Shown in pieces: positions 1 through 64,000 of a DNA stretch of 64,000 nucleotides. Each line of letters starts with the position of its first letter. The first letter of the stretch is position 1. A program made the translations under genes and the position numbers. Source of the stretch: Raillietiella orientalis (lineage: Eukaryota); contig JAYWIR010000027.1 in assembly GCA_036172245.1 (NCBI GenBank), forward strand, positions 1,612,001-1,676,000, given 5' to 3'. The notes below the pieces were generated by a model. That model did not search any database. It had not been told where the DNA came from and worked only from the letters and a program-made list of their open reading frames with translations.

Positions 1-329
1 ACTTAGAGGCGGGCTCCGGGGCGCCACCGAGGCGAGAAGATGCGCAGGAAGATCTCGGAACATCCGTACTTGCTACCTTCCACCCGCGTGCCTTCGCGTA
101 TCTCTCGGGGGGTCAGGGAGGAGCATCAAGAGAGGCCGGGAGCGAAGGGGACAGGGAGAAAAGGGGATGCCAAGACGCGGACCGCCGCGGATGGCATGCA
201 GCCATGTCCGACAGAGCACATAGTGCAAGAGAGAACCAGCAGGAAGCACTCAGCAAGATAAGAGGGAGGTCATTGTCTGAGACTGCGCCAACGAGAAAGG
301 TCAGTGTGCCGAAGACGCGTGCATCCCTA

Positions 330-1301
330 CACCGAGGTCACGGCTAGAGCCGCTGACCCCCAGTCCGCATGCGTAGATCCCGTCTGGAGGACGGGGAGCC
401 AGGGAACGGCCACTCGCCCTCCTGCCGTCCTCCACATGTCAGCACGAGGAGGAACTTCCGGTCTGCGCACGACCCAGGGGCCGCCGTCCGACCTCCTCCT
501 TTTGTAAGAGGCGCTTCCGGAACCGTCGGCCCGGTCACCCGGTGCGGGGTCGCACGCGCTCGCGAGCCGCCTCAGCAGAAGATGCCGCGGCGTGCGGCGT
601 GTCGGGGGCGTCTGCCGGGACGCACCATCCCAGCGACAGGCGCCTTTGGCACGGGAGTGTCCCTCGAGCGGAAGGAGACGGCCCAGGCGGAAGCGTCCTG
701 TCGTCCCGCGACGCGCCTCCGCCTTTGCCCGGTCGGGGTCGTGCCGCTGCCGCGCGCTGAGGGGGAGGCATCGCCCGGAAGCGCACCGGCGGCAGCGTTC
801 CCGGAGGAGAGGAGGAGGCGTCGCGCGCTCCCTCCCCACGCCCTCAGCCGGAAGCCCGGCAAAGGCCCGCCCGCGCGCGCGCGATCGCGGCGGACTCTTT
901 GTGGTCCCGCGTTCCCCTCCCGCGTATGCGGCGGCGGCGCCCAGCGTCCGACGCGGAAGGAACAACCCCCCGGACGCACCGGCTGAGGCCGAACGTTCTC
1001 CGAACGGGTGTGCACACCCCCACGCGGTTGGTAACACAGAGGGACGGTGCGCATGCGCCGTGAGTCAAGAGGGCGGACTTGTCGGCTCGACGGCCAGCGG
1101 AAGGACGCAGGTTCGAATGCCTGTTGGGAGCCGTTGGCTCCCTCCTCAGCGCGTCCGGAGGATGTCCCGGACGTTAAGAGCTCGTCGTGGGGACAGTAGC
1201 CCCCGGAGACGGAGAGGACCGAAGCTGGACGGACGTCGAGGAAAAGGGTGGAAGCTGTGGATAAATCCCCCTTCTCTCCCTGCCTGATGAAAAAAAAAAA
1301 A
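330..1301 (+). mobile_element. LINE-derived repeat, family A copy 1: decayed RT shadow, tRNA-like structured 3' module and A12 tail
   Basis: Near-identical copy at 34244-35082 and diverged copy at ~43050-43545. RT4-like 'TQGPPSDLLLL*EALPE' at ~470-520. B-box GGTTCGAATGCC at 1110-1121. A-run at 1290-1301. Confidence 0.6.
407..1245 (+). repeat. Near-identical direct repeat, block 1 (partner 34244-35082)
   Basis: Direct comparison; I saw one substitution (646) over ~840 bp. Confidence 0.97.
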
Positions 1302-1309
1302 GGAGGATG

Positions 1310-3330
1310 CTGAAAGCTGCGTGCTGGTGAGGGGTCCTACCATCCCGCTCTGGAGGGGGGAGGAGGAGGGGCGTCATTTGTGCCATGGTGACATACTTCG
1401 CCGAACACTCTCGGACCGAAACATGGGGCAGCGGTCTTCTCCCCCCTTCCACCCCCTCCGCCTCCCCACATCTCGGAACCTTAGCAACAGCTCTTCGGGT
1501 GCTTTCGCACGCGACCTTGGCCCTAGTCTTCCAGCAGGACAGGAGAGAGTTAACCCCTCCCGAAGGAACCGTGACATTCCGCCCGATACCCGCAGAGGAG
1601 ATAGCTGGCGACGTCCAAGTTCCGATGTGCATCGAAGGGAATTCGAGGAGGAGCGTTCCCTTTGGAGGTTTAGCGGGGCTGAAGCGGGAGAGTTCTCTTA
1701 AGCGATCTTCACCCTTTGGGCGGCTAAAAGTGAAAGCGCACAGGACCTCCGGGGCTGGGCATTGGGAGAGGCAGCCGCTCCCATCCTGGGCCTTGGAGTC
1801 TGCCAGTCTCGCCTTGGTTTCAGCCACGCGCAGGAGTCGTCCATATCCCCTCCCCCTGTTTACGCCCCTCCCCCGCTCGTCTTCCCTGGCTAGAAGGGAG
1901 CAGGTGCGTTCTTCGCCTTCCTACGAGGCGTCTGCTGGGAGATTTGCAGGTCGCGAGCGCTTTGCGGGAGGAGGTTTCGCCGGAGGCGCGGACGTTCCGC
2001 TGCCGTCACCATTCCCGGCGGTGGTTGTGGCGGTGACACTTTCGCTTTCAGCCGCACCCGCTGCGCCCCGCTCTTGTCATCCAAAGGCTGAGACGGGGGA
2101 AGGGACGTCACCCGCAGGTAGTTCGGAAAGACGCGAGCGAAAGAGAAAGTTCCGGAAGTCGCTGCTGGAGCTCGCTCGGGTCACGCCGGGAGGAACGCGA
2201 GCGCTGCGAAGGCAGAGGATGTCTCGAAGCGGCTGACTCCCGTTCCAAGAGTACGGGGAGGCATCTCAAGGTGCGAAGACCACCCCTGTGAGGCCAGTGC
2301 CCTCGCCTCGGCCAGAGGAACTTCCTTCCTGTGCAGGTTTCGCGCCCCGGCCTTCGGAGAGACCTCCCCCTGCTAGAAGAGCTGCAATGGGCTGCTGACC
2401 TCCGCTGCCAGGCCGGTGGTCATCAGCTCACCTTCTCACAGTTCGGCATGATGAGTCCTTGCGCAGCTGCCGGGTCTCTCCCGTCGTCACCGACTCCCCG
2501 CCTCCTCCTTTTCCCTCGAGCCACATTTGCTGACGTATCCCGCTATCGGGATCAGTCACGCAGGCTGGTCCTGGTCCTCTTCTCCTTCTCTGCCGGGCTC
2601 AGAGCCACTGGAGAGGATGCCGTTTCCGAGCTTGACTTTCGATGGCTTCCGCTCGCGTGAAACAACTCAGCGGATGTCCTTCCCGGAGGAGCGTTTTGCT
2701 CCTTCCCACCCGCAAATGGTCTGCAGTTCCCGTAGCAGCACCGGATGCCTCCGGTGTTCGCGAGGAGCTCTCGCGAGGTCCCGAGGAACATCCGCCGCGC
2801 ATCGCGGCGGTGCGGCGGAAGGTTTCCCGGGGACGCACCTGCCCTGACCGTGCCCTCTCTGTGTGCTGCTTCTCCCTTTCTTCCTGGGCAACTGCCCTAA
2901 TGCTCTGACCCGTCGACAGGGAGAAACGGCGTGCTCGCTCTGTCGGGCTGGAGTCTGGAGGTCCCGCTTCCTCTCCGGAAGCCGATCCTGCCCAGGACGC
3001 CGGGGAATGCGACTGTGGGTGACTGCAGGGCAGCGCAAGAAGTCCCGCTCGGATCGGGACGGGCAGGGTTCACCCGTTGACCCGGGCGTGGCGGCGGTTC
3101 CAGGGTAGGATGTGCGTGCCCCGTCCGTCACCCGAGGCCCTGAGGAGCCAATTTTCCAGGGGAAGCCTCTCTAGAGTGGTACTGACTGACGGCTGCCGAT
3201 CGATCCCGAAATCCGAGGCGTCGGACCCTCCTTGCTCCCAACTCCTGCAAGCGGGAGGGGGAAGAAGGGGGAGGGGACCGTTTCATCCTGGGTTTATCAA
3301 AGTTAAATGGGAATCTCCGCCTTGATCGGC
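1310..3330 (-). mobile_element. Decayed I/Jockey-type LINE 5' half (gag-like ORF1 plus APE endonuclease)
   Basis: APE shadows in ORF 1174..1827: 'RVAETKARL' (ETK), 'IGTWTSP' (Y.sP), 'SGGVNSLLSCW' (GDFN...W). Degenerate zinc-knuckle-like text at ~2800-2920. Confidence 0.35.
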
Positions 3331-3784
3331 TGGGAGTGCGTCGTCGCCTTCATCTCCAGACCGTCCCCCCGCTGTTAGGAAACTTTCGTCGAGACGGAAG
3401 CACATTCCCATCCCTTCTTTTCGGAAGATGCGGGGCGCACCGAGGCTTTCGTTTTCTTTTGTTTTGTTATCACCCTTTATTCCCTCCCCCCTTTCTTCGT
3501 TCCCCTTTCCCTCTCTTTAACTTCCGTGATGAGATCCGCGGTTCCTTTTCTCCTGCCCAGGCGAAGAGGCCACCTCGCCGTCGCGGCTGCGCTTTCCGGC
3601 GACGCTGTCTTCGGAACCACGGCGGAGCTGAGGCACGCTCACTGACAACGGCAAAGGTCGGTCTCTCCCCTCCACGGCCCTCGCTCGGCAGCCGCATCCC
3701 GCCGGCGGCGAGGAGACGGTGCGGTTTCGCAGCAGCCGCGGGGACGATCCTCTGCGTCCCGGGCGGTCCGTCCCGCGGTCGGCG

Positions 3785-5640
3785 CTGCCACCCGGTCCCT
3801 CCGGAACGTTCATTAATCAAAGAAAACTCGCAACTATCGTGGGGGTGGTGTACGAAGCTTCACCACAGCCAGTTCTATCGCAGACCTGCTGGGTCGCCGG
3901 TAGCAGACCAGCGGGGATCACCTCAGCAGCGGAGGAGGAAGGGAGAAAACGAAAATAGAGATAAAAAAATGAATAATAAATAAAAATAAATAAGAACATT
4001 CTGGTGGGTCGGGAAGGGACCAATGTCTGCTGGCAGGAGTCTGCCTCCTTTCCAGGATGCCAGCTTGGGATCGTCTGACCGCCATCCGCCGGAAGCGAAC
4101 GGCGAGCAGGTGGCGGCCCTCTCTTCTGGTTCCCTGCCGACTTCGCTCCGGGCCACCACAATCCTGCAAAGAGTTGCTGGTACTGCTGCGGCTAGCGGAA
4201 GGGCATCACGCACGAAGAGGAGCTGTGAAACATCTTTGGGGTTGCCAATCGGAATCCGGAGGGCCGTCCCAAAACCCGTTTCCTTAGGGGCTGGAGGGCA
4301 ATACGGTCCACGCGCAGGTGCGGGAGGGGGGATTCCCATTCCCCGCACCTGCGACGGTACGGACGCCCTTCCCAGAGTCCAGTGGTGTCAGCGGGGGTTG
4401 CAAGGGAGACGCCAGTGCAGCAGCAGAAGTGTCGACCCCTGGCGCTTCAGGGGGAGGGTGATTGTATTCTTGAGCGCTGGGGGCCACTGCAGGTCTTCCC
4501 GTAGAACACCGAGCAGCTCGCTCCAGAGGCATACAAGCTCGCGTGAAAGGGCGCTTGGGATCGCAACGTCAGCTGCCCCGTGGTCCAACCACTCATTTCC
4601 TCTTTCCTTCTTTCCAAAGTGAACGCTTGAGGGGACGTGCGAACGAGTTCTCGGATGGCCTTGCGTATTGCGGAGCTCGGGGCGACCGACATCAAAAAAT
4701 CTTGAATTCCCGGAGGAAGAAGAAACGCCCTTCCGGTCAGCGAGACGTCAGTGATCGTTCCTCTGATCTCCCGAAGAATCGCACTGCTGCCCTCTCCGCT
4801 CCCTGCGTGAGAATGGGACGGAGGAAGCCGCGTTTATGAGGCCAGTCGCAGTTTCCTAGAATCCTTCCAGTTCCTTGCATTTCCTCACTCAGCCCTGGGA
4901 AGGGGTTGAACGGGACGAAGCCAGCGGCCCCAAAATAGACTTGGAGATGACCGTCAGGGGGAAGCAAAGGTTTCGTGAAAACGCGTGTTCCGAGATCATC
5001 TGCGTGAAGCATCATCTGCAGAGATTCTCGAAACACGGAGCGACCGAAGTCTCGGGGAGCGTCGGCCGGTCCGAGAGGCGCGACCGCCGCGGAATCGCAT
5101 AAGCCGAGGGAGTTCCCGTCCGCTGATCCCTTCCGCTCCTTCGAGCGCCGTGCGTCGGCGACGACTCTCAGCTTTCCGTGAGCTCGTAACGTTCGGTTTC
5201 TTCGTCGTCCCGCAACCAGTCCGCCTCTTCCGAAAGGCACGTTGGTTCCCTCGAGATGCTGCGACCTGCAGGACGATTCTTCCACCTCTTCCCGCCCTTC
5301 GAGAGGATTCCTCACTGGCCTCGTGGCTCTCGAAACAGCAGTAGCAGCACACGTGCCCGAGTGCGAGGAACGACCTCAAGTGAGGATCTCGCCTTGACCT
5401 CGTTCGGACCGCTCGAGTGGAGGTGGGGACGCCGTGAGGACGCCGCCCTCCCTGCTGCCACCATTTTCGCCCCCGCAGGAGCCTTTTCACCTCCCTTTCC
5501 CAGAGGGAACAATCGCGGGGGCATCCCGCGAATCCACCACGTTTCGTTTACAGGGCTGCATCTCCATCCATCTGGTAATGCTCGCGGTCTTGCTCATGGG
5601 GTGGTCCAGCTGCTAACGTGTGCTACGTAGGACCGGTGCC
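3785..5640 (-). mobile_element. L1/Tx1-like family B: decayed ORF2 (RT core, C-terminus) and 3' UTR
   Basis: 'MMLHADDLG' (RT motif 5) at ~4989-5015, then 'GRILG'. C-terminal 'LFVRDAL' and the 3' UTR align with the copies at 6.1, 59 and 61.5 kb. Confidence 0.75.
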
Positions 5641-7420
5641 TCTTTCTTACCACCGCGACGACCTCCAGAAGACTCGGGAAGCGGCGTCAAAGAGGCGAAT
5701 CCGGACCCGGAGAAGTCCGCCCGGAGCTGCTTGCGTTCTTGCGGGCGTTATTTTCACCTGTGCCTCCCGCAGTGCCACTTGCCGTGGCGTGACGTGTCCG
5801 GGAGCGATTACTCCTTCCCGCAGGAGGCGTAGCGTGCGACCAGGATTCCGATGTCTTTTCCCGAGCTCCAGAAGGATCAACATCCGCGGAAGCGCCAGCC
5901 TCGGGAGGAGCACCGGCGTCCTCAGCGGCCGCACGAGCTCAGTGGAACTCACAGAATCCGGACTCTCAGGAGCGGCACCAGCAGCATCACCTATGAGATC
6001 CTCACAGGCTTCCGAGCGGGAACACCAGCACCGGAAACATCATCTCTGGAGGCAGGGAGACCAGAAGTGGAACCGCCAGCAGGGTGAGCAGGAACAGCAG
6101 GTTTAACAACCGAGCGAGCTGGGTCGTTTATTTTTAAACTAAACAAACATGTGTAGGGCCATCGGTCCTACAAAAGAGTTCCTACAAAAGGTTCGAAAGA
6201 GTTCGGAACTTGCCGAGTAACCGGCAAGCAGGCCGTCGAGGTTCACCTCGAAGCGGAGGGGGAGGAGACGAACAAAAACCAAAATAAAAACAAAAACACT
6301 ATTTACAAAAAAAATGGGAGTCTTAGGGAAGGGATCACTGTCCGTCTGAGGGCATCATCTCATCCTTTTCAGGATGCCGGCAAGTTCCATCCGAGTATGC
6401 CCCAGGTGGGACCATCTTGCTGACGTCCGCAGGAAGCGCAGAGCGAAGCTGAAGGCGTCCCTGCCGCTCCGTCCTCCTCCACTGGCGTCGCTCCAGGCCG
6501 ATACAATCCCGCGTAGACAGAACAAAGCTGCTAGAACTACAACAGACGAAAGAGCATCGCGCACGAAGAGTCGCTTGAACGCTCTCTAAGGTGGTCTCTT
6601 TGTGCACCTAGGGCCGTTGCGAAACGCAACCACAGGGGTCGGAGGGCAACACAGTCAATAAGCAGGTGCGGGAGGGATTCCCGTTCGCTGCATCTAGGAA
6701 CAGCGAGGTGGAACCGCCAGCAGGGTCAGCAGGAACGGAGTTGACAGAAGTGTCGGCCATCCTGCGCCGCGGCCATGACCTGCTGGTCTTCTCTCCAAGA
6801 GGCCCCAGAAAGGAGCTGGAATCTCTTCTGGCTTCATTTTCTCCAAAAGCGTCTTTCTCGACTTCCTGCAACTTCGAGAGGGGAGGCGGCGGCAGACGGA
6901 AAGCGAAAGTCACAGGCGGTGGCAGTAGGGTGGTTGCCAGTCGACCTCGGAAACGGGGGCATCACACTGACGTATCACGCTCCTCGCAATCGACACGCAC
7001 AAGCGGGGTCGCCACTTGACATGTGCGAAGCGAACAGATGCCCGAAGGGCCTGTTATCGATGGTCTCCAGGCGGATGCAAAAAGTACGTCATGGTGTCCA
7101 GTTGCCCTGAATTCAGACTATGTCCCATGTACAAACAAACCTGCCTTTGAGGTGCCCTCCATTAGTGCTGATTACTCATCACTTCAGTGCAGCATCACTG
7201 CCTCTGGACCAGCGTGCGCACTCGGGAGGTCTCTGCATCCCTTGCGGCATAGACAGAACCGGCTATAAACAATCGCCGTCGACCAGGCGCTGACTTTGGA
7301 CTTGCGCGCGCCCACCTGGTCTACCGGACCATCCACACCTGTAAGGGAATGCGAACGGAGGCTCTCGGCATCTACTTGGATGGAGCCTGAGGCGCCTGGC
7401 GAGGGAAGGACGTAGCGCGA
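5640..7420 (-). mobile_element. Probable ORF1 relic of the L1/Tx1-like element, interrupted by a nested insertion
   Basis: 'DWQPPYCHRL' at ~6915-6945 resembles Tx1 ORF1 Y.gQP..C..C. Followed by a 36-bp tandem dimer encoding VPA(D/H)PAGGSTS. Lies upstream of and co-oriented with ORF2. Confidence 0.3.
6101..6695 (-). mobile_element. 5'-truncated family B L1-like insertion with ~11-bp target-site duplication
   Basis: Aligns with 61498-62070 ('LRFLRT.ARW.HLGHTRMELAGIL'). Flanked by AGGAACAGCAG (6090-6100) and AGGAACAGCGAG (6696-6707). Confidence 0.8.
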
Positions 7421-7449
7421 TGCCATCCGGGTCCAGGCGCGATGCCTCC

Positions 7450-9110
7450 ACTAGGACGCATCATGGATCCGCAAAAAAACCTCGGGGCTCCAAAGAGCAG
7501 GGACGGAGCACGGGACGGAATGCGCCAGCACCCATCGGCGCCTGCGGCTCGCGACTGTCGCGAGGGAGGTTCCAACCAGGACCGGGTCTCAGAATGGCTC
7601 CCAACGTCTGTTCCCGTGCGCGGCAGCGGGAACCAACAGCGTGCTCCTCAGAGCCGGACGTAGGAGAGATCGTGCGGCCAAGCCAACAACGGGCGCTCTG
7701 ACACCGAACCAAAGAGCAGCCACAGGTGGCCTCGTTTCGAGCCAGCCGCTTGCAGGCGGCCAGCGCGCGGCTTCTTCCTCCAGACCGAGGGACGAGACGC
7801 CAGTCCCAGCGCCGGAAGAAGGGAGGTGGAGGGAGGGGAGGAGCGGGAAGTGCCTGGGAGCGCCTCCCTCGTTCCCATCCGACGATGTACCGACCCCAGC
7901 GAGGGCGCTCCCAGTGGCGGCTGCAAACACCACAGGCGAGGAGGCCGAAGACCCACCCCGTTCCCATCCTCCGCCATGAGCGTCCTCAGGAGCGGATCCG
8001 TGCCACAAAACTCGGGAGAATCCAACCCGCCCACTTGCAACCTGGTTGCGGCGTGCGGGTGGCAGGCGTTGCTCCCCACTCCGGATCGCACCCCCAGGGC
8101 TCCCAAACCCACCCGAAAGCCGACCACCGCTCCTGTGCGAAGGGCGGCGTTTCCACCCTTTCCGCTCCAGTGCAGGCGGACAACCTGCTGCTCCCGCTCC
8201 CGCTCGCCGCTAGAGGAGCACGCGTCAGGGAGCGGAAGACGTAGCCTCCCGGCAGAGGACGCGGGCGATATTCCGCAACCTCCGCAGAGCGAGTCACCCC
8301 TCCCCCCCCCTTCCATCCGGAAGACGCGGCGCAGAGCGCATTCGAGGGAAGCCCTGGGCAACTCTGCCGAAACCGGGATGGCAGCGCTTCGGGAGGCGCC
8401 GAGGCAGCGGGGCAACGGGAAGCGGCGATCGCAGGGATCGCAGCCTCGCGAGGAGTTGCGCGCGCAACGGCAGGTCCGTCGAAGCGACTGTCCCCAGAGG
8501 GGGAGGGGCGCACCACGGGCGCATCCGGGATCCAAGGACCCAGCGGATGGACCTGGTCGAGTCGGGGCTCGAGGATGGGTGCGCCAGCGCCGCAGGAAGA
8601 ACTGGGAGGCTTGCCCCGAGCAAGAGCAGCGACGGCGGCGGAGGTGCCCCTCTTCCGCTCTCCTTGCCTGCAGCCGGGTTCTTCTCCAGGCTCCCGGCGC
8701 CAGCAGCCGTTCGCTCCCACACACGGATTCGGGCACCCCGCGAGTCCGAGGACGCCTCAGGTGATCTCTCCGCCTCAGGCATTGCAGGGGCCGACAGATC
8801 CCTCGACGACAGCTGCGAGACGAGGAGGTGGTCAGGTCCTGAATGACTCATGTGGAGCGAGTCATAGACTGCGAGACGAGGAGCTGGGTCGGGTCGGCGC
8901 CACCGCTCCCTGTTCCCTAGCGACGGGACTCCTCCGGAAGGGCGACCTGCCCCGAAGGATTCTCGCGCCCCTCTCCTCCCCCTCGTGTGCGGACGCTTCC
9001 GCGTTCCGGCTGAAGAGGAAACCGCAGCTGGCGATCCCCGGTGCCGCACCTGCACCAGGGATCGCCAGCGCCGACCTGCGCAGGCCACCCGCTGTCCGGG
9101 GGGGTTGACT
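7450..9110 (+). mobile_element. Decayed CRE-like non-LTR element, N-terminus and RT domains 0-1
   Basis: C2H2-like 'QCRRTTCCSRSRSPLEEH'; 'WSGPE*L' (GPDGL); 'LLRKGDLPRRILAPL...LKRKPQLAIPG' (CRE RT1-like). Confidence 0.35.
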
Positions 9111-10299
9111 CCCCGAGCCGATCCACAGAAATACGTGTATTCAATTAAGGATTTAATTGTGCGACGGGATCGCTCCCGCTTGACTGCTGCGCCCTCGCGG
9201 ACACGTGGAGGGGACCGGTCTCGGAGTGGCGCCACCCGGAGGACAGTGCCAAGTACTTGTCTGCGGGGCGCGGTGATCGCATCGATCTGTCGCCGCCGTC
9301 CCGGCCCATGGTGACGCCCTCGCTCGCAGCGAGGGTCTAAAGGGGGTTCCAATAAGGGGAGGATATAAGGTTCATCCTGCTCTTGGTCCTGTTGAGTACA
9401 AGATACCGAGGAACAGTATGGAGAAGGATGGGGTCAAAATCTGAAGTTCTTGAGTCGTGGGAATGCTCTGTCGGCGGCCGCCTCGCCCCGCGATGAGGAC
9501 GGCTGCGAAGGGATGGGCTCTCTGGCGAGAAGGAGAAGTCGCCAGGGAGGCCGCCCCCAGCATTCAGAGCCAGCTGCGGCAGGGAAGGAGAAACCGGAGC
9601 CAAAGTCCCTCCTTCTTTAATTCATTTCTTTGTTTCTCGTCCCCTCTCCCTCCCTCCCTCCCGACTCCCTCCGAAGCCGGTGGGCGAGCTGGTCGTATCG
9701 CCCCCATTCACCCCCTCCCCTTTTTCTTTTTTTTGCCATTTTTTTCATTTTGAGCCGGACGACCAGGCGTGACCCGGTGGAAAAGAAACCGGGGCCCACG
9801 CGGGTCAGCACTTCCGCAGTGCGGCCATCCTGCGCGTCCGCTCCTCAGGGAGCTGCAGTCCTCCGCTCCTCCGGTGGTTCCTCTTCCGCTCCCTCTCTTC
9901 GGGCGGTGCACCCGCCCCCGCTTTCCCAGCTGAGGTCGCCTTCCTCGGGTGGTGCGCGTTCTCCTTGACGCGCCCCGGGAGCATCGTCTCGCTCGGACGC
10001 TCGAGCGATCCCGGAGGACGCTCCGCGGCTGCTGCTCCTCCTTCTTCTCCGAGACCGCCTTCGGACGCGATCCCACGTCGGTTCCAGGCTGCCGGAGGGC
10101 ACCGCATCACCATTCTGAGTTGCTCGGAGATGCTCCTCAGTTCCCTCTTCCTTGACAGATGAGGGGATAAAGAAGGAGGGGGTCTCAGTCGAGTCCAGGA
10201 ATTCCTCCCGGTCGCTCTTCGTGACGACGAACGCGTCCTGCGCTGACTGAAGGGAGAGGGGGGGACGTCGCGCGCCGTGGGGACCAAGCGGCCCCTCTG

Positions 10300-11100
10300 C
10301 GGGCACAGGGAGCGGACGCTCTTTGCCCGAGGTGAGTGCCGATTGTCCTGGAAGCGGCCCGCGAGCTGCCACTCTTCTTGACCGGTCAACCGAGAGCGTC
10401 TCCCGTCGGTGCGCTTCGAGTCCATGAGAGCCCGGCGGGCGGTGCGACTGCGCAGTCGGGTTCCCGCCGTGGTCACGTATCTGAGCGATTCTCCCTCGAG
10501 ACGGACGAGCGTTCCCGGAATTGGGGTGCCGCGGAATCCTTGCGTCGTCTCGCCACTCCTCCTACCTCGCCCGGAACTTCCGCGGACGCGTCCTGCAAGG
10601 TGCTCCTAAGATCATCCGAAGGGGCGAAACGGGATACCGCTAACTTGGTCCTCCAGACACAACCACTGGAAGACATGTACGTGAGAAGGATGGAGGAATC
10701 TTTTTCGGTGCTTCCTGCCTCCCAGAGTGAGGTGCGGATGCTGCTGGGGGTTCGGTAGTCATCCGTAGGCAACGTCCCCCTATGCACTTGCAGGCTGAGA
10801 GAATTCATGTTTTCCGGTTCCGCAGCACTGCTGAAGCCCTCGAAATTCCTATAGGAGGAGGGTCGTTCAGCAACGAGCGTTCGGAAGGAGTTGTCCTGCA
10901 CGCCAAGGTGGCCGATGACCTTTCCGGACGGGTTGGGACCTACGGTCTTCTTCTCGGCTCTGGAGACTCTTCTCTGCTCTCTCTCTGTTAGGCTGCTGAA
11001 GCTTCAGTTTGGTTGCCGTTCGGGTGTTGGCAGACGCCTTCCGGCTATTCCACGGAGTGGTCCCGCGCCCAGTCGTTCGGATGGTGTCTTAGTCGTGTAG
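10300..11100 (-). mobile_element. Decayed L1-like C-terminal zinc-binding (zf-RVT) fragment
   Basis: 'VHRGTLPT...EKDSSILLTY...CVWR' in ORF 10473..10901 resembles H..LPT / E..Hll..C...vW. Confidence 0.35.
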
Positions 11101-11199
11101 TCCGGAACGCTTCCCTACTTTGTCTTTGCTGACACGGGGTCACTTTTACTGCTTAATGGAAGCAAACCTGCACAGATGACCGATGTGTGACCGATGACC

Positions 11200-13330
11200 C
11201 GACCGAAGACCTCCAGGACGGAAGCTCAGTCTCCACGGAAAGAAAATTCCACACGGCTCCATTGTTAGAGCTCTCTGCCTCTCATCAACCAGAAGAGCGA
11301 GCCGCGTCACATCCTTCGACTGGCACCTCAGGGGCGCCAAGGTGAGGGATAATGGATGGGAACCTTCTCTACCATATCCGCATCGTGGCCGTCCCCTTAC
11401 CTTCTCCACTCCCCCCTCCTCCCAATCTCGTCTTCCCCGGGCGGCGATCCAGACCGGTGCTCCCGGGAACGACGCGTTCACCGCTTCATTCCCGCTTCTC
11501 CCTGCCGTCGCCCGGCAACCTTCGGGTCCTTCGGCCGCTTCGCCCGTCGCTCGGAGCCGGCGACGGACGCTCGAACGGGCTTCCGCGGAGGCGCCGCGAA
11601 GAGCCAGCGCCCTCCTCTTTCGCCCTCCGCTCCAGGTCCCCCGAAGCAGCGGAAGACCGAACGGGTCTTCCTTCGTCCCGGGACTCCCTGCGCGACGTCC
11701 GGAGTAGTTCCCTCCCCTCCCCGGGAGTGGGACCGACTCGCTTCCAGGCAGCGCTCTCGGCGCGACTCGCCGGTTCGTCGTGCCCTTCGGTTCTCCTCCT
11801 TGAGCAGGCAGTGCCGTGCCCCTCCCGTCGGCGCGGCATTGCTGGTGGGAGGCGATGGCGCGCCTCGCGGGTCGATCCGCGAGGCAGGGAGAGGCGATTC
11901 AGCGCGCCGTCCTTGCGCCGCGGCCGCTCCGTTCCGGGACGAGATCCCGCCCTTCCCCAGGCTCCTCGGACGCACGGCTTGGGACGCGGAGGTCGAGACG
12001 AGCCGCATCGTTTTGAAGCGTCGCATCGTCCGCCTCTCGCGGGCATCGCCCTTGCTGAACGGTCGCCCGGAGTGGCGCCCTTCGCGCCGCCGTCCTCCCG
12101 GGGAAGAAGCGGCGTTTCTCTGAGACTCTTCGCGGCAAAACGCCAGGGGGGAGACACGGGCGCTGGTCTGGCGACTTTTGCGGGAACGAGGGGTTCGCGG
12201 AAGCGAGCCCTGGCGGTCACCATCGCACCCTGGTCCGACGCCGGCAGTGCCTTCGTCGGGAGCCATCTTGCAACCGTAGGCTACATTCAACGCTCTCCAG
12301 AAAAACGAAGATGCCTTGAGGCACTATGGTGTGCAGCACAGGATGCGGAAACGACCTTGGCTCGGTCCTCGCTCGCTTATGGCCAAGGAAAGCCACGCCT
12401 TGCGTTGGCTCGTGTAAAGGGTCGAGGTGGCCTTCTTCGCTCACCGTTGGAAGGGAGAACACACGAATCTGTCCAGGTGAGGTCACACCTGCCGAACTTC
12501 CCTTCGTTGGCTCCGGGCATGAATTCTCTCCCGGATCTTCATTCCCGTGTCGGCAACTCCTGTGGTCCACTTTCCCTTTCTTCGCATTTGATGAGGTCAA
12601 ATCTATGGGCGAGAGTGCGAGCGACGCCCGCTGACAGACCGACTCTCACTTTGGGTGAACACCCCCAACGAGCCGGCGGTAGACTTCGAAGGGGCGAGCC
12701 GCGTTCCGCCTATTTCGCTCCCAGACTCTCGCCAGCTCCCTCCAAATCGATCCTTTCGTCTCTTTTCTCCCCGGGCCAGAGTCTCGCAGACTACTTCGTG
12801 ACGTTAGCAGCGAGGATCTCCCATAGCTCCATGGTTTCCAGAAGCCGTCCGGCAGGAGGCTACGACGGGAGAGAAAGAGCCCGAGACTCAAGCTAGCAGC
12901 CCACTCCTACAGATGTGACAGAAACGCATGCGCGGCACCTATCCCAGGACACGCAGCACCGGAGGCCTTTGATCCCGGATTGTCGAGCCTCCCACTGGAA
13001 GTGAAGGAGCAGGAAGGACGCTGCAGTCGTAAAGGACCGACTCGAAACCGAGGGGGGCGGCGCCACTGCTGGGGTCAGGCTCAGGGAGGACGCGCGGAAC
13101 CCAGCACCGCTGGAAAACCTAACGAAGAGAGAAATCGGGAACGGCCACGGCGAACCCGACACCAGGGGCCCCCAGGGACCGGGTCGCGCAGCAGCGACCG
13201 GGGAGAACCAGCGGGTCTCGGGCGTTCCCGAGACTGCAAGCATGGTCCCGACAGGCCTACGGGTCTGCCACCCCGGGTCACGGTTTCTCGGTCAGGAGTG
13301 AGGGAGGTAGCGTGCGTCTCCCCGGGCTGA
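11200..13330 (+). mobile_element. Decayed R2/NeSL-like RLE element (RT, CCHC, restriction-like endonuclease), family C copy 1
   Basis: 'RRRREEPAPSSFAL' (RT4), 'SLSRQC' (RT6), 'RLLG' (RT7), 'RKDAAVVKDRL' (RHD.V), 'GEPD'. Homologues at 36.4-38.3 kb and 43.6-45.1 kb. Confidence 0.45.
11378..12270 (+). repeat. Near-identical inverted repeat, block 3 (partner 37342-38234)
   Basis: Reverse-complement match of 893 bp; about 3 substitutions seen. Confidence 0.97.
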
Positions 13331-14642
13331 CGTCCACCCTCATCACCCGCTCCGGAGGCAACCGTCGCGCGCGAGCAGCAGCGAATGGACGGAGGCTCCC
13401 CGCCGACCGGGCTTGCCACAGCTGGCAACGGACATCTCTTGAAACGGGCGCCGTGGGGCGGCGCCGGGGAGATGCCTCGCAGACGCGCGCATCCATCCGT
13501 CCCTGACGCAGCCTCCCGCACCGAAGGGTGCGTGCTGTGGCAGGGTTCCCACCCGCAGCGGCGGGTGCCATTCCTCCCCGCTGGAGCGCGAGGGAGGCGT
13601 TCTTCGTCCCGGGGGAGTAGCAGCCTAGCGCGCCGGCGAGATGGGAGCCTGCCGGCGGAGCAGCAGCGGAAGGCGGCGCCGACCGCCAAGGCCGGCATCC
13701 CGAAGGTTCCGCGGCGAGCGCCTAGTCGACGTCTCGCCGAGCCCGGAAAGGGGACGGCGGCAGCATCCCTGCACGCGAGGAAATCCAAGCGGCCTCGAGA
13801 CGCCCTTCCATCCCCCGCCCAGCCCCCGGAGAATCCCGCAGAGGACGCCTGCCCTCCTTGGCCACCCTCGATCCCCCACCCCGTCTGCAGGCGGCGGCGA
13901 CGTTTCCCCCGTTTCGACCGATGGGCGTCCGATGCGAACCCGCCAGCCCGATGGCGGTGGCGGCGGTGGCGGCGGCGGCGGCGGCGCGCCAGTGCTGGAG
14001 GGTGTGGGAGGGGAGAGGGCCGCGTCTCCACGTTCCCACGACTCCGAACGCCCCCCCCCCCTCCTCCTTCCCTCGCACGCTCGCTGGGCCGTCGGCATGC
14101 GGGTGCGGGGAACTGCGCACTCGGCAGCGGCACCCACGGTCGGGACCCACGGCCCTCCTAACCCTCGAGTGATCCGGGGAAAGTGGGGCCCCAGCTCGAA
14201 AGACCACGCCTGGCACCAGTGTGAAGGCGGTGGGTGGCGCACGCGCGGGTCGGCGTCGCGGGTGCTGGGCACGGTGCGAGGATGGTGGATCGATCCGCCC
14301 GGTTCCTGGTTGCCTGGGTGATGATGCCAATCTTTTCCCCCCTTCCTCTTCCTCATACTCCTCCTCTTCTTCGTCGTCGTTACCGTGGTTCTCTCGCGCG
14401 CCACCATCCTCGAGATCACCTCGGGATGGCGGGCGCTCTGCCTCTCCCGGCAGAGCTAACGGCGGGACATCTCCGCGTCCAAGTGACCTCGACCCGTTTT
14501 CGGAGTTCGGGCTGGCGGCCAAGCTGGGCATGGTGGTGGAGTGCGTTGACCGGCCTCGGGTTGCGGCTCCCTCCCTCCGGGCGGGGGATTCCATGTTCCG
14601 GGAGACTCCCGCCGCCCGGTGTCCCCTTCCGACCGGGAGGTG
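13010..14642 (+). repeat. Near-identical direct repeat, block 2 (partner 44745-46372)
   Basis: ~1.63-kb match; I saw two substitutions and one C-run length difference. Confidence 0.97.
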
Positions 14643-16050
14643 TCTGCTCGGCCCCATTGGGTAGCGATGCACGCGTCCGGGGTGCCCGTGATGTTCGCGC
14701 TCTAGCGTGGTCACGGGGTCCGGGGATGCTTCCCATGAGGAGCGGGGGAAGGGGAAGTTCCCGCAGAGGGGAATGGGTGAGGCTATCCAAATGGGATTCC
14801 TCGCTTGCATCTGTCGTGGGAGTAGGAGCTCGGGTTCTCAGACAAATGCTGGATAAAACGTGGGGAGCGCCCTTTCCTCGGTTCAAGCGTAGAGTTGTAG
14901 GGCGGCTTTTCCGAGGTTTGCCGCAACGTTCCGGTTGCCTGGGCGACGCCGACTTCCTCCTCTTCTCCTTCCTCATCGTCTCCTGGGTCCTTCCACGAGC
15001 CGACCGCCTCCCCGCCAGCTGCGGTTGCCTCCTCCAGCCTTCGCCCACTCAAATAGGGTGACCATGTCTGCGAAGGCTGCTGGCGTCTTCGTAGGCGATC
15101 TAGCTTTCTCGAATTTTTCCCGCCACCGGTAAGCCCGTGTGGTGCGCGGGATTTCCCGCGTGGGCGCTCCCGCCGGCCGGGAAGGGGAGCAGCGCCTCCT
15201 GAGACCTCAACAGGACAAACAGGATTGCGACTCTTTCGAGGAAAACGGGAGGATCGGCGCGGCAGCTGGGGCGCTTCGCGGGCGCACCGAGGGGCGCCTC
15301 TGGAACGACCTCGGTGGCGGCGGCGGGGTGCCGCTCCTCCGGAAGCGTGTCGACCGCTTCTCAGATATGGAGGGGGGGGGACGCCGCTGTAGCCACGGGT
15401 CTCCGGGCGGAGTTGGCATCTCCCTCTCCTTGTTTGTGTATTTGCGGCTGGCTACCCGCGCTCGGAGAAAGGCCAGGATGGGCAGATGTTCGATTGCGGA
15501 GGCGGTGGGAACGTAGGACCGATCCCCCGGGAACGTCCGCGCGCTCTCCGTCCTCGGGATTTTCCGGCAGCTCATCCATCGATCCCACGTGTTTGCGCGG
15601 CGCGCGGGGCTCGGCCCCAGCTTTGCGAGGACGTAGGAGAGGGCTGAAAGGATTCCTCGCCGTGCGCAGCCTCCCTTCCTCCTGGTTGCCCGTAAACAGG
15701 TCGATCGATTCGTCGCCGTCCTGGCGACGTGCCGCCTGCCACGAGTTAACGCCGCTCGGTCTCACGGGCCTCTGGTTCCCGTGGCAACTCCGCGCGCGCT
15801 CCCGCGGTGGCCTCGCAGTGACCCCGGCTGGCGCTCCTGTCTTTATGCTCCAGAGCTGGCTTACCCCTCCCTCTCCCCTTCCCCTCTTCCGTCTGCTCCA
15901 CCCTCGTTTACAATCCTTCCCTTCCTTTCCCGTCTCACAGGAAACAGCTCGCACATCTGCCCAAGAGCCACCTGTGGAGCCCCGACTCCGGTGCCAGAAA
16001 GAGGGACGGGACGTCCCCAGGTCCCCCTAGGCAGACGCGGGCGCATCGAG
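13400..16050 (-). mobile_element. Decayed CRE-like element(s): RT, thumb and RLE, apparently two tandem pieces
   Basis: 'ARNPFSPLLR' (NAFN..R), 'FPGDRS' (QGDP), 'PLGAP', 'LRSQEALL', 'RKGTPGGGSL' (GGLG), 'PPADGVGDRGW' (RPAD), 'ACRDAAAVPFPGSARRRLG'. Confidence 0.5.
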
Positions 16051-16483
16051 GAGCTGGAGGACCATCCCGGCCAACGCTAAGTGTGGAGCCCTGATGTCGC
16101 CGACCTGACTGCGTCCTGAGGGACTGCGACCCGGCATCCTCCCCTGCTCGACGCATGGTGTTCCTTCGAGAGTGCCGGAAGGGTTCCAGGAGGAGCGCGG
16201 AAGGAAAGGAAATGGGCATCAGGGTCGCGTCCTTCTACCCCCCTCCCTCTCCCTGGCTCTCAGGGACCCCAAGTGGGGCGTCCACGTCGGACCGTGGGGA
16301 TGCCAGATCCCAAAGAAGACGATGCTCCGCAAGAACTGGGGATTCTTCCAAAGGTGCAAGAGGTCAGCGTCTTTCCGTATCCAACGCACCAGCTAGGACA
16401 TCCTGCAAGCAGCAGGTGACTAGTCTACACATCCGAGTCACCACAAGGGAACCAACCTTGAGGCCTTTGAGGCGCCAAAATTA

Positions 16484-16700
16484 AGGCAGGCAGCCTCAGC
16501 GCAGTGCCATAAGGTCGCGGGTTCGAATCCCGACGGTGAACCGTGCCAATAAAAAGCTTCGCCTCAACAATGCTTCCAGGTTGGAGCGACGGCGAAACTC
16601 TGGCGAGCGGGCCTGACACAATGGCGAAAACCCCCCGGTACCGAGCGGAAGGCCGGCGGCGAACCCTCTCGTCAAAGTCGCTTTGGGCCTCTCTGCACTC
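16484..16700 (+). mobile_element. tRNA-derived (B-box) SINE-like head; not a complete tRNA
   Basis: AAGGTCGCGGGTTCGAATCCCG at 16511-16532 matches a tRNA variable loop plus T-arm and is followed by hairpins. No acceptor or anticodon stem found. Confidence 0.5.
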
Positions 16701-18000
16701 TTACAGAGTCCCCATCGCGGAAAGCGGAGAAGGGAATGGGTGTGGGGGCAGAAACGAGGAAGAATCAGCCTTGCATCCGTTTATTCAGTCTCCACATCCC
16801 TTTGGTCCTGTCCTCCCGTTTTGTACGGCCTCAAAGACCTCGAGAACTCGACGTGAACGACGTGAACTCCTCGCTCTTCCGTAGGGCGCAGGAAAGTGGG
16901 AAGACGGAAAATGGGAGAATCGCTCGCGGATGGGGGTGAGGTGCAAGCGAACGCATAGGGGGAGGTGGAATCGCTTGTGACCGCAAGCGCCGGATTCTGG
17001 TGCACGGCGGGCAGGTTAACTCTCGGTAGGAACGCGTGGCTTTGAAGGCCATTCCGATGTGCAGGCGGACTCCGTCTTCGCTATTTCTAGGCAAGGAGTC
17101 TCAAGAAAAAGGGAGCGGGAAGCAGGAGGATCTCGAGAAGGACGAAACACGAGAGGGCTGTCCTCGCGAGGTGCCGGTTTCCGAGATCGGTCGGGGGAAA
17201 AACCGGGAAAGACAGACGCCTCCCCGATCCCGGCCGGAAAGGGACGGACCTGAGGAAGACTCCCGGAATGACGAGAATTTCAGGAAAACCGGTGGAGAAT
17301 TTGCGTGCTTCCGGAGGCACCATTTCTCAAGAGAATACGAGACCGGTAGGGAACCTGCAGGACGTCGGAAGCAGCCTGAGGACATCGCCAGAGGCGACGC
17401 GAAGAGGAGGGCAGCACCCGTCATCGAAAAAAACGGGGCTTCGCTCTCGGGAGGAGGAACGGGAACGGTTGATGAGGTGGCGACGAAGAAGAGCCCTAAA
17501 AAAAGAAAGGAACACTCGAATCTGGAAATGAAAGGCGGGCACTTTGAGGCACTCTCGAACCAGAAAAAAAGAAGTGCTCGGAGAGGGTTGAGTGAAGAGA
17601 CCTTAGGAGTGGGAAGCAAAGGAAGCTTCTTCGCCTGTAGGACTAGGATCTTTGTGGAATGCGAGCCGATATCTTGGGAACCGTTTGGAACCGTCCGCAG
17701 CGAAGTGCATGGTGGTGGTGAGGCATTTCTTGTCACAGGTAAGTCAAGGCGATCTGCATTCTTGGTCGGAGACGAGAAGATTTATGGGAAAGCCACTCGA
17801 TAAATCTTGGACACCTCCGAAACCCGTGCTAACAGAGCGAAGAACAACAACTGCAAGAACGGGGCAAGGAGCCTCCTATCTGAAGAAGGCGCTTGGCTCT
17901 CGCGAGGCGTCTTTGCCCGATCCGCAGGTCTTCGGACGCTCCATCGGGAGATCCGTCTTGCTTCGACTCGGGTCAGCTCAGAGCCCGAGGGGCGCGCGCG
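16700..18000 (+). mobile_element. Decayed APE-RT LINE with internal deletions
   Basis: 'FSLHIP' and 'NDVNS' (APE), 'PERDG' (RT0), 'ENTRPVGNLQDVGSSL' (RT1), 'LEMKGGHFEAL' (RT3), 'LEPSAAKCMV' (RT6), 'RFMGKPLD' (RT7). Confidence 0.5.
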
Positions 18001-19599
18001 GCACCTCTGCGAGCAAAGCCGGGAAAGCCAGCAAGCGCAAGGGAATCGAGCGCCTCGAAGACCTCTTCGAACGGACGAGGTTTCCGCGAGCAGCAGCAGC
18101 AGCAGCAGTGGCAGCCTCGGCAACGGGCATCGAGGCTGCGCCCTCTAGTCCCCCTGGGATGCGATGAGCCGCCGTGCGATCTCGTTACGTCACCGCTACG
18201 GGGCGGCGATGCTGCCCTTATCTCTCGTAGATAGCAAATTATGCGAAGAGCTTTTATTGCCGGAGTGAAAGTCTCCTCCTCAGTCGGCGACGTGGACTTT
18301 TACCGGGTCTCATTACAAGGCAGGAATCCGACCACTCAATGTTCCCATGCGTGCGTTCCCGAAGAGGAGGAGGAGGTGGGGCGCGCGTGCGCGTTTCTGC
18401 TCAGCCTCGGCTTGGTTACGACTCGGGACGGCATTCGTTGCCTCATCTCATTAAAAAAAAAAAAATTCCTTCTTTCCTGTTCCTTCCTTTTCTGGCTCGC
18501 TGCAAGACTGCAAAAATATTCGGATGGTCTTCCGTGTCAAAGAGGAGGAGGCTTTTGCTCCCGTCAGGAGGGAATCTCACCGAGGGTCCTCCCTGCTGGC
18601 GTTTCCCCTCTCGTTATCGGCCCTCCGGGGGGACCCTTCGTACGAAAGAGGAACATGCGTAGGCGGAAACGGGCAAAAAGGGACGGGATGGGCGCGCGAA
18701 AGGAGCGGAGGAGGAAGGGAGGGTCCGTCGCCCACCTGTGGCCCTCCAGTGATCCCTGCGCGGGAAAGAGGGCGCCGCGCGCCTCCAAAGGCTCTCCAGG
18801 CGTCTCGTGCGCCGGCCGAAGGGAACCACCATCACCACCTCCGAGGTGCAGATCGGGAAGAGGGTGGGAAGCTTTCACTCCAGGAGACGAGACCGAAAGA
18901 ACCGGGGCGCATCGAATCGTGCATGTGTCGCGGCTGGAAGATCTCCTTTCTCTCTCTGCCCCCCACCCTTTGCAGCCTCTCATCTCCCATTGAGAGATGG
19001 AAAAAAAAGGCTGGATCACTCGCTCATTTGCACTCTCCTTCGATTACTCGTGAACTGAATTTTGATCTCTTGATAAAAGTCTCGTTCCCGGTCTAAAAAT
19101 AGACATTTCTTTCCATGCTCCCAGGCTATGAAGGTTTCGTTTCCTCGATTGTTTTTCCTTCCCTTCTTCCCCCTGCTCTTCTCTTCTCTCCTTCTTCCCT
19201 CCCCCCCCCCCCCTTCCCCATCTTCAGCAGCAACCCAACGGATACACAGCCACCTTTAGTCAGTTCGTAACCCGGTCCTGAAGCATCATGGAAACGTCAT
19301 GAAGTCAGGAGAGAGAGTGCGCTCCTGCCATCCGTCAGGTGCGGAGAGCACCAGCAGCTCCCTCCCGGGGTCGCGCGCGGAACCTTGCGAGGGTCTCTGC
19401 CGTACGACGACGGCGGCGGCGGCGTCACAAGCAGCAGTGCCTTCATTTGCATTAAATCAGGGGGATGCAGCGCGGTGCCCGTCTTGGGGAGGCTGCAATC
19501 TATTTCCGGAGCACTTTCGCGGAGCAGCAGAAGAGCCTCGTCGATCCATCTGGTCTCCGCCGAGACGGATAATCAAATGGGTGGAATTTTGTCACGCTG

Positions 19600-21950
19600 A
19601 AGAAAAGGAGGAACGGCGGGGGAGGTCCGGCAGATGGACCTGGGCCGTCGCCGAACGGAGTTTCTCCCTCGGCACCTCCGAGGTTCGGCTGTCTCCGGGA
19701 GCTGCCAGAGGACGGCCGCGGTCGGATGTCCCCCCCCCCGACGGGATGCGGGCGAGCCGCTCCCGCCAGTGCATGGGCGGCAAAAGACAGAGGCGGCGGG
19801 ATGGACGCCGGGACTTCCCGCCTCTCCGGGAATCCTCGAGACGCCCCGGAGACTCGGGTCGCCTCTTCCTCCGCCGCTGCGTCCTCCAACGCCTGCTCTC
19901 CCCCCCCCCCCCCTTCCCTCCACTGATGGTTCTTTCATATGGAAACGACGGAGCTCGGACGGAGCAGACGCTTCCGTCAGAGAGGGCTGCATTCCAGAGG
20001 GTCCCGTGGGTTGTTGCACGCAGCATCCGCGGCAGCTTCGGTTCCCTAGTCAGTCAAAAAGTTTCATTCGCTGTCAAGAAAGTCCGCCTCGCTGCTCCTC
20101 AGGAATTCCCGCGTTGCAGGCGGGAAGGGGGAATGGAGTCTGACGGACGCTCCTGCATGGAGCTCTCTGTCGAGGACAACGAAAGAGCAGCATAGAGCGA
20201 GCGCGGCGGTGAGCTGCGGATTCCACGTCCCGGTTCCCGGGAGCTCTCGCAGGCGAACCCGGAGCGGAGGGGAGCGCGTCGCGAGGGTCCGCGTAGCAGC
20301 TGGCACCCCGCCCTTTCCACCAAGGAGTGGATCTGGAAGGGTCGCGAGATACTTGGAAAGATTCAGAGGGGGGGACGGGGAGGCAACCTGGGGTAACTTT
20401 CAAGAGTCGAGACCTACGGATGGAGGCGGTTAGCAAGGAGGGGGAGGGGCGAGCCTCGCCCTGGAGACGTTGACCAGCCGCCCGTTTCCTCGGAGACGGC
20501 GTCTCGCAGTCCCGAAAGCTGTCTGCGGAGACGTGCTGCCTGGTCCCCTGAGACGAGCTGCGGAAAGCCGTCTGGTCGAACTCCCCCTCCCCTCTCTCCT
20601 TGCTCTCTCTCTCGAACCAGACCTGTTTCCGACCGGGAAGCGACCCTCCCTCAGTCCTGCTTCGGTCCACGATCCGGAAGGTTCGGGAAGGAGGGTCGAG
20701 GTGAGGAGGGGCGCAGCTCGTCGGCGAGCGTCCTCTTTGCCTGGGCTTTGGTCGTGCGGGAGCCGCCGTAGAGGAGCGGCGCGCGGTCTGGCGGGGAGAG
20801 CTGGGAGCCAACCGCGCCAGCTTTTCCGCTCCGCGTCTTTCAAGGTGCCTTTGTGAAAGAGGAACGGCGTGCAATTTCTCTTCTGAATGGGGAACGAGAC
20901 CGCACTTGAAGCTAAAAATAGCGCGGAATTAAAACGTGCGAACCCATTGTTGGATGTCGAAGCGTTCCGAGTCCTCCGCTCTTCCGCCGAGTGCGCGCCT
21001 CCCCGTCTCGTAGCAACGGAGAGAGTACCCCGTGCCTTTCGCGCCGGAGCTCTTTCGCGGCTGCTGTACCTACTCGGCGGGCTGGGAGCGCACTCGCCGG
21101 ATGCAGCGTCTCCAGGGGACGCTCCCCTCGCGTCCTGTACCGCTCTTCCCGAGGCAGGCGGGGGAAGAACATCTCCCTGCCCACCTCGGCGACGACGCTT
21201 CCAGGGTGCCATCGCCGGCAACGCCGGACGCCCCGCGAGGGAGGGCCTCAACCGCTCGGCAGCCCCCAAAGACGCCGGCGTCGCCGGCCGACAGGAGGTG
21301 AGGTGGGAGTTCGCACGCGGCCGCTCCCACGCCTCCCGATCCGGAATGGGCTCAGTAGGAAGAACGGGGACGAGGGATGGAGAGACCGATCCTTGTGGCG
21401 CACCGCCGGCGGAAAGGTCGCTTTCTGAAGGACGACGGGAAGGTCGTTCGGATCGGCCGCCCCCATGGGCGGCCCGAATGACGCGCGCATGGAGGGAGGG
21501 TGAAACGCGGATTCGCAGAGCTGAGCTCGTGGCGTCCCTCGACATCGACCGCGCGAGCTGCCCTCCCCCCCCCCCTCCCGCACGGCCCCAGCACCCAAAC
21601 GACAGGTACCCTGGAACACGCTCGCCTGGAAGACGCGCGCGCTCCTTCCCGGCTGCTCCCGAAGGGCTTCTTATCCGAAAGGTCTCCGAGTCCGTCCGCC
21701 GAAACCCACCCACATCCTTCTTCCTCTCCTTTCCTTCGGCCGCACAGCTTCCCGCACGCTTGATGCGTCCTCGTTCGAATGTACATCCCCGCAGGCGGGC
21801 TGAGGGGGACAAGAGCGCCGCCGTTTGGAAGGAGAGAGGCGGCGCCTGCCCGTGTGTCCCTTTCCCGCTGCCTCCGTCTCCATGGCACGTCCCGGGGATC
21901 GGGATCGTCCCGGAAAAGCAGCGCCGGAGGAGCCCCTCGTCGTCGCATCC
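19600..21950 (+). mobile_element. Decayed L1/Tx1-like ORF2
   Basis: Motifs in the expected order: 'SYGNDG' (RT0), 'RSCMELSVEDNERAA' (RT1), 'PLPSLLALSLEP' (RT4), 'ALSRLLYLL', 'APKDAGVAG' (PK..GGLG), 'CPC...SPWH'. Confidence 0.55.
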
Positions 21951-22899
21951 TCGGGAGGGAGGGGAGGGTGCACCTGGGACGGGAATGAGACCCCGGGCGA
22001 GGATGCCATGTTTTTATTTCAGCCCAGAGCGTCCGCGAGGGCTTCCGCGCCGTGGGCTCTAGCAGACGTGGGGCATTACGGCGACTGGAAACGTCATTAG
22101 CAGCGGGGGAGGAGGCCAGGCGTGCCGCTTGCGCAAAGCTCTTTGCAGATTAAAGCCTCTTTGTGTTTCGGCGAGACAATCGGAAGGAATGGAACTCCCG
22201 TGCCGCAAACTGCCCGCTGCGTCGTCATCATTAGCAACCGCCTTTCCCGCGAAAAATGGCAAAAAACAGGGGGAGCGGGAGGGGGAGGGGGAACGCGCGG
22301 GCGCGCTCGCAGCGACAACAATGGGAACCTGCTAAGGCGGACGGGGCTTGCGTCATGTTGCGTCATGGCTCGGCCGCGAAAGCTCGTGCGCGCGAACGGC
22401 GTGCGCACCAGGGCTGTTCGGACGGTGGCCACCGCGGGCGGACTCAGCAGCGTCAGGAGCAGAAGCTCCGCGTGCTGGCGGGAGGCAGGGAGGAGGAGGG
22501 GGGGGGGGGCGAGAGGTGACTCTGGCCTTGCGTCTCCTCACCCTCCCGCGTCGCGATCGTGCGTGCGTAATGGGCGCCAGGCAACGCGCACGCGCTCTCC
22601 GATCGAGACGCAAGAAACGCTCGGGCAGGGCGACCGCGCGCGCTCCACCTGCATCACCCGACCACGCACGCGCCGCGCTCCCGCCAGCTCCGAGGGCGGC
22701 TGTGGGGCGCATCGAGCGAGCCGCTGCTCTGGGGAGAAGGGGGAGGGGGGGGGCTCCGAGAACTGATGGACGACTCTTCACCTGTTTCCATGCGTCCGTC
22801 CGGCAGCGGCGCGTGCGTACCTGGAGCGGGAGAGGGTCTCCCGTCAAAATGCGGAGGATCGCCACCTCCCTGCCTCCTCTTAAGGGAAGATGTCACGTG

Positions 22900-24900
22900 A
22901 GCCGCACGTGAGCCCGTCCGTCGCGCCTTGCATTTGGGACGCGCGCGCTACCTCCCCCCCTCCCGGTGCGTTCCGCGGTCGTTCACGAAAGGTTGCGCGC
23001 ATCCCCTGGAGGAAGGCCTTCCAGGGGAGCGGGGACACATCAGGGTGAGATCCTGCCGGCCCCTCCCCTCCCCCCTTGCGCGCGGGCTCCGAATGGTGTC
23101 TTCCTTTGCGCCCGCCAAGGGAAAGGGAGGAAGGAAGCGAAGGGCGGAGGGAGTGTCCGGCTAGCCCTCTCCAACGCGACTCCGCTATCCCCTCGGCAGC
23201 CCGGAGGACAGGGAGTACGTCATCGCTGTGAAGCGCCCGAGGAGAGTGGCCACGCTCCCACCGGGCCTCAGCGGCCATACGCGAGCTCCCTTCTCAGGAT
23301 TCCCTCCGAAAGGGTCACCCGCCAGGGGCAGGGTGGGAGGCGGCCGGGACGACTGGCTCCAGAACCATCTAGCGTCATCTCGAAACACTACTTTTCCCCG
23401 CGTTCCCCCTTGCTCATTTTAGCGCTGCGACGGCGACCGCTGCCAAAGAATCTCGCGCACTCCTGGCAACGAGGCGGGGCATCTAGCGTTACGAGGCGCT
23501 GCATCAGCCATTAGTGGAAGCTCCGCAGAGCAGAGATGCTGAGTCAAGGGGGGCATCGGCATCGGGATTTTCCCTTCTGCTGCTTCGCTCCCCTCCCCCT
23601 CCCCTCACTTCTTTTTCTACTCTTCGCATCGCTTTTCCCGGAATGAAAGGAAGCAAAGCTAGAGTTTTCCAGAGGGAGACGATGGCCATGGGAAGAGCAC
23701 CCCTTTTCTGATACTCGTCCTGGACCTGCGCGGTCTCCATCGGACTCTCCAGCGCCGGCTTCTCCGCACCACTCCCCCACATGCTGGGGGGGCTGCGGTC
23801 GTTGTCCAAGACAGCCCCCCCAGCGTTGTCGTTGTCCCTCCCCGTGCGGAATGCTGCGACGCGTCTAGAACTGAGAAGCGGTGCAAAAGTAGCTTCAGGG
23901 CAAGTGTGCACAGACCAGATCTGCGTCAGCATGCATCCCATTCCTTCCCCTCTTTTTCCTTGCCTGACTCGGTACTGGGAATCACTTTTGCCACCGTGAG
24001 GTCCACCCACCCTCTGCCATTTTCCCAGCGGAGTTCCTCCCTTTCGCCTCGGGCCGGGAAGATGTCCGGCCGCTTCCAAAAGTAAATTTCATTCGTTTAT
24101 TTTGAAGGGGCCCAACACGCTCTGGACAGGAAGTTCCGGGCTCCCTGAAGAAGGTCGCCATCCTCTTCCCCGATAGTAGAGCTTCTTTCTGAGTCCTTCC
24201 TCACCCTCGATTCCGTTGCTACCGCGTCGCTGCCAACTCGCCAGAGGGAAAGCGCGAAACTCTTCCTCTTTCCTCTCCTCCTCCCCTTCTCGGCGATCCC
24301 AGGAGTCCTTTGAAGCTGCAGCAACCTGAATAGTGACCCGCCAAAGGGGAGATAGGGTTGCTAGGTCGGTGGCGAGAGGTCTTGTAACTCGTTGGAAGGA
24401 AGAAACTGCTCTGCGCCTGCAGGTGCGGCCGACCTGGGACGACGAGACGTGGTCGGACATTTTGCCCTTAAAACAGCGATGCTGCGCGGTTGGGAGAAGG
24501 TCCGACGACCTCTCCCAGGTCGCCAAAGCGTCCCGATGGCTCCTTCCGCTGGAGCGCTGAAAGGGAAGACGTCTTCACCGACCTAGGAGGAACGTGTTCC
24601 TCCGCTTCTCTTCCACCTTTCCTTTTCAGATGAGCAGCCAGGACGCCGCGCCGGAAGGAAGGGCGCAGACCTCCTCTGTCCGCTGTCCCTTTAAGAAGAC
24701 GCGCGCTTACTGGCAGCCCGCAGCTGCGCCCACCAAGTCATTCAGGATCCCCAGCTCCACCTCTTCCCCGCTGCACCAGACCCTTCAGAGAGCCAGAAGA
24801 CGCGAGCCGCGCGCTGCAAGCTGCAGCGAGCTCGGCCGCCCTGGAACACGAGGCTTGTCCGTGGAGACCAGACACCTGTATCAGGTGGAGGAAAAACGGG
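22900..24900 (-). mobile_element. Decayed Jockey/I/R1-type LINE (gag knuckle, APE, RT), heavily deleted
   Basis: 'HRCFKGKMSDHVS...CRR' (gag), 'GEGMGCML / WSVHTCP / LDNDRSPPSMWGS' (APE), 'AGDPFGG' and 'ALHSDDVL' (RT4, RT5). Confidence 0.5.
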
Positions 24901-24904
24901 GCTG

Positions 24905-25650
24905 CTAGCGTCGAGCGCGTAGCAACCCGCACGGATGAATGCAGCACGTGAGCGCGTCCCGCCCGTACTGGAGACGGTGCGGCACGATCCTCACTCGAGA
25001 GTTCGGGTCCCGAGTGCTCCAGAGCGACGAAATGAAGGAAGCGAACCCTGGCGGCGCCCGCCTTTGGTGCGACGACTGCGCCGCTGAGACGCCCCCTTTG
25101 GGAGGGCACGTGGAGCTCGCGCCCGCCGCCTCTCTCAGCTCCTCGGTCCGCGTCAGGTGGCCTCTTCCTCCCTCCTTCTTGCCCGGGAGGACGCGCTCGC
25201 AAGGCGTCCGGCCGCCGGCGCGCAATGCGCACGGCCGCGCACGACGCGGCGAAGCTCTCGCGCATGTTGCAGCCGCCCATCCGAGAAGTTGGAGAAGGAG
25301 CGCCGCCGCAGAAATTTGGGTTCCCGTGGATCGTGGGCTTGGGGAAGGGAGTCCGAAGGGACGGGCCTCCGCGCCTGGAAGTCACCCTTCCCTCAGAGGT
25401 GGCCGGTGCGCGCAGCTGACCGAAGGGTTCGTCCCTCCCCTCCAGCATCCGAGAGGGAGGTCCTTCGTCCACATGGTGGACGCATTAGGTCGCGCGGTCC
25501 GTGGACCTTGGTGCCACATGACCTGCAGCGTAGCAGCGGACTTTTAGTGGGTCGAGATGAACCGGCTTCCGCTGAGCCCTTCATCTCCGGGACTCTGGCC
25601 CGATGTCCTGAGGGTCTGACTCCCAAAGGGCGCGACATAAATAAAGGGGG
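24905..25650 (-). mobile_element. Decayed non-LTR RT fragment (domains 0-4)
   Basis: 'SPGDEGL', 'LPLGCWR', 'ARPFGL', 'RVLPG', 'PPGFASFISSLW'. Confidence 0.4.
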
Positions 25651-26399
25651 GAGATTCTGAGCAGGGCACACACGAGCTCACCAAGGAAACGGAGGTCTTC
25701 GAAGAGGCTGCTTCCAGAGAAAAGACCGGACGCTCTCGGACACTCCCTCGGCTGAAGCGCCGACCCTGAGAAGCAGGTCATCTGAGAGAACTGGAAGCTG
25801 GAGAGAGGTAGGCAGAACTGGAAGCCGGGCGGCGCGACTTCTCCTCCGGCTCCGACTCCGGCTGGAGTCCCGCTGCGGGAAGCGTAGGGTCTGGACAACC
25901 CACGAGGGCGGCAGGGTCTCCCGGAGGAGCGAGAAAGGGTCAGAGGGGACCGCACTCTGGCGCTGCGGTCGCTCTGGCTACGGACGCCCGCGGAGGAGTC
26001 CCTGCAGCTTCCTGCAGTGCCCAGCACGCGCCGCCCGCTTCCCGCCATCCGCTCCATTAATGGGCGCTTCTGCACTTGCCGGTGTTTTCGTGGCAATTAC
26101 ATCCCCAGACTCTCCCCTTCCGGGGCTCGTCAGTAGGCGTGCCGCGGCGGCGCTTCGCAAGTGGCTCCGGAGGGCATCTGCGTGCGAGGTCCCGCACAGA
26201 TGCTGCATCTCCCATCGCCGGTTCTGCGGATCGTTTCCGCCGCTTTTTCATTTTATTTTTCTTTCCCCTTCTCGTTCCACCAGGGGGCGCGTGGGCGCGC
26301 CGAAGGGGGAAGGGGGGGGAGGGAAGGCGCGCCTCTTCCCGCGACCCCTCGCGAACGGCGGCGTTTGGAGCTGAGTGACTCGGTCCATCTGCCCATGCC

Positions 26400-26810
26400 C
26401 GGTCAGGGCGCTCCCTGGAGGGGACAGCCGTCGCTTGCGCGCGCGAGAAACTCCGGGACTCGGGCCTGCAGCTGGGTCGCCTCGGGCCGTTCAGTCGGTC
26501 GACTGACTGCTTGGCTTGGCCACTCGAATGGGTGGGAACTTCTCCCGTCGATCCTCCACCTTGCTGGTCCTGCTCCGAGGTGAGCGAACGAGACCCGAGT
26601 GGTCAGTGTCGTCCCCACAAGGGCGGTCGGCGACCGCCGACCGGATGCGTCCTCGGCATCTCCTCAGGTTGGCGCCTGTAGTGCCAGGAGAGCGCCGTCT
26701 CCTTCTTAGGCCGGACGACGGCTCCAGGTGCCGCCCACCTTGAGTCGAGCGCTCGGCAGACACACTGAAGATGGGGGTATTGGATCTCGACTGGCCAGAA
26801 TGGGAGTGCA
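26400..26810 (-). mobile_element. Decayed RT fragment (domains 4-5)
   Basis: 'STQGGRHLEPS' and 'PCGDDT' in ORF 26491..26811. Confidence 0.3.
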
Positions 26811-27099
26811 AGGGACTCTAACGGAGGTCCTCAGCTGGCCGGATGGACGTCCCCACCGGTTCGCGGCGGGGCAGAAGGCGAAATGAAACGTCCAGGAGCT
26901 GGTGCTCCATCTTCGTCCTTCCCTCCTCCTCCTTTCTTCTCTTCCTCGTTTCCTCCTTCCTCTTCCTCTCTTCGCCTGCTCTTCCTACCCCCTTCCTCTT
27001 CGTTTGCTTCCTCCTTCCTTCCCCTTCATGATCAACACCATCAATCATCCCTTGATAGCTGGCGCTCGCCGGAGCGGTAGGGAAAAGAGGGCCACATCC

Positions 27100-28150
27100 T
27101 GTAGAGCGCGTGATGAGAGGCCTCGGGGTCGGAATGACCTCGACCTATTAGCGGCGTCTTCTGCGGGCTAGGAGTCTCGATTCCCTAGCACTGAAGCTCG
27201 AGCCGTAGGGACTGCGAGCATTCTGGAGGCGGCGCTGCGGGTTCGACCGGACGGATTACGGCGCACTCGCCGGATCACAAAGGAGATGTTCCCGGTTGCC
27301 ATGGTCTCGGATCCTCCGAGTGAGAGAGAGATGCGACTGGACCTCGGAGATGAATGGCATTCGAGAGTCGGCGTGCTCACGTCGGGGTGCCTCAGCTGCC
27401 CTCTAGGAAGGTGCCGGAGCGGCGGGGGATAGGAGGAAGGGCTTGTGTTCGCGGGACTCATCCGAAGCTGCGCCTGTTAGCGGGTGGGGGAGTCAGATAC
27501 TCCAGTGGGATCCCCGAGTTCCGATGGTGCTGAGGGGGACCGGTGGGTCATGACCCAGTCTGCCTAGCATCTCCCAGAGTCGCTGCGTTCGCGTCGGCGG
27601 TCTCCAAGAAGCCGCTCTGGAAGCCGACCACGGGAACTCCCATGCTTGCTCCTCGAGTGAAGCGGTGGCGCAAACACCTCGAGCACCATCGGTATCTGCT
27701 CCGCCCTTCCCTCTCTCGCTGAGGACCAGACGGAGGATACTCAAGAAGGCATCACCCGGCGCCTTTCTTGGCAGCGCCAGGTCTTCCGACGCGCGGGCAT
27801 GCCTGGCGGTGGCACCTGGCTGGTAGACGAGGAGGGTGCGTGGCGTTTAGGAGCGCCTCCTCGGACGTGACCAATGGACTGCACTGAATCTGCGAAGGCG
27901 GAGCCTCCTCCACTCCCACCCTCTCCCGTACCCCTAATCTTGACCCCGGACTGGAGAAGAGTCTGTGGCTGCCCCTCCTCCCCGAGCAGCGACTTCTCCT
28001 TCGCTCCAGTACGACAGCCTGTCGTGGAGGACGGCAGGGTCCTCGGGAGGGTGCCCTATTTCCCGTGGGCTCGGGAAGGCGTCCGAGGAAGGTCCTCGCG
28101 GGCTGCGCAACCACCTCCCGCCTCCAGCCTGGCGGACACCACCTGACTAA
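27100..28150 (+). mobile_element. Decayed CRE-like thumb and RLE fragment
   Basis: 'QLPSRK', 'DHGNSHAC' (D..G.HA..C), 'SSDVT', 'FSFAPV...EDG'. Confidence 0.4.
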
Positions 28151-31100
28151 CTGCCCTGACAACGCGGCCTCTCTTCCCACCGACTCCAAGAGTTTGAAAC
28201 GACCGCCCTGAGGGACGACGGCCTTTCCGACATAAGTGCAGAAGCACCACCCTCAGTCGCGGGGCGCCACGCCACGTCTTTGCCGACTCTCCCGCGTTTC
28301 GGCGCCCGGCGTGCTCCGCGGCGGTGGGCGGGCGCAGAGTAAAGTCCCGCCTGACCGACGGCCCCACTCGGCCGTCCAGAGGAGACGATGGCTCGCGAGC
28401 GAGAGTGGGAACGGATGCGGATCGGAGAGGAAAACGCTGCCACGCAACGAATTTCGGGGAGGAGAGAAGGAGGGAGGGGGACGTACGGTTGCCACGCACG
28501 ACGGTGCGTGCCGCGTCGGGCGGACGCTTCCCGGGACGCTCGGTCGCCCACCGCGCCACTGAGGCGCCCCCCAGAGTCGGAGAGCCGGAAGGGGGCGACC
28601 CCTCGCGTGACCCACGAGAACGGGGGGAGAAAAGGGGGTGAGAATCGCAGAAGGGGCCATGAAAACAGAAGCAGAAGGGCAGAGGAGGTTTCTCCCCCCG
28701 GAGGACACCCCACGCGTGACCTAGCGGAACCAATTCCGTCGGACTGTCCTCCTTCGCCCCGGGTGGGCGATAGGACCTCGGACGCAGGATCAGTGGGAGG
28801 GGCTCCCGGAGAAATCGGCGGGAGAGGCGGGAATCGTCGCGAGCGCGGGAGCCGCTGGTCGAGCGATGACAAGGGAGGATTGGCGCCCATTCTGTGTTCT
28901 GGTGCGCGTCCGAGACAGCCGTGGCGCAGATGCAACCGTTCGTGCGTCTCCATCTTCCTCACTTTGCTCCCTCCCCCGCACCGTCTGCGGGGACCCCGTC
29001 GCCAAGGAGACCATTCCCCGCAGTCTGAGCGATGAGACCACTGTCCAGGAGGAATCAACGCTGGGTAGGCGACGCGCGCTAGGCGGGAGGAAGGCTAGGG
29101 GAGAGGGGTGAGGGTTCGCGCGTTTCCAGCGGGCGTTCCCCCCCCCTCCCCCCCCAGCGAGCACAGTGAGTCGAAGCGCGCAGGAAAAGGCGTCGTTCCC
29201 GCGGGACGGCGTCCTGGAGCGACCGCTTGGCGCCACCCCGTCGGGTGTGCACTCACGCACGTCCCTACCCCGCGTGTACAGTGGGCACCGCAGCGTCGAG
29301 TTGTATACGCGAGGAACGTATGCGAAGCGCACGTGCGTTGCCACAGCTGTTGCCACGCAACGGCAGGCGCCTCGCGCGTGCCGTGTATGCTCGCGCGAAA
29401 GCTCGGGGTGCACCTGAAGAGTGCAAGTGCGTGGCGCCGCGCTTTTGCGCGCGCACCGGAGCATGAGCGCAGAGCACCGTCTCGTCTCCTCCCCTCCTTC
29501 CGTGCCCTCCCCCCGGTGCGAAACGCGCGCACGCGCGAGTTTGGTCGCCCGGGCCGGCAGGGTCCGGTGAGCGGGGAGGCGGCGGCAGCGGCGCGCGACC
29601 TTGAAAGCAGCGCGCGCAGCGGCGTCAGGGAGGGACGAGATAAAAAATAAAATAAAATGAAATAAAAAGAGGAGGAGGAAAAAAAGCAGCTCTCGTGCGC
29701 GGTTGCTGAGAAACGAACCCCCGGGCGCGGAACGGATGTTTACGGGACCTCGCGCGCCCGCGTCGGATTGCTCTCCCCCCCGAAGCGACTCCTTTGCGGC
29801 TGACTGAGGAGCGCTCTCGCCGCCGAGGGCGGTTCGCCCGATCCGGGGGAGCGGGAAACACCCCCGGCCGAAAATGCCTGAGCGGCGACGGGCGGTGCGC
29901 AACGAGGCGAAGGTTCCCCGGGGTGAAGCGAAGGGGACACAGTCTCCAGCGCGCGCGCGCGCGCGCGCACGCATCTCATCCGCACATCATCCCGTTTCGC
30001 GAGGACCACGTGGTCGTCGTCGCGAAAAATGCAGATCCCGCCCCGGCACAGCTTCTCGGGCTGCTCTCGAGGTGGCGGGGGAGACGGGGGACGGCATCGG
30101 AGAGAAGTCTGCTCGGTCGCTATAAATACAGCGGAAATGAGGTCACGTCCAATGCCACAGGACGCGCGACTCACGTCCCAGCTCGACGAAGTTCCTCCCC
30201 GGATGTAAATCAGCAGGCGCGCGCACGCGCATTCCGAGGCGCGAGGCTTCCTTCTCTCCTTCCTTCCTCCCGTTCGATGGAGTCGCCTGTCCGGCTCGCG
30301 AGGAAAGTGAAAGGTGAAAAGCGCGGCGGCGGACCGAAAGAGCGGGGCGAGGGAAGAGGAGGAGGACTTTCTCGCCTGAGGTCTCGCGCGAACATTCTTC
30401 GCCCTGCCCCTTCCTGGTCAGCTGTTGCAAAGGGTTTCCGGTCGCACCCCGTGAGTCGCTTAGGGCAGGAGCGGCGAAGGGGTGTCCCAGAGGAAGCTTG
30501 GCGGAGAGCACGCGCGTGACACTACTTCCGTTGGCGTGGAAACGATTGTTGGAAGCGCCGTCTATTTATAGCCGGCCGCTTGCGAGCGTGCATGGCAGCG
30601 CTAGAGGGCGCAGTTTTCTCTGCAGGCGCGAGCGCCCCCCTTTCCCTTTCCATTGTCTCCATAGTCCGCTGAGGTGAGACCCAGGGGCCGTGCGGATCAC
30701 GGGGTTTCGCGCCCCCTGCTCGGGTGGGTCGAGACGCGTGCGCGAAGGAGCGAACCTCTGGCATGCGGGAACGCGCCAGCAGCGACCGGACGATTATCGT
30801 CTCGTGACGATTGGGGCGAGCACGGAACGTGCACGCAGAGGGCACACCCGGACGCCTCACGAGCTGTCGCGTTCACTCGAGCTCGCCGTGTGCTCTCAAG
30901 TGGGTCCGTGGGGCAGAGAAGGGGGATGTGACACAAAAGGGCCGCCGACGCTGCTTACGTCACCGGCTCCAGAGTCAGCGAGTCTTTCCCCTAGGACCGA
31001 GCGGAAATCCTCCGGACCTGTTGCCTCTTGTGCTCTGGGACGTGGCGGCCGCGCGCTCGTTCAAGGCCATCGTCGGCCTGGGTCCACGCTGGAATCCGAA

Positions 31101-31869
31101 AGTCGCGCGGAACGCCGCAGCTCCTGCGCCCACCGGAGCGCGGATCCGCCGACATCACGCGAACTTCCTGCCGCCACGGCCCAAACACACGCAGGAAGGG
31201 TTCCTTCCTCTCTGGATTCCCTCGCGCCCTCCCCTCCGCCCTCCTGGAACCGTCGACTGCTCCCCCAGAAGCCCTTTGCGAGTCGGTGGACTGCGAACTT
31301 GACATTTCGTTCCGCCTTCTTCCTCTTTTCTTCCTTCCCTCCCTCCCCCCTCCCCTCCCCTCTTCCGCCCTCCTCTTTCATTCCGGACGGTCATTTTTCT
31401 GGATGCCCGGACATCCGCCAGCATCCCAGGAACGGCAAAGCGGCGGAACAAGTGAGGACCAAACGCGCGTAACATTTCACGCTGCGTTTCCCTTCACGGG
31501 ATGGATGGCGGCGTTTCCCCCGGCCGTATGCCAGTCTGAACGGAACCTCCTCCTGGCGGCTGTGGTCAGGGGGCCCCGTTCTGCCCTCCTGACCTTTTCC
31601 CCCGGAGGCGAGACCCGAGGGCGATTCCGCGGTTGTGGCTCTTAGGGAGGATCCTGTGACGGTAGCGACCCAGGCGGTCGGAATGGGAGCGGAGGACGGG
31701 CACCAGCACCCATATTCCCCTCCCCCTCCCCCCCTTCCCCGGAGATGGCGGGGTTTCGAACTCCGGCCTGCGCCATCCTCGGCGACGTCTTCTCGAGGGA
31801 ACGTCTCTTTTCTCTTCTGCCCCAACTTGCTGCCCCGACTCTCCCAACGAGTGACGTCAGTCAGTGGTT

Positions 31870-32200
31870 ACCGACCAAGGGGACCGAGCTCGCGTCGCAG
31901 GGACACGCCAACTCGCCGACGGCGGTCCACCTCCACTTGGATGACCTTCCCGGGCTTGTCGCCGGTCCTTCGCCGCCACTCGGAGGAGCGGCTGTAGAGG
32001 AGCTGGGGTGCCTCGCTGTTCATGAGCCAGGGCTCGAGGACTGAGGGAAGCCGCCCCCGGACGCCCCCCAGGAGCTGGAGACTGGGAGACTCCGGACCCG
32101 GAAGCGGTCAGGCGATCCCCGTCTCAGGAAGAGCAGGGGGCGTGGACCCCGGGCAGCCTTTCACAGCCTTCGAGCGAAGGGCGGCTCATGATCCAAAGAG
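31870..32200 (-). pseudogene. Possible S1 RNA-binding-domain gene relic
   Basis: 'TGDKPGKVIQVEVDRRRRVGVSLR' resembles the S1 C-terminal strands; the N-terminal half is frameshifted. Confidence 0.3.
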
Positions 32201-32399
32201 AGAAGTTCTCCTCGCCGGAAGATGACCCTCGTGACACTTGCTCATCGCAAAACTGGAGTTTGTTTCAAATAAATGTCTCCCTCCCCCCATTGAATGAGGT
32301 CATGCAGGGTGGTTTGCTTGCTATGAGTAAGCAAACGTGCATCGTACGGTCTGGATTCCTCCTGGAATCCTAAACTATTAGAGTGGGTCCCCCCTGGAC

Positions 32400-33900
32400 G
32401 TTAGGTGACTCTCGGCGCCACCTCACAGAGCCCCGTTTGCGGCACGAAGACCCACTTTTGGGAGAAGGGCTGGTGGGCAGGAGAAAGGGGTGGGAAGCGA
32501 TGCAGTGCGGGTGTATCTGGGCCGCGCAGCACCCATGGGGATCGAAGAGCGCAGCCGAGGAAACGCACGACCTCCGAGGAGACTCCGTCGTCACCCTGGT
32601 GACGGTGGGGTTGCGCCGCCTCGTGGGTGCTTCGAAGGTTGGAAAGAGAGTAAGAGGGCAGCCGCCCCAAGAGAGCCCAAAACTGGGCATGCACGGCTGA
32701 GACGGCTCTCCTGTGGTCTCTGCGCCTTGTCGAGCGGAGAGCGCCTCGAAAGGGCCTGTCCCCTGGACTCTCACCCTCTCTTGACCGCCCGCACTCTTGC
32801 GCAGGACTCGTAAGCGAGGGCACTGGTCCGAACCGTCTCCCGGCCGGCAGCGTCCGGAAGCGCTCGGAATGGCAGGAAGGCCGTCTCGTCCACCTCCCAC
32901 CACCCACCCCCGACCCGGATCTCGAAGGGGTCACCGCGAACTGCCGTCTCCATCACGACGGGCGGTGGCGACCGCTGGAGCTCAGCTGTGTGACCTTCGG
33001 CACCGGACCGGAGAGAACGCCACCGCACGGGCGCCTCTGGAGGAGGAGGCGCGAAAGGCTCATCTCTTCCCACCCCATTCCTCTGGAGCAGCTTCCCCGA
33101 CCTCCTGCCTCGCCACGCCACTCCGAGGAGCGGAGGCGCTGCCGTCCGTATGGCCTGGGGTCACATCTTCCGCTCTTCCTTCCTGAGACCGCCTCGCATG
33201 CGAGCCGCCGAAGGAGCGGAAGGGGGGAGGAGGGATCCTTCGGCGTGACCTCGGAGCCGCCGCCGCCGCTGCCACTCGCCTCCTCGAAGACCAGTGCCCC
33301 GTCTACGGCCCTTTTCCGAGTATCGGTGGCGCTGCAGCTTCGTCGGCCCCTGTGAGATCGACGCCTCTGAGCCGCTGCACATCGGGGCGCGAGTGGCTCA
33401 GCGGCAACAGCGCGGCATCACCATCCATCCACGACGGCCCGGGCAGAGCCCTCCCTGCCGATCACCTGGTGGAGAAGGGGAAGAGGAAGTCTGGCATGCC
33501 CCACATCCTCAGTTCCCGGACATGGGGCGTGCCAGCCTCCCTCTCCTTTCCCTCCGGAGCAGAGGGGCGCTCCATCTTCGCCGCCGCAATGCTGGCAGTG
33601 ACCCAGATCCTTGGTCAACCTGGACGAACAGCGAGGATGCCCCTCGTTAAAGCCATCGGAGGGGAAAGAGAACCTCCGTTGACCGCGAGGCCGACAGAGG
33701 TCGCCGGTTTGTCGTCTTGCCCGGCAGTGGCTTAGCCTGGTGGGAATTTCGCCCACCAGCCTCGTCCCCACTGGCTGACGCACGGAATTCCACCGCACAC
33801 GGGGCCACTGAACACAGCGAGGGCGCGATTGCAATCCACAAGAGGGCAAAGGTCCACGCCGGATGCCCTCGGAGCCCCGAGGATGGTCGACGGGGGAGGG
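32400..33900 (-). mobile_element. Decayed APE plus RT0 LINE fragment
   Basis: 'SDGFNEGHP' (GDFN..HP), 'QGDDGVSSEVVRFL' (G.DG..E), 'WVFVPQTG'. Confidence 0.4.
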
Positions 33901-34243
33901 ACTCACCAGGCACCATCTGTCGCCGTCCCGGAAGCGGAGACAAGACCCGCGCGAGTGCCGAGGTCCCGTGGCGCCACACCCGCGATGGGGTGTGAACGGG
34001 ATCTGTCCACGGGCGGGAGCAGGGAATCAGGGGAGCGGAGCGGCCCCGCCAAGACGTCCCGTATCGCCCGGTAGGGGAGGGAGGAAACCCTCGGAGGCGC
34101 CGGAGCCCAGAGCGCCAGCGGAGCATGCAGGCTGGAACCAGGACAGCAGACGTCGGTCCAAAGAGATCCTCACAGGGGTCAGCCGACCTCAGCGCCCCGG
34201 TTCGCGTGCGCGGATCCCGTCCGGAGGACGGGGAGCCAGGGAG

Positions 34244-35082
34244 CGGCCACTCGCCCTCCTGCCGTCCTCCACATGTCAGCACGAGGAGGAACTTCCGGTC
34301 TGCGCACGACCCAGGGGCCGCCGTCCGACCTCCTCCTTTTGTAAGAGGCGCTTCCGGAACCGTCGGCCCGGTCACCCGGTGCGGGGTCGCACGCGCTCGC
34401 GAGCCGCCTCAGCAGAAGATGCCGCGGCGTGCGGCGTGTCGGGGGCGTCTGCCGGGACGCACCATCCCAGCGACAGGCGCCTTCGGCACGGGAGTGTCCC
34501 TCGAGCGGAAGGAGACGGCCCAGGCGGAAGCGTCCTGTCGTCCCGCGACGCGCCTCCGCCTTTGCCCGGTCGGGGTCGTGCCGCTGCCGCGCGCTGAGGG
34601 GGAGGCATCGCCCGGAAGCGCACCGGCGGCAGCGTTCCCGGAGGAGAGGAGGAGGCGTCGCGCGCTCCCTCCCCACGCCCTCAGCCGGAAGCCCGGCAAA
34701 GGCCCGCCCGCGCGCGCGCGATCGCGGCGGACTCTTTGTGGTCCCGCGTTCCCCTCCCGCGTATGCGGCGGCGGCGCCCAGCGTCCGACGCGGAAGGAAC
34801 AACCCCCCGGACGCACCGGCTGAGGCCGAACGTTCTCCGAACGGGTGTGCACACCCCCACGCGGTTGGTAACACAGAGGGACGGTGCGCATGCGCCGTGA
34901 GTCAAGAGGGCGGACTTGTCGGCTCGACGGCCAGCGGAAGGACGCAGGTTCGAATGCCTGTTGGGAGCCGTTGGCTCCCTCCTCAGCGCGTCCGGAGGAT
35001 GTCCCGGACGTTAAGAGCTCGTCGTGGGGACAGTAGCCCCCGGAGACGGAGAGGACCGAAGCTGGACGGACGTCGAGGAAAA
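34244..35082 (+). repeat. Block 1, copy 2 (family A; lacks the terminal ~55 bp and A-tail)
   Basis: Matches 407-1245; diverged homology continues upstream to ~34175. Confidence 0.97.
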
Positions 35083-35099
35083 TCCTCCTGCTTTGTTTC

Positions 35100-35900
35100 T
35101 TTCTCTATTTTCGAAGAATAGAATTTCATAGAAGGAAAGCGGGAACGCGTCCGATGATTCCCAAAAAGAGGCGCCGTTCTGAGAGCGCCTCCTGTCGGGA
35201 AATCTCAAGGAGGAAAACAGGGAATCCTGCAGGGTGAGATTTTCGCTCCCGGGAAGGCTTCCGGTTTCCCGTTGGCGCTGTCTCCGGGATCATCCAGGGC
35301 TTTCGAACTCCTCGACTGCTCCGTGGTTTCTCCGAGTCAGCGAACCCCTTGGAACGGTGCCACCTCTGGCTCATTAGCGAGCCCGTGCCACGGCTTGGGT
35401 CACGTCAATCACGCAGTCAGAGTTGTAGGGCTCTTGGCAGAGAGATGGCGACTTCCCGGAGGAGACCACGCGGTCTGAAGGGCGTCTGAAAGCGCCGATG
35501 CCCACCACCACCACCACCGGCACGACCTCGTTCCAGACTCCTTTGAATCCCGCCGGGAGGAAGAGGCTCGAGAGAAACTGTTCACTGGGAGCATGGCAAG
35601 CGAAGGTCACTTCGAGAGAATGCCCTAGGGCTGGTTTCTGGTCGAGACGCTCTCTCAGAAGGCTGGATAACGTCCAGGGGGATAGAGGAAGGTGGACTTC
35701 GGAACTGAAGGCTTACTCTCCTCGTCGTTCCCGGTCCTTAGCGACTGGGCGCCGACTGTGGCCTCCGTGCTCGGCTGCTTCGCCCTTTCGTCGGCAAATG
35801 GCGCCGTTCCTCGCCATTCTTGGGACTCCGCACGGGAGCGGCAGCTGGAACACGGCATTCCGCGAATCGCGTCTGCAAGTGCCCTCGCATAAGAACGGAT
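35100..35900 (-). mobile_element. Decayed CRE-like CCHC plus RLE fragment
   Basis: 'ICRRKGEAAEHGGH', 'RRPSDRVV...VIDVT', 'GFPVFLLE'. Confidence 0.4.
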
Positions 35901-36399
35901 CGCTCCTCACGAAAACAAGGAGAGTAGCAGTTCCAGGTCTCGGAAGCTGGCAGCCCTCCGAGAAGACGACAGTGGCTTCTCGTGTGTTGTTTCTTCTTCT
36001 TTCGTTCCCTCCCATCCCTTGGTCAAAAAGTCTGTCGTGGTCCCACCTTTCCCGCTCCGTTCCTTCCTCGGCGGGCTCCACATGCCGCAGGCGAGGAGGC
36101 GGGAAAGCTGCACCGCGGGTTACGAACACGGCGTGCGCCACAAAAAAGGAAAACCCACACGCGCGCGCGCACCTCCGCGCTGCTCCCATCACGTGCGATC
36201 TCTCCTTCTCCTACCCCCCCTTCCGCTGTCTTCGCCACCTTCCGGCTTCGTGGAGCGCCTCCGCAAGATCGACCGCCACACCTGATGTTTCAGTGATCTG
36301 GCGAAGACACACGCGAGCGCGCTGGCGGGACGACGGCCTTTTTTTTTCCTCTTCTCCTCCTTTCTGGCTGTTTCTCCCTCTTCAGGAAGCGCCGTCGCC

Positions 36400-38280
36400 T
36401 CTCTCTGCTTACCGACCTCCGGGACAAGGATGAGGCTCTGCTACTCCCGATCCCTCTCGATCCAGGCTGGGCACCCACGACCGCTGCCGAGACGCCGCCC
36501 TGGATCGACGACGAACGCCGTCCATCGCCTTCGAGAGACTCACGGAGCGTTCGAACCATCCGCCTGGAGCGGCAGCCAGTGGACGGCCGCTCGAAGCGGC
36601 GCAGTGTTGCATGACCGTCCACTGCCTGGCACGAGGAAACGAGTGCTGCAGTCGGACTGTCCCTTTAACCCTCCGACGAACTATCCCCAGACAAACGCCG
36701 CACCAGGCTGCTGCCTCCACTTTCCCTGGGGGATGCCGTCCGCGGTCAGACGACTCCGGGACGCGGATCGCGTCGTTTCTCCCGGTTGCTTTTGGATTCC
36801 TGGGAGGAGCGTCTCGCAGATCCCTTCGATCGTTCCTTGCTCGAAACTGGCCCTAGAGAAAGGGGATGCTACCCGCGTCTGGAAACCACGCTTGCAAGCA
36901 ACGTCGAAGGCGGCACCTCCGACGAGGCCAGCACTCGCTCCCCAGTCCATGAAACGGGACTATGAAACGGGATATTCCAGGACGACTACCATCCTCCGCG
37001 GCTGCCCGGAGGTTTCTTCGTGGTCCGTGAGGTAATCCCGAAAGGCCCTTCGAGGCCAGCGGGGGAGGCGAGCGGAGTGGGAGACCTGCAGAGGAAGCGG
37101 GCGAAGCCTTTCGAGCGCCGAAGGGCACAGATCTTCCCGGGCGTTCGAGCTCCGTCCGAAGGCCGCCTGCAGGTCACCTTCTCAGCGCAACTTCCAGACG
37201 CTCTCTTGAAAAAATGTGCCCCAAGGCGGAGGGGAAGAGACCGTTGCCGAGTGCTAGAATTCGTGTGCCGCCCAAAGGCACCGCTTGGAGAAGCTCCCTC
37301 GTGGGCGCGGCGCTGAGGCTCGAGGTTCCCCTTTCGGGATACAAGATGGCTCCAGACGAAGGCACTGCCGGCGTCGGACCAGGGTGCGATGGTGACCGCC
37401 AGGGCTCGCTTCCGCGAACCCCTCGTTCCCGCAAAAGTCGCCAGACCAGCGCCCGTGTCTCCCCCCTGGCGTTTTGCCGCGAAGAGTCTCAGAGAAACGC
37501 CGCTTCTTCCCCGGGAGGACGGCGGCGCGAAGGGCGCCACTCCGGGCGACCGTTCAGCAAGGGCGACGCCCGCGAGAGGCGGACGATGCGACGCTTCAAA
37601 ACGATGCGGCTCGTCTCGACCTCCGCGTCCCAAGCCGTGCGTCCGAGGAGCCTGGGGAAGGGCGGGATCTCGTCCCGGAACGGAGCGGCCGCGGCGCAAG
37701 GACGGCGCGCTGAATCGCCTCTCCCTGCCTCGCGGATCGACCCGCGAGGCGCGCCATCGTCTCCCACCAGCAATGCCGCGCCGACGGGAGGGGCACGGCA
37801 CTGCCTGCTCAAGGAGGAGAACCGAAGGGCACGACGAACCGGCGAGTCGCGCCGAGAGCGCTGCCTGGAAGCGAGTCGGTCCCACTCCCGGGGAGGGGAG
37901 GGAACTACTCCGGACGTCGCGCAGGGAGTCCCGGGACGAAGGAAGACCCGTTCGGTCTTCCGCTGCTTCGGGGGACCTGGAGCGGAGGGCGAAAGAGGAG
38001 GGCGCTGGCTCTTCGCGGCGCCTCCGCGGAAGCCCGTTCGAGCGTCCGTCGCCGGCTCCGAGCGACGGGCGAAGCGGCCGAAGGACCCGAAGGTTGCCGG
38101 GCGACGGCAGGGAGAAGCGGGAATGAAGCGGTGAACGCGTCGTTCCCGGGAGCACCGGTCTGGATCGCCGCCCGGGGAAGACGAGATTGGGAGGAGGGGG
38201 GAGTGGAGAAGGTAAGGGGACGGCCACGATGCGGGCGTGGTCGAGAATCTTTTCCGCTCGTTCACCCTCTCCCTTCATTC
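36400..38280 (-). mobile_element. Family C R2/NeSL-like relic, copy 2
   Basis: Contains block 3 and continues into 'ILYPERG' (thumb) and 'CGVC...LQH...QH'. Confidence 0.45.
37342..38234 (-). repeat. Block 3, copy 2 (inverted)
   Basis: Reverse complement of 11378-12270. Confidence 0.97.
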
Positions 38281-38299
38281 TCATTCATCCTACGCGGCT

Positions 38300-40250
38300 C
38301 CGAGAAATGTCCTGTTCCCTTGGAAACCGAAGTCGTCCTGGACGAAACGACCCAAGGGGCGTCTCCGTGGGGAGAAATTCTATAAAAATCCGACAGGCAG
38401 CTGCCCGTGTCGGGAGGCATCAAGTGGGCCAATTGCGGCGGCGTGCGGGCGGTTCCGGCGGCTGCGAGGATGCGCACGGGGGTGGGACAGGCAGCTATGG
38501 CAACCACCCGTCCTCCAGAAGCACGAACACTCTTCAAGGTGAAGCGGAAGTCTCCTCCAACCCCTGCATCCTCCGGGAGGATGCTCCCGAGCCCGTGAAA
38601 GACGACTGAAGCAGAAATCGAACCCCCATCCCCATCCCATCCCAGAGGTGACCCAGGAGGAATCTCGATGACGTGCCCACAAACAGGCAACGACGCGCTT
38701 TCTGCCCGCGGCAGAGAGGGCGACCCCGGAAGCTGCCCTGCGGAAAATGTGAAGGACGCCTCGGGAGACGCGAATTGAGATCTAGACCGCACCCTGGATC
38801 CAGCGTGCTGGAATTCAGAAGCGCCTGGAGATGACGGGTGCCTGCTGGAGGGCGGCGGCGCTCGACACGCCCGGCAACCTGCGCGTGACACGCAAAGATG
38901 CCGCGAATCTTCTCCGGATGCGTCCTCCGAGTGAAACGCAGGTCCCTTTGGCTCGAAGAGGCTGCGAGACGCAAGCGGAGACTGCTGCCCGTAGGATACC
39001 AGGCAGCGAGCAGAGAAGAAAGGGGAAGGAAGGGGGAAGAAGCAGCACGGGCGGCACACCCGGAGAGGACAAACGGACGGACGTGCCCTCCGGCAGGCTT
39101 TTCTGGTCTCCGCGGATGCAGAGCAGGTCAGTGTGGGGGCATCGGAGAGGTCGCCTGGCCTTCTTTCGGCATTCGTGACCAGTCATTGCAAGGAAGCAGA
39201 AGGCGTTATGGGATGCTGTTTGCCCCCCCAGGGGATGGATCGAGTGGGGAAATCGGACACTCTGAGATCTTTCAGAAAATCTCATGACCTTGCGATTGGT
39301 CAGAGGAACTTCCTCCTGAAGCACCAACGCAGTCGAAAAATGAGATGAAGAGGGAGCTTCCCTGAGGAGGAGGAACGAGAGAGGGGAGGAGGAGTAAGGC
39401 AAAAATTACTCCTCCCGAAGCTCCAGCCGCTTGGGAAAGGAAGTGGGGGGAAACCCTGGAGCACGCTTGTTTGTCACCATCCCTGGAGCGTCTGTTTAGA
39501 TGCCGAGGGGATTCCTTTCCCTGGAAGGGACACCCGGAGCTGCAGGAGGAAGTTGCCTCCCAATCCTGCGATCCCACGACTCCCTCCAGGGGATCCACGT
39601 GCCCCACGAAGGCTCTTTTGTGTGATCAACAGATGCTCTCCGGACCCTCCTTCCGAGCCGCGTGTGTCCTGGAGTGATGCGCGTTCTTCCGGAAATCCAA
39701 GACGGAAAGAGGGTCAGCGAGGTGAGGAAGGGATTGCCGGAAGGTGGGGAGGGGATCCAGGGAAAGGAAAGCCTGGACCTTCTGGTCTCCGCAACTGACG
39801 TCGCAGTCTTCCGGCGACGTTGCGAGCGCGACCCTCTCTGACCCGGGCTTCACGTGGTTAACTTCTGAGGACACAAAGGCCTGTTCCAACAGCACAGGCC
39901 TTTGTGTTTCTGCCTGATTCCGGAGTGAGTTCTCTCGGACACGTCCAGGAGGTCCAGCTGGTCGCTCGGCATCTCCGTCGCCACCTACCGAGATTGTGCT
40001 GCCTCGGCGACCACGGAAAGCGAACAGGAAGTGGCGCTTGGGGGGGGGGGGAGGTTCCTGGTTCTCCTCCCTTCCCCGCTGCTCGCTGCTCGCCCCACGC
40101 TCCGGAAGAGGCAGCGGCGCACCTGAACTGCTGCGGTTGTCCTCGTGAAAAGCACAGAAACACTCGGGAAAGAAGGAGCGAGGCGGGAGCAGTCGGAAGA
40201 AAGGAGGAGCGTGACATGACCCTGAGGCGCATCCGCCGGGAAGTGGGTGG
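38300..40250 (+). mobile_element. Decayed I/ingi-like LINE (RT, RNase H, CCHC)
   Basis: 'VVLDETTQGASPW' (RT3), 'NLDDV' (RT5), 'VSWSDARSSGNP' (RNase H W..H.G..GN), 'PEEAAAHLNCCGCP' (CCHC). Confidence 0.4.
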
Positions 40251-41345
40251 AGTTCCCCGTGGGTTTCTCTTACGAGGGCACGCGCTGCAAAACTGGGGCC
40301 AATCCTGATTCGGCCGGTCCTGGAACGGGGAACAAACGCTCACTACCGTTGGTTAAGGAACGACGCTCTCCAATGGTTCCGCTCGTCGTTCCGGCAGGGG
40401 ACCCCCAAGAGGACCACCCTCGCTTTGAAGCTTGCTTTCCCCCCCCCCTTCACCGTTTCCTCAGTTTTTCCGCTCGAGCGCCCATTTTCCCCAGGATGGC
40501 TGGACACCTGTTTCATTTCCGCCGAGGACCATCGGCGCAGCCTTCTGAAGTCCCTGCGAGGCACCGCAGCTATCGCAGGCGGGGGCCGCCGAAGCCCGGT
40601 CGAAGGCAGTCTCTCCTTTCCGACACTCCTCCCTCACTTCCTCCGAGTAACTGGGGCTCCCCTTCTCGCCGCTTCGCCTCCCTTCCTTTCTCCATCTACC
40701 CTCCCGGCCATTGCCACTCTGCCGCCTCACACGGTTCCTCTGCGCCTGGCGTTTTCCGGCTGAGCTCCTTCGTGGCTGCTCAGTTCGTCTTGCGTGGAGG
40801 GTTGCCAAGGAAACGAGAGTGTTCGAGAGGCCGGAAGTGTCGATTCTCATGTCTTTTTTTTCTTTCTTAATCTCCAAGAGGAAACGAAGACGCTGAGGAC
40901 CCCGCAAGGGTCTTCCGGCATCCTCTTTGATCCGGGATACGAACGCTGAGCCTGCACCCCTTCCCCCTCCCCCTTGGTTGACTGGCGCCGTTGACGGGAG
41001 GGGGGAGCAGAGAACCTTGCAGGTTCTGGGAACTGGGAGGAGAGCTCGCGGAGCAGACGGACGTGCACACCAGGGAGCAGCTGATTTACGAACAAATCCT
41101 TTCCGGTCAGGAAGAGCACCGAAAGATGCTGCTCCCCGGCGCTCAGGACCGGGCACCATAAAAGATGCGCATTCTCGCTTTGCCGGTTCTCATCTCCTCT
41201 CGATGCCATTAGCACCTGGAGCGATCGCATCTGGAGGATAGATCATCCACAGGATCTCATTTCAGTATCCGAAAGCACCTGCTGCTGCTCCGCACGCTGG
41301 AGCATCCAAGCAATTGGCTTCCAGACCATGAAGTTCTCTCTCCTT

Positions 41346-41375
41346 TGTGTGTGTGCGTGTGTGTGTGTGTGTGTG
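41346..41375. repeat. (GT)n microsatellite
   Basis: Directly visible, with one interruption. Confidence 0.95.
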
Positions 41376-41749
41376 TTTCTCGACCCCTCTCAACGGCAGG
41401 AGCAGCATCCGCTCACCCGAAGCACCACGCAGGGCTGAGCGGTCGCGTGCCTCGGATAGGTCGTCCTGCGGACGGGATTTCCAGACCAGACTGTAGTTCG
41501 AAGGACCGCGGTGGAACCTTCTTCTTGTGCTGCTCAAGGAAGGAAGTGGGGGATGAGGGAGGAGCGCTTTCTCTCCCGGCCTCGGGGCCCCGCATTCGCC
41601 GCGGCGAGCGAAGCTGCCCCTCCTGAACCGGTCGACTTCCGAGAGAGGAAGCAGGCAGGTGTGCGTGGCGAATCGATGCGTCCCTAGCAACGCAACAATC
41701 CCCCCCCTCCTTCCACCTTCAGCACAGACTGGTGCTCGCTCTCTCAAAG

Positions 41750-43040
41750 CTTAGGAAAGCAATGAGTCCCTAGCAACCCAACAATGCCCCCTTACTTCCG
41801 CCCTTCCGAGCAGGCGAGGAGTTCGTAGGTCCGAGGGACGTCTTCTGGGCAAGCGGGAGTCCACGTGCGCTTCGAAGTTCGAGCCATCGTCCTCCCCGAG
41901 GAGCGAACGTAGGCTATCTGCGAACGGAATCTTCCTGAGATGCTGCGGAAAGGATTTTTGGTACCACCCTCGAGTACCGTTCCCTCTACGCATGGGCCGA
42001 AGACTAGATCGAGGAGCGACAGACGCCTTTCCTGTGCGTTGGTCGAGTTTCGAAGCGAGCCTTGCGGGCACCTACCATCCCTCCCCGACGGCGCGCTCTG
42101 CCCCCAAAAGTTCCCAGCGACTCCGATTCTCCTCCTTTCCACCAACTTGGGATTCGTGAGTGGTTAGCAAGGCGACACGGTTTCCGTTGTGAGCATCTCC
42201 TACGAATGCTACTACCGTGGATCCCCAGCTCTCCAGCCCAATGCAAGGCAGTGAGGCGTCCAGAGCTGGCTGCTCCCTCGGCCTAAAACTTGCTGCACCA
42301 CCGGGATCTGTTCTTGGGTCAGCATGTGGAGGGTCACCATCCTTTCCACATGATCGGCCACCTTGCTGCTGTTACGTTGCCCTTGGAGCGCGAGACACTT
42401 GTTAGGGGTGTTCTTTTACAAATTTGCCGCAGCGTTCAATCAACTCCTCTACCTTCACTGTCTCTCTGACCTTTCAGTTTGATCCCCCGCTCGAAGATCG
42501 GTGTCGCAAGGGTTTTGTCATCTCGCCTGCTGGACCAATCTGTAGGTCACCTGGAGCGGTGGATGCCGCTGTCTCCTTCCCTATGCGCTCTGCCCATCCC
42601 TTGAACCTCCTTCGGCTCTCGCAGAGTAGCTCCTTCTTTTTGGCAGACCCCACCATCCTGGCGACCGCGCCCTTAGATGGATGCTGGCGCTCTTCTCTCG
42701 GCAAGCTTGGACAGACCGTCCCCTTCGCCTCGTCTATTCCGATGCTCCAGGCAGAAGCATCGGAGTGGGAGCAGGCGACGGTGACGACTTCCACCACCGT
42801 TCCCGGAGCGCCGGATCCGGTCGCAGGTCCGTAGCCCCTCTGGGAACAGGAGTCGAGACCCACCCTCCTCGTGCCTCCTTCCGATGACTTCTCCCTCGTT
42901 CCCGATGCAGCGGTTGAGGGACCCCTTCCTCACCACGCACCTCCTGCACAGGAGGCCGACACCGCCGCGGTGAGCGGCGCCCGGACAGATAGAGGGTTGG
43001 ACTGCGTTGCAGGGAAACTTCAAAAATGCAAGAAGATGAT
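41750..43040 (-). mobile_element. Decayed R4/Dong-like thumb, CCHC and RLE region
   Basis: 'IHLRARSPGWWGLP' (GG.GL), 'CGKFVKE', 'MLTQEQIP' (A.QEQ), 'HNGNRVA' (RHN.VA). Confidence 0.35.
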
Positions 43041-43049
43041 GACTACAAG

Positions 43050-43545
43050 CTTCCTTTCTCGCCCCCAGGAACCCAAGGATCAGCTCGAGAGATTGCGGCG
43101 GGCTCGCTGGCGGTCCCGTGCTTCCCTCCCGCGAATGCGGCGACGGTGTCCTGCAGGAGGGGTGGGAGGTGGGCGTGCGAAGGGAGGCTACTGGACGGCG
43201 GCTTCGACGCCCAGCGTCCGATGCGGAAAAAGGAGCATCCCTGGACGCACCGGCTGGGGCCGAACGTTCTCCGAACGGGAGCACACACACCCATGTGGTC
43301 GGGAACACCGGGGGGAGGTGCGCACGTGCATGCGCCGTGCGTCAAATGGGCGTACTCGACGTCTCGACGGCCAGCGGAAGGCTGCGGGTTCGAATACCGG
43401 CTGGGAGCCGTCCGGTCCATCTTTAGCGCGTCGGGAAGTGTCCCGGCTGCTGAGCGCTCGTTGCAGGGCAGCAGCCCTCGGGCAACGGAGAGGAAGCTAG
43501 ACGGACGTCGAGGAAAGGGCTGGAAGGTGTGGGAACTCCCCCCCC
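43050..43545 (+). mobile_element. Family A, diverged copy 3
   Basis: Aligns with ~825-1275 with a ~60-bp indel; B-box GGTTCGAATACC at 43387-43398. Confidence 0.85.
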
Positions 43546-43559
43546 TCCCCTTTCGCACC

Positions 43560-45060
43560 CCTTTGCGCAGTCACGGTGTCTTCCCAGTCGCTGAATGAGC
43601 TCCAGGCTCGTCCTCCGAGAAAGTCGAGATCGGCCAACGAGCTCTGGGAGATTTGCAGATATTTCCATCACGAGGATCTCGCGTGTCGCAGCGACTCCTC
43701 CTCCCCTCTCTCCTTTGCCTTCACCAGGGCAACGCCTCGTAGTCTTCCACGTCGCGAGCGTCCCGCCATCTGCAGCCCTGCGCGCGGGATTCGCTCACGC
43801 TCGCTTCGTACCGCGCGTGCGATGCACGGCTCTTCCCGTTCCTCCTCCTCCCAACCTTGCATTCTACCTCTCTGCTCCCATCGGAAACCGTTCCTGCGGG
43901 ATGGGCCCTCCCGCTTTCTCGAGTCAATTAGGACGCAGATGTGGAGCCATTCATCTCCTTTTCATTAGCCGCGCGGCTAATGAGAAAGCTGTTTACCGAA
44001 AGGTCCCGGAGCTTTGCACGTGCACGCGCATCTCTCGGACCGGAGTTCCCACTAAGCCGCGGTCCACCTCCCTGGCTCTGGCGGGAATCTCGAAATGTTT
44101 TCTGCCTCCGCGGTCAGGTTGCGGTCGGGGCTTCGTCCCCTCCACCGGCACAGGTCTAATCCTTCCGGGCAGACAGCTGACCCGCCCGCGACAACGAAGC
44201 CGCGTCGAATAGATCTGCTCAGCTCCCCCGCGGGTGCTGCCGGCACCCGAGTCCTCCCGTCGGCGTCTTTTTCCGAATGAGGAAGGAGCGCAGTTAGACT
44301 GCTCTGTTGATCACCGGCCAGTCTTCGATCTGCGCCTCGGGAAGGCGAGGCCGAAAGGGTCCCATCGTCCTCCAGTCATCTGCAGCAGCGAACGGCTCCA
44401 CCGGCTGCGGAGCGAAGGAACGCCGAAGCTTCCCTTGCACCTCCGTGTCGAGCATTCCACGTGGATGGAGAGAAGGGCTTTGCTTTCCCCTCTTCCCTCG
44501 GATCTCTTCCTTGCTTTTCGTCCTTCCCGCAATCAGTTTCTGAGGCCGCGGCGTCGCCTCAGCAACCCGCAGAGCGGCCGCGCATCTCCTTACGCTCTCA
44601 GGCGCCTGATACTCTCAAGAACGCGAACGGAGCCCCCATCGAGGCAGCCTTCCTGCCTTTCCTGGAGGATGTATCCGGCGAAGAGAGCCTCCCTGCTGGA
44701 CCACTTCATCCCGAATTGCCGAGACTCCACTGGAAGCGAAGGAACAGGAAGGACGCTGCAGTCGTAAAGGACCGACTCGAAACCGAGGGGGGCGGCGCCA
44801 CTGCTGGGGTCAGGCTCAGGGAGGACGCGCGGAACCCAGCACCGCTGGAAAACCTAACGAAGAGAGAAATCGGGAACGGCCACGGCGAACCCGACACCAG
44901 GGGCCCCCAGGGACCGGGTCGCGCAGCAGCGACCGGGGAGAACCAGCGGGTCTCGGGCGTTCCCGAGACTGCAAGCATGGTCCCGACAGGCCTACGGGTC
45001 TGCCACCCCGGGTCACGGTTTCTCGGTCAGGAGTGAGGGAGGTAGCGTGCGTCTCCCCGG
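43560..45060 (+). mobile_element. Family C R2/NeSL-like relic, copy 3
   Basis: 'LPVPPPPNLAF' matches 'LPPPPNLVF' at 11.4 kb; 'LLDHFIPNC' (H....C); 'RKDAAVVKDRL'. Confidence 0.45.
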
Positions 45061-46372
45061 GCTGACGTCCACCCTCATCACCCGCTCCGGAGGCAACCGT
45101 CGCGCGCGAGCAGCAGCGAATGGACGGAGGCTCCCCGCCGACCGGGCTTGCCACAGCTGGCAACGGACATCTCTTGAAACGGGCGCCGTGGGGCGGCGCC
45201 GGGGAGATGCCTCGCAGACGCGCGCATCCATCCGTCCCTGACGCAGCCTCCCGCACCGAAGGGTGCGTGCTGTGGCAGGGTTCCCACCCGCAGCGGCGGG
45301 TGCCATTCCTCCCCGCTGGAGCGCGAGGGAGGCGTTCTTCGTCCCGGGGGAGTAGCAGCCTAGCGCGCCGGCGAGATGGGAGCCTGCCGGCGGAGCAGCA
45401 GCGGAAGGCGGCGCCGACCGCCAAGGCCGGCATCCCGAAGGTTCCGCGGCGAGCGCCTAGTCGACGTCTCGCCGAGCCCGGAAAGGGGACGGCGGCAGCA
45501 TCCCTGCACGCGAGGAAATCCAAGCGGCCTCGAGACGCCCTTCCATCCCCCGCCCAGCCCCCGGAGAATCCCGCAGAGGACGCCTGCCCTCCTTGGCCAC
45601 CCTCGATCCCCCACCCCGTCTGCAGGCGGCGGCGACGTTTCCCCCGTTTCGACCGATGGGCGTCCGATGCGAACCCGCCAGCCCGATGGCGGTGGCGGCG
45701 GTGGCGGCGGCGGCGGCGGCGCGCCAGTGCTGGAGGGTGTGGGAGGGGAGAGGGCCGCGTCTCCACGTTCCCACGACTCCGAACGCCCCCCTCCTCCTTC
45801 CCTCGCACGCTCGCTGGGCCGTCGGCATGCGGGTGCGGGGAACTGCGCACTCGGCAGCGGCACCCACGGTCGGGACCCACGGCCCTCCTAACCCTCGAGT
45901 GATCCGGGGAAAGTGGGGCCCCAGCTCGAAAGACCACGCCTGGCACCAGTGTGAAGGCGGTGGGTGGCCCACGCGCGGGTCGGCGTCGCGGGTGCTGGGC
46001 ACGGTGCGAGGATGGTGGATCGATCCGCCCGGTTCCTGGTTGCCTGGGTGATGATGCCAATCTTTTCCCCCCTTCCTCTTCCTCATACTCCTCCTCTTCT
46101 TCGTCGTCGTTACCGTGGTTCTCTCGCGCGCCACCATCCTCGAGATCACCTCGGGATGGCGGGCGCTCTGCCTCTCCCGGCAGAGCTAACGGCGGGACAT
46201 CTCCGCGTCCAAGTGACCTCGACCCGTTTTCGGAGTTCGGGCTGGCGGCCAAGCTGGGCATGGTGGTGGAGTGCGTTGACCGGCCTCGGGTTGCGGCTCC
46301 CTCCCTCCGGGCGGGGGATTCCATGTTCCGGGAGACTCCCGCCGCCCGGTGTCCCCTTCCGACTGGGAGGTG
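44745..46372 (+). repeat. Block 2, copy 2
   Basis: Matches 13010-14642. Confidence 0.97.
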
Positions 46373-47720
46373 CCTGTGCAGCGCAGAGGACGGCGGTAGT
46401 GGCGTCCATGTGATCTCAATCCCTGCGCATCCCGGAGGGAGGCCTCGGAGAGATTACGCTCGCTGCACCGGTCAATTCGAGTGTCCGTGCCACCCCTATT
46501 TGTCCGCTGGCCCTCCTCCCAGTAACCCCTTGCTAGTGGTGTTTGTTCAGTTCTGGTATCTGCCGGTGGGCGCGCCTGGCCCTCTCCGCATGCTCCCGGC
46601 TGCTAGCCCGGAGCAAGGCTTTCATTGCACCCTCCCTCCCTCCCTGCACGGTGCTTTCGGGGTGCTCCCCGTGTCTTCCAGCGAGAGGGGCTGGAAGGGG
46701 AGTGTCGATTTTCCGGGTGCAGAGCCCGGAGGTCAGGATGAAGCGCCGGATGCTGCAAGAGTGGGTCCGGGCTTCCACCTCAAGGGCCCCCGCACCTATC
46801 AATTTCTTCAAAGTTTCCCTTCCCCCCCCCCCCCCCCCAATACTTCGCCGCAGAACTGTAGCCCTCGACTCACCCTCGCTGTCGGCGGGCCGCTTTCCTC
46901 TCAAGAGAGGGCACAACTGCTTCCCGCCGGTGGTCTCAAACGACGCTTCCGGCTCGGGCACGAACTCCATCTCCATAGCAACTTTCTCCTCCCTTCCTCC
47001 CCTTCCTGTTGGCCCTCTCCAGCCTCAGAGGTTTTCAACGCCGCTCTCGCCCAGAGCCCCCTCTTCTGGGGTTGCCCTTCTTGATGACGCTCCTTCCTGA
47101 AAAAGAAAACAAAATGGCGCCCCGTGCCCTCTTCCCCGGCGTATTTCGGGTGCTTTCTGCTTTCCTAAAAGGAGGGTTCCCGCGACGGCTTCCTGGAGGC
47201 CGTGGGGCAGCATGTCATCCCTCATGGGCACAGGACGCGGGCATCTCGGGGCGCCTCTCTCGAGGGGCAACTGCCGCAAGAGCCCAGCCGCGAGGAGGGG
47301 CACCCGATCTGAGATAAGGCGGGCGCGCCAGATCCCCTGGTGTTCCGTGGAGGAGGAGAGAAGGGGGGAAAGAAGTCACGGACTGGCACCCCTGCTTCCT
47401 TTGAGTCACCGCCGGGGGAAGCTTCCCGTCCTTGCGCTCGGAGGCGGCGTCCGGTGGCACGCTGGCGATCGACTGTTTGTTTCGGGCGTGCCCCCCCCCC
47501 CCCCCTCCGGGCGCAGATGCAGGCGCGGGTCTTTCCAAGAGTCCCCTTGGTCAGCTGGACCTTCGGAGCTCAGGCGATCCAGAACAGCAACTTCCTTCGC
47601 CCTCGGGTCCCGAACCCGAGAGCGGCTGCTCTGTCGGTGAGCTCGGCTGCCGAACGGGAGGAACCGCACCGGCGCAGGCAGCCGCCAGGCACTGGGTGCT
47701 GCTTCCGGCAGCAGCAAAGG
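45130..47720 (-). mobile_element. Decayed CRE-like element (RT to RLE)
   Basis: 'RLHLRPEGGGG' (RT1), 'KKGNP' (QGDP), 'AQAPPSRKG' (thumb), plus RLE motifs shared with 13.4-14.6 kb. Confidence 0.45.
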
Positions 47721-48959
47721 CGCACCATGGGCTTCTCACCTGCCACCTAACGGTCCCCGTTCTATTTAAAAGGAGCCTCACTGCAGTGTGAGGAAAGGAG
47801 AGATGGGGGGAGGAGGGGGAGGGGGGATTCTGATTTTTTTTTCATCGTCTGCGTGAATCACGACTTGCGGTCCAAATATGCACGCTCATCCTCTCCTCCG
47901 CAGAGGAGGAGGAGGAGGAGGAAGGGAGAGGTCGTTTCCGAAAATAGCGAAGCATAGGGTGAGCCCACGCCCCGTGACCTCTTCCTCGTTCGATCCACCG
48001 GGAGGGGGAGGGGAGCGAACGAACGACACCACGCGCGTCTCCTCTTCGCCTCTCGCACGAAGACCGACGCGCCGCCGAGCGCCGCCGCCTGTGGACTTGG
48101 CCGCGATTACACGATTGGGTGGTTGCTGTTCACGGGTAGCCGGCGGTCTGGCGAGCGTCCTTGAAAGCTCCTCGCCCCCACGTCTTCTCTCCCGCTCCTC
48201 GCTTTCTCTCCCTCCCTCCCCTCTCTCTCTCCTTTTCCTTGTTCTTCTTCTAATTTCGGGTGAAGCATCGGAGCGGCCGACTGGGCAGCGGTCCGCGGCG
48301 TGAGCCCGTGCGCGCGCGTTTAGCTCGGACTGACGACGGCGGCGATGGCGGCCACCGCGCCGTGGCTCCCGCCGCCTTCCGCCCGCCCGGACGGAACAGC
48401 TTCGGTGGCTGCCGGGGAAAACGAGGCGGTTGCAGCCGCGCTTTCCTCAAGCTGAGGAGGAGGGGACCGTCCGACGTCGCCTGCCCTGAATCGTCGGAGG
48501 CAGCGGTTCGGCGGCGGAAAGAGAAAAGCACTGCGTTTTTCGGCAGCATCCACGTCCAATGCCTTCGAGAGTGGCTGCGAGCCGCCGCCGCCGGCAGGGT
48601 CGCGGCGCGCCGTGGCGATTCCTGCCTCCGGAATCCTCCGGAAACTGGGTTCCTCACGGCCTGTTTTTAGATGTCTTCCAGCATAAACAAGCAAGCAGAT
48701 TTTTGTCTCCGACAGAATCCAAGGATGGATCTGATTCATCTCCCCTGTTGGAAAGATCTATCTTTTTTTTTTTTGCTTTTCTTTTCTTCTTCTTCGCAAT
48801 GCAGAAGAAGAGGAGCTTTCGCTTCTGTCCGAGGCTTTCGAGTTTGTCTTAGCGGAGCGCGAAGGCAAAGCAGGAAAAAAACTCCCCGTTTCAATCGCTA
48901 TTTTTATTCTCGAGATCGGCCTCTCTTCTTATTTTCTCTCCTTCCGTGGGAGGAGTGAA

Positions 48960-50560
48960 CGGTGGTTCGGTGTGATGCAATCTCCGTGGAAGTGCAGCAT
49001 CAAATTGCTTCGATGCGCATAAAAGGCAGCTGGTTCCAGGCTCTTCCAGAACAATCTGCAACAATTCTTGGAATTCTTCCGCTGATTTAGTATGCTTCCC
49101 ACATTCGCTCCGAGGCAACCTTCCAATTAAGATGAGCGAGGCTCAAGAGTGCAGAAAGTTCTTCCATCGGCGGGAAGCTGATCTGGGAGCTCGGGCTGAA
49201 ACACGGGAGTGTGTGTGTGTTCCACGGCGGATCGAGATCGGCGACTGTTCCCAGGGAGAGGAAGGACGAGCTCCGTGTATGCAAGGAGGATCGCTCCGAC
49301 TCATCCCTCCCTGCTTGCGAGAACGACGGGGCGATGTCCGAGAGAGACGTTGGCTCCCGGAGCAGGGAGAACACGACTACGACATGGGGGACGGAGCCAG
49401 GCGACGACGGGCGGGATTCGGCTGGCAGACCGTCATCCACTCGCGTATCGAACCTGCTGGAAGGAAAAATAGTGCCACCTGTATGATTCGAGAGGTGACG
49501 ATGGTGATTTCCTGTCGTGAGAGCAGCCATATCTCATGATGGGGCGAGGGAAAGGCGTACGTGGAAATGTCCCACGAATTCTCATAGAGGATCCGTCCGT
49601 ACACACACGCGTTTCTAATTCGCACATGTGGCACTGAACGTGACATAGGAGGGAGGAGACAGAACGTTTCATCCGAGCCGTCTTCATTGTACACGTTTGT
49701 AGCAAGCTGCAGGATTGGTAATAAGCGATCCTCTCCATTCCCCAGGAAACAAGCAACAATGATCGCGAAGGGTGGATGTTTTTTTTTTTTCTCATCTCCC
49801 AGGAAACACGCAACAATGGTCGCGAAAGGTTTCTTTTTTTTCCTCTCTCGTCTCCCGGGAAACCGGTTTCAGAGCTTCCTTTCTCTTAAGGAGATTGCTG
49901 GTTAGTGGGTCGAATGCACAATCTTTCTGGTGAAGACCTTGAGCGATGTAGGACGGCTGCAAAGCACGATGCCATGGGAACACGATCGAGTGCTCTCCAT
50001 CTTGCGCGCGAAGACCGGGGCGCCAGGGAGCGTCGCTCGTGGATTTGGCTGCGATTTTCGGTCGGGAGACTCCCAGCCATTGACAGCCGGTGGTCCAGCG
50101 AGCGTCCTTAAAAAGCTGTTTGCCCTCACGTCTTCTCTCCCTATCTCTCTCTCTTTTCCCTTCTTCTAATTTTGGATGATGCATCGGAGTGGGAAGTTTT
50201 CTAGTGGGAAGTGGGAAGGTTTCTAGCACTGCCACTTCCGTAACTGATAGAAAAGATGGCTTAGAACGAAGGACCTCAGCGGAAAAGGGGGAGCCGCTTT
50301 CCCTTTTGGCACCTTTTATCTGACTCTCAAAAGTCGCCTTCAAGAGCCGACCTCTCTTCAGCAGCAGGAGGGGCCGCAAGCGTTCCTCTTCCCCATCTCC
50401 ACACAGAGAACTGGTCCCCGCACTCAACCCGACCAGCTGCACAGGGCTTCTTGTTTCCTTCCATCCCTGTTGCTTCCCTAATGATGTCTGCTGATGGTCC
50501 ATAAAGCTTCAGGAAGCACATTTTTTCGTTCATTCCTGACACGGATGGTCCGCTGGAATA
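48960..50560 (-). pseudogene. Possible CRN/RHS-type P-loop NTPase pseudogene
   Basis: Across frames: 'PVFARK...GIVLCSRPTSLK' (degenerate Walker A context), 'VCTDG', 'FPPMEELSALL...EAY*ISGRIPRIV' (GGIPR). Lower GC than the surroundings; stops and frameshifts. Confidence 0.35.
49741..49864. repeat. ~57-bp tandem repeat, about 2.2 units
   Basis: CCCAGGAAACA(A/C)GCAACAATG(A/G)TCGCGAA...T-run at 49741 and 49798, partial unit at 49854. Confidence 0.9.
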
Positions 50561-51399
50561 AGAGGACTAAGAGGGATCTTCCTCGGAGATCTTTTGACTT
50601 TTTTTCGAAGATGGACCGGGTGTGCGACCTCCTGTGATCCATTCCATCCTCCGACGGAAGAGGGACGGGACGTCTGAGTGGGAGCGAAAGGGATGCAGGA
50701 AAAGGGGGAAAACGATCAGCCGGTGCAACGCATGAGAGGACTCAAATGACCAAATTTCAAACAGAGGTAGAGGAAAGGGAGAAGGGGGAAGAAGAAGGAG
50801 GGAGGAGGAGAAGGGATGAAGAGAGAAGGAAGAGGAGCTGTAGCAGAGCAAAAAAAGGACGTGGGATACTCCCGCGATCTCACATAATCTGTCTCCAAAT
50901 CCTCTGAAATCGACTGGCAGCGGATCCTTCCTGTCCCTTCCGCACCGCTCTGTTCGACGAGGGCTCAGGAAGCCCCCGGGATGGTTTCCGACCGCAAGCG
51001 ATCGGGGTGACCTTCAGGGTCGAGGATGGAAAGGGAAGCGGGAGATTTCTGTTGCGATGCGTTGCGCTGAGCGAGCGTTTCTGAAGGTCGGGAGGGCGCA
51101 CGGACGGACACTCCTGCAGCACGGAGGCGGCGACTCCGAAAAAGGGACCTGAACGTCCTTCCTTGACTTTCTGGCGGTTTGTCTAGGAGGTCATCCGGTC
51201 AGCACTTCCGGCTCACCGTACTCAAAAACTGGAGGGAGAAAAAAACGATAGTCGCCATTTCTCTCTCTCTCTTTCTCTACACGGTAACAACAAAAGAAAA
51301 CAAAAGAAAAAAAGGAAGGCGAATGGGGGCCAAAAGAGGAGGCTGAAGCAAGCGTCACCTCGGGCGGTGCTCCGGGTGTCGCCAGGGCGAAGCGATCCA

Positions 51400-52700
51400 G
51401 GCTCACCTCGGAAACCGAGGAAGGACTGGTGTTCAAGAGTGCAATTCCCTGGAGGGGTGGAGAGGGACCAGGGGTTGTCGAGAAAGGCGCGGATCCGAAG
51501 TCCGTCCCTCGTGAACCTTTCGGTTCCGCTGCGCCAGTGCATGCTTGCGGGTGCGCCTCTCCCGCGCGTGCGCTACGGCCGCGGAGACCACGTCGGCTTC
51601 GTCTCTCCGCAAGGAGGGCAACGGAGACCGTGCAGCTTCCGTTTCCGGTTCGCTCCGGCATCGGGCAGGAGCGCTGCTGTCTGAAGGTCATCCGCCCTCA
51701 GCGGCGACGCCCAGCGCTGCGCTGACGAAGAAGAGATTCCTTTCGAGAAGGCGGACGGGCCGAGGAGGGCGGGCGGTTCAAGGACGCCGCCGTGTTCTTC
51801 GCTCGCGCGTCCCAGGAGATGCGAAGAAGGCCGCCCGAAAGCGCGTGGCGGAAGAAGGGCGGCAAAGGGAGGGGTGGAGGAGCTGGGTGGGGATCCCGAG
51901 ACCACCGATTGGTCATCTCTCTGGCGATGGCACCGCGAGTGACCAGGCAGCGGCTCTCGTCCCTCTCCCCCCTCTCCCCGGAAGGGGCTGCTTCGAAGCT
52001 CTTGCGAGAACCCGCTAGTGGAGGGAGGTTCCGTGGCGCTTGCAACCGGCTCATTCCCTCAGTCCGGTCTGGAAAGAGGAAGGGAGGAGGACTCCTGCCA
52101 TCTCTTCCGCTTCTCTCCGTGGGGCCCTTATTCCTCATGACCAGGTCCACCGAAGACGGGAGAGTGGGGTTGAAAGATGGTGCTATTGGCTCTCCGCGGC
52201 CTCTGCTCTCCACTTCACCACTCTTCGGCTGCTGTTGTGCGCCACCACCGGCTTCATGATGCTCGGCGAGGCGTCGCTCCCGCACCACCTGGGAGCGCGA
52301 AGGTTCTCTTCCGTTCCAGCAGGAGGTGGTGCCAGTGGGTAACTCGTAGGTGGAGTGGTCTTCTGACCCGCCCCGGGAGGGGTCGGGGGCTCCGCTATAG
52401 CCTAAAGGGCCGCGCCTTCCGAAAGCTGGCCGTCGAGGGACGGGGGGGCAAGCCAGCTCCGTGTCGTGCCTCCTCGCGCTGGTATTCCGTTCCACCCTGG
52501 GCCCGCGTCCAGCAACCGGGGTCACGCGCATCCTCTGCATTCTTCCTGGTCTCCGTCCGCTCTAGCTGATGACCTTCCCCGGCGACCTTCATCTCGTTCA
52601 CGGATCCCCGAAGTAGGGGCGGGCTACATAGGCAGGGGAATCCCTTCCTATCGTCCTCCATCCCTGACATCCGTCCCCGAGGTCGTGAGGTTCTCCTGCC
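51400..52700 (-). mobile_element. Decayed non-LTR RT (domains 1-6)
   Basis: 'KNAEDARDPGCW', 'RGEPIAPSFNPTL' (RT4), 'FLFPD' (RT5). Confidence 0.45.
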
Positions 52701-53749
52701 CCCCGGATCGTTTCTATCCGTGGACGAGGAGGTTTCCCTCCACAGTTTTGTGGTTAGGGAAGAGGTGCGGTTGGGAGCCGCCCTCCGCCCTCTGTGACTC
52801 TCCCCGCAATGTCGGTACGCCGCATCTCGCGCCGGTGACCCAGCGCTTTCTGGAGCGCTTTCTGGTGGCTCTTCCCACCTTTCCAGGAACCCCAGTCCAT
52901 TTCCCTCTTCGCTTCTCGTTCCCTCCTCTGTGCCCCCCTCCTCCCTACCGGCTCGCTGTCCTCTCCGTAGCGTCCAGTAAAGGTCTTCCGTCCGGCCGCC
53001 GCTGCTCCCTCCCCCTCTCCCTTTCTACTCTCCTATCAGTTTCGGGACGAAAGATCGAGGGAGGAGGGGAAAGGGGCGATTGCTACTTCTCTTCCTCCCA
53101 CCTTTCTGGATGCGTGCACACGCACATCCACGTTGTCCTTTGTTTTAGGATTGACACCAGCAGCACTGGCTCGAAGCTCCGTGAAAGCCGCGCGCGCGTG
53201 CTAGACGTCTGATGCCGGCTGAAAGGCATGGAAGGAAAAAAAGAAAATGGGCGGTGCCAGTTGGCAGCTTCCTCTCACGTGGGGAGACGGGTGGGAAGGG
53301 CGGAACATCGCGAAGGATGGGGCACTGGACAGGAGCAGGCGGGAGGAGGGGACGGTGGCGGTGGTGGAAAAGCAGGAAGAGCCCGGGCGAACCGGGTCGC
53401 CTCGAGGAGTCGTCACGACTCCCACGCGGAGCCAAATCCTGCGGTCCCGCGTCCCCCGAAACCGTCGCCTCCCCGCTCTCTCTCTCTTCGCGGAGCGACG
53501 GGGATAAAACGGTTCGGAGGAATGGAAGGACCCCCGCTCTCTCTCCCGCTGACCCGCAGCCGACGCTTCCAGTGGCGCTTGGAAATATAGGGATGGACCG
53601 CCTCCCATTTCGGAGAGGGGAGACGCGAGTTCACCCGAGAGAGAGAGGAGAGCCGCTTTCCCCTGCTCCGGCTGCGCGTGATCCGGGCCGGCACTCGGCA
53701 ACGCACGGTGGAGAGCTGGCGGACGGAAGCATCGCGCGGAAGCTGCGGT

Positions 53750-55340
53750 GAACGGGAGTGCTGACCACTCCGGAGCTGGCTGGCAACTGGTGGCGAAGAC
53801 CCAGATGAGCACGTCGCCGGGGGAGACGGAAAAACAACCATTGCTCGAGCGAGAAGCAGCATTGTTGCAGGCCGCAACAATGGAAGCAGGAGGAGTGCGC
53901 GCGCTCATGGGGGGGTGGAGGGACTCTGGATTCGCTCCTCCTGCGCTGGCCATCCGGCCGCGGGGTGCCGTTGGCATGCGGGGTGATCATCTCCCCGTCG
54001 TCCCGCGGTGCTCCTCCCGTTCGCTAGTGCGCGGCCGCCGTCATGATTCGTATTCACGGAAACGAGGAACCCCCACCCGCGTGCAACCCGATCCCAGCTC
54101 CCTCTTTACCCCCGGGCTCCTCTGTCTCCATCCAGGGGAGAAAATCTGCCGCTCTGCAGGGCGCATAGAATTTTCGGGAAGAGGATCCATACGTGACGCA
54201 GGCATTGGGAAGTTCCCGCAACGCCTCCGCCGGGTAGATGGAAATTTCCCGAGAAGAGCCGAGACACGAGGGAGGATATATCCTCGCATCTGTGATGGAT
54301 CGGCACTCGTGCCGCGGTTGGGGGGAGGGGAGGGAGGGAGGGTTACAGGGTGGGGAATTTCGACCGGGACGCTTCGTTTCCTGTAGAGGGAACGGCAGCA
54401 CCCAGTATTTCCGGGAGGAAGCAGAGGCAAGGGACTTCCTACCTCTGCGGTTGCACTGTTCCAGGGGAAGGAAGGAAAAAAACGCAGGACAGGAAGCGAT
54501 GGATGGAGTTGCCATTTCCCCCGGTCAATCCCAAACATTCCGGCAGGACTTCTTGAGCAGCCCTTCGGGAGTCGCCTCCCGACAACAGAAGAGAAGACGG
54601 GGAAGAGGACGGAGGCGTCGATAACCGTCTCATCGTTGGGATGGCTTTGGAGCATCGAGGGAACTGAGCTAAAACTCCTTTACGAGGAGCCCCTCGGTCC
54701 AAGAACACTGTGGAAACACCGCAAGACGAGGCTGGAGCTGCCAATCTCGAAGAAGAGGAAAGGGAAAGATCAGTTAGCAAGCGAACTCTCAGCAATAGAT
54801 CGGACTCCTTCCTTCGGCTCAGACCTGACATTGCTCTTGCTCGAATTCTTCGTCCTCTCCCCCCTTTGCTTCTCGAGGTTTGAAACCTTCTCTAGCCTCC
54901 TACTTCCCGGACGGAGGCTCACTCCCCGCAACAAGTCACGCAGCTGCTGCAGGACGCGTCCGGAAAGCGCTGCACCGCCATCTGGGAAAGACGTGAATTT
55001 GAGATAAGCGGGAAGTTCCTCCGGCCACGTGATACACGTGTTGGTCTCCGGACGACGGAGTCACGATGCAGCCCGCGCTCCAAGCTTGTCGACAGGTGCC
55101 ACCCGAATCGCACGCTCGGCGCCTGGAGGCGAAGTCCCAGCGATTGTCACCGAGCGATGCAACAATCCCTTGGGCTCCCTTCGCTGCTGTCCGCGATCTG
55201 GAGAGAGAGGAAGCAGCTACGGAAAGCCCAACAATGACTTGAGACCATTGTCGCAGCCTACGAGCGACAATGGCCTGTCGCAGACACGGCGGACCATTGT
55301 TGGCGAATGATAAAGGGGCCAATGTCCGTCTCGACGCTTG
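53750..55340 (-). mobile_element. Decayed L1-like APE, linker and RT0-3
   Basis: 'SFANNGP...VIVGLS...GAQGIVA' (APE), 'GKWQLHPSL' (L1 G.WKLN.SL), 'EALRELP...KFY', 'ITPHANG'. Confidence 0.55.
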
Positions 55341-56399
55341 TCGAGTAAGCAGGTAACCCCGAGCGCTCATCAAAGTCCTTTCTGCCCCCTCTTTCTTTTC
55401 GGCCCAAACCCGTGTTTGGGACCGGTCACTTGGAGAAACGGCGTCATCCCCCCCAAATCCTCACTTCCGGACTCGCAGGAAAACTTACGGAAAACACGAG
55501 GCAACAGTTCTCGGGCGACCGGGATGCGCACAAAAAAAAAAACGCGACAAGGGAGCGGGGGAGAAGGGAGGGTTTCAATTCGACGCGGATTTCCAAAGAC
55601 TCCGCCCCGCGAGCCGCCGGCTTTTGGGGGGGAAGGTGGAATGCGGATGGGGAACGCAGCTCTTCATCCCCTCCCTCCTTCCCCTCCCCCCCTCCCCCTC
55701 TTTTTTTTTTCCGCAGCACGGTCGTTCCATTTGCTGCAGCTCTCTTCCGCTCTCGCCCCATCCTTCTCTCGATCAATTAATCGGCTTAACTTTAACTCCC
55801 AGAGTTCCTACCAGAAGTTGCCCTCTCTCTCGCACGGAGCGGTCACGTGTCGTGTTTGATAGTGAGAGTGACTTTCGCGTTAGCGAGAGCATGTAAACAA
55901 TCACTGTCGTACGTATGAAAACACTCTGCATTAGACAAGAGGAAAAAAAGAAAAAAGAAAGGAAAGAAAGAGAGGGAGAGAGTCATGTTGCTCCTTCGCC
56001 ATTCTGCAAGGGGACGCGGGTGCTCGAAGGACGCGAAGCAGCGTTTTCCCCGAGACCGATCCGCACGCCCCGATTCTGAAGGTCGTTCGCTCGGCTCCCA
56101 AGAGGCGGATCGTAAATGCGCACGGAGGTGGCGGCGGCTGCGGCGCGACACGCGTTCCCGGTCGGTGCTGCCGCGGTGGACGCGAGCGGAACGAAGCCGC
56201 GCTCGGAGGCGAAGGGACCGGGGGAGAGCATCAAGGGGGGATTCCGCTCCTCCGCATGCTCTGCGTCCCCCATGCTCCTTTCCCAGGGTCGCTTCCCTTC
56301 GCCTCCAGTCTGGGCGCGCGCCGCCCTCTAGGCCGCGCTCGATCCTGGTTTCCGGTGCGCGCGCCGATCAACTACACACTCTAAAGGAATCCACTTCCT

Positions 56400-57700
56400 C
56401 TCTCCTCTATGCGCTCGAAGTGGCCACCTTCCAAATCTTCCGCGGTCAGCTCCTGCAACCCAAAGGGTCCCACATGAGGGGGAGGGAGGTCTGCCCTTCC
56501 TCGCTGACCAACAGAAAAAAGAGCGGAGGAACAGCGAACGCTCACGTGTACAGCAGTTCCTGTGTGTCAATTCCGACAACCCGCTCTCCTTTTTTTTGGA
56601 TCCCTACTTTTCGTTGACCCTTTAGAAAGCGATTCTTTGCACGCTCAGGCGACCGTTTTCCCGGAGAGGGTGCCCCCAACGCCCCAGCCGTGCCCCACCT
56701 GAAAGAAGGAGACCTCTGCCCCCTCCCTACTCCGTTTCCCTAAGACTCCAGAGCCATGAGAACCCTCGGGCGGGTCTTGGATCTCCGCGGTCGGGCAGAC
56801 AAGAGGGTGAGTCCTCGGGGACTCTAGACTAGGCTGATGCTCCGCTCCGCAACAAATCTGCCGGCTTCCTTGCGAGGAAAGAGAGAGGGAAGGAGGGAGA
56901 CCCGCGGTTCCTTCCCAGTTTCCCGGGACGCCGGGACGGACTTGGGCGCCTTCGTGCACCAGCTAGGGACCCGCCGTGGTCCCGAACGCGGGATGCTTCG
57001 CCCTCCGGCGCTTCCTCGGACTCCACGGTTTTCGCTCACCCGCCATTCTTCCCTGCCCCTCCTCGAGGTCACGAATCCGCGGATTTCCAGGCCATGGCTA
57101 ATTGGTAGCTTGCCTAAAGGGATTTCCCTTGACCTCCAACCCGGCGATTTGTGATCTGCCTGCATCCAGGACGCAATTCTCTGGCCCTTCGCCAGATCGT
57201 GCTCGGCTGTAGGATGGCGGTCGCTGCCTTGTCTTCTGAACAGCGACGGCCACATCCACGGTCACGCACCTGCCCGCCAGTGAACTCGGCCGGTCGGGAG
57301 TCCCCTCGCCCCCAGAAGTTTCGCCATCCCAGGTCCCTCTTTCCTGCCGATGGAAGAGGAGCGGGGAGGGAGCTCCAACGTATACAGTCGCGCGCGAGCG
57401 GGTTCTCTGGAGTCTCGCCCGGTGACCGAACTCCCTCCCGGAAGATTCCCTTCGGAGCAGATCCGTGAAACGCCACCTGGAGGTTTTGAGGGGTCAGCTG
57501 GCTCTCGCGCGACGGGTGGCTCATCGAAGAGCCTGAGCGAGCAAGAGCGGTAGGAAACCGTCCGGCCGAACCAGGCGCGAGGCGAATCCGGTGGACTTTT
57601 CCCATCCAGCAGGGGTCACGGTGCCCGCAGACGGAGATGACCTCCCTTTTTTCTCTGAGAAAATGAGTCCTCTTCCCATCCTTGCTACCTTGTTCTCCCC
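56400..57700 (-). mobile_element. Decayed RT fragment; likely donor of the 175-bp insert at 59548-59722
   Basis: 'PAGWEK', 'QVAF', 'VKGNP'. Confidence 0.3.
57405..57579 (+). repeat. 175-bp inverted repeat arm (partner 59548-59722)
   Basis: Reverse-complement match with scattered substitutions. Confidence 0.95.
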
Positions 57701-58299
57701 GGGCTCCCCTTCATCCCCTCCTCTGGCCACCTCGAAAGCGCATTCCTCTCCGAGCAGTAGCCCGCTTCGTCCACTCTTTCACACGCCTCCCCCCTCCCTC
57801 CCTCCTCCTTACCGCGCCTGCCTGTCGCGTGCGGACCGCGGAGGGAAGGCGCGAAGCAACAGCAGCAGATCGCATCGGGAAGGGAGGGAGCGGAAACAGT
57901 CGGGGCGCCCCCTTAAAAGCAAAACCCCAGGAACGCTCCGCGGGTGCGCCATTTTTGCCTGAGTGGATCCATCACCGGTGCCTGCTTCGTTCCGCTAGGA
58001 CTACGGGAGCAATTGCACGCTGCTGCTGCCGCCGGAGTCGCAGCGGGGGGTCGCAGTCGCAGCTTTCCGAGCGCTCGAAAGATCAGTAGACGTCCCGGTT
58101 GTTTTCGGGAGGAGAGAAGCGAGGGTTTTCCGGGTCTCCACGAGATAAAGGCACTGGCCGGGAGCTTCTCCAGCCAGAGCTGGGCAGGTGCTTCGGCGCC
58201 GACTTCGCTCCACATGGCCAAACCCGCCGCAGTTGTCCTGGCGGCACCACTTGAAGGCCGTCTAGCGGTCAGCGACGACCCCGAGCTGCGTCGCGTAAA

Positions 58300-58800
58300 G
58301 GACGAAACCCCCTCCCCTCCCCCGTCCTCGCGCACAAGAAGGGTCCATTTCGTTTCATACGGCGCTTCCCAAATTCGGCCCCCACACGGAACGGGCGTGT
58401 AGGCGCGCACGCGGCGCTCCCAACGCGTGGGGCCGCGAGCAGCGGGAGACAGCAGCTCTCCGCATAGAGTTTCCATGACGAAGAGAGTGAAAACCCGCAC
58501 GTCTTCTAGCCAGGCGAGCCACACCGCCTGCGCAGGAGTCTCTTCTTTCCTTTGGGCAGTGGTCCCGCGGCAACCCGTCCCACCGGGAACTTCTCGACTC
58601 AGACAGGTGACCGTGCGCTGACCAAGGAGGACTCCTGGATCTCCTTCCGCCCCCCTTCCTTCCTCCGCGAACGGCGGCGCCCGGCTGCAGGAATCCGTTC
58701 GCACGTGGGCCAAGGAGAACGAGCCGAGCCCCGGGGTCACACGGCAGCGACTGCTGCGCACCCCTTCTGTAGCAGCTGCCCGCTCCAGCGTCGTCGGCGC
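58300..58800 (-). mobile_element. Decayed L1-like C-terminal fragment
   Basis: 'KEETPAQAVW' and 'RIWEAPY' in ORF 57913..58761. Confidence 0.3.
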
Positions 58801-58929
58801 GTCATCCCACCGAGTTGCCCATGGGGGGAAGGAACCTCTCTGGCCGCGGTGCTCTGCCTTCCTTGAGGGAGAGCATCGGCAGCAACCTACCAGCAGAAAT
58901 GGGGAGGTGAAATCGCTACCGGGAGCAGG

Positions 58930-59950
58930 GCGCTAGGTGGTTGGACCACGGGCTAGCTGCTCGACACTGCGACTCCCCGCCACACCTCCGCACCTGAAGG
59001 ACTTTCGCGCTGGGGGTGAACTGCTAGGAATTCCTCGCGAAGCTCTCGAATGGGTCTCCTCACGTGGGCCCTTCCCAAGTGGCGGGAGTCGGTGCCCCTG
59101 CTGTTGCACTGGGGTCTCCCGTGCAACGTCCGCCGGCATCATCGGACCGGGATTAAAGGGAGTGGACCCAAACTGCAGCGGGTGCGGGGAACGCGAGTCC
59201 TGCGCGCACCTCCTCGTGGGCTGCGTTGACCCGACCGTTGCAGGACGTTTCGAGGCGACAAGCCTCCGGACCCCATGTGGCGACCCCAAGGATGCACCGA
59301 AATCCCTCTTTGTGTGCCATGCCCTGCTGCCGGCCGCATCCCCAGCAGCTCTTCGCTGCCCACGCGGGATTGTGGCAGTCTGGACCGACATCAGAGGAGG
59401 AGGCCGCGCCAGGGACGCCATCCACTTCACCCTACGTTTTTTTTTTTTTGTTGCAGGGGGCAACGAGACGGCCTAACCTCAGGAACACGCAAGAAGAACA
59501 CTTGCCGGCATCCTCAGAAGGATGCAGAGGACGACCCCTAGCTGGCGCGCGCCTGGTTCGGCCGGACGGTTTGCTCCCGCTCTTGCTCGCGCAGGCTCTT
59601 CGATGAGCCACCCGTCGCGCGAGAGCCAGCTGACCCCTCGAAACCTCCAGGTGGCGTTTCGCGGATCTTCTCCGAAGGGAATCTTCCGGGAGGGAGTTCG
59701 GTCACCGGGCGAGACTCCAGAGGACGACACCCCTGTGACCCCTTCCCGTGACCCTTCCCCAAAGTTACTTTATTTTGTTCCCTTGCTTCCCTTCTGCTGT
59801 CTGGGACCACCCTCCCCGGTCTGCGCACCGGACTCTCGTCAGGTTCCACATTGTCTGGACGTGGTAGGGCCGATGGCCCTAGTACTTGCATATCGTTTTT
59901 TTTTTAAAAAAAAAAAAAAATAAACGCTGCAGCCAACCCGGGTGAGAATC
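58930..59950 (+). mobile_element. Family B L1-like 3' fragment carrying a 175-bp foreign insert
   Basis: Intact CCHC 'CSGCGERESCAHLLVGC' at 59174-59224; C-terminus and 3' UTR align with the other family B copies. Confidence 0.8.
59548..59722 (-). repeat. 175-bp inverted repeat arm (templated insert)
   Basis: Matches 57405-57579; absent from the other family B copies. Confidence 0.9.
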
Positions 59951-60700
59951 CATGACGACGAATTCCCGCCCGGTCCGTCCCCCGCCTTAAAGAAAGAGCG
60001 CTTTGAAAACCGGCGCGTGCGCAGATTGCCCCGACGATTCGGCAAGAAGAGCCAAGGGCCTTTCCCTGCTAGGGAAACGCAAGAGTGGCCTCTGGCCGTG
60101 CGAAAGGATCCGCCCTCGCCATCCTCGCGCGCTCGAGTGAAAAAGCAGAAGGCAGCGCTCCACGATCCGAGGCGAGCGCTCCCGGCGGCAACAGCTGAGG
60201 GCTGCCGTCCACTTCCCGTGCTGCCGGCACCCAAGCGGAACAGTTCGATCATGCGTCTCGCTCCTCGCCGGCACCGGCAGCAACGGGTTTTATCAGGCCA
60301 CCATCGAAAGATGGCTTCGCCTCCCATGCTCCGAGCAGACCAGGGCGGGCGGAGGAGCTCGCCGGCGCCCCCAACCAACCTTTGCCTGGATGCTTTTACG
60401 CTCGGGCGCGCGCCGTCCTTCCTGAATGCTCTTGGGGTTGTCCGGATGCTGGGAAACCCGGAGGACCGTTGATGAACCAGCGCCGTCTTCTCAGATGACC
60501 CCCCGCTCAGCCTTCTTCTGCCAAGATTCCGTCCGGGACATCGACCGAGCACTCTTTGCATGGACCCATCTATCCCTCCCTCTCTTTGCTGCCATTTTTC
60601 CCTGGACCTTCCGGCGGCGGGCGTTTCCGCTGCCAGGATTCATAGAGTGACGGTGATTTCCGTGATCGCTGTCGGTGCTTCCTCCGCGTAACCTCGGAAA
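59950..60700 (+). mobile_element. Decayed non-LTR RT (domains 1-4)
   Basis: 'GCRPLPVLP', 'QQRVLSG', 'TNLCLDAF' in ORF 59942..60472. Confidence 0.4.
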
Positions 60701-61497
60701 CGACGGGAGAACGGTGCGCTGGAGTTACGACCGTCAAGGCGTGGGCGATGATTCTCCCGCACGGCCGAAACAGAAGAGACAGCTGGTTGCCGTGCGGCTG
60801 GCTGCAAGTCACGAAAGAAAAACAGACCACGGGTCTGAAAGCTGGCAACGCTGCCCCTCCTCCCAACGCATGCATACATATACATATATGTATACACACA
60901 CTTGCGTGGAAGAGGCGGAGAGGAAGATGGAAGATGGCATGCGCCCAGCTTCCCCCGCTCGCTCGAGCCGTCCAGAGGCCGGGTAGTCGCGCGGCGCTCT
61001 GCAGGTGCCGCCGGTGCCGGGTTAACCTTGGAGAAATTCAAGCGACCACCCCACGGACTGCGACGAACGATCTTACGTCACCCACCCGTTTTGCGCTTGG
61101 TCAGGTGCACTTCCCGTGCCCGTCGCAATCGCTCCGCCTTGACATTCTGAAAATAGACCGAATCGCTTTTATTTGTTCAAGGCCGCTACTGTCCATTGTC
61201 GCGTCATTTCCGGATGGAGGAGGAGGTGGCGCGAGGGCGCAACGCGCAGGCCGGCAGCGCGCGAGAGCATCCGTCCCGTCCCAAGTGGCGCGCGCCCGTG
61301 GTTTTACGGAGAAGGCAAACAGCCTCCTTCCCCCCCCCCCCTCATCGCCAAACGGCGACACTTTGCTGGCGTTTTGCGGCGGCTGCCTTTGTAGATGGCA
61401 ACCGGGGGGGGGGGGGGCATCCTTGCCTCGAAGACGCTGGCGGCTGGAGGAGGGCAAAAGGAGGAACGACGCTTCCTCTCAGAGGTCCGAGGCGGTA

Positions 61498-63750
61498 GTT
61501 TCACACCGGGGACTGTTGCGCCGTGGCGTTTATTTTAAAAGTAAACAAGCATGTGTAGGGCCAACGGCCCTACAACGTCCGAAGGAGTTCGGAACTTGCC
61601 GAGCAACCGGTATGCAGGCCGGCGAGGTTCGTCTCGGCAGAGGAGGGAGAGGGAGCAAGCAAAAATAAAAATAAAAACAAAAACACTATTTACAGAAAAA
61701 ATGGGAGGGTTAGAGATGAGATCACTATCCTCTGGAGGCGTCCTCTGCATCCTTTCCAGGATGCCGGCAAGTTCCATCCGAGTATGCCCCAGGTGGGGCC
61801 ACCTTGCTGCCGTCCGCAGGAAGCGCAGGGAGAAGCTGATGGCATCCCTATTGTGCTGTCCTCCTCTCGCGTGGCTCCAGGACGCCACAGTCCTGCGTAG
61901 GCAGCACAGAGCTGCTAGGGCTGTAGCAGGTGAAAGGGCATCGCGCACGAAGAGGCGCTTGAACACGTCTCCGGAGTTGTCCGTCCGTGAACCGAAGACC
62001 GTTGCGTAGAGCAACTACAAGGCTCGGAGGACAACACAATAAGCAGATGCGGGAGGGATTCCCATTCCCCGCACTTGCATCAGTATGGGTCCACAGTCCC
62101 CCATGTCCAGTGAGATTGGCGGGCGTTGCTGGGAGACCCCCAGTGCAACACCAGAAATGCAGACTCCTACCACTTCAGGAGGAGGGCCCACTTGTTCCTC
62201 AGCGCTGGGGGGCACTCGAGGTCTTCCTACGGGATTCCCACCAGCTCGCCCCAGCGCAACAGTCCTTTCGGTAGGATACTTGAGGTCGCAGCGTCGGTTA
62301 GCTGCCCCATGGTCCAACCACCTAAGTCCTTCACCCTTCCGAGGATTTCACCACGGACCTCCCATTGGCCGGCTGACTACTGCCCAGGTGCTCCTTGAGA
62401 TAGGGAAGAGCCGCGGCTAGGGAGGTCCTTTCTGCCCACGCACGCGTGGTGCGCCGCACGATGAGGTCCTGCAGCGAGCAGTTGTTGTAGAAGGAGTGCA
62501 GCAGTCGCCGCCGCATCTCCGGGCTCTCTTCCTTGTTCTGGGCCCATGTGCAAACGATTTCCTGCAACCAGGCACTGCCGTTCGCGGGCCGGCAGAAGAT
62601 CCAGGTGTTCGTCCTGATCACTTTGGTCACTCGACGGAGCTCCAGACCGCAGTGGGCTACGTTGAGTCAGCGCCGCCACGCCCGGAGCGAAGAAGGTCCC
62701 GCGTAGCCGGTGGCTAGCTTGACCAGGTATCATGCGGGCTCGCACCAGTTTGTGCTCCAAAACTTTGCCACTAGGGCGAGCGTCCTCCACCGGAGCTGCC
62801 GCCCCAGGCGCTCCAGCGTCAGAAGGCCGAGGCTTCCGTCGCGACTCGCAGCGCACAAGTCCTTCAGGCGGACTCGGGACCTCATTGCGCCCCACAGGGC
62901 TATTTTCAAGAGGTCCTTCGTCCGCCTTTTAATGCTACTCGATGAGGGGCAAACAAAAAGCAGGGGGCGGAAGAGGGAGGCCACGAACATGTTCCACATC
63001 ACGGCCCGTTCCAGCAAGAGAAACTTGGCATCCTGGAAGCGTCCGATCGCCGACTCTGCCTTCTGGAAGCAGCTGGACCACGCCTTCGCTGGGGAATAAC
63101 CTCCCATCTGCACACTCCGAGGCGGTGGTTGTTGCACTCTCGATCGCACGGGGCTTCTCGAGATCGGCTGATACCTCCATCCTCCCCCTCTTCCCACGCC
63201 GAGACTCGCACATCCTTCGATGGGCAACGGCGCGAAAGCGAGTGCGCTCCTCGACCGCAGTCGCGACCCACTCGGTCGGTTTACATGTCACCCAAATCGG
63301 CCGAAGTGGATGCGGTGAGGGTGGCTGCCGTCCCTGGTACGGCGGAGGAGGTGGCGTCTTCTCCGAGGCATCTGCAGTTCTCTTCGGTCCTTCTTTTCGC
63401 TCCCTGCCATCCCCTGCTGCGCAAGCGCCGAACCTGCTAGAGGATCACCCTGCTTTTAGGCGGAGAGTCTTCCCCAACGTTCCCGGTTCCTTACACTCCG
63501 AAAAAGCGTCTTTCCACATTCAACACCGATGGCATCGATGTACACGCAAGACGATGAGAATTTTTCTCGCCGAGTGCAGCAGCTGGTCGGGGTCATTTGG
63601 CGCCGCAAAGCTCCAGCATGCACGATGATGGGAACATCTGATCTCATCTGTGCATCTGTAGCATATTCCATCGATAGCCCTCCGTGTTTCTGCACGGCTT
63701 CTAGAGCCCTGAAGGCTGCGCTGCACGCTATCGGGCCGCACTGAAGTCGG
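61498..63750 (-). mobile_element. Family B L1/Tx1-like element: RT, thumb, CCHC and 3' UTR (best-preserved copy, still disrupted)
   Basis: 'KQGDPLA' at 63435-63455; thumb 'ERAVMWNMFVAS...LWG...VRLKDLC...GSLGL' (ORF 62730..63227); 'CKCGEWESLPHLL'. Confidence 0.8.
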
Positions 63751-64000
63751 TGCATTCTCAGACCAGGAGGGAGCTTTGCAATCGTCGGATCGCACGCGTC
63801 GGTCCTCTTGCGTCATCATCGTGTCCGCGTCCGCCTTCACCACCGTGGGTGCCGGAGCTGCCCTTCCGTGCAGCTGGTCGGGCGGCAGCAGCGTCCGGCT
63901 CCTCTTGTTCTTCTCGGTCAGCCTCCTCCTCCTCCTCTTCCGTCTCCCTACTCTGAAGTCGGCGGACGTTGCACGGGAGACCCCAGTGCAACAGCAGGGG

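What the first reader, a model, noticed from the sequence alone, without database searches (positions are those of the whole stretch)
407..46372. Three ~99%-identical, GC-elevated tracts embedded in register inside long-dead retroelements: candidate ongoing ectopic gene-conversion network
Seen: 407-1245 = 34244-35082, 13010-14642 = 44745-46372, and 11378-12270 = reverse complement of 37342-38234, each with only about 1-3 differences. At several ends identity fades into diverged but alignable flank (e.g. 12965-13010 vs 44700-44745; 350-407 vs 34187-34244; 11360-11378 vs 38234-38250). No TSDs or tails bound the tracts. The shared sequence is already frameshifted and non-coding. Hand counts of single 60-nt lines give 72-77% GC inside (lines 841, 11521, 13681) versus 52-55% just outside (lines 241, 12301, 14821). 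One old element (11.2-13.3 kb) carries two separate tracts with two different partners. Inference: DNA-level homogenisation with GC-biased conversion between old paralogues, not retrotransposition. Such repeats could serve as recombination platforms, as SIDER2 repeats do in Leishmania.
Basis: partly seen in the sequence, partly recalled or inferred. Interest (0 to 1): 0.7.

Follow-up and report, generated by a model that had tools for sequence, protein, structure and literature searches.

The report
Local DNA twins kept near-identical
Short stretches of GC-rich non-coding DNA occur twice a few tens of kilobases apart in an animal genome, almost identical in the middle but worn at the edges; this most likely reflects repeated copy-to-copy repair (gene conversion), a known process that seems unusually common here and favours oppositely oriented copies.

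Summary
The three pairs are real: 1-3 differences each and 70-71% GC against 62% background. They belong to a larger local set (four more pairs or copies within 70 kb). Cores differ at 14 of 6,762 sites, while short shoulders differ at 50 of 274. A third copy of tract C joins a 99% core to an 87% remnant, so old duplicates have been overwritten: non-allelic gene conversion is the best reading. Not supported: that the tracts sit in register inside paralogous retroelements. Homology ends within 77 bp, the partners of A, C and G are bare fragments, and no retroelement origin was shown for A, B or C. GC bias is modestly supported when pooled (27:39 against 43:129, p=0.018) but absent in tract A. 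In 864 kb sampled, 15 of 17 independent near-identical pairs were inverted and GC-richer than their flanks, unlike older repeats. One inversion at pair B would make both direct pairs inverted. No reads were available, so an assembly artefact is unlikely but not excluded. This scan noted the same pattern before, on other DNA of this genome.

The parts
330..406 (+). Diverged left shoulder of tract A (79% to 34171-34243)
407..1245 (+). Tract A core, GC 0.714; direct twin of 34244-35082. Its right third belongs to a 4-copy local family; this copy runs on 34 bp into family-shared flank
7636..10594 (+).
11365..12270 (+). Tract B, GC 0.704; inverted twin of 37342-38247; no other copy found in the genome
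12271..12968 (.). Unpaired gap between B and C, GC 0.58; DIRS-like motifs by eye only, not verified
12969..14646 (+). Tract C, GC 0.705; direct twin of 44705-46376. The middle (13628-14233) has a third, inverted 99% copy at G000:C27:1681215-1681815. Continues about 255 bp past the tract into a 75% paralogue on contig C99
34171..35082 (+). Copy A' with shoulder; lacks the family-shared right flank
37342..38247 (-). Copy B'
43137..43550 (+). Unpaired old relative of the right third of A (78%), used as outgroup together with a fourth copy 11 kb before the window
44705..46376 (+). Copy C'; stops where C continues into the C99 paralogue
57402..57579 (+). Small pair D, 96% to inverted 59548-59725
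59548..59725 (-). Copy D'
58615..59141 (+). Tract G, GC 0.66, inside an old LINE-family remnant (65% to 61739-62587); inverted 99% twin at 63954-64480
63954..64000 (-). In-window end of copy G' (continues to 64480); bare fragment without LINE-family flanks

Best explanation
These are old, small, local duplications of non-coding repeat-derived DNA whose cores have been kept alike by non-allelic gene conversion in cis. Step 1 (inferred): a 0.2-3 kb piece is copied to a site 0.5-60 kb away, mostly inverted, by templated break repair or template switching; the partners are bare fragments (shown for A', C', G'). Step 2 (pattern shown, process inferred): the two copies serve as repair templates for each other. 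Conversion needs homology on both sides of a site, so the outer 15-75 bp drop out and age, while the core stays at about 0.2% divergence. If this is a steady state, conversion per site is about 400-500 times faster than mutation (my arithmetic, 1/0.0021). Step 3 (partly shown): heteroduplex repair favours G/C, which slows or reverses the AT-ward drift seen in unpaired relatives, so cores end up 5-10 points richer in GC than flanks; part of the excess is inherited from GC-rich source sequence. Step 4 (inferred): inverted pairs persist because a crossover only flips the spacer, whereas direct pairs delete it. The two direct pairs A/A' and C/C' each have one copy inside the B-B' spacer, so one flip at B/B' could have turned former inverted pairs into direct ones.
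For: Core 14/6,762 against shoulders 50/274 differences; the shoulders have the substitution spectrum of old paralogues (54% transitions against 61%). C'' is 99% in its core and 87% (62/71) beyond a ~195-bp deletion, which a single recent copy of C cannot give. All copies at 98% or more of A, B, C and E lie within 58 kb on one 3-Mb contig of a 210-Mb genome. In 864 kb: pairs at 95% or more are 16 inverted: 4 direct, mean GC +0.094 over flanks; older pairs are 21: 30, with +0.003 (<85%, n=46) and +0.039 (85-95%, n=5); Fisher p=0.004, Mann-Whitney p=1e-5. After removing three implied rows, 15 of 17 are inverted (p=0.002). Tract GC exceeds flank GC in 13 of 15 pairs. Tract against unpaired paralogue, GC:AT asymmetry is 189:134 inside against 85:91 outside (Fisher p=0.03). 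Polarised AT>GC: GC>AT is 27:39 on tract lineages against 43:129 on unpaired lineages (p=0.018). The flip would also shorten the A gap from 33.0 to 13.3 kb and the C gap from 30.1 to 8.1 kb. Known precedents: GC-biased non-allelic conversion (10.1101/135152), GC-rich palindrome arms (PMC8981503), conversion-kept inverted repeats in Caenorhabditis (PMC1803023).
Against: No orthologue and no second individual, so non-reciprocal transfer and its timing are not shown; one recent long conversion gives the same snapshot as continuous conversion. Several ends are abrupt (A right, E right; 11 of 30 ends not above the null 99th percentile), and some of the 19 ends above it rest on a single nearby mismatch. 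Tract A shows no GC bias (4:16 against 8:34), and A and E lineages still drift net toward AT. The pooled effect leans on G, whose outgroups are only about 65% identical and whose unpaired flank is also somewhat GC-richer than its paralogues. C inside against outside is p=0.068. Pairs are not independent, and three of the seven regions were not picked at random. The B/B' flip has no junction evidence, and it would make C and C'' direct.
Confidence: 0.66

Rival explanations
1. Single recent templated copying: a break is repaired by invading a nearby short homeologous remnant, 0.5-3 kb is copied once and the end is rejoined. The cores are simply young, and GC richness reflects which sequences get copied.
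For: One-sided anatomy at A and E (long shoulder on one side, abrupt other end); partners are bare fragments; no GC bias in A; aligned paralogues of A are almost as GC-rich as A (0.67-0.68 against 0.68-0.70).
Against: Needs 40-77 bp homeologous seeds at both sites for many pairs although no wider homology exists there; pooled substitution bias toward GC on tract lineages needs time under conversion; older local repeats show no GC excess or orientation bias.
Confidence: 0.2
2. Assembly or library artefact: collapse or polishing made diverged copies look identical, or whole-genome amplification chimeras created local inverted duplicates.
For: Amplification chimeras are more than 85% inverted and intramolecular (PMC1855051 abstract), close to the 15 of 17 seen here; the library type is unknown.
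Against: Chimeras prime on 2-21 nt, not on 40-77 bp diverged shoulders; cores carry 14 substitutions plus copy-specific poly-C and GGC lengths; an inserted twin needs two junctions 26-58 kb from its source; an artefact would not raise GC or bias substitutions against outgroups; tracts are short and lie in a 3-Mb contig.
Confidence: 0.08
3. Functional constraint: both copies are conserved regulatory or RNA elements held by purifying selection, or hidden exons of duplicated genes.
For: The edge-to-core gradient resembles constraint; earlier scan notes on this genome report exons inside such twins (unchecked).
Against: No Pfam hit in 64 ORFs, no Rfam or tRNA match, ORF lengths at chance level; G and E are made of repeat-family DNA; independent selection would not hold kilobases at 99.8%.
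Confidence: 0.04
4. Young mobile units (SINE, MITE or retroposed fragments) with fixed ends.
For: Copy A' ends in a short A run and has a shared 6-mer at both junctions; the genome has a large LINE family with long open frames.
Against: Only 2-3 near-identical copies, all local; no terminal inverted repeats or consistent target duplications in 11 copies; C'' ends differ from C/C' ends.
Confidence: 0.02

Closest known systems
Non-allelic (interlocus) gene conversion and concerted evolution of duplicates (Fawcett and Innan 2011, PMC3924837, passages; Harpak et al., 10.1101/135152, abstract and passages)
   Same: Identical tracts next to diverged homologous sequence; conversion stops at large indels or as divergence builds up; GC bias (67% in humans).
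   Different: Here the units are tiny, non-genic and interleaved, have almost no homologous flank, and the implied conversion-to-mutation ratio (hundreds, if steady state) is far above the roughly tenfold human average.
Conversion-maintained inverted repeats of Caenorhabditis (Zhao et al. 2007, PMC1803023; parts 1-2 of 4 read)
   Same: Invertebrate, short arms at 95-100% identity, structure older than the sequence identity suggests.
   Different: Those flank paralogous gene pairs with spacers of hundreds of bases and were proven by orthologues; here spacers are 2-58 kb, no genes were found, pairs cross each other, and no orthologue was available.
Primate X/Y palindromes with GC-biased arm-to-arm conversion (Jackson et al. 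2021, PMC8981503; Hallast et al. 2013, PMC3723533; abstracts)
   Same: Over 99% arm identity, arms GC-richer than flanks, multi-kilobase tracts, rare inversions by crossover; part of the GC excess predates conversion.
   Different: Arms here are 0.2-3 kb with spacers much longer than the arms; two pairs are direct; no link to a sex chromosome or to genes was tested.
Leishmania repeat groups, mostly SIDER1/2 (Ubeda et al. 2014, PMC4028189; passages)
   Same: Non-coding repeats of 0.2-2.5 kb, often two-member groups, 1-100 kb apart on one chromosome, direct or inverted.
   Different: SIDERs are one retroposon family with a regulatory role and demonstrated amplicons; here the sequences are unrelated to each other, mostly inverted, and no gene lies between them in this window.

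Membership tests
Non-allelic gene conversion between local duplicates | Near-identical tract adjoining clearly diverged homologous sequence | tested here: met
   Cores 14/6,762, shoulders 50/274; C'' 99% core next to an 87% remnant
Non-allelic gene conversion between local duplicates | Twins closer to each other than to their orthologues in a related species, or variants shared between copies across individuals | not testable with these tools
   No relatives held for G000; no run listed
Non-allelic gene conversion between local duplicates | AT-to-GC substitution bias on converted lineages | tested here: inconclusive
   Pooled p=0.018 and 0.03; none in A, B untestable, C p=0.068
   Homology ends within 77 bp of the cores; A', C', G' lack the family flanks that A, C, G keep
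   No hit with 30 LINE ORFs from this genome, Pfam, phmmer on 1.84 billion proteins or own-genome searches; DIRS-like motifs by eye and from memory only. G is LINE-family DNA
Sex-chromosome-type palindromes | Inverted arms over 99% identical | tested here: inconclusive
   Met for B, E, G; A and C/C' are direct
Sex-chromosome-type palindromes | Large arms with a short spacer (definition recalled) | tested here: not met
   Arms 0.2-3 kb, spacers 2-58 kb
Sex-chromosome-type palindromes | Arms GC-richer than flanks | tested here: met
   13 of 15 pairs
Sex-chromosome-type palindromes | Location on a hemizygous or non-recombining chromosome | not testable with these tools
   Contigs are unnamed; similar pairs occur on 6 of 7 contigs sampled
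Young mobile element (SINE, MITE, retrocopy) | Many dispersed copies with fixed ends, target duplications or terminal repeats | tested here: not met
SIDER2-like recombination platforms | 0.2-2.5 kb repeats at 85% identity or more, 1-100 kb apart on one chromosome | tested here: met
SIDER2-like recombination platforms | One degenerate retroposon family; detectable circles or amplicons | not testable with these tools
   A, B and C do not match each other; junction products need PCR or reads

The most novel reading that the evidence does not exclude
This animal runs a genome-wide, short-range (under 60 kb), orientation-selective conversion regime in ordinary non-coding DNA. Roughly 2,000-4,000 small inverted pairs (extrapolated from 4 per 400 kb and 17 per 864 kb) are homogenised hundreds of times faster than they mutate, gain GC relative to their surroundings, and act as flip points, so that direct pairs such as A/A' and C/C' are by-products of an inversion at a nested pair (B/B'). 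Such conversion may help build the genome's GC-rich domains.
Probability: 0.25. Interest if true: 0.65.

Novelty: new variant of a known kind. Interest (0 to 1): 0.4.

Why it matters
The process is known, so the three tracts alone are an ordinary example. What could matter is the scale and the rule. In 26 parthenogenetic animals a gene-based screen found at most 19 palindromes per genome (PMC7953838, passages; a different method from mine), whereas this genome seems to hold a near-identical local pair every 50-100 kb, mostly inverted and GC-enriched. If confirmed it would be a good system for measuring non-allelic conversion rate, distance decay, orientation dependence and GC bias in neutral DNA, and it predicts many small inversion polymorphisms. 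It also warns that such repeats look young when they are old.

Tried and rejected
Sequencing runs: none was listed for window 6500-15500, so no reads could be laid; no evidence either way. DIRS origin of the 11.2-13.3 kb stretch: suggested by recalled motifs in the minus-strand translations, but 0 hits in phmmer on 1.84 billion proteins, 0 in Pfam, best other own-genome hit E=0.012, only self hits for the B frame, and no Phage_integrase match in the genome; left unproven. No Atlas result was obtained for it. RNA genes: 0 Rfam and 0 tRNA matches. Coding function: 0 of 64 window ORFs in Pfam (64 picked from 182 of 150 aa or more); ORF lengths at chance level. Third copy at 43.6-44.7 kb: not found. 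Protein-level flank homology by tblastx: none beyond the shoulders. Zero near-identical matches between the seven sampled regions was not used as evidence of locality, because the sample is 0.4% of the genome. Haplotype duplication rejected: the DNA between tracts does not align. Rows dropped before counts: three implied pairs (20 to 17); and one search used 15 of the 20 rows (two pairs cut by region ends and the three implied rows left out); the pooled edge profile was not used because rows 36c and 10a inflate it. Paper searches for the same pattern in arthropods gave nothing relevant; subscription journals and supplements were not seen.
Full report
Setting. The window is G000:C27:1612001-1676000 in a 210-Mb, 491-contig eukaryote assembly. 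It lies in a GC-rich domain (most 10-kb bins 0.57-0.65 over about 150 kb); 20 kb downstream the DNA drops to 0.32-0.39 GC with CpG depletion and holds a TFIIH p44 gene in short exons that scores higher against the p44-type chains than against yeast Ssl1. I read this as an animal; 'arthropod' comes from earlier scan notes and was not tested. No gene was found in the window: 0 of 64 long ORFs hit Pfam, and Rfam and ARAGORN found nothing.

Observation. The three pairs exist at the stated coordinates: A 407-1245/34244-35082 (direct, 1 mismatch), B 11378-12270/37342-38234 (inverted, 3), C 13010-14642/44745-46372 (direct, 2 plus a 5-bp poly-C difference). Open frames in the tracts are as long as chance gives at this composition.

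The set is larger. With 100 kb added on each side: E 7636-10594 has an inverted 99% twin at +65646-68604; the middle of C has a third, inverted copy C'' at +69215-69815; G 58615-59141 pairs with 63954-64480 (inverted, 99%); D 57402-57579 pairs with 59548-59725 (inverted, 96%). Whole-genome searches with A, B, C and E found every copy at 98% or more within 58 kb on the same contig; all other matches (2, 0, 7 and 32 rows) were older or very short (the tool warns that counts are lower bounds).

Edges. Cores of A, B, C, E and G differ at 14 of 6,762 sites (0.21%); six shoulders differ at 50 of 274 (18%), with a transition share like that of old paralogues (0.54 against 0.61). Against a null of swapped flanks, 19 of 30 ends extend beyond the null 99th percentile, though some only by one nearby mismatch; A right and E right are abrupt. 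The clearest case is C'': after its 99% core it skips about 195 bp and then matches C at 62 of 71 sites. A single recent copy of C cannot give that, so an old duplicate has had its core overwritten.

Homology stops within 77 bp of the cores, also at protein level. Outgroup copies show which twin sits in its original context: A runs 34 bp on with the copy at 43.2-43.55 kb, C runs 255 bp on with a 75% paralogue on C99, and G runs about 400 bp on with its LINE-family relatives; A', C' and G' do not. The partners are therefore locally copied fragments, not matching parts of two inserted retroelements. A retroelement origin is supported only for G (its 65% relative at 61.5-63.2 kb hits LINE ORF2 of this genome, E=7e-6); E holds pieces with dispersed relatives. 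The 11.2-13.3 kb stretch shows DIRS-like motifs by eye (recalled) but failed every search. The claimed third copy at 43.6-44.7 kb was not found.

GC bias. Comparing each tract with one unpaired paralogue, sites where the tract has G/C and the paralogue A/T outnumber the reverse 189:134 inside tracts and 85:91 outside (Fisher p=0.03). Three-way polarisation gives AT>GC: GC>AT of 27:39 on tract lineages against 43:129 on unpaired lineages (p=0.018). This rests on G (17:7) and E (6:16 against 12:62); A shows nothing (4:16 against 8:34), B has no outgroup, and C is 30:24 inside against 16:29 outside (p=0.068). So the bias is modest, mostly a slowing of AT-ward drift, and part of the GC excess is inherited, as was also concluded for primate X palindromes (PMC8981503, abstract).

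Generality. Six more 100-kb regions were taken (two centred on weak GC-rich hits, four at arbitrary coordinates). In 864 kb there were 20 rows at 95% identity or more, 17 independent pairs, in 6 of 7 regions, 0.5-58 kb apart; 15 of 17 are inverted (p=0.002), 10 of 10 outside this cluster. As a control, older local repeats are 21 inverted: 30 direct with little or no GC excess, against 16: 4 and +0.094 GC for the near-identical rows (p=0.004 and 1e-5; rows not independent). Earlier scan notes describe the same pattern elsewhere in this genome, and one raised the orientation rule but judged its sample too small; they gave me the leads to test orientation and to look at the palindrome papers, and count as no evidence.

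The two direct pairs. Both are in this window, and each has exactly one copy inside the spacer of the inverted pair B/B' (C and A'). Flipping that spacer would make A/A' and C/C' inverted and bring them to 13.3 and 8.1 kb apart, though C and C'' would then be direct. This is a prediction, not a result; no junction evidence was available. Rare inversions by crossover between converting arms are known from the human Y (PMC3723533, abstract).

Mechanism. Shown: local near-identical twins, aged edges, bare partner fragments, GC excess, inverted excess. Inferred: origin by local templated copying; upkeep by repeated conversion in cis; loss of direct pairs by deletion; steady-state conversion some 400-500 times faster than mutation. 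Confidence 0.66. Rivals: single recent copying (0.2), assembly or amplification artefact (0.08; amplification chimeras are also mostly inverted but prime on 2-21 nt, PMC1855051 abstract), selection (0.04), young mobile units (0.02). Reads could not be examined.

Comparison and verdict. It works like non-allelic gene conversion with concerted evolution (PMC3924837, passages; 10.1101/135152, abstract and passages) and like the conversion-kept inverted repeats of Caenorhabditis (PMC1803023, first half). It is not a sex-chromosome-type palindrome (small arms, long spacers) and resembles Leishmania SIDER repeats only in size and spacing (PMC4028189, passages). Seven searches found no paper on such dense, non-genic, inverted, GC-enriched twins in an arthropod, but the library lacks most subscription journals and I read no supplements. 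A gene-based screen of parthenogenetic animals found at most 19 palindromes per genome (PMC7953838, passages). Interest 0.4.

Noticed in passing
G000:C27 window 1-76000 against L028-L030 (about 20-40 kb past the window end): Strongly two-part genome: domains at 0.60-0.68 GC with CpG o/e near 1 and no gene found in the window, next to 0.32-0.39 GC DNA with CpG o/e down to 0.14 that holds at least one gene, which suggests gene-body methylation.
   Followed up: partly
L029:3900-5120: TFIIH p44 (Ssl1-like) gene in short exons on the + strand.
   Followed up: partly
L037-L066 (for example C71:71454-94060, C26:2876858-2883267, C189): Large LINE family (endonuclease + RT, open frames up to about 1,200 aa or more, L1/Tx1-like by recalled layout); many top hits are spaced about 5.5 kb apart in the same orientation, as in tandem arrays.
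   Followed up: no
window 9331-9472: A 142-bp unit inside tract E with many dispersed relatives at 75-90%, three of them 18.3 kb apart on C33; no Rfam match.
   Followed up: partly
window 34166-34171 and 35082-35087: Copy A' ends in a four-A run, and the same 6-mer sits at both of its junctions, like a target duplication; about 1 in 10 by chance over 11 copies by my estimate.
   Followed up: partly
window 1075-1135, 43.3-43.4 kb and the copy 11 kb before the window: The four-copy family within tract A contains a stretch resembling a tRNA B-box (motif recalled); possibly an old SINE head. ARAGORN finds no tRNA.
   Followed up: no
L017 (G000:C27:1512001-1520240): Inverted pair of at least 2,423 bp at 99.9%, next to a LINE ORF2 3' end; cut by the edge of the fetched region.
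   Followed up: no
L081-L085 (G000:C36:1414800-1454400): A second interleaved cluster of three inverted near-identical pairs (1.7-3.5 kb, GC 0.64-0.68), one with a long, gradually diverging side.
   Followed up: partly
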